Shown here: positions 1-64,000 of the stretch, piece by piece
How the letters are laid out: each line of letters opens with the position of its first letter
Position numbering within the stretch: position 1 is the first letter of the stretch
DNA from: Leucoraja ocellata
Lineage: Eukaryota
Reading direction: 5' to 3'
Assembly (NCBI GenBank): GCA_036785375.1
Contig: JAWMAR010000087.1
Coordinates: 3,720,001 to 3,784,000 of the forward strand
Length of the DNA: 64,000 nt
Notes under the pieces: generated by a model
Database searches by the model: none
The model's input: the letters and a program-made list of their open reading frames with translations, nothing else
What the model was told of the DNA's origin: nothing
Program-made: the position numbers and the translations under genes

Positions 1-714
1 GCATCAAGTTTGGATTGTTTCACAACATATAAAAGATTTACCGACAATTCTTATCTCCTGAACAGAAAATATAGACTAATCCATATGATATTCCCCATGG
101 CCCATATAATACTTCAGTAGGATTGTTTTTCCCCAACTTACATAACCTTTTATTGTACCTAAATCTATTACCAGTCACGGAATAGTATATTTTAAAGCAT
201 CCACAATGAAGCAATGATTCTTTGTTCTTTTCCACTTCTGGGCAAAATGCATTTTTTGGAAAGACTCTGCAAACGTCAATGCAGAATCTGCTTACACTGC
301 ATTTTATTTTCGGAACACATTTTATTAAATAACCACAGTTGGACAACAAAATCGGGTCTGGGTCATGATTACCATGGTAAATCATTAATTGTGCTTAAAA
401 ATGATTTACAATGGTGAAGACTTTAACTATACATGCAGGTATAAACTGCAGACACAAGGAAATCCAAAAGAAAATGTAATCCTTTAAATAGTAGATGTCC
501 CTGAACATTCATTCATGCCCTCCACCATGAGTGTACAGTGGTTCAGGTGTGTATTATCTACAAAGTATTCTGCAGTAATTTATATAGGGTGCTTTGACTA
601 GCCAAATTTGCAATTCCCAAGTATACTGGCAGTAGGTGCATCACCATCTGCAGATTTCCCAAATACACCATCCTCGTTTGGAAATATATCAAAGGTTTCA
701 AAGGTCTTTTAATG

Positions 715-1270
715 TCACTTATTATGTACCAATTAAGGCACAGTGATATGCAAATTACCATACAGCCGTACAAAAAAAAAAGCAATTAGGCACACAACTC
801 CATAAAAGTTAACCTGGACATCCATCACTGCCGATTCCGCACATTCCTCACTGTGATGGAAGGCAAAAAAAGTCCAATCTTCTTCCCTCTTTATTCTCCC
901 GCGGTCTGGGCAGTCGAACCATCCATCGGGGCGATCAAAGCTCCCGCAGCCGACGGTCGAAGGCCCCGCTTCAGGGCGGTCGAAACTCCCGCAGCTTATA
1001 GTTCCCGAAGTCGGTCTCTGACCAGAGATCGTGGGCTCCGTGATGTTAGGTCTTCAAGCACCCACGGTTGGAGCTCCGAGGTCGACCCCTGGCAAATGAA
1101 ACGCGAGCTCCACGATGGTTAGTCCGCAGGCGACCGCGGTGGAGCTCTCAAAATCGGTCTCCAGCGAAGGCCCCCAACTCCTCGATCTTAGGCCGCAGTG
1201 CGGACAGAGATATGCTACGGGAAAAATTTGCATCTCCATCGAGATAAGAGATTAGAAAAAGTTTCCCCCA
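715..1270 (-). mobile_element. CpG-rich non-coding retro-element, 5'-truncated copy
   Basis: The reverse complement aligns by eye with 11882-12575 (ggagatgc..., ctgcggcctaa, gcggact.accatcgtggagctcgcg, gccttccatca..gtgaggaat). Confidence 0.7.
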
Positions 1271-1643
1271 TTTCTTCTTTTGAAGAACATTCTGTTCCAG
1301 TGGGCAGAGTGCTCAGTCATTGAGAATTAAGATGGAGATAAATTTGAACACTCGGGAGGAGGAGTGAGGAGATAAATGGAGCAGAGTTAGAATTATCTTG
1401 ACCTCATTGAATTGCAGAGATTCAAGATGCTCCATTACTCTGTCTAAATCTACTCAATTCCACCGTGTTTGCACCTCAAGTACAATTTGATCCAATATGC
1501 TTTTATTCTTAATAATAAAAATTGTGCTAAAACCTAGATAAAATAATGTAATGCTTTCGTGGAGTGGCTTTTGACTGTTCTTATGGGGTTTTGTTTTTGT
1601 TTTTCACATTTCAAAATGTTGATTGTTGTTATTTTTTTTGCAG

Positions 1644-1776
1644 TGAACAAGTAGAAAACCCCATTCCCACTTTTATCACCCAGACTACCATTGAACCCGT
1701 TGCAAACCAAATTAACGTTGTGTCGGATCAACAGCCTTCTAAACAAATTACATTGCCTGAAATTATACTGACGTAA
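1644..1776 (+). CDS. BBOF1: Probable last coding exon of BBOF1/CCDC176 (basal body orientation factor 1)
   Basis: Strong acceptor (ttttttttgcag, 1632-1643), then EQVENPIPTFITQTTIEP...ITLPEIILT* with TAA at 1774-1776. The FITQ...LP pattern resembles the BBOF1 C-terminus as I recall it, and the tail-to-tail position with ALDH6A1 matches mammalian synteny. ATTAAA/AATAAA signals follow at ~1825-2095. Confidence 0.6.
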
Positions 1777-4379
1777 GAAATTGTAAAAACTGTTTTATGG
1801 TGGATTGGTAGTCCCAAAATGTGTATTAAAAAAAAATTCCTAAAATGAGAGTGCAGTTAAAGTGTGCACAACAATGATTAAAAAAGTGAATTTTAAAAAT
1901 GTAACATTGTCTCAAAGAGTTTTAAATATGAATGAATGAATGACTACGTTTATTGGCCAAGTATGTACACGTACAATGAATTTGCCTTGGTGCTCCGCTC
2001 GCAAGTAACAACACGACTTACAGTAACAATTAAGAATGACACATAAACATTAATAATAAAACATTATAGTTTAAACATGTGAGTGAAATAAATTACCAGA
2101 GCAAAAGGAGACTACAGACATTTGGCTATTGAGTAGAGCTGCTACTCATGGAAAAAAGCTGTTTAATATCATGTCATTTAGCTGAGAAAGAGGGCCAGAA
2201 TTCTACGTTGAGCAATGGAGAAGGAGGGAGCACATTCTAATTTTACCACCACTTAGCTATGATCCCAGCTCGATTACCCCAGGGCTAAGCAACCAAGGCA
2301 TTTAGGCATCATCCTGAAAGCAATGTATATGTTTTTTTTCTTTGTTCTTTTGCATATCTTTCATTCATTTATTCTCTGTACCATTTCATATCTCTCGTTT
2401 CCCTCTTCCCTGACGAAGGAACTGGACCCGAAACTTTGTTTTCTCCAGAGATGCCGCCTGACTCATTGGGTTGCTCCAGCTTTTCGTGTCTATCTTCGAT
2501 GTAAATCAGCATCTGCAGTTCATTAATTGGGGACGATCAGCCATGATCACAATGAATGGCTCAAAGGGCCAAAAGGCCTCATCCTGCACCTATTTTCTAT
2601 GCCTACACAAGTATATCTGTAGGTTTGTGTGTGGTGGAATGGTGTATCCAGTAGATGTTCAGCAACCATTTAAAACACTAGAGTAGAACACCAACTATTT
2701 TCCCTTTGGGCAGAGTTGGGCTAACTGTCCAACTTGTGGGGCTAGAGTTGAGAACTGTTGAGAAATTCAGTTTTCAGCCTTCCGATCCAGGCACTATCCT
2801 TTTGAATTTACTGTACTCTAGCTTACACACATCCTTCCTACAGCCTGGAAACTAGAATTGCACACAATACCCCAAGTGCAGCCCAATCAACACTTTGTAC
2901 AACTGTAACCCAAAGTGCTAACTCTTGTATTTAATGCCTCAGCTCAAGTTAGTTTGTCTCCAGAGACTGCCTAGAACAACCAGCAATCGTTTTAGTGAGA
3001 ACAGCTAGAGTATTTTTAAATGACAACACCCCCAATGCTTTTTGTCCCGATAGACAGCGAGCAAATCATGTGTCTTTCAGAAGACCACAGAATATCTTTA
3101 CGTTTTCTGTGAATCATATGTCATTCAAATTATGCAAAGGAAAAATGTGAATGTTTTGAAATCCATAAAATCACACAAAGCAGTTTTAAAAGGTTTAATT
3201 TGTCAACCTGCAGCAAGTGTTCTACATGATCAGATACAGAACATACAGCTCCCATGTACAGCCCAATGATTTACTAGCTTATTGACTGTTTTATCTGTTT
3301 TTGACGTGCATATTATCGCACTGATTTATTGTCCACAGAAACTTCCTTTCAATACAAAATTCACATTATCCGCTTAAAGATAGCAACAGGTTAGTTATAC
3401 AAGGAACAGAAAGCGCTACCTGTTTAATAGCCCAGTTGCACACACTCTTATCCACCTCCACTAGATATGACAAAGGCTAGTGCATTATCAGAAATTTGGG
3501 AGTGAATTGTCAGTCATTTGTGCATGGTTGAGACGTACTTGATAAATAACGGGCAATGTTAAAAAATACCCAGTTTTGAAATGTCTTTTATTCGTGCATG
3601 AATATTATCCATATTATATGTCTGGGGACTGCCGAATTACACCACACCCCAAAATTGTACAAAGTGCAAAAGTCAATGAAGAGAGATGAAGAACTTGTTC
3701 TAAATACAACGATGGAGAAAGTGATTGAGGCAAGAAGCAGTTTGAATTCAGGGTAGGACAAGCAGAGGGGCAGGTTAGGAGGAAAATGGGAATGAAGCTT
3801 TGTCATTATCCAGGTCTGTGCTACAACCAGAACCTCTTACTTACCTCTCCAGCCGAGGCTGCTGTGTTCTGATCATGAGCCAGAACCGTGCCAACTTCAC
3901 AATAACTCTGCTGCTTACCCTGCATGGGACCTGGTTCATCAAGTCAGTCCCAACTTGAGTTCATTTCAATCTATCTCTCAGTGTCTCACTGGACAAACAA
4001 CACTGAGTCGAGTCATTGCCAGAGCTCTTTCCATTTAATTTTGCCCAAGTGCACTTGTCTGAGAATCTCTCCTCAAATTATTCATTTCCTTATTAGCATT
4101 ACTGGAAAGCTCTTTAGAGTTCAAAATCACATCACAGTTTCACAATTGCAAGAGTGCATTTATAGAGGAAAAATTAAAAAAGTCACATTTGCTTTTCACA
4201 ACCAAGTATTGTTCATACATACATGTTTTTTTTTCTACATACTCGGACTGTATAATGTGTACCAACCAATCAAAAAAACAATTGCAAAACACATACTTAA
4301 TCAACTAACTTTGTTACATTGTCAACAAGCTGCAAAGATCAGCTAGATTACATTCCCCGGCACGTGTAATTTAAGGCTT

Positions 4380-4415
4380 GAGAGAGGGGGAGAGAGAGAG
4401 ATAGAGAGAAAGAGA
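4380..4415. repeat. (GA)n microsatellite in the presumed ALDH6A1 3' UTR
   Basis: Interrupted gagagag run. Confidence 0.8.
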
Positions 4416-4739
4416 GCGAGTAGAAAACTGAGCAAGCAATAGCTCAAATTGAAATGGGCACAAAATTAGGCCACTTGTTTAATATTTTGATGTATCTATA
4501 AACAGATGCATTGCCTGATTTTTGCAGCCGATCAAAAATACAGATGATTTTTAGTAATTACCAAAGTGATCAATATTTCCCCTCTCCTTTCAAATTCTGC
4601 GTACGTGCTTCTTCAAGTCATACAGGGTTAAGCTGCTCTTACCCTCCCACTCCCATCCAATTTCTCCACACGTTCGATCCATAAAGTTAGGACTGAGAAG
4701 TGTGTTGATCATGCAGCCTGCCACTTCAGCAATGTCAAC

Positions 4740-4844
4740 CTAGCGCCCGATTGTGGGCATGACAACGGCTGGGCTGGATAAAGTAGAGTCTTCTTCCTTC
4801 CACTGTGAGGTGACGGTTTTGACCTGAGTGTAGAACTGAATGCC
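4740..4844 (-). CDS. ALDH6A1: ALDH6A1 exon 12 (last coding exon)
   Basis: Acceptor ...tcgtag, then GIQFYTQVKTVTSQWKEEDSTLSSPAVVMPTIGR*; 105 nt; TAG at 4740-4742. Confidence 0.96.
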   Translation of the reverse strand, partial: GIQFYTQVKTVTSQWKEEDSTLSSPAVVMPTIGR

Positions 4845-4889
4845 CTACGATAAAGTCGAAAAACAAATCCGTTAAAGGCAGTACGTGTC

Positions 4890-5330
4890 AATCAATCAAT
4901 CAATCAATCATTATTGTCATCTTGCAAAGCAACAGTTGTACAGTGCAAAATGAGAAGACGTTTCCCAGGGGATACCGGAGCATTGCACATGAAACTTAAA
5001 ACATTTCACACATAATAACAGTAAAAACAATCCAGTCCCTGATGAAACAGTATAAATAGTTAAAAGCAGGTAAAACAGCAACATTAAAATACAGTAAGAA
5101 CAATCATTAAAATGTTCAGGGCAGCCGATTTGAGTGGCCAGTGCCAGTTATTAAAATGTCAGTGCAAAGCCGCAGAATCAGGTGACTGTGAGTACAGAGT
5201 GACTGTTTAGCAGCCTCACAGCCTGTGGCAGGAAGCCGTTTAACAGTCTGGTAGTCCGGGCTTTGATGCTACGGTATCTCTTGCCTGATGGCAGGAGATC
5301 CAGGTGTGTGTGGAGGGGGTGCAGTTTGGC
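4890..5330 (-). mobile_element. Rex1/Babar-like LINE 3' fragment
   Basis: Minus strand reads DLLPSGKRYRSIKARTTRLLNGFLPQAVRLLN and ends in gacaataatga(ttga)n. Confidence 0.7.
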
Positions 5331-5837
5331 CCTCGGTCAACATTGAGAACAGTGTTATTTCAGGTATTGTTGAGCTGTTGATGGATGGATAAGCCTGGAC
5401 ACCATCTTTCCCTTGAATGCTTTTTGACCAGGCTATTTAATGTTTCAGTTTTACTCTGGGGGGAAATTCCACCATTCAATACTAATCTGCTGGGAGAAAG
5501 CTCAAAACCAAAGACAAGAATTTCGAAAATGTTATAAAAATAAAACAGAACGATTACAATGAAGTATCGTACTACTTACAGAGATCCATTGGCCTTCAAT
5601 TGACATTGGCAAACATGCACAGGGATGGATATGTTGAGGGGGCAATGGCAGGAAATGGGAATGGGGAAACTGAAGTCAGGAGGTCGTAGAATTAAACCAT
5701 CAGGAACACATTCAGAATAGGCAATCTTTCTCCTGCCAATTTTTCACCACCAACATAGACACGGATGCATGTGCAAGCCAAATCCTGATCCTCATTAAAT
5801 GTAGACTTTTGTTTTTAAACGTGATATTAACTTCTAT

Positions 5838-6760
5838 ATAACCATATAACAATTACAGCACGGAAACAGGCCACCTCGACCCTTCTAGTCCGTGCCGAAC
5901 ACGTATTCTCCCCTAGTCCCATATACCTGCGCTCAGACCATAACCCTCCATTCCTTTCTCGTCCATATAACTATCCAATTTATTTTTAAATGATAAAAAC
6001 GAACCTGCCTCCACCACCTTCACTGGAAGCTCATTCCACACAGCCACCATTCTCTGAGTAAAGAAGTTCCCCCTCATGTTACCCCTAAACTTCTGTCCCT
6101 TAATTCTCGTCATGTCCCCTTGTTTGCATCTTCCCTCCTCTCAGTGGGAAAAGCTTATCCACGTCAACTCTGTCTATCCCTCTCATCATTTTAAAGACCT
6201 CTATCAAGTCCCCCCCTTAACCTTCTGCGCTCCAAAGAATAAAGCCCTAACTTGTTCAACCTTTCTCTGTAACTTAGTTGCTGAAACCCAGGCAACATTC
6301 TAGTAAATCTCCTCTGTACTCTCTCTATTTTGTTGACATCCTTCCTATAATTAGGCGACCAAAATTGTACCCCATACTCCAGAATTGGCCTCACCAATGC
6401 CTTGTACAATTTTAACATTACATCCCAACTTCTATACTCAATGCTCTGATTTATAAAGGCCAGCACACCAAAAGCTTTCTTTACCACCCTATCTACATGA
6501 GATTCCACTTTCAGGGAACTGTGCACAGTTATTCCCAGATCCCTCTGTTCACCTGCATTCTTCAATTCCCTACCATTTACCATGTACGTCCTATTTTGAT
6601 TTGTCCTGCCAAGATGTAGCACCTCACACTTATCAGCATTAAACTCCATCTGCCATCTTTCAGCCCACTCTTCCAACTGGCATAAATCTCTCTGTAGACT
6701 TTGAAAATCTACTTCATTATCCACAACCCTTCCTATTCTTAGTATCATCTGCATACTTAC
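5838..6760 (-). mobile_element. CR1 LINE 3' fragment (RT C-terminus)
   Basis: ORF 6191-6775 (LQRDL...WQMEFNADKCEVLHLG...RDLG...LYKALVRPILEY...QFWSP) plus ORF 5913-6113 (FFTQRMVAVWNELP). Confidence 0.9.
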
Positions 6761-7171
6761 TGCATTCTCTTCCATTAGGATGGCTCATACTTCTATCTGC
6801 AGGCCAGGTGCCACCAAAATTCCACGACTTTTTTGTCAAGATCACACAAAATTGCAAGAGTAGTGAATGCAGCCCAGCCTATTGGAGCCCAAAGACATGT
6901 TGGCCAAATCAACTGGAGGGTTATCTATGTATTTCTTTGAACACAAGAAGCTGGAGTAGGCCACCTGACCCTTCAAGCCTGCCCTGCAATTCAATATGAT
7001 CGTGGCCAATCTGCCCCAAGCTGAAAACTCCTCTTCTGTGCCAGTTCCCCAGAAATTCCTATTCCACAATCTCACAAATATGTACCTACCTCCCCATTAT
7101 ATACTTCCACGACCTAGCCTTCACAATCCCTTGAGAGTACTGCCAATTGTGCTTGGGCCCAGCATACTCAC

Positions 7172-7270
7172 CTGTTTGCCGTAAAAATTGGTATCGCCTC
7201 TGAACGAGCCTCTTGATCCAGTAAATGAGAACATGGGTAACGGAACTGGGATAGGCACATTGACACCAAT
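7172..7270 (-). CDS. ALDH6A1: ALDH6A1 exon 11
   Basis: [33 protein letters not shown]; 99 nt; AG/GT boundaries. Confidence 0.97.
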
Positions 7271-7374
7271 CTGAAAAGAAAGTCACTAATTATTTAAAAA
7301 AGGCAGAGCACACAATTTCACCATAATGGACATTGTCATGTTCTAAGCAGTTATCGACTGGTTGTGGATTATAG

Positions 7375-8490
7375 AGCCAGAGTGATAAGGTGTGGAAACA
7401 GGCCCTTCGCCCCAAATTACCGAATAGCGAAAGGCTTGGATAGAGTGGTTGTGGAGAGGATGTTTCCACTAGTGGAAGAGTCTAGGACTAGTCATAGCCT
7501 CCGAATTAAAGGATGTTCAGGATGTTCTTTTAGGAAGGAGATGAGGAGGAATTTTTTTAGTTAGAGGGTGTTGAATCTGTGGAATTATTTGCCACAGAAG
7601 GCTGTGGAGGCCGTCAGTGGATATATTTAAGGCGTGGATAGATTCTTGATTAGTACGGGTGTCAGGGGTTATGGGGAGAAGGCAGGAGAATGGGGTTAAG
7701 AGGGAGAGATAGATCAGCCATGATTGAATGGCAGAGTAGACTTTATGGGCCAAATGGCCTAATTCTGCTCCTGTCATTTATGACTTTATGGCCACACTGG
7801 CCAACATGACCCAGCTACACTAGTCCCACCTGCCCGCATTTGGCCCATATCCCTCCAAACTTATACTATCCATGTACCTGTCTAACTGTTTCTTAAATGT
7901 TGGGATAGTCCTTGCCCCCACTACCTCCTCTGGCAGCTTGCTCCATACATCCCCACCCTTGGTGAAAAGTTACCCCTCAAATTCCTATTACATTTTTTTC
8001 CCCTTCACCTGATACCTGTGAAGCCCTGACAACACCCTCGTAAAGCTTTTCTGTACCCTTTCAAGCTTGACAACATCTTTCCTATAACATGGTGCCCAGA
8101 ACTGAACACAATACTCTAAATGCGGCTTCACCAACGTTTCATACAACTACAACACGACTTCCCAACTTCTATACTCAATACACTGACTGATGAAGGCCAA
8201 TGTATCAAAAGCCTTTTTGACTACCCTATCTACCTGCAACTCCAATTTCAAGGAACCATGCACCTGCACTCCTACAACACTCCCCAGGGCCCTATTAGTC
8301 ACTGTGTAGGTCCTGCCAATGTTAGACGTCCCAAAATGCAACACCTCACATTTCTCTGTATTAAATTCCAAAAACCATTCCTCAGTCAACCTGGCCAATC
8401 GATCAAGATCCTGCTGCAATTTTTCACAGCCATCTTCACTATCTGCAAACCCACCTGCACACTTGTATCATCTGCAAACTTGCTAATCTT
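7375..8490. mobile_element. Nested CR1 fragments (a + copy inserted in a - copy)
   Basis: ORF 8147-8419 (-) WFLEFNTEKCEVLHFG; ORF 7364-7564 (+) GLDRV..ERMFPLV..SRT..SLRIKG. Confidence 0.8.
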
Positions 8491-8629
8491 GCCGTGTATG
8501 TTCTTGTTTGCAATTCCAAGAAAGCAATTCTCACTTGACAAGTTGCTTTAAAGATCGGTAAATTCAAAGTAGAGGGAAAGCAGTTTAGCAATAAATTTGC
8601 AAGTTGGAACAGATAGAAGAAAAAAAGGT

Positions 8630-9350
8630 ACGAGAAAGAACTGCAGATGTTGGAAAAACTGAAGGTAGATAAAAATGCTGGAGAAACTCAGCATTATATC
8701 ATTATAGTATTTCCAGGTGAGACAGAGGTTCATGTGCACCTTCTCTTACCTTATCTACTCCATCTGGGGCTCCCAATGTGGCCTCCTTTACATCAGTGTG
8801 ACCAAGGGTAGAATAGGCAAGCGAACACTTGTGCTCGTTCTAACCATTTTAACTCCACTTCCCATTCTGACATTTCTGTCCTGGGCCTCCCTCATTGCCA
8901 GAGCGAGGCCACGAACAGCACCTTTTATTCTGCTCGGGTAGCTGACAACCCAATGAGGTGAACATTGAATTCTCCAATATTAGGTAACTAACCTACACAC
9001 ACTCTCTTCCCTGTGCCCCACCTGGATGTGCACCCATTTCTCCTTTCCCCATCCCACTGTTCCCTTCCACCCATATTCCTTCCTCTGGCTTTAAATTTAA
9101 TTCATGCCTCTTTTATCATTATCTCACACTTTATTTTTTCACCTCTGGTCTTTGACCACCTGCCTCACCTGTATCCATCCACCATTTGCCAGGCTTTGTC
9201 CCAGGTCTCTTCCAGCTTCCAGCCCCCTACTGCAATCAGTATCAAGGGTCTGGATCCGAAACGTCGCCTTATCCATGTTTTCCTGAGATACTGCCTGACC
9301 AGCTGAGTTACTCCAGCACTGTGTGTCTTTTTTTGTAAACTGGCTACTGC
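8630..9350 (+). mobile_element. Penelope-like element fragment (GIY-YIG region plus terminal repeat, with an inverted 5' piece)
   Basis: VRQRFMCTFSYLIYSIWGSQCGLLYISVTKGR resembles a degenerate GIY-YIG N-terminus. A degenerate hammerhead (...gggtctggatccgaaacgtc) lies at ~9245-9267, and an inverted terminal-repeat piece at 8636-8692. Confidence 0.7.
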
Positions 9351-9514
9351 GGCTCGTTGTGTCGACATAGCACTGATAAGGGTTACAACTTACCCAATAA
9401 GAATGCAGAAACATTAGACAGCTGACAAATAATCCTCCTTTTGCCTTCTACACAAATCAAGCAGGATTCTCAAACATTTTGACCAGTTTAAACAAAACCC
9501 CGAATCCAGCACAG

Positions 9515-10176
9515 AAATAGAAATAGAAATAGAAATTAGGTGCAGGAGTAGGCCATTCGGCCCTTCGAGCCTGCACCGCCATTCAATATGATCATGGCTG
9601 ATCATCCAACTCAGTATCCCGTACCTGCCTTCTCTCCATACCCCCGATCCCCTTAGCCACAAGGGCCACATCTAACTCCCTCTTAAATATAGCCAATGAA
9701 CTGGCCTCAACTACCCTCTGTGGCAGAGAGTTCCAGAGATTCACCACTCTCTGCGTGAAAAAAGTTCTTCTCATCTCGGTTTTAAAGGATTTCCCCTTTA
9801 TCCTTAAGCTGTGACCCCTTGTCCTGGACTTCCCTAACATCGGGAACAATCTTCCTGCATCTAGCCTGTCCAACCCCTTAAGAATTTTGTAAGTTTCTAT
9901 AAGATCCCCTCTCAATCTTCTAAATTCTAGAGAGTATAAACCAAGTCTATCCAGTCTTTCTTCATAAGACAGTCCTGACATCCCAGGAATCAGTCTGGTG
10001 AACCGTCTCTGCACTCCCTCTAAGGCAATAATGTCCTTCCTCAGATTTGGAGACCAAAACTGTACGCAATACTCCAGGTGTGGTCTCACCAAGACCCTGT
10101 ACAACTGCAGTAGAACCTCTCTGCTCCTATACTCAAATCCTTTTGCAATGAAAGCCAACATACCATTCGCTTTCAT
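9515..10176 (-). mobile_element. Young CR1 LINE 3' fragment
   Basis: Uninterrupted 194-aa ORF (LYRVLVRPHLEYCVQFWSP...RRLRGDLIETYKI...) with a (TTTCTA)n tail; almost identical to 15230-15590. Confidence 0.92.
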
Positions 10177-10929
10177 TACTGCTTTACTTTACAACTGCTT
10201 TACTTAAATGAGCTATTTGGCCTGTGCTATCTACTAACTACCCACTTAATCTAATATTTTATCTCCTCCCCCCCTCCACCCCCAATATCTTCACTGCCCA
10301 GGAGATTCTACCACTCACTATACACCAAGAACAATTTAAAGAGGCCAATTAACTAATGAATCTGCAGATATTTAGAAAACCGGAGCACTGGAGGAAAGCC
10401 ACACAGAAACCCACAGGGAGAATGTTGTACAGAACTCAGCAGGGCAGGCAGCATCTCTGGAGAACATGGATTGGCGACGTTTTAGGTCGGGAACCTTCTT
10501 GATTGGCCAAGGAGGAAAACAGCAGAGAATAATAATTTGAAAGCTTTACACCCTTTTGCATTTTCCTTCACTGCTCAACATAACAGATAGAGTTAGCCAG
10601 TTTGCTTTGCATACCATTTACATCTGCACCAAAACTCTGCTAGAACGCATCAACTCATACATACAGTACCGGATGTTAGAATTGAACCTGGATCTCTGGT
10701 GCTGCAAAGCAACTCCTCTCCGAGCTGCACTGCTGTGTCATTGGCTTCTTATTGGTCATACTGAATCATGGCTTCACTTTCCTCTCAAATGTAATAGCTG
10801 CAGTAGGATAGCACGGCTTGGCCAACAACCAGAATGAAGTTAATACATCAAACTCCATCAATACCACAATCAGTTCTAATTAATAGCTGCACAGAGAAGT
10901 ACATGACAACCCTCATTCTGCAAACGCAC

Positions 10930-11109
10930 CTGGCCGACATCGACTTGGTGGGTGTATTTACGAGCGGTGGCACCGTTGGTGGTGAAGATGGCAGTGCCAT
11001 TTCCGTATGGGTTCTGGTTGATGATATCAACTGCTTCGTCTAGCGTGCTTGCCTCCAGCACAACCAGCACGGGCCCAAAGATTTCCTCAGTGTAACACTT
11101 CATGTGAGG
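10930..11109 (-). CDS. ALDH6A1: ALDH6A1 exon 10
   Basis: [19 protein letters not shown]...[28 protein letters not shown]; contains the ALDH EEIFGP motif; 180 nt. Confidence 0.97.
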
Positions 11110-11881
11110 CTGTGGAGGAAAACCAGCCGTGAATAACAACTTTTACACCCATTTGCATTTCTCTTCAGCGCTCATCACAACAGATAGAGTTAGCTAGTTT
11201 GGTCCGACGTTGGTTTGCAAGCCATTGACACCTGCGCCAAGAAACTCCGCAAGCAAGAATTTCAGTGTTTCATTGTCGGTACTTTCTTGACTCAAGGTAT
11301 TATCACAAAGTTTTAAAAACATTTGGACAGTACATGGATAGGATATGTTTAGAAGGACATGGTGTAAACATAGGCAGGTGGGACTAATGTAGATGGGGCA
11401 TGTTGGTCGGGTTGGGCAAGTTGGGCCGAAAGGCCTGTTTTCCAGTGTATGACTATTTTCCTGACATACGGGTCAAGAAAGGTTTGCCAGCAAAGTTGTG
11501 GGCAGTCAGAAATTGAGTCAAACCTGGTAACAGTATGTTTAAACTAGCCATGTGGTACTTGGATAAAACAATGAGATGTGATTTATTGAACCCCCTCCCA
11601 TCCAAATTTAAACGTGCAATCCAAATTCAGCAACCTACATGTAACCTGTCAGGGGAATAAGGGAGAAGGCAGGAGAATGGGGCTAGGAGGGAGAGATAGG
11701 CAAACCATGATTGAATAGGGGAGTGGACTTGATGGACCAAATGGCCTAATTCTGCTCCAATCACTTATGACCTAACCTTGATCATTTCATAACATTTGTT
11801 ATGTGTGTCAGGGGTATTGGGAGAAGGCAGGAGAATGGGGTTAGGAGGGAGAGATAAATCAGCCATGATTGAACGGCGGAG

Positions 11882-12575
11882 CTCCACCTGGTGGCGCCAG
11901 CAATGGCTGCCCCGCCAACAGTCCGTCTGACCCTTCCTTATTTGTTGTTTTTTTAAACTATGTGTTAAATGTACATTTTAGTGTTCTTCAGCATGTTTTA
12001 TGTGGGGGATGGGGGTTTGGGGGGGAAATTTTAATCTCTTACTTTGAGGGAGATGCGATTTTCCCCCTGTGTCGTATCTCCGTCTGCACTGCGGCCTAAC
12101 ATAGAGGAGATGGCGGCTTTTGCTGGAGTCCGAATTCGGGAGCTCCAATCGCGGGAGTCTGCGGACTTGCCGTCGTAGAGCTTGCGATCCCTGTCGGGGA
12201 TCGACCTCGGAGCTGCAACCGCAGCAGTCTGCGGACTTAACATCGTGGAGCTCGCGGTCCCTGGCTAAAGACAGACTTCTGGAGCTCCAAACCGCAGGAG
12301 CTTCGACTGCCCCGACGTGGGGGCTTCGATCGCCGGCTGCGGGAGCTGCAATCGCCCCGACTGCGGATGGTTCGATTGCCCGGACCGCGCCAGAATAAAG
12401 AGGAAGAAGATTGTACTTTATGGCCTTCCATCAAGTGAGGAATCCGCTGTGGTGGATGTTTATGTTAACTTTTATGTAGTTATGCGCCTTGTTGCTTATT
12501 TTAAGTATGGCTGTATGGTTATTCAAGTTTCACTGTACCCCAACTGGTACATGTGACAATAAACTGACCTTGGAA
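11882..12575 (+). mobile_element. CpG-rich non-coding retro-element, longer copy, inserted in a CR1 tail
   Basis: Interrupts the CR1 3' UTR (ttgaacggcgga | gtaaacttgatggg) and ends ...gtacatgtgacaataaa. Confidence 0.7.
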
Positions 12576-12845
12576 TCATTGAGTAAACTTGATGGGCCAA
12601 ATGGCCTAATTCTGTTTCTCTCACTTATGACCCAACCTTGATCATTTCAAGGGCTCCATTTACTTTAGTGCAAATCGCTAGGTAATGCAGTTGTAAGTTA
12701 GAGGCTAAGATTAATTCACTACGTGACCTTCTTGAGCTACTGGTGCAACCTTTGTTGGAAGCGAGTGGCCATTATAAGTACCAAAGAATGATGGAAATAT
12801 AAAGCAAGATGTCCCATGTTTAAGCAAGAAGTGACCTTTACTCAC

Positions 12846-13027
12846 CTTTACTCCAGCAAGGATGGTAGGTCCTACAAAGTTGCCTCTTTCATATCCTTTC
12901 ACTTTGACCTTGCGCCCGTCCAGCAGCAGTTTGGCGCCCTCGGTCACCCCACTCTGGACTAGATCGCACACCCTGGCCTTCGCCTGAGGTGAGATGAGGG
13001 GGCCAAGGTCAGAGCCCGGCTGGTCAC
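12846..13027 (-). CDS. ALDH6A1: ALDH6A1 exon 9
   Basis: (G)DQPGSDLGPLISPQAKARV...GNFVGPTILAGVK; 182 nt; phases fit neighbouring exons. Confidence 0.97.
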
Positions 13028-13777
13028 CTGGGGTCAGGAAGGAAACAAAAACTATGGTAAATACAAGCAACTAAGTCAACTCCTGCGCCCTTCAAAATGT
13101 TGGGGCAATGAAGATCATCGGTAGGGGCTGAAAAAAAGGGAGGGAGAGAGGATGGGTGGGGGGTGAGAAGGCAGGAACTGCAGTTGCTGGCTGAAGGGCC
13201 TGTTCTTATGCTGTACTGTTCTATGTTAAAACAAAGAGGAAGAGAGTCGAACACAACAGGGAGACACTTCTTATTTTGCCGACAGTTTGTGTGGTTGGAG
13301 TCAATGCACTGCCTGCACACCTGGAGGAGTTAGACAATAGACAATAGGTGCAGGAGTAGGCCATTCGGCCCTTCGAGCCAGCACTGCCATTCAATGTGAT
13401 CATGGCTGATCATCCCCAATCAGTACCCTGTTCCTGTCTTCTCCCCAGTTAAGTTTCACTGTGGCCTGCAAGGACCACCTAATATACGCTGAGAAATAAA
13501 AAAAATGCAAGGCTATGGAGAAGGCAGCCGATGGTTAGAAATTGTCAGTTGTTCTGGTAGAGAATCAACATCAACTTGATGGGCAGAGTCTGCGCTGCAT
13601 TCATTACTGTGGATTGGTTCAAAAGCATTGACTTGTTACTTTATTTCTCAAGGACATCAAGGAATTGGCAATAAATGTGAACCACTGCATGCCCAAATTA
13701 GATTGTGGAAAGGAATAAAGGACACTGTATATTCTACACAATCCATTTCAAGGTTACTATACAATTACTTTGGCTGC

Positions 13778-14075
13778 TCGGTGGCACAGTGGTAGAGTTG
13801 CTGCCTTACAGCACCAGAGACCCGGCGTCAGTGCAGGTGCTCGTCTGTACAGAGTTTGTCCGCTCTCCGTGTGACCTGCTTGGGTTTTCTTTGAGATCTT
13901 CGGTTTCCTCCCACACGCCAAAGACATACAGGTTTGTTGGTTAATTGGCAAGGTATAAATGTAAAATTATCCCTAGTGTGTGTAGGATAGTGTTAGTGTG
14001 CAGGGACCGCTGGTCAGTGCAGACACGGTGGGCTGAAGGGTCTGTTTTCACACTGTATCTCCAAAACTAAACTAA
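13778..14075 (+). mobile_element. tRNA-derived V-SINE-like element
   Basis: A-box-like ggtggcacagtggtagag head, central cctcccacacgccaaagac...ggttaattgg domain, CR1-like tail ending in (aacta)n. Confidence 0.8.
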
Positions 14076-14194
14076 ACTACAGAAGACAAGGAAGTAGCTG
14101 CGGGAAGAGATCATGCATTTCAGAGTTCGAGTCCATGATCCTAGAGGCACTTTACAGCACCCACTGCAGTGAACCCACTGAAGTTTAAACTCAC

Positions 14195-14384
14195 CTGCAT
14201 TGACTCTCAATTTCTTTGCCTTTTCCACCAGTTCGGGCAGCCAGCTTTTAGCTTCGCCGACCAGGACAGCAGTAGACAGAGCCATGCAACGCTGCCCAGC
14301 TGCACCAAACGCCGCGCCCACAAGCTGATTCAAAGTGTTCTCCTTGTTGGCATCAGGCATCACCACTCCGTGGTTCTTCGCACC
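14195..14384 (-). CDS. ALDH6A1: ALDH6A1 exon 8 (catalytic Cys)
   Basis: GAKNHGVVMPDANKENTLNQLVGAAFGAAGQRCMALSTAVLVG...LRVNA; 190 nt; the AGQRCMA motif carries the catalytic cysteine. Confidence 0.97.
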
Positions 14385-15229
14385 CTGAAAGGAATGGATT
14401 GAGAAAGCAAGAGCTAAAGTGAAGGTACCTTCTAGTAGTCTATGGATGGACACACAATACAGACATGAACAACAGAGCGCTTAATGTCAGACAGCAAGAT
14501 TCAAATCATACCAGTCATATTGAACCTGTGATGCACAATTTTAACAAATTAATTCCATCGAATGGGGACATTTATGAAACTCAACTCACTTGAGAAGTGT
14601 GCAATTCAGGCTAAATAGGCTGGGATGGTGCCGCCTGCACAAACTTTGCACGTTCTCCCTGTTGCCGCATGGGTTTCCTCCAGATGCTCCACTTTCAATA
14701 GACAACAGACAATAGGTGCAGGAGTAGGCCATTCAGTCCTTCAAGCCAGCACCGCCTCCTCCCAAAGACGTGCGGGTATGTAGGTTAATTGGCCTGAGTG
14801 TGTATGCAAACGTGGGACAACATACAACTAGCGTGAGGTCGGCCTGGGCCGAAGGGCCTGTTTCCGTGCAGTATCTCCAAACCACGTTTGAATATAGTTT
14901 GAACTTGACAACCAGCAAATGCTTCAAATTAAACCGTGCACTCTTCAAACAAAATAAAACAAACTATCTGTGCTCTTTGCTTCCCAAACCAAGTCTCACA
15001 TCAAATAACTAAGGAGAACTCGTTATATTATCAAAGAAAGATACAAAATGCTGGAGTAACTCAGCAGGACAAGCTGCATTTCTGGATAGAAGGAATAGGT
15101 GAGGTTTCGGATCGAGACCCTTCTTTGGACATAGATCAAACAGATAAATAAAAGGTCACCATGTCGCAAGTTACACCAAATTGCTGGTCAACTATGCAAG
15201 CTGCAGAAAGCCAAACTTACAATCCTATC

Positions 15230-15590
15230 ATAGAAACATAGAAATTAGGTGCAGGAGTAGGCCATTCGGCCCTTCGAGCCTGCACCGCCATTCAATATGA
15301 TCATGGCTGATCATCCAACTCAGTATCCCGTACCTGCCTTCTCTCCATACCCCTTGATCCCCTTAGCCACAAGGGCCACATCTAACTCCCTCTTAAATAT
15401 AGCCAATGAACTGGCCTCAACTACCCTCTGTGGCAGAGAGTTCCAGAGATTCACCACTCTCTGTGTGAAAAAAGTTCTTCTCATCTCGGTTTTAAAGGAT
15501 TTCCCCCTTATCCTTAAGCTGTGACCCCTTGTCCTGGACTTCCCTAACATCGGGAACAATCTTCCTGCATCTAGCCTGTCCAACCCCTAT
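15230..15590 (-). mobile_element. Young CR1 3' end
   Basis: ORF 15320-15583 is nearly identical to the C-terminus of ORF 9592-10176. Confidence 0.9.
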
Positions 15591-15708
15591 CAAGGTTGTT
15601 TAGGTGGGCATGAGTGCTGGGGAGTTGAGAATCTGTTCTCTACGTAACCCATTTGGATAATAACCAGAAGGAAAACACTGAGCAGCAGGAAAATGAAAGA
15701 ATATTCAC

Positions 15709-15830
15709 CATGTTGGACTGTACCCTCTTGCCGTTTTTGGAGCCTCTGGTGTAGATGTATTCTCCAGCCTGATTGGAGCCCACAAAGCTGATGGCTTTGA
15801 TAACCGGGTGGTCACAAATGAAGTTCACCG
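15709..15830 (-). CDS. ALDH6A1: ALDH6A1 exon 7
   Basis: (A)[40 protein letters not shown]; 122 nt. Confidence 0.97.
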
Positions 15831-16438
15831 CTGAAGAAATGAGAACAAAATTAACTACAGTAAACACTCGCAATAATGAGCCGCTATACAATAGATTTTG
15901 GTTATAGCAGAGTTAGGCTCCCGTTACATATGCTGAATGTGTACAATCTTACATCGAGTTTGCGTGGTGAATTGCAAGTGAACGTGTTATGCCTGTCGCC
16001 AAACTTATCGGAATTAGATCAGTAAAGACTCAATATGGCACTGAAGCTTGGTGACTCTACGCGTGTTGGTCAAGGAAGCGGATCTGCCCTCATTCATTAC
16101 AATTGCTTCACTCTTAAATCTTTATTTCAATCGTAGCATTTTGTTAACTTGGCTATTCCCGTATTTATTCCCTTTGTAAAGTTATTCCCTTTATCCTGTA
16201 TATGTATACTGTGGACGGCTTGACTATAATCATGTATAGTCTTTCTGTTGACAGGATAGCATACAACAAAAAGCTGTTCCTCAGTTCACGCGACAATAAT
16301 AAACTGAACTACAACTAAACATTAATCATCTGGAACTGCTAATATTCCAGTTACTTGATGCCATTACATCGCATTTGCAGAGCAATAAAACATTTAAGGA
16401 AGTCAAGGATTATTCACAGATATGCTGAAGGTCCTTAC

Positions 16439-16741
16439 CGTCGTGCTGACCATGGATGATATTAAGGGTTCCATCTGGGGCTCCTGCATCCTGCAATAAC
16501 TTGGCCAACATCATGGCAGCTCCAGGCACACGCTCAGAGGGCTTCAGCAGATAGGTGTTTCCACAGACCATGGCCATAGGGAACATCCAGAGAGGGATCA
16601 TGGCTGGAAAGTTAAAGGGAGTGATACCAGCACACACCCCCAACGGCAAGCGGTAATTGAAGACGTCCATGTCCTTGGCGATGCCAGGCAAAGTCTCACC
16701 TAGCAGGAGAGACGTGATACTGCAAGTGTGCTCAACTACCT
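16439..16741 (-). CDS. ALDH6A1: ALDH6A1 exon 6
   Basis: (Q)VVEHTCSITSLLLGETLPGIAKDMD...PLGVCAGITPFNFPAMIPLWMFP...KPSERVP...IIHGQHD; 303 nt. Confidence 0.97.
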
Positions 16742-16833
16742 CTGTGGGAAGGAAAACAAAGATTAAAAGTCTGGTCAGATGGACAAATACCTTCTCCCTA
16801 ATGCAGCTTTAAACATAACAAGAGATGAATTGG

Positions 16834-17878
16834 TCGGCACGGTGGCGCGCGGTAGAGTTGCTGCCTTGCAGCACCAGAGACCCTGGTTCGAACCTGACCA
16901 CGGGTGCTGTCTATACGGAATTTGTACGTTCTCCGTGACCTACGTGGGTTTTTTCCGGGTGCTCCGGTTTCCTCCCACACTCCAAAGACGTACAGGTTTG
17001 TAGTTTAACTGGCTTGGTGNNNNNNNNNNNNNNNNNNNNNNNNNNNNNNNNNNNNNNNNNNNNNNNNNNNNNNNNNNNNNNNNNNNNNNNNNNNNNNNNN
17101 NNNNNNNNNNNNNNNNNNNNNNNNNNNNNNNNNNNNNNNNNNNNNNNNNNNNNNNNNNNNNNNNNNNNNNNNNNNNNNNNNNNNNNNNNNNNNNNNNNNN
17201 NNNNNNNNNNNNNNNNNNNNNNNNNNNNNNNNNNNNNNNNNNNNNNNNNNNNNNNNNNNNNNNNNNNNNNNNNNNNNNNNNNNNNNNNNNNNNNNNNNNN
17301 NNNNNNNNNNNNNNNNNNNNNNNNNNNNNNNNNNNNNNNNNNNNNNNNNNNNNNNNNNNNNNNNNNNNNNNNNNNNNNNNNNNNNNNNNNNNNNNNNNNN
17401 NNNNNNNNNNNNNNNNNNNNNNNNNNNNNNNNNNNNNNNNNNNNNNNNNNNNNNNNNNNNNNNNNNNNNNNNNNNNNNNNNNNNNNNNNNNNNNNNNNNN
17501 NNNNNNNNNNNNNNNNNNNNNNNNNNNNNNNNNNNNNNNNNNNNNNNNNNNNNNNNNNNNNNNNNNNNNNNNNNNNNNNNNNNNNNNNNNNNNNNNNNNN
17601 NNNNNNNNNNNNNNNNNNNNNNNNNNNNNNNNNNNNNNNNNNNNNNNNNNNNNNNNNNNNNNNNNNNNNNNNNNNNNNNNNNNNNNNNNNNNNNNNNNNN
17701 NNNNNNNNNNNNNNNNNNNNNNNNNNNNNNNNNNNNNNNNNNNNNNNNNNNNNNNNNNNNNNNNNNNNNNNNNNNNNNNNNNNNNNNNNNNNNNNNNNNN
17801 NNNNNNNNNNNNNNNNNNNNNNNCTGACCCAGTGGGCCAAAGGGCCCGTTTCCGCTCTATATCTCTAAACTAAACTAT
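16834..17878 (+). mobile_element. V-SINE-like element spanning an assembly gap
   Basis: Head ggtggcgcgcggtagagttgctgcc...ggttcgaacc before the gap; tail gggccaaagggcccgtttcc...ctaaactaaac after it. Confidence 0.7.
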
Positions 17879-18304
17879 GCAAATTGCACTTTAGAAAATA
17901 TTCTTGGGAAAAGATGACAAACTAATATATGGAAAGAAACAAGGTCAAATGTTTTTTTTGTTGTCAAATCATGATTTGGAAACCAATATTAGAATGATTG
18001 TGAATTATTCAGAGATGATACTTAAAGAGAAAGTAGGGGAAGAAGGGTAGCAGGAAGGAGCAGGCAACGTAAGAAAATGAAAGATGGACCTAAGGGCTTT
18101 GATCGCCAATGCTAACCATTGAAGAACATCTATTCACGGTTAATAGAAATTCCACGAAGGTTAGCATTGATATGAGAAGTCCTTCAGCCCATCTCTTTCA
18201 TAATCTATAGTTATGAAAGTAACTATAGATTATAGTTATCTATAATTATGACAGCAAGGCAAATAAAAAGCATATATTTATTTAGGACTGTAGACATTAC
18301 TCAC

Positions 18305-18383
18305 GTAAGCCTCTGAAAACATCCCCTTCAGCATCAGCCAAGGTTTTTCCTTGTTCTGCTGTAATGAGCTTTGCTATTTCAGT
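18305..18383 (-). CDS. ALDH6A1: ALDH6A1 exon 5
   Basis: TEIAKLITAEQGKTLADAEGDVFRGL; 79 nt; cag/gtgag boundaries. Confidence 0.96.
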
Positions 18384-19924
18384 CTGTGATAAAATAAAGC
18401 AAGTCCCTTTTGAGTACACAGAGAAAGAAATATCACTATGTACACTGTGGCATTAACAATGATTATACCCAGGAGAAGTGAGCTTCAGTAAGGGTTTGAG
18501 CCCATGATTCTTAAACTCCTCTGAACTGGGATAGGAAGATTCCAAAAAAAAAACCCAGTAAGACAGCAGGAAGGAATAACGAGTGTGTGGCACCAATTTA
18601 ATCTAATGTTTTGAGCAGACTGACAAGATTGGGCTTCTATTCAAGTCGGGGATGAAAATTTCCAGATAGATACAAAATGATGGTTTACACCGAGGATAGG
18701 CACAAAATGCTGGAGTAACTCAGCGGGTCAAGGGGCATCTCTGGAGAAAAGGAAAAGACATTTCGGGCTGAGACCCTTCTTCGGGCTGAGAGTCTGAAAA
18801 GAGTAATGAAAGATACAGACGATGATATAGAGAGACATGGAATAAATTAATGAAAGATATGCAGTTACAAATGAATGAAAGATATGCAAAATGGACATGT
18901 TCTTTGTACAAGAAACTGGTTTAAAAGTATGCCGGGACCCCACTTAATATTTAAGCTTCTCTTTGGGTAACTAGTGCTAAATGATGCAGCTCTGAAAGGG
19001 GTAATTACATACAATCCCCTCATTGGTTAAACACAACAACACGGGCATGTTTGGCAAGCTGGTAACTTGGTAAGTATTGCCAATCACTGTTATTGTTTCC
19101 TAGTAGCTTTCAGTAAAAACGATCTCCTGGACAAAAGCACAAAAATGAAATCAACTCATGGCAGGTTGCAACGTATATTGTGCAATAATATGAGCGGCAC
19201 AGCACCACAGTTGGTAGAGCCGCTGCGTCACATGCCAGACACCCGAGTTTGATCCTGGCCTCGGCACGTTCCCGGTGACCACTTGGGTTTTCTCCGAGTG
19301 CTCTGGTTTGCTCCCACATCACCAAGACATGTGGGTTTGTAGGTTAATTGGCTTCTGTAAATTGTTCCTAGTGTGTAAGGAGAGGACACGAAAGTGGTAT
19401 AATGTACCGACGGGTGATCAATAGTCAGCAAAGACTTGGCAGGCCGAAGGGTTTGTTGTAATGAATCAAATTATTTTTTCTATTCAGTGGGTGGTGGGTA
19501 TATGGAATGAGCTGCCAGAGCAGGTAGTTGAGGCAAGTACTATAAAAGCATTTAAAAGACACTTGGACAGGTACATGTGTAGGAAAGGTTTAGAGGAGGG
19601 GAGGAGGGGAAGGGGGCGTTGGTGCTTACCCCGGAGGTAGGCGCCCCCCCAGAGCCAATCACCCCCATAAGGAACAAAATGCAATTCCTGGAGGGAATCA
19701 AGTGTCCTCACGAGGGGGGCTGGAGGCGTGCCTATTTCCATGCCGTATGACAATAATACGGGACACCTGACAGGACATCAGAAGACACAAAGGCCAGGAA
19801 GTTGAAGATAAGTAAGTCTGAAGTAACTCAGCTGGAGTAACTCAGCGGGATAGGCAGTATCTCTGGAGAGAAGGAACAAGTGACGTTTCGGGTCGAGACC
19901 CTTCATTAGACTCGAAGGAATGGT

Positions 19925-19952
19925 GACGTTTCGGGTCGAGACCCTTCTTCAG
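19925..19952 (-). ncRNA. Minimal type I hammerhead ribozyme motif
   Basis: Minus strand CUGAAGA-a-GGGUC(UC)GACCC-GAAA-CGUC; a tandem partner with core CUAAUGA lies at 19882-19909. Confidence 0.65.
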
Positions 19953-20062
19953 ACAAATAGGTCTGTTCGTTACTGACAGGATTCTTCATCTCATCCCCGT
20001 CCACCTCAATTAAGGTTACCTTGAAATTCAGCTCAGTAGCACGTCCGTCCCACTTGACTCAC

Positions 20063-20224
20063 CAGGTTTTCTTTGATCAGTTGTTGGTACTTTAGAAAGA
20101 CCTGCTGCCGAATCAGCACGGATGTCTCAGACCACGATGCAAAAGCCCGCTGACAGGAAAACGCCGCTGCAAGCATCTCCTCCTTGGTGGCCTTCGGGAC
20201 TTTGCCAATCACTTCATTTGTTGC
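20063..20224 (-). CDS. ALDH6A1: ALDH6A1 exon 4
   Basis: ATNEVIGKVPKATKEEMLAAAFSCQRAFASWSETSVLIRQQVFLKYQQLIKENL; 162 nt. Confidence 0.96.
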
Positions 20225-20783
20225 CTAGGAGTCGTAACACAAGTGTGGTTAGAAAATTAATAGATGCAATTATATAGAATCCTAGCAAGGCCATCTTGGC
20301 AACCAGGTCCGGACTCCCCACTTAAGGAAGTAAATCCAGGCCCACCATCGATTTCGAGCAACTGGTGGTCTGGCACCTCCTTAAATCCAGACAAAATTTC
20401 GAGAGCGCACTTGAAGTCCTCATCAGAAGTCTCCCTGAAAACGTGGCACCTGGACCAGATAAGGCATCCGATCACGAGCTCATTGGGATTTCCGCACCAA
20501 TTGGCGGGTTTAATTTGCCCCCTGTGGCCGGGGCTCTGGAACACCAGCCCAGCAAAAGCCGGCAAATCCGTCCCCATTGCTGACTTCTTCGACCGATTGG
20601 AGATTGGCATGAGAACTTGTCCCGTTAAATCTCTGAATTGTCAAATATTTTTTTACATTTCTCAAATGTAAAAACTTTGGCTGGCAGTTTGAGATCACAG
20701 ACCCAACAAAGCTGACAGCTTGAATGCAAATCCAGACAACAATGACTTGGTGGTAAAGCTGTAGCATATTCAGCAAAAAGTAA

Positions 20784-21208
20784 AGGGCCTGTCCCACTTA
20801 CGCGACCTTTACAGGCAACTGCCAGCACCCGTGATAGGTCGGCAAAATTTTCAATATGTTGAAAATTAAGCAGCGACTAGAAGGGTGCTACAACTCTTTG
20901 GAGACCTCTCACAACCATAGGAGACCTCTCACAACTATAGGAGACCTCTCACAACCATAGGAGACCTCTCACGCCCATACAGGCTGTATGGTTGTTAGAG
21001 GTCTCCGATGGTCGTGAGAGGTCACCCACAACATGTCGCCAGGGGTCGCCTGTATGGTCGTGAGAGGTCTCCTATGGTCCAGAGAGGTCTCCAAAGAGTT
21101 GTAGCGCCTTTCTGGTCGCCACTGAATTTTCAACATGTTGAAAATTTCGGCGACCTATCACAGGTGCCAGCAGTCGCCTGTAATGGTCACGTAAGTGGGA
21201 CAGGCCCT
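20784..21208. mobile_element. PIF/Harbinger-like MITE with long TIRs and TAA TSD
   Basis: TAA | AGGGCCTGTCCCACTTACG ... CGTAAGTGGGACAGGCCCT | TAA; about 150 bp of imperfect inverted arms; internal 20-bp repeat ggagacctctcacaaccata x4. Confidence 0.8.
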
Positions 21209-21542
21209 TAAGGATCAACTCAGAGAAACAAGGGAGATTTAACTAAACAAAAATGATACTGCCTACAAAATTCAAAATTAATTATATTTGCAGTTAAAAT
21301 TATGACTTTCAATATGCAATTAAGATTTCCTTTAAAAACTATAAATTGCTAGTTGAAAGCTTCACAGCGTATACACAATTCAAGGATGTCTTTTTCAAGC
21401 TAGACAGTATAATATAATACGTCAGCATAAAAACTCAACACAATCATTCCTTTGCTGATAAACTGTGTGGTTCTCCAGTTTAAATTCTTTCTGAATCAGT
21501 TATTTAAATTCCAAAATCAAAATTTAAAAAACAGATACTTAC

Positions 21543-21617
21543 AGGGTTGTGAATGTCCAGCCATTCAGAGGTATTTGATTCAATAAACTTTCCATCTATA
21601 AATAATTTTGTGGTTGG
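21543..21617 (-). CDS. ALDH6A1: ALDH6A1 exon 3
   Basis: PTTKLFIDGKFIESNTSEWLDIHNP; 75 nt; ttttgcag/gtaagt boundaries. Confidence 0.96.
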
Positions 21618-22189
21618 CTGCAAAACACAATGAGGTCTACGGTCAGCAATGCACACTAGATAATACACACTAACAGGCTGAAATTATTGCCGTAAAAATG
21701 ATGCAGAAAATTGGTTACAGAAGCTTCTTCACTGCAACAAGTTAAGTGTCCAGTTTAAAAATAACTTCTAATTTGTAAGAACATAAATTTGAAGTGAGGT
21801 ATACCACACCAAGGATGTTCTTTCTCATTACAAATCCTCAGCAGCCTATCTTCAGTTTCTTGGTGAATGAATGTTGCTCAAAAGTTATTTTTTCAGTTCA
21901 GAGCACACATGAAAGGTGCGTATGAAAATAATAAGATTATTATGATTGTGAGAATTGAAAAGAAAAGTACCAGCTAAAATTAAAAAGCTTTCATAGGCAC
22001 ATTAAACAGTTGGGATTGAGCTGGTAAGTTCATATATTCATAACCATAAGACATAGAAGGAGGAATTGGTCCATTTGACCCATCATGTCTACTCCAACAT
22101 TCGATCAAGGCTGAGCTACTTTTCCCTCTCAACCCCATCCTGTAACCTTTGAGATCCATACTTATCAAGAATATACAGAATATATATAG

Positions 22190-22540
22190 AATACAGAATA
22201 GCGAAAGGCTTGGATAGAGTGGATGTTTCCACTAGTGGGAGAGTCCAGGACTAGAGGCATAGCCTCGGAATTTCAAGGACTTTTTTTAGGAAGGAGATGA
22301 GGAGAAATTTGTTTAGTCAGAGGGTGGCAAATCTGTGGAATTCTTTGCCACAGAAGGCTGTAGGGGCCAAGTCAGTGGATATTTTTAAGGCAGAGATAGA
22401 TAGATTCTTGATTAGTATGCGTGTCAGAGGTTATGGGGAGAAAGCAGGAGAATGGGGTTAGATAGATCAGCTATTATTGAATGACGGAGTAGACTTGATG
22501 GGCCGAATGGCCTAATTCTAATTCTATTCCTTATGACCCT
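22190..22540 (+). mobile_element. CR1 3' fragment
   Basis: ggcttggatagagtggatg...tttccactagtgggagagtccaggactagagg...gggccgaatggcctaattct, the same family as the 7420-7790 copy. Confidence 0.8.
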
Positions 22541-23332
22541 ATCAATCTCTCCTTTAAAAATACGCAATCCACAGCCATCTGTGGCAATGAATTCCACAGA
22601 TTCACCACCGTCTGGCTAAAGGAGTGCCACAAATGCAGATCATTTGGCGACCCAGTAATCAACTTTCTTTGATAGACACATTATTCAAAGTGCTTTTGAA
22701 TTTCATCCAAGTTTCCTGCGCATCCAACTATTGGCCTGCAGATAAGGTGCTAGAACATGGCAGAAAGAAACAAAGAAAAATAACAGGTTACACCAGAATT
22801 CACTCAGTATTCCTTTCCTCCCGAGACGGTGGCTGTCATGCTGAGTTACTCTAGCATTTTGTGCCTTTCTTTTGTGTAAACCAGCATTTGCAGTTCCTTC
22901 CTACACATACTTCACTTAATATTTGTTCTCCTGGCAAACAGCACTTAGTAGCTTTTATTTTAATTGAAAACCAGCATCTGCAGCTCCTTGCGTCTACATA
23001 TTGAACCATTGCTAACCTGTTAACTGATTGACACAATAATCAGCAATTTAAAATAATGTTTATTTTCAATCAAAGCTCAGTCCTAAAGTGCAATGTTACA
23101 ATGTAATTAATTAGAGAGCTTAGTGTAACATTAACCGCTTGCACTCATACCTTAGTCATCACCAATGTATGTCAGGTGCTGAAACAATATTCACTTCAAA
23201 GGCAATGGTTAGCAATACATTTAAGTACAACATCTGACAAGCGAGGGTAAAACAATAAAAAAGTTAACATTAATACAAAGCCACTAGTTTCACTCAACAA
23301 GGAACACTCAGTCACATCCTATTTCAACTTAC

Positions 23333-23374
23333 CGGAGATGTTGAATAGCACATCCGTCCCAAAGGCATAATGAG
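23333..23374 (-). CDS. ALDH6A1: ALDH6A1 exon 2 (rest of the mitochondrial presequence)
   Basis: ctttttgtttcag | LIMPLGRMCYSTSP | gtaagt; 42 nt, phase 0/0; the R-x-x-Y-S pattern resembles a presequence cleavage site. Confidence 0.85.
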
Positions 23375-23589
23375 CTGAAACAAAAAGATTGAAAAGAACA
23401 TCACACAATGCATAACGCAACAAAGGCCTATCAGATACTCAACGCTTTAAATCTTATTTATATAGCACATTTTCAGTCAACTTGCATTGACCCCAAAGTG
23501 CTTCACATAATTACATTACATTACACACAGGCAAAGGTGGGTGAAGTGTCTTGCCCCAAGGACACAACAACAGTATGCACTCCAAGTAT

Positions 23590-24507
23590 TGTACTTCCGG
23601 TGGTGCTGGTGCCAGCAGCCTCCACCTACAGCCCGGTATCTTTTTGTTTTTTTGTTTATTTAGTTATGTTAAAGTGTGTTTTTTTGTGTTTTTTTTGTGT
23701 TTTTATGTGGGGGAAGAGGGCACGGTGCGGGGGATACCGTCCTTCAGCCGCTTCCTGGTGAGGACGCGACTATTATTCGAGTCGCGTCCTCGATCCCCCC
23801 CCCCTCCCCCCACAGCGGCCTACCTACCTGGATTGGCGCGGCCTTTCCTGCCGGGATCGACTGGAGCTCCAGCAGCGGCAGGACAGCGCTGAAACATCGC
23901 GGGGCTGGCGATGCCTTACCGGAGGTCGCCGTCTGGAGCCTGGAGTGCTGCACCTGCTGCACCAACATCCTGGAGCTGCGGTTTGCGGAGCTCCCAACGC
24001 GGGCGGCGCTGATGGACAGCGCGGGGTCCTGCGACTCTGCCCGGCTCGGCCTGTGGACTCAGGAGCTGCAGACTCCGGCAGCGGGAGGCGGCTGATCAGG
24101 AGGTCCGGGCCGCTGAGGAGGAGGATGCTCACCGTCGGGGTTCGGCGTCGGCGTTCCACCAGCCCGGCGTGAGGGCCTGAACATCGGGCCATCCGGGGCG
24201 GCGACTGCGGGTGCTCGGAAGGCCCCGACCACGGATGAACACGGAGGGGAGGCTGGCTGGACTATGGTGCCTTCCTCACCTTGGTGCCATTTATGTTATG
24301 TTGTGTCGTGGACTTTCTGTGTTTGTGATTTTTAAAATTTTTTAATTCAAGTTCAATTTTATTTTTAATATGTTTTATTATTTATTTATTATTTATTTTT
24401 ATTATTTTTTTGTGATTTTTATATGATACTGCCTGTAAGGGAAATTCATTTTGTTGTCTCAAATTGAGACAATGACAATAAATTTGAATACAATACGAAT
24501 ACAATAC
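23590..24507 (+). mobile_element. CpG-rich non-coding retro-element (divergent subfamily) inserted in an older SINE
   Basis: Same layout as 11882-12575: T-rich block, tatgtggggg, hairpin, gcggccta, GC-rich body, gacaataaa and an (aatac)n tail. The flanks 23445-23587 and 24508-24565 join into a minus-strand tRNA-like SINE. Confidence 0.6.
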
Positions 24508-26712
24508 AAGCGGGATTTGAACCTTCCGGTCGCCAGCCAAACTCTTAGCCCATTGTGCTATCTGTCATCCCACCGCTTTAACAATCTTGACCATCCCTTT
24601 TCATCTGCCTCACCTTGCATGTCGAGAGTACCCAACTTTGTCACTCATACAGGGAAATGCGAAGTAGAAAATGTATTGAAGGGCCTTCAACTCAAGTTCA
24701 ATTGATTGAACTTTATCATGATGGATTGGCAAGCCGACAACTCAGCCAACGTGGAAATTGATACGTGTCAATGTTCATCGACATGTAAAACAAATTGGGG
24801 CAAATGGGAACTCAACTATCACTATTCGATAGAGAAGTTAGATTCATTTCCGTTTGGAATGTGGGAAAATTAATGCCATTTAATTTTTACATTGTCCCTC
24901 TGTATAAAACAGCATGCCTCTGATTCTGAGATAAAGATATGATGAACAAGATGGGTCCAATGTAGGAAGGAGGGGGATAAAAATCACAGGGATTTTGGAG
25001 AGGCATTGAAGGAATGAGTAATAAAATACATTATTAAAGCTTCTAAAATTATAAAATACTAAGATGCTTTTCATCTTAATCTGAATAAGGCTGACCTCTT
25101 CCTTCTGCATCCCCCCCTCACAAGTTCTTGGAGCAGAATTAGGCCATTCGGCCCATCAAGTCTACTCCGTCATTCAATCATGGCTAATCTATCTTCCCCT
25201 CTCAACCTCATTCTCCTGCCTTCTCTCCATAATCCCCGACACCCATACTAATCAAGAATCTATCAATCTGCCAACACACAATGGATCCCACATACCCTAA
25301 CCTTCTGGACTGGTAACCTGGGTGAGATATTGTCATCAACAAAAAACATGCATTGGTCAATTTTCTTTATCACCTCCTCAACAATTACACTTATGAGTCT
25401 GGGCCTGTTGGAGAGGCGGTGAGCGTTGGTGCTGCTCCTTGCGGCGGCAATGGCGTCTGAAGAAGGGTCTCAACCCAAAACATCACCCATTTCTTCTCTG
25501 CAGAGATGCTGCCAGTCCCGCTGAGTTCCTCCAGCCAATCACATTTATGAGATTGGAACAAAATGCTGGAGTAACTCAGCAGGTCAGGTAACATCTCCAG
25601 AGATGTTGCCTGACCCGCTGAGTTACTCCAGCATTTTGTTCCTATCTCACGAACGAGCATCTGCAGTTCCTTCCTACACACTTTGAGGTAGGATTTAGTT
25701 TACACAAAATTATAATGACACCCCTTCACCAGACCCTTCCCTTTCAAGTATGCATAAATCTCATCTCTTCCACTTTTGTGGTCCCGACAATTTCCATACC
25801 ATTCCTAGCTTTTGTTTCTTAACATGTCCCTCATATCCTTTTTGAATAAGGCAACATTTCCTACCCAATATTCTCACGAAAGCAAGAGCAACGAGCTGCT
25901 GTAGCATTGCTAACCAATGGCAGCCCTTTCTAGCATGTGCAAGCCAATAAATAACGTGTTTGGGAAACCACCCACTAACACTGACCTACGGGATGTCTTT
26001 CAGGCATTTGATCCACAGACCTTGATTAGAAAATAAGAGAGACCTGCATTTCTTTCAGACAGTTCGAGCAGAAGCTACAAGAAACAGGGAAGCATTAAAG
26101 AGCTCGGCAGGGGAAGGTATTAGAATTCGCAACAACTAGGAAAAAATAAAGCCTGACAATTTGCAACCTCAAAATACCCTCAGTTCTGAAGCAGAAATCT
26201 AAAACTAGAACAAGCAACGACAGGCATATAAAAACACAAGACTAGAGCTTTATTTCAAGGAAACAACTGGATATCTGCTAAAATTATTATTGTCATCATT
26301 AGAGACAGGGATTGGGACGGATCCACAATTAACTGCACAGAAAAATGGCGATTTCATTTACTTACAGAGAATTGCAGGGAAGTTTGGGGTTAGGGGCCAA
26401 ATCATCAAGCAAACTGCTTGAAAGGCATATCAAATTACTAACAAAATCAGTGCAAGACATTTAATTAGAACATTGTCATTTCCACTTGACCAGAAAATGG
26501 GGAAGACACGAAGAAATATTGTTGTCAATGCCAATTTAAAACAAAAGTTTGCAAATAGCTCAGGATGCGATAAAAAAAGTTATGTTTTGCACAAAATAAC
26601 GGCGATTTGCAAAATATGCTGCTTGCTGTCGGGGGGGTGAGAAGATCTCTAACGGTTTTATATTTCTCTGGCTACTCCCTCCCTTGCTCGCTCGCCTCTG
26701 CTGTCAGTTTAC

Positions 26713-26784
26713 CTTGCGTCTGAGAGCTGTTCTGAGGATGGCTGCTACCTTGCGTCTGAGAGCTGTTCTGAGGATGGCTGCCAT
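26713..26784 (-). CDS. ALDH6A1: ALDH6A1 exon 1 coding part, containing a 36-bp tandem duplication
   Basis: ATG at 26784-26782 in gtcATGG context; MAAILRTALRRKVAAILRTALRRK then donor GTAAAC; Arg-rich, no acidic residues; sits at the CpG-island edge. Confidence 0.88.
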
Positions 26785-27267
26785 GACTAAGCCAACAACC
26801 ACAACACACCAGCCGGCCAAGAGCGAAGAGTCGACCGAGCGTCGAGTATGCAATTGCCGAGCGTCGACCCTCCTCCTCCTCCAGCTGAGGGCGGTCCCGC
26901 CTCTGGCGCTCTCCGCCCCGCCCCTCCGGCGGTAGGCGGGCCCGTCACTGGCCCCGCCCCACTCACACAACGCCCAATCACCCAGCACGTCGCCGCGACG
27001 TCAAACCCTTCTCCCCTCACCCATTGGCCAACGCCCACGTCAATCAAACCCGCAGGCGCGGGGGGGGGGTGGGTGGTAGGGGGAAAACGGTCTCGCGAGT
27101 CTTAGAAAGGGAGTAATTTTAAAAGAGTAAATCCAACGAGGCGATATTTTCCATCTCCTCGCGTTTCTTGTGGGGAATGAGGAATTATTTTTGTAACTGG
27201 AAGCCGCAGTGAGGCGGCGGTTATGTTCACGCTGGTGAGGCGGGGGTCACGTGACCACGCTGGGAAG
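26785..27267. promoter_or_regulatory. Bidirectional CpG-island promoter shared by ALDH6A1 and LIN52
   Basis: About 480 bp between divergent ATGs; CpG-rich. Contains GC boxes (ccccgccc), CCAAT/ATTGG (~26974, ~27023), CRE-like ACGTCA (~26998, ~27037), TCTCGCGAG (27091-27099), palindromic E-box GGTCACGTGACC (27245-27256) and a YY1-like AAGATGGCG over the LIN52 ATG. Confidence 0.85.
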
Positions 27268-27286
27268 ATGGCGTCGCCGAGTGCGG
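27268..27286 (+). CDS. LIN52: LIN52 exon 1 coding part
   Basis: aagATG GCG TCG CCG AGT GCG G|gtaaat = MASPSA(G), similar to the mammalian MASPTDG start. Confidence 0.88.
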
Positions 27287-27687
27287 GTAAATTCTAATTT
27301 GCTTTACAGAGGGAGGAAGGAAGGAAGGGAGATGGAGAGTCGTCGGTCGGTCTGCTTCCCTGCTTCCCTCGCCCATATCACTGTCAGTGGGTAACCCGAG
27401 ACAAACAACAATCCAGTTTCTCTCGTGTCTGAAAATATCTGTCTTGAGGGATTTGACCCGAAATCAAACGTCACCCATTCCTTCTCTCCAGAGATGCCCC
27501 GTGACCTGCTCAGTTACTCCAGCTATTTGTATTCATCTTGTGTTTCTTTCGGTGTGTTGTTTCCCCGAGTAACCCCCCCAGGTCCGTGCAGCAAGGAACT
27601 GCACATGCTGGTTTACACCGGAGATAGACACAACATGCCGGAGTAACTCAGCGGGACAGCCAGCATCTCTGGAGAGAAGGAATGGGT

Positions 27688-27715
27688 GACGTTTCGGGTC
27701 CATACCCTTCTTCAG
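27688..27715 (-). ncRNA. Minimal type I hammerhead ribozyme motif
   Basis: Minus strand CUGAAGA-a-GGGU(AUGG)ACCC-GAAA-CGUC. Confidence 0.6.
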
Positions 27716-29291
27716 AGTGAGTCAGGGGAGAGGGAGACTGGAGATATGGAAGGGTATTGTGTGAAAACGACAGATCAAAGCAGACACCGATCAAGGAAAT
27801 GTTGAATGGATCATTGTGAGCTGAGGGGAAGATGACAAGGAGATATACAATCAGTAAAATTAATGAGGAGGACAGTGAAATTTATTGGGAGAACTAGGGA
27901 GGGAGGGGGGGAGGGAGTAAGCAAGCGTTACTTGAAGCTAGAAAAATCAATGTTCATTGTAGGAACGAACTGCAGATGCTGGTTTACACCGAAGGTAGAC
28001 TCAAAATGCTGGAGTCTGAAGTAGGGTCTCGACACAAATCGTTTCCCATCATCTTTTTCCAGAGATGCTGCTGTTACTCCAACAGTTTGTGATCATCCCC
28101 GGGTCAGCCCTGGGCGGGCGGACGGAAACTGTCAGCAGGGGCACCGCTTGACGAGTGAGGACGGTGACTTGGAAAAGTGGTGGCACAACTTGTGTCAGTC
28201 AACCTGGGCATTCATTCCTAGATACATGGAGCAGCAGATGCTGGTTAGAATTACAATGGAGCAGTCACAATTCAGTGTGAAGAAGGGTCCAGACCCGACA
28301 AGTCACCTATCCATGTTCTCCAGAGATGCTACCTGACACGCTGAGTTAATCCAGTACTTTGTGCCCTTTTTGAAGTGCCATTAATTCCCTCCACCTAGAG
28401 TGAGCTACTTCGAAGTAGACTTGTAATTTCAAGCACAAAGTGATATTGCTACTGGGAGTTCAGGGGTTCCCGACCCGACACATCGCCTATTCATTTCCAT
28501 GCCGAGATGCTGCCTGATCCGCTGAGCTTTTTAAATTTTTATATCCAAAAATAATCTTTATTCAGAATAAATATTTCAGAATTCTATAAAATGTACAAAA
28601 CAACAAAACTACAAAATATCTTCTGACATTAGTATCTATACATTCATTAGAGTCGTATTTGGTAGTGTTCACAACTATCCTTAAGCCAAGCGCCCTTGCC
28701 ACTCTTGTTGGTCCTCTGTTGAGTTACTCCAGCACTTTACCTTTGCTCCATATTCCAGCATCTGCAGTTCCTTATCTCTCTACTTTTTATTGCCTCCTGT
28801 CTCAATGATTGATCAGAAACTAAATGGATTATTTAAAGTGCGGTGAAGTTTAACCTGTTTATGGTGGTGCGATGATTTTGATAATCACAAACGTGGATAA
28901 ATAGAGGGTCACTATTTTCACTAGATGATTCAGAGATCAGGCATTTTGGGGGGGGACTTCTGTACTGTGGTTCTGAAGAACTTGGATAGATGATGTTTTT
29001 GTTCAGGATCCACTTTTGCTGCAGACCATAAGAGCTAAATTATTATTACATCTTTCAAAGTTTTTCCATCAATCTAATATTTGTCTTCTGACAATCAAGT
29101 ATCAGATTTCGAAAGGGATCAGTGGTCACAAATAGGTATAACAGTATGAATGCATCAACTACACATTCATTAGTGTCATATTTGGAATGATTTATTCAAC
29201 ATGATTTGAATACATTATTCTGCATTTGTCAGATGTTTAGTGGCACTGTGCAACCAAAGTATGACCAGTTATTCTGCTTCTATACCATCAG

Positions 29292-29366
29292 GTGCAGACT
29301 TGGAAGAGTCGTTGCTGAGTTTCGAGAAACTAGACCGAGCTTCACCAGATTTATGGCCAGAACAAA
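29292..29366 (+). CDS. LIN52: LIN52 exon 2
   Basis: (G)ADLEESLLSFEKLDRASPDLWPEQ; includes the LxSxExL pocket-protein-binding motif and the DYRK1A RASP site; 75 nt. Confidence 0.97.
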
Positions 29367-29749
29367 GTAAGATGATTTGATCACACAGTGATAATGGTTG
29401 TATAAAGAGGCAGACTCGGTATCAATATTTAACAGGTAATAATGCTATATGTTGACTATAAATAAACTTTATGTGGAAGAACAAAGGGAGTTCACAGCAG
29501 CATCACGTGATGTCATTGTATCATTAGAGGAATTGACAAAACATACACTGAACACCAAGTCAGATTCACAGCAAGTTAATTTCTGGGTATCTCCCAGAAA
29601 TTCCCAAATCAGATTTGTTCCCTTTACGATTCCCCCCCCCCCCCCCCCCCCCAGCCTACACGACAATGGAGGAATGACAGCAGCGGTAACAGTGAAAACT
29701 GTCGGCCCTGAGGGAGGCCACTGGTTGTAATTTCAAAATTGGCAGGAAT

Positions 29750-30105
29750 TGGGGACCTTCGTAGATATCCTAAAAACCATGTCCCACGGTATGAGATCAT
29801 TCCCAGAGCTCTCCCAAGTTTTCCCTAATTCGAACTCGAAGATTTATAGTAATGGGCACTTGTCAGTACTCGGGGCTCTCGTGGACATTTTTCAACATGT
29901 TGAAAAATCTTCACGAGTCTTCCCGTGCTTATCTGACGTTAGCAAGTCTTCCCGAGTACCTGCCGTTAGCGTTACGAGCCGCTAAGAGACGTCCCCGAGC
30001 TCCGACGTATCCGCTAAGTTCACTCTCCGTGCTTACCACGAGTTTGATTTTTTTTTAAACTCGGGAGAGCTCTTTGAATGAACTCGTACTGTGTGGCAGG
30101 GCTAT
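29750..30105. mobile_element. Degenerate MITE related to 20784-21208
   Basis: Shares the TTTTCAACATGTTGAAAA palindrome; its right end gtgtggcagggctatta resembles gtgggacaggccctta. Confidence 0.5.
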
Positions 30106-30185
30106 TACTACACACAGCACATCAGACATGAATTGTGGAGACACAAGCAGAATTTGCCCATTCAAAGTGGCAACATAGATAGACG

Positions 30186-30481
30186 GGGCAGCACAGTGGT
30201 GCAGGGGTAGAGTTGCTGCCTTGCAGCGCCAGAGATGCGGATTTGATTCTGACTGCGGGTGCTATCTGTATGGAGTTTGCATGTGTGATTGCGTGGGTTT
30301 TCTCCGGGTGCTCCTGGAGATCCGGTTTCCCCCCCCCCACAACTCCAAAGTTTGTAGGTTAATTAGCTTTGGTGAAATTGTAAATTGTCCCTAATGTGTA
30401 GGATAGTGCTAGTGTAAGGGGTGGTCGCTGGCCGCAAGGACCCTGTGGGCCGAAGGGCCTGTTTCCACACTGTATCTCTAA
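30186..30481 (+). mobile_element. V-SINE-like element
   Basis: Same head, body and tail as 13778-14075. Confidence 0.8.
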
Positions 30482-31941
30482 GGTCCAAAAGTCAGTGTGG
30501 GGATGCTGCCATGCCATCATTGGGCTTGCAGCATGGTGCTGCCTTCACTGCCTGTCTGGCTTTCTCACTTTGCCTGATTGGCCACCTGTACACCAAGAGA
30601 AAAGGAGATGAGCACACAGGAGCAAGAGTCAGGGAGATCAACTTTGCCACAGCCAGCCAGGGCATGAACAGGGCAAAGACCCCAGTTGCCATTTGGTACT
30701 TACTGCCATGCTCCTGTGCCTGGCCCTGGCCCATAACCCAAAGCTGAAGGCTAGAAGCATCAGCTGCTATCCTAGGTGGATACCAAACTGCTGGTAAATA
30801 TCTGACTTTGTACTGTAATAAAAATTGAAATTAACTATTGGGTAATTTGTATCTAAATATGATGTTCATATCCTTTATCGAATACACTGCAGAGTCTCCG
30901 CATCTCTTCTATTCCAGAAGTCATTTGGATGGCACAGGGCAGTTGCATACACAGAAGCACGATAGATTTTCAAAAGATAAATCTGCCACAATTTAGTTCA
31001 TATTGTATCAATGACCTTTAAAACATTACGCTATAAGATTAGAACATACAGACATATTTGACATTCTTTTCTTATGGTTGCTGCATTGAAGGGAGAGTAA
31101 AACTCCAATAATCCAACATGCTTTGGACTGGACGTGCACATTTTCTGGACTATTGGATATTATTCCTTTTTCTACACTTCACACTTTAAATTTATTTTTA
31201 ACGTCATCATTACACAATATTATAATTTTTTCCAGCGAACCAGTGAAGTTTAAAGGATGCTCTTGAAAAGGGACCCTGTGTGTTTAGCAGAGCCAGGACT
31301 TGGGTCCCAGTGTGGTTCAAAGGGATGTGGGAACTGGGGCTCGAACGAGTTTAGCAGGAGTGAGGGTATGGGAGCTCCACTGAGTTTTAAAGGAGTATGA
31401 GAACTGGGCCTCGATGAATTTTAGAGGAGCACGGAAACCGAAACCCTGGTGGGGTTCATGGAAGTATGAGAACGGCTCTCAGACTTTCTAGGGAGCACAT
31501 GAACTGAGGCTTCATTGTCTGAGGAGAACGTGGGGAACCATCACATGCGCCAAATGCCCAACCGCTACAAATTGCAGACTAATGAAATTTTACTGGAGCT
31601 ATGAAGGAAAATATAGTGTATACACTGCTGATGCTTGTATAATTTTATAACAAGGCACTAAGTAGTTTTTTGTTGCATCAAAATTTGAGTCTGGAGTGTT
31701 AATGATGAAGTCTCCTCTCTCAGCTGGTGAAGTTTGTTTTGGGAGTTTGCGATGTGCATATAGGACCTGCTTTTAGGGTCTTTTTCAGACCAGAGATGGT
31801 TAATATTATACACTTAGAAAAAAACAACCACTGCCGAGGGATAACCTGCTATTACGGCTCAATTATTCAGTGATGGCGCTTCAAATGTTGACATATAAAA
31901 TATTACCCACATAAATGTTTATATCTCATTATCTCTTTCAG

Positions 31942-31979
31942 TGCCCGGAGTAGCTGAATTTGCAGCATCTTTCAAAAGT
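31942..31979 (+). CDS. LIN52: LIN52 exon 3
   Basis: (M)PGVAEFAASFKS; 38 nt; tttcag/gtaagt boundaries. Confidence 0.96.
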
Positions 31980-33289
31980 GTAAGTGCCTTTGTGCAATTT
32001 GATGTCCTGATAACTTAGAAGATATTGTGATTGTATTGCTGATATCTTATTATAGTTTTATACAAGTTGGAAGAATGTTAGTAAAATGATTAGTAAATAA
32101 TATCGTGGTGCGGTGGAAAATTGAATGTGCCATCTCTTTTCCATAAGGTGCAAATTCCCATTAAAGCAGAATTTTCTGCTTTCTTAAAATTATTGATGAG
32201 ATACTTTACCTAACTGTAGGTAGCTTTTACAATATTTAGATCCTATTACAAGATCTGTCATGACATCCCCGATTCTATAATTCATAGTGCAAGTATATAA
32301 CATTTGTCAGAAACAAATGCCTTTAATAAACTGAGCAGCAGGAAAATAGAATATAATTTCCATCATCACGTATATATAAAGCTTTGAATGAATGAATAAA
32401 TACTTTATTGGCACAGGTGACATGTCACAGTGACATTTTTTGTTTTGCATACCCAAGGTATGCAAATAGTCGCCATATAAAGGGCGCCAACAAAGTGACA
32501 AAGTATCCTGCGCCTATTGCAAATAATATGATAAGTTCTCATCTTCCCTGTCTGAAGAGGGATTCTGACACATCCTTTTTCTCCAGAGGTGCGACCCAAC
32601 CTGTTTACTCAAGCACTTTGTGTCTATCCATAGCAACTTCCATATTCTTTTAGCCCCACAATAAGGTTGTATCCTCCCCTTCCTGAACCTTGACATCAAT
32701 TGGCGAGTGCACTTGACCTTCATGGGTGCATGGGAACTTCCACCCCAGAGGTTGTCATGCTGTGGGATGGATGTGGTTAAGCTAGAAAGAGTGCAGAAAA
32801 GGCCAACAGGAATGTTGCCTGGACTGGCCAGCTCGAGTTATAAAGAGATTGGATAAGCTGGGGCTGCTTTCCCTGGAGCAAAGGAGGTTAGCGGGTGACC
32901 TTATCAAGGTTAAAAAAATTGCAAAAGGCATAGATGGGGTAGATAGTGTAAAACTGTAGGGCATAGATTTAAGGTATCAGTCAAGGTGGCGCAGCAGTGG
33001 AATTGCTGCTTTACAACAAAAATGCAGCACCGGAGGCCCGGGTTCAATCCCGACTACCGGCGCTATCTGTACAGAGTTTGTACGTTCTCCCTGTGACCCG
33101 CGTGGGTTTTCTCTGAGATCTTCGATTTCCTCCCACATTCCAAAGACGTACTGGTTTGTAGGGTAATTTGCTTGATTAATTGGCTTGATAAATGTAAAAA
33201 AATATTGTCGAGTATACAATTGTCCAACTTCCAGTATAGTCCCTGGTGGACTCTTCGGAAGGTACAAAGTGAATGGGGATTTGAGGGGC

Positions 33290-33465
33290 AGGCCACCAAA
33301 TTCAATTTCATACCATTTCAAGCAGAGTGCAGGCCACCAAATTCAATTTCATAGCATTTCAAGCAGAGTGCAGGCCACCAAATTCAATTTCATGGCATTT
33401 CAAACCGAGTGCAGGCCACCAAATTCAATTTCATAGCATTTCAAGCAGAGTGCAGGCCACCAAAT
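33290..33465. repeat. 41-bp tandem minisatellite (~4.3 copies)
   Basis: Unit caggccaccaaattcaatttcatagcatttcaagcagagtg, abutting copies with no spacers. Confidence 0.9.
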
Positions 33466-33792
33466 TGCCAAACAACTCATTGCATTGTCATTAAGGGCTA
33501 ACATAATTTATTGCAAGTACATGGCAGACTCACAGTTCAGTTGATTCACAGCTTAGAATCACAGTTGTGGACTCTCCCTCGCAACCTTCCTGAGTGACTG
33601 ACTCAAGTCCAGGCATCAGGGGTTTTATAGTATTAATTTATGAATTTAAAGTGAAATTGCGGTGGAAATTGAATGTGCCACCTCTTTTCCAAAACCAAAA
33701 GGACAGAAGTAAAAAGCTGCATTAAAGTGTATATTGTAAGATACTAGTATACATCAAGGCTAATTTACTTTTTTTTGTGTTTTTTTTTGTAG

Positions 33793-33859
33793 CCCATTAC
33801 CAGCTCTCCACCCAAATGGATGGCTAAACTTGAAATAGATGACATTGATATGCTGAAAG
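33793..33859 (+). CDS. LIN52: LIN52 exon 4
   Basis: PITSSPPKWMAKLEIDDIDMLK(E); 67 nt. Confidence 0.96.
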
Positions 33860-33942
33860 GTACTAATTATATTCGGATGATTTAGAATAGTACCAAGCCA
33901 CAGCACATTAATGCATGGTCTTATAAGAAGATTTAAAGAAGA

Positions 33943-34763
33943 CAAGACCCAGTGGGACCCGTTGGGTCCCGTCCCCTCAACGCCCGTTTGCAGGGGGAGN
34001 NNNNNNNNNNNNNNNNNNNNNNNNNNNNNNNNNNNNNNNNNNNNNNNNNNNNNNNNNNNNNNNNNNNNNNNNNNNNNNNNNNNNNNNNNNNNNNNNNNNN
34101 NNNNNNNNNNNNNNNNNNNNNNNNNNNNNNNNNNNNNNNNNNNNNNNNNCCCGACACACACACTAACCATCCCTCTTGATATCATTAACATTATTCATTC
34201 ACTTCCTTTACCCCATCCCCTGCCCAATCCACTCGTGCAGAGCCCCCATTTTGCAGGCACGGCTAGAGAGAGATGGGGACGCAGAGGCACAGAGAGGGAC
34301 ACAGATGCGCAGAGAATGACACAGAGGCGCAGAGAGGGCCACAGAGGCGGGGGGCGGTGGGGAGAGGAGCAGGGGAAAGAGGAGGGGGGGTGGGAGAGAG
34401 GCCCGGTGGGTGGGAGACAGGCCCGGGGGAGTGGGAGACAGGCCCGGGGGAGTGGGAGAGAGGCCTGGCAGCGTCTTTTGAATAATGGGGGGGAGGAGGG
34501 AGAGGTGGGGGGGGTGACATCAAGTGTAAAGTTTCTGGTGTCCAGCGTGCAAGACCGCAGGCGTGCAGATCCATTGTGACGTCATCAAAATTTTGTCTGG
34601 TTTTTGAACATTTTCAGTAATCTCGAGAAATAAAGCATGGAAAAGGCTATTTCGGACTCCACGGAAAAAATATCTTCTGGAATATGTAAACATTTTATCG
34701 AGAAGATGTGATTTATACACACACAAATCCACATGCAAGATGAGAGTTTTATGAGTATAGAGA
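33943..34763 (-). mobile_element. Non-autonomous Helitron (spans a gap)
   Basis: Minus strand: A|TCTCTATACTCATAAAACTCTC...GGGACCC-AAC-GGGTCCC-actgggt-CTTG|T. It shows a 5' TC, a 3' hairpin 11 nt from the end, an A/T insertion site and no TSD; the end is CTTG rather than CTAG. Confidence 0.75.
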
Positions 34764-34926
34764 TGTGTGGGCAAGTTTATTTCAAAGAGTGATGGGTGCC
34801 TGGAACGCACTGCCAGGGGTAGTGGTGGAGGGAAATACAATAGTGACATTTATGATGAGATTTAAACTGGGATTTCCCATCATGTCCCCCATGTTGTACG
34901 CTAATGAACGTTGGTCTTTATCACAG

Positions 34927-35010
34927 AGTTGGGAAGTCTCACAACCGCTAACTTAATGGAGAAAGTACGGGGGCTTCAGAATCTTGCGTATCAGCTGGGG
35001 CTCGATGAAT
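34927..35010 (+). CDS. LIN52: LIN52 exon 5 (final exon not found in the window)
   Basis: (E)LGSLTTANLMEKVRGLQNLAYQLGLDE(S); 84 nt; cag/gtaagt boundaries. Confidence 0.97.
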
Positions 35011-35332
35011 GTAAGTATACGACTTTGTTCTGCAACGTTGTAAAGACATAATCCAATACCTCCTGGCCATGAATATGTTAAATTGTCTTAAATATATGTG
35101 ATAGATTACAGACCACTTAAAAAGCTGCTGATTGTTCCTGCCCCCCAAACCCTTTACTTCTTTACATTACATTATTAATCCTCTTCTGCTCATTTGCTAT
35201 ATTTTCACATAGTTTTGTGCTGAGGAGTTTGTTATGACAATTTCAAATTTACCAGTTCTTTTTTGGAGTAGGGATGGCAACAGGTTTAATGCCATTTTTA
35301 AGATGTTGGTTAAAAAATGCAGAGGATCCTGT

Positions 35333-35620
35333 CTGGGAAATCTTTTAGGACCGAGATGAGGAAATAATTTTTCACACAGAGAGTGGTGAATCTCTGGAAT
35401 TCTCTGCCACAGAAGGTAGTTGAGGCCAGTTCATTGGCTATATTTAAGAGGGAGTTAAATGTGGCCCTTGTGGCTAAAGGGATCAGGGGGTATTGAGAGA
35501 AGGCAGGTACAGGATACCGAGTTGGATGATCAGCCATGATCATATTGAATGGTGGTGCAGGCTCGAAGGGCCGAATGGCCTACTCGTGCACCTATTTTCT
35601 ATGTTTGTATGTTTCTATGT
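35333..35620 (+). mobile_element. CR1 3' end
   Basis: Reverse complement of the 9515-9800 family, with a (tttctatg)n tail. Confidence 0.85.
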
Positions 35621-36314
35621 AAGTTGAAACGTTTTGTGAAGACAGTGTTGGTAGTATCTCTCCAGTGCTTTGACGTGCTTGCTTTAGATAGTCCGTGTGT
35701 CTGAAGCAGTCAGAAGGCTGATGGTCAAATATTGCGTGATAGACCATGAGTTTTGTGCCAGGTCCTGGTTTTCAATTATTCTTTTCCTCAGATGTTCCTC
35801 AGCTGAACAATGGAGGACCCGGCATGGGGGGGGGGGGAGGGAGGAGAGAGAACAAAAGTTGGGTATACAAGCAAATAATTCCACTATGCCGAGTCACATG
35901 TGACAAAGTATTCCATTCCATTCTAGTTTTCTTGTACCACAAAAGGTGGAGGCCCTTGTAAGGAAATCTTGAATCTGGGGTTCCCAGAAATCGCTCGTCC
36001 ACTGAAGTGAGTTTGGCCATGATCTGAATCATCAAATATATGAATTAGGTGGGGCAGAATGTGTGGCTATTTAGAATTAATCAGAATTTATTGGGAGCAA
36101 CCATATGCAGTCTGAAGAACGATCTCGACCCGATACGTCACCCATTCCTTCTCTCCAAAGATGCTGCCTGTCCTGCTGAGTAACCCCAGCATTTTGTGTT
36201 TATCTTCGGTATGAGTATGAATTTTTGCAGATTGCATCTTATTTTGAGATTTATGCAAAGTATTTCTGCTGGCTATAAAATAAAAATATATAAACTCGGA
36301 AATTATGAATTTAT

Positions 36315-36905
36315 GATATGATATGATATGCCATTTATTGTCACTATACATGTACAGTGAAACTGAAAGCTGCTCGTACTCAGTGCATACATACAATTTA
36401 GCACAAAAAACAAGAAACAGAAAAAACAAAAAACAGAAGGGAGATGGGGGGGGGGGGGGGAATAGGTGCACAAATTCTGCGGCGCTACATACATATATAC
36501 ATATATACAGATGGAAGTCCGTGTTGGGCGGTGTAGTCAGTGCATGTGTGAATTTGAATTTATAGTAGATATAATTCTCGGAAAGCAACTATTCCTGAGT
36601 CTGTTTGTCCTGGATTTGATGCACCTATAGCGCCTTCCAGAGGGCAGCAGGTCGAACAGTCCAAACGCAGGATGGGAGCTGTCTTTGATGATCTTCTTTG
36701 CCCTGCTAAGGCAGCGGGAGGTGTAGATGTCCATCAGGGAGGGGAGAGGGCAGCCAATGATCCTCTGCGCTGTCCTGGTTACCCTCTGAAGCCTCTCCCT
36801 GTCTGCCATGGTGCAGCTGCCATACCATGCTGTAATGCAGTATGTCAGCAGGCTCTCGATGGACGAGCGGTAGAAGGTCAGCAGCAGGTTAGAGTCCAGC
36901 AGGTT
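36315..36905 (-). mobile_element. Rex1/Babar-like LINE 3' fragment
   Basis: ORF 36537-36923: FYRSSIESLLTYCITAWYGSC...LQRV...DSSHPAFGLFDLLPSGRRYRCIKSRTNRLRNS; tail gtgacaataaatgg(catat)n. Confidence 0.85.
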
Positions 36906-37154
36906 AGAGTTAGAATTTAGCAATTGGAAAGAAGAAAGGTTAATCCCGTAGCTCGTTATGAAATCGACGCTGCAGTCACAATTAGATTTAACAATCCAAA
37001 TAATGTTTAAGTAACACTGATTGAAGATTGGTCAAAACTATTTTATTGTCATCATTGTAGAGCGATATGTATAATGATTTGCATGAGTTTATATTAATAG
37101 AGTAGAATAGATTCCTGGGAACGATTACAAGCACCAATTTAATTGAGCAGTTTA

Positions 37155-37792
37155 CACAAAAAAGCTGGAGAAACTCAGCGGGTGCAGCAGCATCTATGGA
37201 GCGAAGGAAATAGGCAACGTTTCAGGCCGAAACCCTTCTTCAGACTGATCGGGGGCGGGGGTGGGTGGGGACAAGAAAGGGAAAAGGAGGAGGAGCTCGA
37301 AGGCTGGGGGATGGGAGGAGACAGCAGGGGGGCTGAGGAAGGGGAGGAGACAGCAAGGACTACCAAAATTGGGAGAATTCGATGTTCATGCCCCCGGGGT
37401 GCAGACTCCCCAAACGGAATATGAGGTGCTGTTCCTCCAATTTCCGGTGCTGCTCGCTGTGGCCATGGAGGAGACCCAGGACATATTCCGTTTGGGGAGT
37501 CTGCACCCCGGGGGCATGAACATCGAATTCTCCCAATTTTGTTAGTCCTTGCTGTCTCCTCCCCTTCCTCAGCCCCCCTGCTGTCTCCTCCCATCCCCCA
37601 GCCTTCGGGCTCCTCCTCCTTTTCCCTTTCTTGTCCCCACCCACCCCCGCCCCCGATCAGTCTGAAGAAGGGTTTCGGCCCGAAACGTTGCCTATTTCCT
37701 TCGCTCCATAGATGCTGCTGCACCCGCTGAGTTTCTCCAGCTTTTTTGTGTAACCTTCGATTCTCCAGCATCTGCAGTTCCCTCTTAAACAC
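37155..37792. mobile_element. Penelope-like element with inverted duplication and 16-bp TSD
   Basis: TSD ttaattgagcagttta at 37139-37154 and 37793-37808. Encodes KLEEQHLIFRLGSLHPGGMNIEFSQF (PLE GIY-YIG C-terminus). Inverted arms of 272 bp. Confidence 0.85.
37662..37689 (+). ncRNA. Minimal type I hammerhead ribozyme motif (PLE-associated)
   Basis: CUGAAGA-a-GGGU(UUCG)GCCC-GAAA-CGUU: intact core, stem II with a UUCG loop, palindromic ACGU stem III, NUH triplet GUU. Confidence 0.65.
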
Positions 37793-40700
37793 TTAATTGA
37801 GCAGTTTATTTGATTGCCTAAGTTGTCAGAATGATGCTTACATGGTTTAAACTGTCAAATTGAATCAAAATTGTTTTGATCCAGTTTTAAAATAAATAAT
37901 GATGACTGAAAAAGTTTTCCATATTACATGGGATGATATTCACACTGAAGGAAGAGTGTTCAGAATGGCTACATCTGTTACTTTTTTTGCATATCTTTCA
38001 TTCATTTGTTCTATATCTCTCTATATCACCATCGATACCTACCGTTTCCTTTTCCCCTGACTCTCAGTCTGAAGAAGGGTCTTGCCCAAAATGTCACCTA
38101 TTCCTTTTCTTCAGAGATGGTACCTGACTCGCTGGGTTACTCCAGCTTTTGTGTGTCTATCTTTGGTTTAAACCAGCATCGACAATTCCTGCCTACACAT
38201 AATTGTAAAAATGTTTTGAGGAGAGGCTGGAAGTTGAACCAACAGCAATTTCCACAAACACATAATTTTATAGTTTAATGGATATTGAATTGATTTATTC
38301 AGCAGTAATCTCATTGAAGGGTTAAATGATATCTAAAAGCTCGAAAGGCAATTTGAAAGATGTATGTTTAAATATAAATTGTGATCATTAAATCACTGTA
38401 CATGCCTGTTTTTATGATTATTTGTAAAATTAATCCATGGCAATAAAACAAATCGGAAGTAGTAGGAGTCCAATTATAAACAGCAAATGAATGGACAGAT
38501 TCCATTCAACAGGGAATTGAGGCTGTTATGTACCGTTTTTATCCAAAATTTGAAAAACCTTCTTCTGAAAATGAATGTTTGCGGCAGTCATGCTATTACA
38601 ATATGTTGCTGGTGGAAAATAACGGAGATATTGTCCAGGAGAAGGTGCCTACACTAACTCATCTTTTCTCCTAGAAGTTAGCAGCTCATTACATCTGTGA
38701 TTCACTTTAAACATAGTTAATGCAGGAGTAATGTTGGATGAGGGATAGATTCTTCCTGTGGTACTGAGAAAATGCCCTTTCTTCAAGAGAGGAATGAAGG
38801 CACCTCCAACTTCTCCCACTGGGTGATTCTCCCACAAGCTTGGAGTTTCAGCTAGGATCATGTTTTCATGTTTCTGCAGAGTGGCTTTGAACATGCCATC
38901 TTCTAAGAGAAGAAAAACAGTTAGACCTTTTGTCAGAACTAGAATAAAGACAAAACAAGTTTGTGTCACTTCAAGCAACCTCCTTTTAGAAGAAGGGTCT
39001 CGATCTGAAACGTCACCCATTCCTTCTCTCCAGAGATGCTGCCTGTCCCGCTGAGTTACTCCAGCATTTTGTGTCTCCCTTGATTCCTTGAGCCCTAAGA
39101 GCTAAATCTAACTCTCTTTTGAAAACATCCAATGAATTGGCCTCCACTGCCTTCTGTGGCAGAGAATTCCGCAGATTCACAACTCTCTGGGTGAAGAGAT
39201 TTTTCCTCATCTCAGTCCTAAATGGCCTCCCCCTTATTCTTAAAATGTTTCATGTTCAAGAAGGTGCCTGGGCAGAAAGAGTAAAACAGAAAGTCTGACA
39301 TGTGGTGGATGCAACAGATAATGAATTGCAAGTGACAGGGCTACATATTGTGTTTCAAACATTTTCTTGCATGTTTTATTTTAGTGTTTAGAGTCTATAA
39401 AGAGCTAAAAGATGTTAGCATTTGTGGAAATGTTAGAAATTAATGTGATTTAAAGCCAATAAATCCCCAGATCCTGATTAACTTGAGGCTCAGGCACTGG
39501 GTATATTCAAGATGGAGATAATATTTTTGGATGTGAAGGGCATCAAGGTTTAAGAGGATCGTACAGTATAGAAAAGCATGATAAAGGGAATACCGTTTAG
39601 TGCAAGATAAAGCTGTTTAAACCATCATATTGCGTGATGGTGCATATTTGACTGGTGAAATAGTCTACCTCTACTTTCATTTCTTGTTCTTATTTTAGTT
39701 TTTCAGCATCTGCAGGATTTTGCTTTTGGAACTAAGTTGACATGTTTGATACTCCAAGTCTGGATCTGAGCGAGTCCTTTGTGACAGACTTTGTGAACTT
39801 GAACTTTAATCAGGTTGTTCCACCACACTCTCGGGCAATGTTAAAATTCTAACATAGACACAAAATGCTGGAGTAACTCAGCGGGACAGGTGGTATCTCT
39901 GGGGAAAAGGAATGGTTGATGTTTCGGGTCGAGACCCATCTTCAGACACCTTGCCTGTCTGTTGGAACTAGGCAATTTTGAAGGTTAACTGGGCGGAAGG
40001 TAGGATGCAAAATAATTTGGGGAGGACGGTAATCCATTGTGCTCCAGGCTATAGCCCGCATGATTAAGATGGGCCAAACGGGGAAAATCAGATCCAGCAT
40101 TCCAGTGGGTCTGCTTTAGTTTCATTCGGTTGATTTTCATCAGTAGCCTTGTGTGTGTTTGGAGAATCCTAACTTTTATCTCCATTGATCTGTCTGAGTT
40201 TGCACAAGCAGATTATGTCGCTACAAGAAGATTTCACATTTCACATAGGGCAAACATGAATCATAGGTGGCATATTCCTAAGCAAAGTGGCGGATCTTCC
40301 TGTGCACCAGATAAGTAACATTTTAAAAGAAATTCGACGGATTGATTGTTGTCATGTAAGTTTGAGTTTGGTTTATTGTCACCTGCGTACTGTGAGAAGC
40401 TTTTGTTGCGTGCTAACCAGTCAGCGGAAAGACAATGCATGATTACAATCGAGCCAGTGTACAGATGCATGATAAAGGGAATACCGTTTAGTGCAAGATA
40501 AAGCCAGTAAAAGTCTGATCAAAGATAGTCCGAGGGTGCCCTATGAGGTAGATGTAAGCTTTACCACAAGATGGCACCACTGCCTTGAATACGCTGCTGC
40601 ACTGTTTGCTGAACTTTCTATTTGTCTGTTTTGGAGACATAGTGAAACTGAATATTGCTATTCCTCTCATTGTGTGAGGCTTACATTTGAGCTGGTCTTC

Positions 40701-43700
40701 ATGGCAAATGGGAAAAAAACAAAATGTCATGGTATGAAGGGATTTGTCTCAAATGAAAAAACATGCTTATTTTGGTCTTTTTTTGATGGAGGCTATTGTA
40801 TTTTGAAAATAATTTTTGTTTTGGAATGTCATTCACTGTGCATCCTGAGGGAAATAATTTGTATCAAGCAGATTGTAGCTGTAATCTATTTGTATTTTAA
40901 ACGTACAAATCAATTTTATTGACGCATTTAAATAAACAGAAGCCTATGCCTTATCCGATATAAAGGTAGCCTCTTAATTCCAATACGTCACAATTTTTTT
41001 TTTTGCGTTTTATATGTTTACAATTATTATGAGCTTTTTTTTATGTATTTCTTAAAGTGTAGATTCATCCCTTCTGAATTCTCACCTGTACTTTCCCAAG
41101 TTCACAAATTGGCAGACTCAAAGAACCTGATTCGACCTGAAATATCAGCTATCCATGTTATCCAGGGATGCTGCCTGATTCACTGAGTTACTCCAGCACT
41201 TTCTGCCTTTTGTACACCAGCGTTTGCAGTTCCTTGTGTCTACGGGCATGGGAATTCCATTGTTTTTCACTGATTTCCTCACAACATGAGTTACCAAATG
41301 TGAAATTATCCTCTACCGGATTTTCACTTGAATCAATTGATCATTCTAATGCTCTCTCAGCCAGGAATCTCACCCTGCACTTTATGTAAGCTTGAGCTCA
41401 TCCAAAGGTGGACTCAATAAGTCCTGCTCATCTTAACTGACATTCTAATCTGGCAAAATCTGAATTTTAAATTTCTTCTCTTTGTTTTTAAACCATTGAT
41501 TGATCTTGCCCACCCCCACCCCCCCACCTCGATCTCAGCATTTGTGTACCTCAAACTGTGTCTTCTGCACATTCTCAGTTTTCATCACTCCACTATTGAC
41601 GGCCAAGTCTTCAGCTGGTTAGATCCTGAACTCTTAAATTCCTTCTGTAAATCTCACTGCCTGTCTAGCTCTCTGTGCTCCTGACTAACTACTTTGATTT
41701 ACCTTTCTGGCACCTGTGCTAATTTCTGCTTATATTGCTCTGAGTCGTGTTTCCTTTAATCATGATATAACAATTTTATAACTTTTTTTCAGTGAGACCA
41801 AAAAGTTAGGGATAAGACTCTTTTGAAGGATTAGGAAATGGATCAAAGTTGCCGAATTTCATTGAACCTTCTCCATAAAAAAAAAAAGTGCCCACAATCA
41901 CAACCATTTGGTCATTACACTTTAAAAATAAAATCTCATTCATACATTGTCCAAGAAGAGAACATGGAAGATAGACACAAAATGCTGGAGGAACACGTGG
42001 ACATGCAGCATCTCTGGAACGAAGGAATGGGCGACATTTCGGGTGACTAGTGATGGCAAAAAATGATAAGGGCTCACTTTTTTTTTAAAGCGAGGCACCT
42101 AGGGAAGGGTTTTAAAGCAGAGGTTTGATAATGCCCCCAGCACTACCATTAGAATCCATTTTCATTTTTAAAAGCTATTTATCTAGAAAATATATATTTT
42201 TCAAAGATGCCCTTGTATTATTCCAAATATCCACTATCAGCAAACACTCTTTATTTAATTGTTGTAATATTTAGCATTTAAGATCTGGATATGGGTGACT
42301 GAGAGGTCTCTGTGTTTATGTAGCTTTTTGAAAGAGCTCTCTAATTAGTTCCATCTCACTGATTTGTCCTCACAGTTTTTCCATACAATATTTTTCCCTT
42401 TTCCAGTATTTATCCAATTCCATTTTGAAAGTTACTAATNNNNNNNNNNNNNNNNNNNNNNNNNNNNNNNNNNNNNNNNNNNNNNNNNNNNNNNNNNNNN
42501 NNNNNNNNNNNNNNNNNNNNNNNNNNNNNNNNNNNNNNNNNNNNNNNNNNNNNNNNNNNNNNNNNNNNNNNNNNNNNNNNTCTCTGCTGTAAGAACATTA
42601 TTTATAATGCAGAGCTAAGAATTTATTATAAGGTGCATGCGGTTGTCAGTTTTTTAATGCAAGGATAAACGTTATTCTGTTACTCCAAATTTAATTGCCT
42701 TTGATTTCGTAATCACCATTTAAAAATAGAAAATGTTAGTTCATGATGTACATTTATATCTATTGTGTTCATTAAGTGTTGATGATGAAAAGAAAATTTG
42801 GTCACTTTGATCCTTTTCATTGTGAAAGTTCAGAGCAGTTGACATAGTTGATCAGCAGTTACCATTCTTCTAGCTAAATACAGGGGAAAATGTTTGAAGT
42901 AATGAATAATCTTTGCAGGCAAGTAAGATTCAGTGGAAACAAGTACTTCCCTACAACTATCTAGCTCTTGAACTGGCCTGAACCACCCTAATGCTACCTT
43001 GGCAATGAAAGACAGTGGACCTCACCTTTTGCACAAGAATGAATTTGTTTTCTTATTGTGCTTTTTTTGCACAAATCCCCTTTTTATTGCACAGTCGTTT
43101 TCTTTTCACTGTCTTATAGGTTTTATATATAAATTGTTTTTTATGTGTTTGTCTGTCTATGTACCTGTGGTGCTGCTGTGGGCAAGATATTCATTGTATC
43201 TGTACCTCACTGTACTTGACTTCAATATTAAGTGACAATGTTTGGTTGGGGCGCTGGTGTAGGGAAGGGAAAGGTTGTTGGCTTGTGGACTAGATACCTA
43301 TTAAAATTTAAGCAGATTGACCAGAATGACACAACTGACGTTTTTTCTCTCGTTTATTATATTGTTTACAGCGTACTATTCTGTTGTGCTGCTGCAAGTA
43401 AGAATGTTATTGTTCTATCTGGGACATGTGACAATAAAACATTATTAAAAATTACATTGAGATCGCAACGTAGCCCAAGCTAAAGAGGGGTCCCGACCCG
43501 AAACATCACCTATTATTTTCCTGCAGAGATGCTGCCTGTCTCGCTGAGTTACTCCAGTACTTTGTGCCTATCTTTGGTGTAAACCAGCATCTGCAGTTTT
43601 CTTTGTTTCTACAATCTGTGTTGGTATTTGATTTTTACTAAACTAACAGTTGAATACCAAAAAAAAGGCACAAAGTGCTGAAGTAATTCAGTGTGTCAGG

Positions 43701-44589
43701 CAGCATCTCTGGAGAACATGGATAAATCATGTTTTGGGTTGTGAACCTTTGTTTTAACACCTCATGGCTGCTCTGTACCTAAATCATTTTAGTCCCATTT
43801 TTCTGCAGCTGCCATTATTCTAACATAGTATAAAAGTTTGATGTTAGTCAGTCATTCTTTGCTACAATTATTAATTAATAATTAGTGTATTATCACAGAA
43901 GTTGAAATCTCAATGTAAAACTAAAAGGAAAAACTTTCTTCTGTCCTCTGTACTAACTCCCTTGCATATAATATAACGATGTGTCCTCTTGCTCTGGAGC
44001 TGTTAAACCCTGGAACCTCTGTTTCTACTCAGTCCCACCCTTTCATTATTTTATGCACCTCTATTAAATCATTCCTCATTTATAATGAGAACAGTCCCAA
44101 AGCTTTCTACCTGACTGTAAAGTATTCAAAAGGCAGGTCTTGATCTGATCTCTAATTATCTTTGGGACCTCATCCATAACATAAATCCTTTGTATTTGGA
44201 ATTCCTCCGGTCACTTATTTTAGTAAAATATCCATTGAGTGTGCAAAATGTAAAATTCTGCTTCATATTCACACTGACTTTTTGACACGGTTATCGACAG
44301 TGGGAGTTTCACCCTGAGGACCTTCCCTTGCCTGTCATTTCTTTTTTGCATTTAGAATAGGATGGTAAGTCTGAAGACATTTAGAATTCAGCACTACAGA
44401 TAACCTATATGACTAGCGAATGCCTTTACTTGTCAAATAATGTATATTCCATTAGCACTGAGTTGGTGGGCAAAACACTGTCTTCCTGCAATGGCAGTTG
44501 TCATCTTTGTTGATTGGGAGAGGAGGCATTGATTCAGAATTGTCAGGAATTGGATGCATTTGAATACAGAGCTCATGCAACTTGTATGC

Positions 44590-45157
44590 ATAGAGTCATG
44601 CAGTGATACATTGTGGAAACAGGCCCATCGGCCCAACCTGCCCATACCTGCCAACATATCCCAGCTACACTAGTTCCACCTGCCCGCGTGTGGTCCATAT
44701 CCCTCCAAACCTGTCCTATCCAAGTTCCTGTCTAACTGTTTCTTAAATGTAGGAATAGTTCTTGCCTCAACTACCTCCTCTGGCAGCTTATTCCATACAC
44801 CCACCACCCTTTGTGTGAAGATGTTACCTCTCAGATTCCTATTAAATCTTTTCCCTTTCACCTTAAACCTATGTCCTCTGGTCCTCGATTCACCTACTCT
44901 GGGCAAGAGATTCTGTGCGTCTACCCGATCTATGCCTTTCATGATTTTATACACCTAAATACGATCAGCCCTCATCCTCCTGCGCTCCAAGGAATAGATT
45001 CCCAGCCTACTCAACCGCTCCCTATAGCTCAGACCCTCTAGCCTTGCAACATCCTTGTAAATTTTCTGTGTACCCTTTCCAGCTTGACAACATTTTTCGT
45101 ATAACGTGGAGGCCAAAACTGAACACAACGCCCTAAATGCGGCCTCACCAACGTCTT
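44590..45157 (-). mobile_element. CR1 3' fragment
   Basis: ORF 44670-44954: YKIMKGIDRVDAQNLLPRVGESRTRGH...FTQRVVGVWNKLP. Confidence 0.88.
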
Positions 45158-45329
45158 CTAATGTTGATAATACCAGTTCTGGATAATAAACTCCAGATTA
45201 TGATTGGCAGGAATTGCATTTCAATATATGGGATGAATGATATCGTTCATCAGTTACTTGAAGCACTGTAGTCCCATTGTTATTTGCTGTGACACCCAAA
45301 TATCATTGGCTTGGCAGAGGAGATGCGGA

Positions 45330-45770
45330 TGGGACAGTGGGTTAACATATGATGAGCATTTGACAGCACTGGGCCTTTAATCGCTGGAGTTTAGAAGTAT
45401 GCGTGGGGATCTTATTGAAATTTACCGAATAGTGAAAGGCCTGGATAGACTGGATGTGGAGAGGATGTTTCCACTAGTGGGAATGTCTAGGACCAGAGGC
45501 CATGGCCTCAGAATCAAAGGACGTTCATTTAGGAAGGAGATGAGAAGGAAGTTCAGAGAGTGGTGAGTCTGTGGAATTCATTGCCACGGAAGGCTCTGGA
45601 GGCCAGTCAATGGATATTTTTAAGAGATAAATAGATTCTTGATTAATTTGGGTGTCGGGGGTCATGGGGAGAAGGCAGGAGAATGGGGTTCAGAGGGAAA
45701 GATAGATCAACCATGATTGAATGTCGGGCTAGACTTGATGGGCTGAATGGCTTAATTCTGCTCCTACCAC
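45330..45770 (+). mobile_element. CR1 3' fragment
   Basis: ctggagtttagaag...ggcctggatagactggatgtggagaggatgtttccactagtggg...ggaccagaggccat. Confidence 0.8.
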
Positions 45771-47300
45771 TAATTAAACTGAACAAGCAATNNNNNNNNN
45801 NNNNNNNNNNNNNNNNNNNNNNNNNNNNNNNNNNNNNNNNNNNNNNNNNNNNNNNNNNNNNNNNNNNNNNNNNNNNNNNNNNNNNNNNNNNNNNNNNNNN
45901 NNNNNNNNNNNNNNNNNNNNNNTTATACCATCATCTGAATTTGAAAGCCCATTCTAACTTTGCAGAATTGTTTTCCTTTATCTCAAACAAAAACAAACTT
46001 GTCTAATACTTATACCAGTCTGTAGTAAGATCAATTAGGCTGATGTTTGGTGACTGGTACCCTAATGACGGTTAATTGATACAAGTGCACATTAATTATT
46101 TCTTGAACACATCATAAAGTTTTAATTATTGCTGGTTGTACAGTTCGGAATAGCAATCGGGTGAATTGGTGCATGAGTGAGCCACCTCGAATGTGCCATC
46201 TTGAAGCAGTGCCTTGCAGAGACCATACAAAGGGGCACAGGTCCAAAGGGAGAATTGCCCTGAGCTATTCCCATGGTAGTTCTTCACAGCAAGCTTTGAC
46301 GGAGGCCTCGTTCTCCCAGTATTGATAAAAATGGCATCCAGAGCGTCTCCATTAACAGAGAAATCACCTTTTTTTTGCGTTGATACCTGATGCATTTATT
46401 CCTCAAATGAATTAATTCGTCAGTTCAATGCATTCCATCCGAGTCAGTGAGTTACGCTGGCTTTCATTAGTCTCAGTTCGAGACTCGCACAGGCAGATGG
46501 GCATGAACATTGCACTGGTGAATTGTTGCAGGTCTCACTTTAAAAAACAATCTAGATGGTAGTTACTTGTGCTATCAGCTTGGATTTGCACTTGACTGCA
46601 TATCAAGCTAGCGTCAAGTACACCGTGGGCCCGTCTAAGTGATGCTGATTAAAACACGAGGGTCCCCAGTGCCTGTGCAGCTGCCATGCCGCTGGTGGCT
46701 CCTGCCACTCGAAACTCAAATAATTACATGAATCCCCAGTAGGATTGATGGGTTCCAGTAAGCACGTGGCACATCTGTTACGCTCTGCCTAATGAATTGT
46801 TCTGCAGCAGGAGGCTGCAGCTTGTCATCACGGCTCCTTCTCCCTCAGGAGCTCTCTGCTTGTTTTCTAACTAATGTTATTTATAGTAATTGAATTTGGA
46901 TTACCCTCCTGGGTCTTGTGAATACATTGATAGTTAAACACTTGTTGGTTTTGGCCAGACCCTGTTTTAAATATAATTGTGAGGAGGTTTTAATAGACCT
47001 AAGTGTGAAGGCACAATATTTGGATCATTTTGATCATGGGTGTTAAAACTTCCTTCAATGCAAACACTTTTCCAGAGCAAACCTGATTCATAAAATAACG
47101 CAGCCAAATGTTTCCTTGCTTCAGCTGCCATGTTAAGATGTCTCGGCGATGCTGATGCTATTGCTGCAATACAAGATGAATTGGCAAGATACTTCAAGAA
47201 ATTCTATTTTACAGAGTGACGGGTACTTTGGACAGATTGTGTGCTACTACATGTGCAATGTTTAAAACAAACAGTTAAGTACTGTTCACCCATCTATATT

Positions 47301-47695
47301 TAGTTTAGTTTAGAGATACTGTGCGGAAACAGGCCCTTCGGTCCACCGAGCCCGCGCCAACCAGCGCACTAACACTATCCCACACACACACGAGGGACAA
47401 TTTGCAATTTTGCCAGCCAATTAATCGGCAAACCTGTATGAAGGAACGGCAGATGCTTGTTTACACCAAAGATAGACATGAAATGCTGGAGTAACGCAGG
47501 ACGAGCAGCATTTCTGGAGAGAAGAAATTGGTGGCGTTTCGGGTCGAGACCTTTCGTCAGACCTACAAACCTGTATGTCTTTGGAGTGTGGGAGGAAACC
47601 GGACCTCCCGGAGAACGTACAAACTCCGTACAGACAGCACCCGTAGTCAGCATCGAACCCGGGTCTCTGGTGCTGTAAAGCAGCAGCTCCACCAT
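47301..47695 (-). mobile_element. V-SINE-like element interrupted by a PLE terminal-repeat piece (~47438-47562)
   Basis: SINE body split by gacatgaaatgctggagtaac...gtttcgggtcgagacc; the sequence caaacctgtatg occurs on both sides of the insert. Confidence 0.7.
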
Positions 47696-49509
47696 TGTGT
47701 ATGTTTTACTGAAACATTTTAGGATGGCTTGCGTAGGCGCTGTATAGATTAATACGAGAGGGAAACAGGCTCTTCGGCCCACTGTCTATGCCTCCCTTCA
47801 AAGGCCCCAGATTCTACCACTTACATATGCAGATGGAGCAACTAATAGCGGCCAATTAATCTACCAACATGTAGGCTTTTGGGATACGAGAGGTAACCCA
47901 TGCAGTCACAAACATCCTACTGCATTGGAAGGCAGGACTGAACCCAGGTTGCTAGTGCCTTGAGACAACATTTCTACTAGCCGTGCCACAGTGTTGATAT
48001 GTGAATAAAACTAGTATCTGGAGACAAGAAGAAAAACAAAACATTAAAAGATACAAGAAAATGGACATCTCAAAAAACTGTACAATTAGTTCAAATCCAT
48101 TCCTGCCTTGAGCACAACTTAGACTCATTCTTGACTTGTAGTGAGAGGTAATAGAGAGTTATGAGGTAAGTAAATAGCAGGCTGGAATGTGTGTGAGAGG
48201 ATAAGAATTCAAGGTTACTCAAGATGTGCCCTTTGGGTGACTCCAAAAGTGTTTAGGAAGGAACTGCAGATGCTGGTTCACACTGACGATAGACATAAAG
48301 AGCTGGAGTGACTCCGTAGGTCAATGTCAACTTTTTGGGCTGTTGTTCCAAGATGTGTGGGAGGGCATTTCACACTTGTGTGCTTCCTTCATATGGGATA
48401 TGCTGTGCACCATTTTCCTTGTCTAAAAATAATGGCTTTCGACAGGTTAAATCCCTGGTTTTGTGGAAAAATTACAGGCAGCAGAATTTAGCTGGATGAA
48501 GTGCACGGAGTACTGAAGATGATATGCTGCCAGTGAGCCGGAAATCACTAGAGTGGACTTTATATTTTATATCTGAAGAAGGGCCTCCACCCGAAACCTC
48601 ACCCATTCCTTCTCTCCAGAGATGCTGCCTGTCCCGCTGAGTTACTCCAGCTGTTTGTGTCCATCTTATATTTCACCCATCAGATTCCACGGCATATTGC
48701 GAGCAGATTACTTTAGGCTCTGTTATTGTCATTATCACTGTTTAGATCTTTTGAATGTCATACCTGATCTGCCTCCTCAACCAACAAATTAAAAAGGTAA
48801 TGGATTGAATGGGGGCAACGCACAGTGAAGGAATAAATGTGACTTGCAGTCCGATTAGATACAGAAAGGAATAAAGAGAATGGATTAGTAGAGGGAGAAA
48901 GGAGACTGAAAAGAGCACTATTTGAATAAACAAGCCATTGAAGAAGACAGTGATTAATCTACCAACATGTAGGCTTTTGGGATACGAGAGGTAACCCATG
49001 CAGTCACAAACATCCTACTGCATTGGAAGGCAGGACTGAACCCAGTTTGCTAGTACCTTGAGACAACATATTGAGCACCAGGCCACCATATCTAGCACCA
49101 ACTTCATCAAATCCCACGCCCTGCCTGACCAAGCTTCCAACCTCATCGTTCCCCAGCCCCGCACGGCCCGTTAAAACTTTGAACAAGACAGTGATTAGGT
49201 TGTGTTAGCGCTTCCAAGATGGTGCCCAACCCAGGTGACTATTTGCCTGCTAGCTACAAAAGCCAATCTTCAATCACATATTACAATCGCTCTACACATT
49301 TAAATCTCTACTCCTGCAGATCTATACACTGTAAATGGCTCGATTGTGATCATGTATTGTCTTTCAGCTGACTGGTTAGCACGCAACAAAAGCTTTTCAC
49401 TGTACCTCAGTACACGTGACAATAAACTAAACTGAACTAAACATTGCGCTGTGCTTGGAGAAGTTGTCAATGGGAGAGTAGATACGTGAGATTTACCAAT
49501 GTTATTAAG

Positions 49510-49895
49510 GTCATAAGTGATAGGAGCAGAATTGGGCCATTCGGCCCATCAAGTCTATTCCGCCATTCAATCATGACTGATCTATCTCTCCCTCATAACC
49601 CCATTCTCCTGCCGTCTCCCCATAACTCCTGACACACGCACTAATCAAGAATCTATCTATCTCTGCCTTAAAATATCCACTGACTTGGCCTCCACAGCAG
49701 TCTTTGGAGAAGAATTCCACAGATTCACCACCCTCAGACTAAAGAAATGTCTCCTCATCCCCTTCCTAAAGGAACGTCCTTTAATTCTGAGGCTATGACC
49801 TCTTGTCCTAGACTCTCCCACTAGTGGACACATCCTCTCCACATCCACTCTATCCAAGCCTTTCACTATTTGGTAAGTTTCAATGAGGTCCCCCC
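49510..49895 (-). mobile_element. CR1 3' fragment
   Basis: ORF 49657-49950: GDLIETYQIVKGLDRVDVERMCPLVGESRTRGHSLRIKG. Confidence 0.88.
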
Positions 49896-50500
49896 CCCCC
49901 CCCCATGCCAAATTGACCGGAGAAAATGAAGATAGATTAGCCCTGTCCATCAGGAACTGTGAAAAGATCTGTTCTATCTAGTTCATCTTCTGACATCGAG
50001 GTAGCTGCATAATACTGCGGTTAAACAGGTTTTGACTGATCACCACAGTTTTTGTTTGGAAATTATTCAAGGCAAACTCAAGGATGGTGAGCTTTGGGAA
50101 TCATGATTCCAGATCATTATCTTCCTTCCAAACCTGCTGTTTGCAGCTTGTCATATTTAAAATTATAGCATCCCAAACTTATTTCCTGAAAAGTATCTTT
50201 CAAATTTATATTTCTCAACCTCAAAACAATTTTACGCCCCAAAGATTATAGTCATTTGATGCTAACAACATTTGGAATGGCAAGACTGGCGCAAAGATAC
50301 CACCAAGCCAGATAAGATTGTTAAAAAAAAATCTGCAGGAACAATTCACCGTTAGCTTTATAGAGAGTAGACATTCATTGGTCCTTTTGGCTTAGTTGAT
50401 GTCTTTCTGCTGACTGGATAGCTTTTCACTGTACCTCGGGACACGTGACAATACACTAAACTAAACTTTACTGGACCACCAAGGTTTAGTGTCCTGTCAC

Positions 50501-51365
50501 TAGCAATGTTACAAAATTTTGAGATTTTAAAAATCAAGTCTGCAATTTATCCCATCAGATAAAGCATAACAATAAGTTTAATTTGACACCAAATTCACTT
50601 TCATATCTTAAGTATTAAAAACGTTATGGCCATTTTCATACTCGGAAATTAGCATCTTGTTCCCTATTGATTTTCAATGGACATTACAAAAAAGCTGTGA
50701 TCTTGGATAGTCAAAAGCCCATTTCTTAAGGAAAGATTAACATTTTTAAATAGCCTAAGTGTCCAAAGATTATTCACAAATAATTCACAATATAACATGA
50801 TTTTTATATCTAATTTACATTAATTTATAGGCCAAATGGAAGGAATTTAGTGTTCAATTGCTGTAAATAAATGCCCATTTAAATCGGCTTTCTAGTGGGT
50901 TCATGTGAACGCGCTGGTTTAGAACGTTGACATCGCGCTGGATTAGTGCCCTCAAATGCCGAGAAAAATACTGCGGGATATAAAAAGCCCAAAATGAACT
51001 ACTCGCTATAGATAACTTGATATACAGGGTTATATATATGACCCATTTAATGTAAAAATAAGGTACATACCTTTAATTGTTTGCTTTATAAAACCCTGGG
51101 GCTGCGAGAGGTTGCGGAATGAGACAGTAATTTTCATTAAACTATTATAACTATATTATCGAGGCCTATAAAACTAATAATACCTTTTGCGACCGGGTCT
51201 TGCAGCGATTTTTCGTTAATGATTTACTAGGCTGAACATCTGCGATTAGTACAGCCTAGTAAAAATCGCGTTTTAAACCCGCCCCCTCCAAACAGCGCCA
51301 AAATCGCGGACATGGCTGAGGGCAGATTCCCAATGACGATTCAGGTAGGTTTTGTAACATACCTA
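50501..51365. mobile_element. Non-autonomous DNA transposon with TAG...CTA ends and a 7-bp TSD
   Basis: ctgtcac | TAGCAATGTTACAAAA ... TTTTGTAACATACCTA | ctgtcac (TSDs at 50494-50500 and 51366-51372). Confidence 0.7.
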
Positions 51366-51737
51366 CTGTCACCACAATAAACCACATTATTAACAAGGTC
51401 AAGAATCATGAGTGTTTTATTGTCATATGTCCGAGATAGAACAATGAAATTCTTACTTGCAGCAGCACAACAGAATATGTAAACGTGGTACACTGTAAAC
51501 AATATAATAACCAANNNNNNNNNNNNNNNNNNNNNNNNNNNNNNNNNNNNNNNNNNNNNNNNNNNNNNNNNNNNNNNNNNNNNNNNNNNNNNNNNNNNNN
51601 NNNNNNNNNNNNNNNNNNNNNNNNNNNNNNNNNNNNNNNNNNNNNNNNNNNNNNNNNNNNNNNNNNNNNNNNNNNNNNNNNNNNNNNNNNNNNNNNNNNN
51701 NNNNNNNNNNNNNNNNNNNNNNNNNNNNNNNNNNNNN

Positions 51738-53267
51738 CGTTGGGTCTGCTCCCCAAATGGTATGATCCCCCAATCCAATATTCCACCATGCACCCGTCTC
51801 CTCCAATGGAACTGAAGCCGTTCCCAAAAGTAAGATTCCAGCACTGCCCTGCCTCTTTAAAAAAAAATCCAATGGCATCTCCCCTGCCTGCTGCAGCAGT
51901 GAAAAGTTCAGTGTTCCTGTCTTGCAACTTTGTTTCGAAGTGTGTTGGAAGCTGACATGTAAATGGAGAAGCCTGTTTATTTTTGAAATACTTGGGGGGG
52001 GGGGGGGGGAGAAGGATTTGATTAAAAACGTGTACTTCATCTCGACAAAATGAAATGAGGAGCGGATACTTAGAAAGAAAAGCGAAATCTCTACCGAAAT
52101 GGAAAATATCTAGGAGATTGAGCGTCTGGATTGGGTGTGGCAATGAATCAAAGGAAGAAATGCAGCCGGCAGCCGTACTTGCAAATGAATCCATTCCGAT
52201 TGGACATCTGCGAGCATCGGCCATTCCGATTGGACATCTGCGAGTATCGGGCACGAATCGAAAGGCAGGAAGGGCGCCGGTCGGCAGTCGGTCGGATGGC
52301 CCCAGAGTTTTATAGATATATACTAGACCAAGTGCAGACCCGTTGGGTCTGCTCCCCCAATGGTGTGATCCCCCAACCCAATATTCCACCATGCACCCGT
52401 CTCCTCCAATGGAACTGAAGCCGTTCTCAAAAGTAAGATTCCAGCACTGCCCTGCCTCTTTAAAAAAAAATCCAATGGCACCTCCCCTGCCTGCTGCAGC
52501 AGTGAAAAGTTCAGTGTTCCTGTCTTGCAACTTTGTTTCGAAGTGTGTTGGAAGCTGACATGTAAATGGAGAAGCCTGTTTATTTTTGAAATACTTGGGG
52601 GTGGGTGGGGGGGGGAGAAGGATTTGATTAAAAACGTGTACTTCAACACGACGAAATGAAATGAGGAGCGGATACTTAGAAAGAAAAGCGAAATCTCTAC
52701 CGAAATGGAAAATATCTAGGAGATTGAGCGTCTGGATTGGGCGTGGCAATGAATCAAAGGAAGAAATGCAGCCGGCAGCCGTACATGCAAATGAATCCAT
52801 TCCGATTGGACATCTGTGAGCATCGGCCATTCCGATTGGACATCTGTGAGCATCGGCCATTCCGATTGGACATCTGCGAGTATCGGGCACGAATCGAAAG
52901 GCAGGAAGGGCGCCGGTCGGCAGTCGGTCGGATGGCCCCAGAGTTTTATAGATATACTAGACCAAGTGCAGACCCGTTGGGTCTGCTCCCCCAATGGTGT
53001 GATTCCCCCAACCCAATATTCCACCATGCACCCGTCTCCTCCAATGGAACTGAAGCCGTTGCGAAATGTAAGTTTCCAGCACTCCCCTGCCTCCCTCAAT
53101 TGCACCTCCCCTGCCTGCTGCAGCAGTGAAAAGTTCAGTGTTCCTGTCTTGCAACTTTGTTTCGAAGTGTGTTGGAAGCTGATAGGAAGGAGCAGCCGTC
53201 AACGAATCAAAAGGCAGGAAGGGATCCGTACTGCAGGCGGACGGATGGGTTTGAGTTTTATATATTA

Positions 53268-53298
<31 letters not shown>
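51738..53298 (-). mobile_element. Tandem head-to-tail array of a non-autonomous Helitron
   Basis: Repeat periods of 603 and 634 bp. On the minus strand each junction reads GCAGACCC-AAC-GGGTCTGC-acttggt-CTAG, followed by tatatatctataaaactc. The outer 5' end is (TCTA)n-TTAATATATAAAACTC. Confidence 0.8.
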
Positions 53299-53321
53299 TT
53301 TTTTTCCTATATGTATACAAT

Positions 53322-54022
53322 ATAGACACAAAATGCTGGTGTAACTCAGCGGGACAGGCAGCTTCTCTGGAGAGAAGGAATGGATGACGTTTCGGGTCGA
53401 GACCAATCTTCAGACTGATGTTGGGAGTGGGCGGGACAGAGAAAGAATGTAGTCGGAGACAGTAAGACTGGCGGGAGAATTGGGAAGGGGGAGGGGATGG
53501 AGAGAGGGAAAGCAAAGGCTATTTGAAGTTAGAGAAGTCAATGTTCATACCACTGGGGTGTACGTTACCCAAGCAAAATATGAGGTGCCGTTCCTTCCAA
53601 TTTCCTCTAATCTCCCGGTTGCTCAGCACTTTAACTCCACCTCCCATTCCCAATCAGACCTTTTGGTCCTGGGCCTCCTCCATTGTCAGAGTGAGGCCCA
53701 GCACAAATTGGAGGAACAGCATCTCATATTTTGCTTGGGTAGCTTACACCCCAGCGGTATGAACATTGACTTCCCTAACGTCAAATACCCCTTGGTTTCC
53801 CTCTCTCTCCATCCCCTCCCCCTTCACAGTTCTCCCACTAGTCTTAGTATCTCCGACTACATTCTATCTCTGTCCCACCTAATCCCCTGACATCAGTCGA
53901 AAGAAGGGTCTCGACCTGAAACCTCACCCATTCCTTCTCTACAGTGATGCTGCCTGTCCTGCTCAGTTACTCCTCCATTTTGTGTCTACCTTTGATTTAA
54001 ACCAGCATCTGCAGTTCTTTCC
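53322..54022. mobile_element. Penelope-like element with inverted 5' part
   Basis: Minus copy 53322-~53605, then plus copy ~53607-54022 encoding LPVAQHFNSTSHSQSDL..LGLLHCQSEAQHKLEEQHLIFCLGSLHPSGMNIDF. Hammerhead-like motifs occur at both ends (53386-53413 has an intact core, on -). Confidence 0.85.
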
Positions 54023-54072
54023 TACGTATATATATTATTATCCAGTATTATCAGAATTACCAGTCCATTACC

Positions 54073-54346
54073 ATTACAATACAATATAATACAATACGGT
54101 TTATTTGTCACATTGCACATAAAGTGCAAGTGAAATGAATATGTCAGCAGCGGTACAATGATAAAGAACACACAAAAACACAATAAAAATTTAACGTAAA
54201 CATCCACCACAGCATTCATCACTATGGTGGAAGGCACACAATTTGGCCAGTCCTCCTCCATTTTCCCCCGTGGTCGGGACCTCAACCATCCGCAGCCGTT
54301 GCTGCGGGCGTCCAGATGGTAAAAGGACAAGGTACAAGTCCAGGTA
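54073..54346 (-). mobile_element. 5'-truncated copy of the CpG-rich retro-element family with an 11-bp TSD
   Basis: TSD agtccattacc at 54062-54072 and 54347-54357; (GTATT)n tail; shares gccttccacc...gctgtggtggatgttta.gttaa with 12420-12470. Confidence 0.75.
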
Positions 54347-55873
54347 AGTCCATTACCTAAATGGCTGCAGCAAAATTGATTTGTATTAACAATATAATCC
54401 AGCAATTTGACAAAACGCAATTCATTTCAGCACAGAGCCTCACTACAAGGTTTTAGATTTTCCTTGTATTAGCGAGGCAAATGGTGAAGTGATGCAAATC
54501 ACCAGCACAGGTTGAGACTTGTGACAGACCTTTCCTTCAACAAAAGTTGCTCTTTTTTTCCCCACGCAAACACATATAGGTTGCACCATGTTAACGTGCA
54601 TTGGTAAATACCAGACTTCTTTTTCTATATGGGGTTGCTTAGATCCTTGTATGCATGGTCTGTCTTTCTCTTGTCATCAAAGTTTGACCTCCACCTAAAT
54701 TCAGTGGTCAATGAGCAGATTTCATGACTTTAAGCCATCCAGAATGCAAATTAAATGACAAAAGAGGATCTTCTGTTTGTGAGGGGGTTTATCTACTCTG
54801 CTTAACTTTCCCCCACAAGCATTTAACAGTTTGCCTTACATTAAAAAAAATCCTTTATATTTTCCTGTAGAGAATCAGATTAAAAAAAGAAGCTGATCGC
54901 TAAGAGGATTAATGGAGAAATGAGTGTTGTTTGATCTGAAATGGGTTCATTAGGTCCCTGATTTCTCTTTGCGAATTTGCGTTGCTGACTTCCTAATGAA
55001 GCTCTTTAGAAATAAATCGCCTGTCCTCATGTCTGTCAGGCTGCTAAGCATTACAAGATTGGGGGAATGTAGCGCTGTTATGTTAGTGAAGTCCCCTACT
55101 TTGGCCATTTAAATTTATTTTTTAGTGACTCAGTCATGAATGTAACTTCTTCAATTGCCAGGCTAGAACTACAGGGGCAAGACAGTGTAACTGTTCCACA
55201 GCTGCAACAACCCAAGTTCAATCCTGACGTCTGGTGCAGTCTCAATAGAGTTTGCATGTTTTCCCGTTGACCTTGCGAGTCCCCTTTACTCCGTTCTTCC
55301 ACCCTAGTCGTTTAACCAGTTCCACAGTTCGCAACAATACAGCCCTCTTGAGATCTTCCCTTCCCAAGTCAACCACTGGCTTTCCCGGGAACCACTCAAC
55401 GTTCATACCGCTGGGGTGTAAGCCGCCCAAGCGAAATATGAGGTGCTGTTCCTCCAACTTGCGCTGGGCCTCACTCTGACAATGGAGGAGGAACAGGACA
55501 GAAAGGGCAGATTGGGAATGAGAGGGTGAGTTAAAGTGCTGAGGTCTCTGGTGCTGTAAGGCATACTTTTCTGTAAACAATGCACGGTCGTGAAACATGG
55601 TTGAGCAAAAATAATTCGAGTCAAGTATTCATTATCATATGCGCAAGTATGCTGAGGTACAGGTACAATGAAGATCTCGCAATAGTGTCACAGGTACAAA
55701 GACTCGGAAAGTACAAAGAAAATGAAACATTAATTATCCAAGACTTTGCAAAGAAAAAAACTGCAAAAAAACAAACAAGACATGCATGCAACAACAGTAA
55801 TTAGACAAGAAGTCCATGGTAATGCAAAAAGTGGTCCCTAGTGCTCTGTTACTGGGGTACGAGAGGGCAATAT

Positions 55874-56174
55874 AGTTTAGTTTAGAGATACAGTGCGGAA
55901 ACGGGCCCTTCAGTCCACTGGGTCCACGCCGACCATCAATCCCCGCACATTAACACAAGCCAACACACACTAGGGACAATTTATACTTTTACCAAGTATA
56001 CAAACTCAAGCCAAGTAACCTACAAACCTGTACGTCTTTGGAGTGTGGGAGGAAACTAAAGATCTGTGGCATGGGGAGAACATATAAACTCCAGACAGCA
56101 CCCGCAGTCGGGATCGAACCTGGCTCTCTGGCTCTGTAAGGCAGCAACTCTACTGCTGCACCACCGTACTGCCC
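55874..56174 (-). mobile_element. V-SINE-like element
   Basis: Reverse complement of the 13778 family. Confidence 0.8.
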
Positions 56175-56834
56175 TATATGCATTCTGTTGCATACGCAGA
56201 ATATGCATTCTCTTATCGATGTGAAAAGAACCTTGTGTCAAAGTTACAGTGAAACAGTTTATCTTTGATCAGCTGTCCTTTTTGACTCTAAAGGATAGCA
56301 GCAGCTCCATCTTACATTAATCATCAACGTGGATAAGCCAAGGTCGCTTACCCATTAGTGAGTTTTAGTTTGTGTCCAGATGGGCAAAGCTCGCAGAGCT
56401 GAAATTGCATTTGGCCGACTTCATTTTGTTCTGTATAATGAAGAGATTCTGTTGTGCGTTCTTTGTGCAGCCCAGTGTGGTCTATCCAGTTACATGATTT
56501 TTCAATACACATTTAGGGGTCGACTTCTTTAGTTGAGGCAAGTAAAATATATTTTTGAAACCCAGTGTATATAGAGCATTGGCAGTAAGGCCAGGTTTTA
56601 ATTTTCTGTAACAGGGAGGTTTCTCAATTACTCATTTCTGCTTGGACTAGCTAATTTGATGTAGGTGAGGGGATGTATGACCTTAAACCATCGCAGCCTG
56701 TCTCGCACTCTTATGTGAGACAGATCAGATAGTCCAGTGTACTCTTCTTTTGCATTCTTTATGTTATTGTCTCTTGGGAAGAAGCTAGTCAAAACAAGAA
56801 TGAGTAATTGAGAAGCCTCCCTGTTCCTGGGGGA

Positions 56835-57086
56835 GGCACGGTGGCAACAGAGATCCTGACTATGGGTGCTGTCTGTACAGTTTGGATGTTCTCCCTGTGG
56901 CCATGTGAATTTTCTCTGAGTGCTCTGTTTTCCTCCCACACTCCAAAGGTTTGTAGGTTAATTGACTTTTGTATATTGTAAATAGTCCCTAATGTGTAGG
57001 ATAGTGCTAGTGTATGGGGCAATTGCTAGTCGGTGCAGACTTGGTGGACCGAAGGGCCTGTTTCCATGCTGCATCTCTACAGTCTA
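56835..57086 (+). mobile_element. V-SINE-like element
   Basis: Same family, with an internal deletion in the head. Confidence 0.75.
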
Positions 57087-58428
57087 AAAGTCTACTCTCA
57101 ATATATGACTCGTAGGATTATTCCATCCAGCCTGTCTTGGTGAATGATGAACTGGTTAGTCCACAATCTGCTATTACTTTTTAGTGTCAACTGGATCCCC
57201 AAGCTGGCTTCTGATGGGGATGTCTCTGCTTTGTGCAAGGCCTTCAAGTTGGGTCACACCTCGTTAATAGGCTATCAAAAAACATCAAGTTTCTATCAGT
57301 GTTTCTGATATTCACAAATATTCAAAACGCAAAAAAATACGTTCAGTCGTACAAATATTAACGGTATTAGATTAAAATGTTTTTTTTAATTTAACACATT
57401 AAACAGTAGGAAGCAATTAAACATTTAAATATGTTTCGAATTATTTTTTGTTCAATTCATTTTTTTAAATAAAAGTAAATGACTAGAAATGTACTCGTCT
57501 TTTTTGGAACCATTCCTCTTCATTGACGTGAATGGAAAGGTTAAATCGGCACCATCTTTAATCAAGCACAGGTTTGATCAGCAGATTCCCCAGGGAAAGG
57601 CCGGAGGTTGGTGCTCTGCCATTGAATATTGTGAGAAACAAAATGTCCAAGTGCAGGTGGAATGATCTCGACGACATCCCCTCAGAAGATTTGGGACTTC
57701 AGTGTTTGCTGGAGTGGCTCTCAAGTGCTTCAGATTGTCAATGTGTGTTCACCCTTCTTAAGTGTTCCACTTCTGGTGTGGTAATGGTGAGCTTTAAAGC
57801 TGCCAATTTCATTGCAAAATGGAGATTTAGAGATGGACACTAAAGGTTGGCCTTGTCAGCAACATCAACAGTACTGATTGTGGATGATCAGCCATGATCA
57901 CATTGCTGGACTGAAGGGCCGAATGGCCAACTCCAGCACCTATTGTTTATAGTCTATAACATCCTGTGCCCAACACTTTCCAATCAGCCCCATCATATCT
58001 GTAAATCAGTGCATAATATTTGTTGTAGATATTTATACTTTCATTAACAATTGTATAATTTCTGAGTCATTTCCTGTAATTGGGTGTAATTGTGCAGGTG
58101 TCATGAAAATCCATCATGGTTGAATATTCTTACATATTCGATGGATTAAATGTGATTGGCCAGAAGATCATCAAGAGCCAATGGTAGCGAAGAAAAGATT
58201 GCCGTTGCTTAAAATAATTGGCGTGAACTTCACTCTAGTAATTTGTGTGGGGAAAAAAGAGTCAACTTTTGAGTCTATAAACTCAGTTGGGGTCTTTAAC
58301 TTTATATTAACATTGTGGCATTGTAACAGCAGCACAGCTACAATGAACTGAGTGAGCTGCTTCACTGCTGACTTGAATCATTCTCAGGTTGACAATATTT
58401 TATAGCAGTCATCTAAACTTGATTGGAT

Positions 58429-58658
58429 AGACACAAAATGCTGGAGTAACTTAGCCGGTCAAGCAGCATCTCTGGAGAAGAGGAATAGGTGACTTTTCAG
58501 GTCGGAATCCTCCTTCAGTGTCTGAAGAAGGGTTGCGATCCGAAACGTCACCTATTCCTTTTCTCCAGAGATGCTGCCTGACCCGCTGAATGACTGCAGA
58601 ATTTTGTGTCTATCTCCGGTATAAACCAGCATCTCTGGTTCCTTCCTACACTGCTTGA
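58429..58658. mobile_element. Short fold-back PLE terminal-repeat insertion
   Basis: Inverted pair 58426-58614 centred at ~58520; possible TSD ttgattggat at 58419-58428 and 58659-58668. Confidence 0.75.
58522..58549 (+). ncRNA. Minimal type I hammerhead ribozyme motif
   Basis: CUGAAGA-a-GGGUU(GC)GAUCC-GAAA-CGUC; stem II maintained through G-U pairs. Confidence 0.6.
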
Positions 58659-59979
58659 TTGATTGGATTATGTCTTATAGCTGGATCTAAGATGTTCAGC
58701 AGCTTATGTGTAAAATGCTCGAACTGCATAATTACTATCGGGTTGTAGTATTTGTACCGTGTACAATTGTTCTCGTATATTTGTCCTATGTGTTTGATCA
58801 AATTACTACTCTCTATGCAATGAAAATGCTTGCTTCCCAAAAATATTGAACATTGTCATCTTTAGACCATTCTGAATGCTTGGGTTCACACTGACACGAA
58901 AAGCAGTTTATGTTCTCACGCAAGTAGCAAATAAAACCTAAGCCATAGCTAATATATGGTGAATGTTTATTTCTTGGGTCAGGCTGCAGGTAGTTGGCTG
59001 GATAAATAAATGAAAGCCTTTTAGTTCCTATACGCTTTGTGAGTTTTCTGGTCCGGTTTGTAGTATTTTTTTCCAGGCATTTTAAGGAGAAAACCTGCAT
59101 TTGCATAAGTAAATTGAGATTCAAGGACTTGCCGGCTAATAATCATAGCATCGTAAACCTTGCAGAGTGTTTAATGAATGAATCCAGACTGAAGACCTAT
59201 TAATATGGACGCCTTAGGAATTCACCTAAGGACGCTGGCATTGAAATAAAGATGAGCAGGCCCATGGGAAATCAGGCTACACGTCTGCATTTTAAATATC
59301 CTTGTGAGGTATCAATAATGGTGTAATTGAATCCTGAACACAAACATCAGATACAGGTGGCAAGGGAGAGGAGGGGGCTGTCTTTTCCTCTGCACTGCAC
59401 ACCCAGCGGGATGAGCCCCGATAGAATGGCCTTTAAATCCATTAAGTAAAGATTATGCACTGTAACATCTCAAAATAGCATTTTACCTACATAATGGGTG
59501 CTGCCTTTTTCTGCAATGCAATTTAACCTGTTCTGTGCTGGTTGAAAATTTGAAAGGCTGGCCCTGTACTCAATATTTAGTTTGTGATTCTAATTCATAT
59601 TTTTTGTGCATAATGACAAATTCTCCACATCACAAATGTACTAAAGCATGTTTGTTATTTTGTGTGTCATTTTTGACCTGTTTTCTCCCATTTCACTCAG
59701 CGTACTCAGAAAGTGTATTTGTCACTGACAAAGGCAGTGTTGATTGTCCATCCCAGTCATGATTGAATTGCAGAGTAGACTTGATGGGCCGAATGGCCTA
59801 ATTCTACTCCTATTACTTATGAACTTATCCCTATTTTCCCTGAACTGATTGGAAGTTTGGGCTGGAATCAGATCAGGTAAAATATATCCGTTTTCCTTCC
59901 TAAAGTGAACCTCAAAAGGTTTTTGTCATAATCCAGTGGTTTAGTGTTCATTGTTATCCATACTAGCTTTTTATTTAAT

Positions 59980-60372
59980 TACTTTGCAGATGACACAAAA
60001 GTGGGTGGCATTGTAGATACTGAAGACGGTTGTCTAAAATTGCAGCAGGATCTTGATCGGCTGGGCAGGTGGGCTGAGGAATGGTTGATAGAATTTAATA
60101 CAGAGAAATCTGCAGTGTTGCATTTGGGGAAGACTAACATGACCAGGACCTACACAGAGAATGGGAAAGTTCTGGGGAATGTTGTAGTGCAGAGGGATCC
60201 AGGAGTGCAGGTACATAATTCCTTGAAGGTGATGTCACATGTAGATAGGGTGGTCAAAAAGGCTTTTAGCACTTTGGCCTTCATCTGTCATAGTATTGAG
60301 TAGGGAAGTTGGAAGGTCATGTTACAGCTGTATACGACATTGACGCAGGCCTGTTTCCATGCTGTATGACTA
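59980..60372 (+). mobile_element. CR1 RT fragment
   Basis: FADDTKVGGIVDTEDGCLKLQQDLDRLGRWAEEWLIEFNTEK, including the RT catalytic ADD motif. Confidence 0.88.
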
Positions 60373-60424
60373 TGCTTCTATGACTGTACTTAAATTTACA
60401 TTCCCCAGCTGCCGTGGAAGGATT

Positions 60425-60870
60425 TGAACACCTCCGCTCAGTCCGCCTTAACCTACCCGATCTCCCAGTTGCTCAGCACTTTAACTCCCCCTCCCATTCC
60501 AATCTGACCTTTCTGTTGTGGGCCTCCTCCATTGTCAGAGTGAGGTCCAGTGCAAATTGGAGGAACAGCACTTCATATTTTGCTTGGGTAGCTTGCACCA
60601 CAACGGTATGAGCATGGACTTCTCTAACTTCAATTAGCCCTTGCTTTCTCTGTCTCTCCCCATCCCCTCCCCCTTCCCAATTCTCCCACCAGTCTTACTG
60701 TCTCCGACTACATTCTATCTGTCCCACCCGCTCCCCTGACATCAGTGTGAAGAAGGGTCTCGACCCGAAACGTCACCCATTCCTTTCCAGAGATGCTGCC
60801 TGGCCCACTGAGTTACTGCAGCATTTTGCGTCTACCTTCGATTTAAACCCGCATTTCAAATTATTTCCCA
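60425..60870 (+). mobile_element. Penelope-like element 3' fragment
   Basis: EHLRSVRLNLPDLPVAQHFNSPSHS (GIY-YIG region), followed by a terminal repeat with a mutated hammerhead core (GTGAAGA...GAAACGTC). Confidence 0.8.
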
Positions 60871-62834
60871 CATATCCTACCTATTTTTAATCCTTAATGG
60901 TAGAGATGAGAAGAAGCATTTGAAGCCAAATGATAATGAATCTTTGGGATGCGCTACCACAGTGCAGTGGAGGTTCACATAGGTTAACTTTTACCTATTA
61001 TAGCAATTGAGATATGGGTTTAATGCAGGAAAGCGGGACTAAGGAAAGATCAGTGAAGGAGTTCTTGAATGTTGGACTAGTTTTTATTTTCTTATGAAAA
61101 CTTTTGTAAATTTAGCCATTTACAATTTTTGTTAAAATTGACTTTGTGTACTTTCTATCCCTTCCAGTTATGTGCTGCTTATCATTACCTAAACTACACG
61201 TTTTCTTTGCACCCTTTTCTTTTTTCAGATTCAGATGAGTCTGTTGTCATTGACACCAGTGTGCAATGAAATTCCTTGTTTGCATAAAAGTATATCAGTA
61301 TACATGGTAATGATGGAAACAACAAATACAAAACTGCAGAATGATGCACAGATTGTAGTGCAATCAGATGCAGTACAAATATAATACTTAAGTACAATAA
61401 CGGAATAACTGAATGAGATGAAGTTAAGAATAAGAATGCGGTGCCACACTTGTGTGGAGGTGGTGATTGGTTCCTTTCCTTCATTTGAACTTCCCTATCT
61501 CGCTTTAAAACCCCAGTCTATAGTTATAGTTACAAAATCCATTAGGAAATGATCCTTGCTGTTTTAGGTGGAGCCCATCTGAAAGAATAGATTTCTCTTT
61601 TCCCCAATCTGCTGCCGCTGTCCCATGAATTGAAACCCATCCTCTTACCATGCTCTTTAAGCCAAGCATTTAACTCACACCTGCTTTTATCTCTGTCCTT
61701 TGTTCCACCCATCTGCCAATCAACCCCCCCCCCCCCCCTCCACCCCCACCGCACCCGCATCACCTGTGTCCACCTATTACCTCCCACGTTCTGTCGTGCC
61801 TCTCCTCTCCCTCAGCTTTCTTCCACTCGCCCCTCCCCACAATTAGGCTGAAGAAAGATCCTGACCCGAAAAGTCACCTATCCATAGATAGACACAAGAA
61901 GCTAGAGTAACTCAGCGGGCCAGACAGCATGTCTGGAGAGAAGGAATAGGTGACGTCTCGGGTCAAGACCCTATCCATGTTCTCCAGAGATGCTACCTGA
62001 CCCGCCGAGTTACTCCAGCACATTGTGTCCTTTTGTGTAAACTTGCAGTTTCTTGTTTCTACATTTAAATTTCTCATTCATTCTAACCCATTACAGTTTG
62101 TCAAGGACGGACTGTCCCAAACTTGAATGGTTTCATGGAGAGGATTGTCAAACTATAACAATAAAATCAGACCTAGCCCCAGATCCAACCTGACCACGGT
62201 GAATGCCAACTCAACTCGAAACGAAGGATTAAAAAATATATACCTGATCCAATTCAAAAGTGAAACTATATCATTTAATCCGTGTGATACATTTTTTCTA
62301 ACATTTTTGATAAACTACCATATTTTAATGTCCTACATGGAAATTATTTCTCCAAATGATGCCATAATGCAATAATCTTACTTTGGTCCATTGAAATTGC
62401 TTATAGCTACTTTATTCAGCAACATGTTGGATTGAGCGTGTGAAGGGAATAGCACATCAGTCAATGTGTTACAATGTGATGGCAGCTCTCTCTGGCTTAA
62501 AGTGGTGACTTCCAATGTAATTTTACACCAGATAGGAAACCAAAATTTTGGGTTTACACAAATAATCAACATAGCAAATAATGGAATTTAGTCAAATTAC
62601 AATAACAACCAAAAATCACCCTCAAACCAAAAAAAGAAATGTTAAGAAATGTAGGTCATGCTTTGATTTATGAAGCTTTATTGCGTGAAGTATGTGTAGC
62701 AAAGACTGTCCGGGAACATTCATTACTGTCACATTATTGTTATTGCTGTTGTCATTTTAATTATTTAACACTTGCATTTGTTCCCAGTATTTTTTCTCAG
62801 GCATTAGAAGTGAACTGGTGGTAATGTATGAAAG

Positions 62835-63130
62835 AAAGACACAAAATGCTGGAGTAACTTAGCGGGACAGGCAGCATCTCTAGAGAGAAGGAATGGGTGA
62901 CTTTTGTCTCGAGACCCTTCTTCAGACTGAGGGTCGGGGAGAGGGAAACTAATGATATAGAAGGGTATAAAGAGCATGTGAGGTGAGAAAAGGACAGATC
63001 AAAGCAGACAATGATCAAGGAAATGTACAACGGTTCATTGTTGGCTGAGGGGAAGGTGACAACGAGGTATACAAACAGTAAAATTAATTAGGAGGACAGT
63101 GAATCTAGTAGGAGTACCTGGGTGGGAAGG
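62835..63130 (-). mobile_element. PLE terminal-repeat fragment
   Basis: Homologous to 27590-27960 (gacacaaaatgctggagtaac...cccttcttcagactga...gacagatcaaagcagac). Confidence 0.75.
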
Positions 63131-64000
63131 GTATCAGTTTTCCCTTGCAGGAGACTGGTCTGCAAATTCTCATCAATTGGGATCAAATGCTTACTGGGAA
63201 AAGTGTGATTGTACAGAGGGGTGTTGAAGTTCCACCTTGTTTCTCCTTGAGCACTCTGTACTAATACAGCAAGATTGATGTCACAATACCACTTCATGGT
63301 AGAACTCCAAAGTATGAATTAATTGAAATATGATTAAGCTGATTAACTTTCCCCCTTGCACTGCTATTGTGTAGCCAGCATTCATAAAAGTGTGGAGAAA
63401 TGGTTTCACCACAAGCAGAAGCACATGTCTCCCTTTCTATATTTCCCTTGGAGATTCCAACATTGTGAACGAGCCCAGGTTTATGAGCCTTATTTCTTTG
63501 TGCATCACGCTAATACACTCAAGGCAGTGCATTTTGGATCTGATTCAGGTTTAGGGTTATTCGTTAAATCACAAAAAGGTTCAGCAATGATAATAGTAAT
63601 ACATTTTATTTATGGGCGCCTTTCAAGAGTCTCAAGGACACCTTACAAAAGAAGCAACCTGACGAAAGTGGTCATTTATTTTTTGACAATGAATAAAAAA
63701 ACAAACATCAATATATTAAACTATTAAGCCTTAACCATTAGATTTCCATTAGGAGCTGAATATTCTATTAATTGAGGAGAACAATTGGAGTATTTGGGTT
63801 TATTTAACTGTCATTAGATGGGTGCTTAAATGCTGTTTCAGCATCTTGTTGATGTTATACACATCAAGCCTCCAATTTGCACAGATTAAGTACATTTGGG
63901 TGTTTATTATTAAATCCAATGTTAGCATCATTCCTTCTAATGATCGGATGAGCTGTCTGTATGTTGTAAAATAACAGCTGGCCTGATGACAAGGGGCTTA

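Follow-up and report, generated by a model that had tools for sequence, protein, structure and literature searches.

Minimal type I hammerhead ribozymes are located in the pseudo-LTRs of metazoan Penelope-like elements, including Xena, Poseidon and Neptune of fishes (Cervera and De la Pena 2014, PMC4209133), and no chondrichthyan is named in several parts of the text or in one supplementary table of that paper. The repeat described here, which recurs throughout a 64-kb stretch of Leucoraja ocellata DNA (the window), resembles the motifs in those parts of the 2014 paper in its CUGANGA core, the extra base between positions 9 and 10.1, the G10.1-C11.1 pair and the loop-less palindromic 15.2-16.2. 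It is also alike in its terminal-repeat location, its mass occurrence as single truncated copies and the presence of some opposite-strand pairs 100-700 bp apart. Helix II has 4 bp in the skate repeat versus 7-8 bp in Schistosoma, and helix I has 2 bp, as in the Drosophila virilis variant, versus 4-5 bp in Schistosoma.

The skate copies share heavy 5' truncation, partial tandems, an inverted 5'-truncated arm, an optional 30-40 bp tail on one arm and target-site duplication with canonical EN+ insertions of the Neptune clade, as these are described in parts of two earlier studies (Craig et al. 2021, PMC8557442; Arkhipova et al. 2013, PMC3846280). The CX2-5CXXC linker that precedes GIY-YIG in EN+ Penelope elements, according to the same parts, is matched in relatives, whereas a one-base-sharp 5' boundary at the hammerhead start is a skate feature that those parts do not describe. 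The Anolis carolinensis element PAc (Frangieh et al. 2024, PMC11167929) belongs to Poseidon rather than Neptune and its ORF starts at stem II, but it resembles the skate element in having two internal start sites that lie downstream of the hammerhead, some 30-40 nt from each other, in the use of uncut RNA as template and in showing no RNA-seq ends at the cut site. Animal non-LTR retrozymes are likewise short, non-coding, hammerhead-bearing and Penelope-related, but they are characterized in parts of the literature as arrays of tandem units, each with its own hammerhead, and as having a circular RNA (Cervera and De la Pena 2020, PMC7229834; Li et al. bioRxiv 2026.07.22.740005). Unlike retrozymes, the skate copies are dispersed and mostly single or inverted, and their motifs are minimal and mostly broken.

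Identity and anatomy of the repeat

A profile search (nhmmer) of the window returned 40 matches, and 44 after one iteration, with none in the reversed window, and a repeat of ~100-135 nt was present at every position where the preliminary description had placed one. The 44 matches correspond to about 34 insertions that occupy 6% of the window, a density of ~0.7 hits per kb. The strict pattern CTGAAGA-N8-28-GAAAC occurs 8 times in the window versus 0.31 expected. An Rfam scan of the window gave no matches at the gathering threshold, and a pattern scan of viral and metagenome contigs also gave none.

Very probably, the repeats derive from the 3' ends (pseudo-LTR, with or without a tail) of Neptune-type Penelope-like retrotransposons belonging to at least four subfamilies. 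Each subfamily bears a minimal hammerhead motif, conserved no more strongly than the remaining repeat sequence and probably inactive in the copies found here. Several copies had been reported as attached to GIY-YIG C-terminal coding sequence, and such a coding end is indeed reached in 7 of the 44 matches, with a spacer in 12. The peptide upstream of the repeat is 81% identical to Leucoraja erinacea proteins bearing a GIY-YIG domain; the Pfam GIY-YIG matches of relatives P0002 and P0004 are below the curated cut-off. Full-length relatives have an RT, a CxxxxCxxC linker and, at the C-terminus, a GIY-YIG domain, and a single ORF with RT and linker before the endonuclease was observed in relatives P0004, P0038, P0039 and P0054. 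No RT, linker or full-length Penelope element was found within the 64-kb window. Judged by eye, the skate subfamilies retain no common reading frame through the tail, whereas the PAc ORF starts at stem II. Splicing that would extend the endonuclease protein into the tail was considered and rejected, because the frame is interrupted in subfamily B and the motifs are absent from all proteins examined.

Identity between subfamilies is 0.64-0.90 in core and tail and 0.45-0.68 in the spacer, the latter close to the 0.47-0.60 obtained after shuffling. Spacer assignment of the copies at 9244 and 61845, whose scores of 39 and 43 are within the null range (maximum 45), rests on the adjacent endonuclease fragment or on pyrimidine content. 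Measured from C3, the 3' ends form two clusters, at +87..+101 (17 of 44) and +119..+129 (19 of 44), and the +129 end is also visible in public reads as low-agreement loose ends at 37791. Only 3 of the 34 intervals had target-site duplications above the null, with lengths of 16, 12 and 10 bp against a null maximum of 8. The Penelope-like inverted arm, partial tandem and optional tail are present at 37149-37794, 53319-54025, 27587-28091 and 58426-58652, and published Penelope anatomy is matched by the head-to-head arms, by the target-site duplications and by the existence of two 3' end points.

The youngest insertion (37139..37808, subfamily B) has two head-to-head arms on opposite strands, each consisting of an endonuclease C-terminus, a pyrimidine-rich spacer and a hammerhead. 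The arms are 98.5% identical, only the right arm has a tail, and the target-site duplication is a perfect 16 bp. Its plus-strand motif (37660..37691), sense in a LIN52 intron, is a complete minimal hammerhead with C3 at 37662, a UUCG loop, a GUU triplet and a predicted cut after 37689, and its whole length is predicted to pair with the inverted arm of the pre-mRNA; the minus-strand motif (37214..37245), antisense to LIN52, is also complete, with a G10.1-U11.1 wobble. An older inverted pair of subfamily A (53319..54025, both strands) has the GIY-YIG C-terminus in both arms, a left arm without and a right arm with tail, damage in both motifs and 86% identity between arms, and a plus-strand copy of the same subfamily (60426..60872) runs from endonuclease C-terminus through spacer and hammerhead, with C3 changed to G, into the tail. 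The subfamily C copy (8634..9358) has the longest endonuclease fragment (8708-8986), a spacer and a partly deleted core, and its 5' end bears a short piece of inverted tail. Subfamily D is represented by a partial tandem on the minus strand (27587..28091: tail piece, endonuclease end, spacer, motif and tail, plus an inverted short copy), in which core, stem II and stem III of the motif at C3 27715 (minus) are all complete, and by a minus-strand copy with spacer and damaged motif (62831..63131). Subfamily E copies, with a spacer of about 85 nt and damaged motifs, lie at 37985..38197 (plus), 2348-2524 (plus) and 18677-18892 (minus).

A minus-strand tandem of two motifs 43 nt apart (19831..19954), sense in an ALDH6A1 intron, is the only cis-dimer candidate in the window; its first motif is complete (C3 19952) and its second has a changed G5. 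Two short head-to-head copies joined at the core start (58426..58652, both strands) have a duplication of about 8-10 bp, and the plus-strand motif (C3 58522), sense in LIN52, is complete and predicted to pair with the other arm. A short minus-strand copy extending from position -2 through the tail (47435..47562) has a damaged motif and a 12-bp target-site duplication. The interval 25455..25680 holds a short copy starting at -2 and a separate inverted pair joined at +40, and a C-like copy (61680..62060) is interrupted at +34 by a second, inverted-pair insertion. Solitary short copies occur on the minus strand at 10433-10500, 15032-15130, 28972-28998, 39851-39947, 41968-42044, 43660-43749 and 48254-48323, and on the plus strand at 22808-22907, 22965, 27425-27543, 28273-28363, 28465-28526, 28720, 32550-32628, 36108-36210, 38989-39076, 41120-41235, 43480-43598 and 48572-48667.

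Conservation and decay of the hammerhead motif

Identification of the motif as a Penelope-derived minimal type I hammerhead was borne out. It matches the Penelope type known since 2014. The consensus contains core positions C3-A9, G12-A15.1, U16.1 and H17, the G10.1-C11.1 pair, the extra base after A9 and the palindromic loop-less stem III, which has been lost through CpG decay in many copies. Stem I is as short as had been suspected, with 2 bp in the copies, and none of the 6 copies that were folded extends it stably. A swarm of ribozyme motifs, as the preliminary description put it, overstates what is present: all core bases are kept in 9 of 44 copies, and stem II and the palindromic stem III are kept as well in 5.

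Nor is the core the best-kept part of the repeat. Among the 22 copies known to span the core, cells differing from the consensus amounted to 14 of 216 (6.5%) for non-CpG core bases versus 84 of 956 (8.8%) for the downstream repeat (p=0.34), and CpG sites were changed in 30 of 166 cells. A naive count of core against flank (14/248 vs 275/2092, p=3e-4) favored the core and was rejected because subfamily-diagnostic columns and alignment trimming were included. Stem II had been read as varying in sequence while staying paired, in some copies as 5 bp with a 2-nt loop. It consists instead of 4 bp and a 4-nt loop, with variation mainly in the tetraloop, and its four pairs comprise 91 unchanged cells, 11 one-sided changes (mostly G-C to G-U), 17 broken pairs and no compensatory change, so the covariation anticipated there was absent. 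Between subfamilies, only one-sided changes were seen. Most motif copies are likely inert, and the ribozyme would decay after insertion, fastest at CpG sites.

Host genes and intronic copies

Exons of both host genes named earlier were located in the window. ALDH6A1 (methylmalonate-semialdehyde dehydrogenase; minus strand, 4776..26785) has coding exons at 4776-21635 by homology and a likely first exon near 26785. LIN52 (plus strand, 27268..35011) has five exons, at 27268, 29292, 31944, 33793 and 34928, and since its last exon was not found in the window, 35012-64000 presumably belongs to the last LIN52 intron. Within the two genes, 25 copies are sense and 18 antisense (n=43, p=0.36), so sense copies are not depleted, and the complete motifs show no such depletion either (3 of 5 sense). 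The lack of strand bias suggests that the genes tolerate the repeats. Selection against the splice-acceptor-like spacer in sense orientation was also considered and rejected, with 6 sense and 5 antisense among the 11 long copies within genes.

The suggestion that sense copies cleave ALDH6A1 or LIN52 pre-mRNA, thereby regulating or burdening these genes, found no support and is highly improbable. Three complete motifs do lie sense in introns (19952, 37662 and 58522), and the tandem at the first of these could supply a dimer partner. That dimer fold, however, is 18.1 kcal/mol above the minimum, and the other two motifs are buried in inverted-repeat duplexes. The ribozyme fold was unfavored in 6 of 6 folded copies, with a stem II probability of at most 0.13 and a stem I probability of about 0. 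In three RNA runs (raw poly(A)/oligo-dT runs of related species), RNA ends were not piled at the predicted cut site. Parts of published work further describe minimal motifs as inactive as monomers and nearly so as dimers, or as needing the element's protein (PMC4209133, PMC11167929). RNA run X22 was strand skewed, but its strand labelling is ambiguous and the skew was set aside.

Origin of the short copies and their 5' boundary

Most copies had been thought to represent a non-autonomous family. The lack of upstream sequence in 32 of 44 matches and a 5' boundary common to many of them agree with that view, but a single clade of short copies was rejected (AU p=0.0082; 30 of 44 rows). The tail tree itself is weak, with 2 of 27 inner branches starred. 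The short copies are distributed among the tail subfamilies to which the endonuclease-linked copies also belong and, with the single clade rejected, they resemble by-products formed repeatedly by several autonomous subfamilies. A separate ~130 nt family (SINE-like or a retrozyme monomer) with its own masters, mobilized by the Penelope enzyme, is improbable. Common 5' and 3' ends do suggest a discrete unit, public reads hold tandem duplications of about 33 nt over the motif, and hammerhead-bearing non-autonomous Penelope derivatives are described in vertebrates, including one chondrichthyan, in part of a recent report (bioRxiv 2026.07.22.740005). Yet short copies carry the same A/D-, C- and E-type diagnostic bases as long copies, the window has no tRNA gene and no tandem array of full units, and the unit begins at stem I, whereas a retrozyme monomer would begin at the cut site. 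No array with complete hammerheads in at least two consecutive units occurs in the window, the only tandem (19954/19912) having a broken second core.

The 5' boundary is sharp to one base and often falls exactly at hammerhead position G2.2. Stops between -4 and +8 account for 19 of the 31 copies reaching +8, versus 8 of 39 in +9..+47 and 0 of 12 in -5..-80, in a test chosen after the data were seen; in 8 of 15 hand-picked short copies the match reaches exactly two bases upstream of C3. Public DNA contigs and two RNA runs contain frequent junctions to unrelated flank at 37659/37660. Public reads also show a depth step at 37652-37664, which was not counted as evidence because other subfamilies align only from there.

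One possible source of this boundary is splicing, in which the spacer would be an intron ending at CAG just before C3, as in D. virilis Penelope, and the short copies would derive from spliced RNA. The sequence upstream of the motif is 72-83% pyrimidine in all 12 long copies, most of which end in CAG-T, and part of the 2014 paper (PMC4209133) places the end of the D. virilis intron at the 5' edge of a 2-bp helix I. This explanation is nevertheless very unlikely, as none of 19 short copies has an upstream exon in common, loose ends at 37660 show 0.33 agreement, and no GT-AG skip ending at 37660 is among the 15 of 163 joints listed.

A stronger contender, if still on the unlikely side, keeps the Penelope origin and treats the pile-up as a truncation hot spot arising from structure rather than as an RNA end. 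The core purine run could pair with the downstream pyrimidine run (forming a hairpin that spans about -1 to +47), and position -1 is the center of an interrupted 9-bp palindrome, so that the enzyme would stall, fold back or be cut there. Palindromes are reported at Penelope inverted junctions in part of one study (PMC3846280). The consensus and single copies fold the competing hairpin, and the same place holds two inversions in the window (28013/28015 and 58518/58520) and, in public reads, opposite-strand joints (37661/37670 and 37667/37670). However, reverse transcriptase stalls when it enters a hairpin rather than when it leaves one, an inverted partner is absent from most short copies, and the boundary is precise to a single base.

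We tentatively favor a third reading, in which the short copies, hundreds of thousands of them, are the fossil record of a Penelope "strong-stop" product. The autonomous element RNA would carry the GIY-YIG stop codon followed by the pyrimidine-rich spacer, the hammerhead and a protein-binding region. By analogy with the anole element, and in keeping with the two observed 3' end clusters, the element enzyme would nick AT-rich DNA and begin to reverse-transcribe the RNA from an internal point, near +90 or +125 relative to C3. Because copies run through the cut site, the template is uncut; at most 2 of 44 copies (+29 and +31) start at that site (+28), so cleaved RNA is not the usual template. Copying usually ends early, often with an inverted second arm, as the copies themselves show. 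The element RNA would begin at G2.2, either because it is initiated there or because it is trimmed back to a protein-bound fold, and an enzyme starting on the motif at that 5' end would run off the template after 100-135 nt, the product being inserted alone or folded back. There is a little less than an even chance that such run-off explains the many copies beginning exactly at G2.2. Clean RNA starts at -2/-3 did not form a pile in the RNA runs. Any activity of the ribozyme would be confined to the master RNA, where it would need a dimer or the protein of the element, as the published work suggests.

As a ribozyme finding, the repeat is ordinary, since a 2014 publication had already described both the motif class and its occurrence in large numbers. 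Skates may nevertheless carry one of the densest loads of minimal hammerhead motifs: if the window is typical of the skate genome, which we take to be ~2 Gb, extrapolation gives about a million copies per genome. The G2.2 boundary and the two 3' end points offer a natural read-out of where the Penelope enzyme starts and stops, a step that is still poorly understood. If the strong-stop reading is correct, the outer base pair of the ribozyme would define the 5' end of the RNA, and the base-resolution positions of the Penelope start site and of both priming sites would be readable from skate genomes.

Copy number and anatomy of the element ends

A strict hammerhead pattern occurs eight times in the window, against 0.31 occurrences expected from shuffles. 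A profile built from seven window copies returned 40 matches, and 44 after one iteration, with none in the reversed window. These 44 matches include every place where the preliminary description had located the repeat, and they span 3891 bases, or 6.2% of the non-N sequence; once tandem and inverted partners are merged by hand, about 34 insertions are left. An Rfam scan of the window gave no match at the gathering threshold.

Twelve of the 44 matches extend upstream into a spacer of 72–83% pyrimidine, with 7 of the twelve continuing as far as a GIY-YIG endonuclease C-terminus. The upstream peptide shares 81% identity with one Leucoraja erinacea protein, 73% with another and 75% with a Rhinoraja protein, which places the window in a skate or a close relative. 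By spacer sequence the copies sort into subfamilies A to E, the last two perhaps related. From one subfamily to another the spacers are near shuffled identity, whereas core and tail are 64–90% alike, which argues that the master elements kept motif and tail. Numbering from C3 of the hammerhead as 0, so that U2.1 and G2.2 are –1 and –2 and the predicted cut comes after +27, the 3' ends form two clusters, at +87 to +101 (17/44) and +119 to +129 (19/44). The profile model itself stops at +129, and public reads give unrelated flank after 37791 (= +129). The two clusters represent an optional tail. The insertion at 37149–37794 has the textbook form, with an inverted arm lacking the tail, a direct arm carrying it (98.5% alike) and a 16-bp duplication. 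Across the 34 intervals, a target-site duplication rose above the null maximum in only three.

Several neighboring features deserve mention. The short Penelope copy at 47435–47566 has a 12-bp duplication that is easy to read because the copy is nested inside another short repeat, presumably a shark HE1-type SINE. At 55396–55543 (minus strand), the GIY-YIG C-terminus of the element occurs as a fragment that is followed by no spacer and no hammerhead. Two skate automatic gene models retrieved by homology (P0003 and P0004), one of them named neuromedin-U receptor 1, include the endonuclease fragment of this element as last exon; these exons are likely annotation artefacts, and possibly exonisation. 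A further abundant repeat class has reading frames resembling reverse transcriptase ends (9529–10188, 15238–15588 and 35335–35611; 6194–6784; 59932–60342). It gave a tblastn match to the reverse transcriptase part of P0002, a related protein, and nothing in a Pfam search of the reading frames; we take it to be CR1-like, and two copies are 98–100% alike and thus young. Adjoining an assembly gap, 51738–53265 contains direct repeats of 277 bp that are almost identical and lie 603 bp apart, together with short tandem units, possibly a satellite or an assembly duplication.

Decay of the hammerhead motif

The consensus motif comprises the CUGANGA core plus one additional A, a stem II of 4 bp closed by a tetraloop, then GAAA, stem III as a palindromic CG, GUC, and a stem I of two pairs, and corresponds to the minimal hammerhead type of PMC4209133. 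The core is kept in 9 of the 44 copies, in 5 together with stems II and III, and in 4 with both stem I pairs as well. The preliminary description supposed that the core would be better conserved than the flanking repeat, which does not hold for dispersed copies: among the 22 spanning the core, non-CpG core bases are changed in 14/216 cells and the tail in 84/956 (p = 0.34), with CpG sites changed in 30/166. A naive count had favored the core (p = 3e-4), an effect that was gone after handling of diagnostic columns and trimming. Nor do dispersed copies bear out covariation in stem II, whose cells comprise 91 unchanged, 11 one-sided, 0 compensatory and 17 broken. RNAalifold on 15 of the 44 copies recovered the stem without any two-sided change, and covariation in this set was not above shuffles. 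Between subfamilies, pairing is kept through differences in the loop, from U-A to U-G, from GUC to GUU and from A1.1 to G, which fits constraint on the masters only.

RNAalifold also returned, in the tail (+54 to +78 of the consensus), another conserved hairpin of 4 bp, which may belong to a protein-binding site. Public DNA contigs and RNA reads contain many tandem duplications of 32–34 nt that cover stem II together with the cut site (joints from 37699–37702 back to 37666–37670), and the window itself has a 43-nt tandem at 19912/19954; it is possible that such tandems are seeds of retrozyme-like arrays.

Host genes and cleavage of host RNA

ALDH6A1 occupies the minus strand, with exons between 4776 and 21635 and a probable first exon near 26785, and LIN52 the plus strand, with exons between 27268 and 35011. 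The names were assigned from MMSDH and LIN52 profile matches together with synteny. The last LIN52 exon was not found in the window by a search with short motifs, and 35012–64000 is thus taken to be the last intron. The two genes start head-to-head less than 500 bp apart in GC-rich DNA (26785–27268), and what is probably the first ALDH6A1 coding exon, including its donor site (26711–26785, minus strand), is a 36-bp tandem duplication.

Sense orientation is seen within the gene spans in 25 of 43 matches (p = 0.36), and among complete motifs in 3 of 5. Folding of six copies gave a stem II probability of at most 0.13 and a stem I probability of about 0, because the purine run of the core pairs with a downstream pyrimidine run. 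This pairing (–2 to +48 of the consensus) is available in all subfamilies folded and could be an off state. For the only tandem, the dimer fold is predicted to cost 18.1 kcal/mol, and for two sense copies, at 37662 and 58522, pairing with their own inverted arms is predicted.

Three public RNA runs and one contig set from related species were aligned to 37470–37830 at 85% likeness, recruiting 7794 reads out of 7.3 million, 15652 out of 12.9 million and 20494 out of 17.6 million, along with 78907 contigs out of 20.4 million. No pile of molecule starts or ends appeared anywhere in this interval, which is weak evidence given the threshold of one fifth of depth, the poly(A)-type libraries and the mostly decayed copies. 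The Poseidon element of Anolis carolinensis (PAc) is similar in this respect: according to PMC11167929, it yields no ends at the cut site, its ribozyme is protein-assisted and uncut RNA serves as template.

The sharp 5' boundary and the origin of short copies

Nineteen of the 31 copies that reach +8 stop between –4 and +8, compared with 8/39 in the 39 bases from +9 to +47 and 0/12 from –5 to –80, in a test selected after the data had been seen. DNA upstream of the short-copy boundary averages 46% pyrimidine versus 78% in the spacer, and is thus not spacer. In 15 short copies reaching the core start, picked by hand, the upstream match is exactly two bases in 8, three or more in 4 and one or none in 3, which fits copies that end at –2 with any further matches arising by chance. 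Junctions at the same place rank among the top loose ends in public data (best 24 of 1149 rows), leading to low-agreement flank in 219 contigs at 37659 and 299 at 37660, and in two RNA runs, X21 (403 reads at 37660) and X24 (1053 at 37659). All three subfamily E copies (2348; 18863–18892, minus strand; 37985) start at about the same T-rich place approximately 85 nt upstream of C3, which may point to another truncation-prone site or to a short family of its own.

What sets the boundary at the motif? The reading we favor, with a little under an even chance, is that the 5' ends would reflect run-off where the template RNA has its 5' end. PAc products get shorter as the template 5' end moves in (PMC11167929), and Penelope pseudo-LTRs contain a motif resembling an initiator as well as the start site (PMC2377424, PMC3846280). 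The sequence TCAGT, conserved just before C3, could fit an initiator, and equally a splice acceptor or half of a 9-bp palindrome. The palindrome would favor truncation driven by structure, which we regard as less likely than run-off; the resemblance to an acceptor would favor a boundary made by splicing, which is highly improbable.

The motif, its position in the element and its mass occurrence are already published. Our literature search listed no paper about Penelope hammerheads in skates or about copies whose 5' boundary falls at the motif, and subscription papers, Repbase/Dfam and 2026 preprint supplements may cover either; that 2026 preprint (bioRxiv 2026.07.22.740005) includes one chondrichthyan. 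That the short copies are a separate family is improbable, since a single clade was rejected (p-AU 0.0082) in a weak tree of 30/44 rows, with CpG columns taken out and rows not spanning +13 to +69 excluded. Moreover, short and long copies of each tail type have diagnostic bases in common. For both reasons, we read the short copies as by-products that several autonomous subfamilies gave rise to repeatedly.
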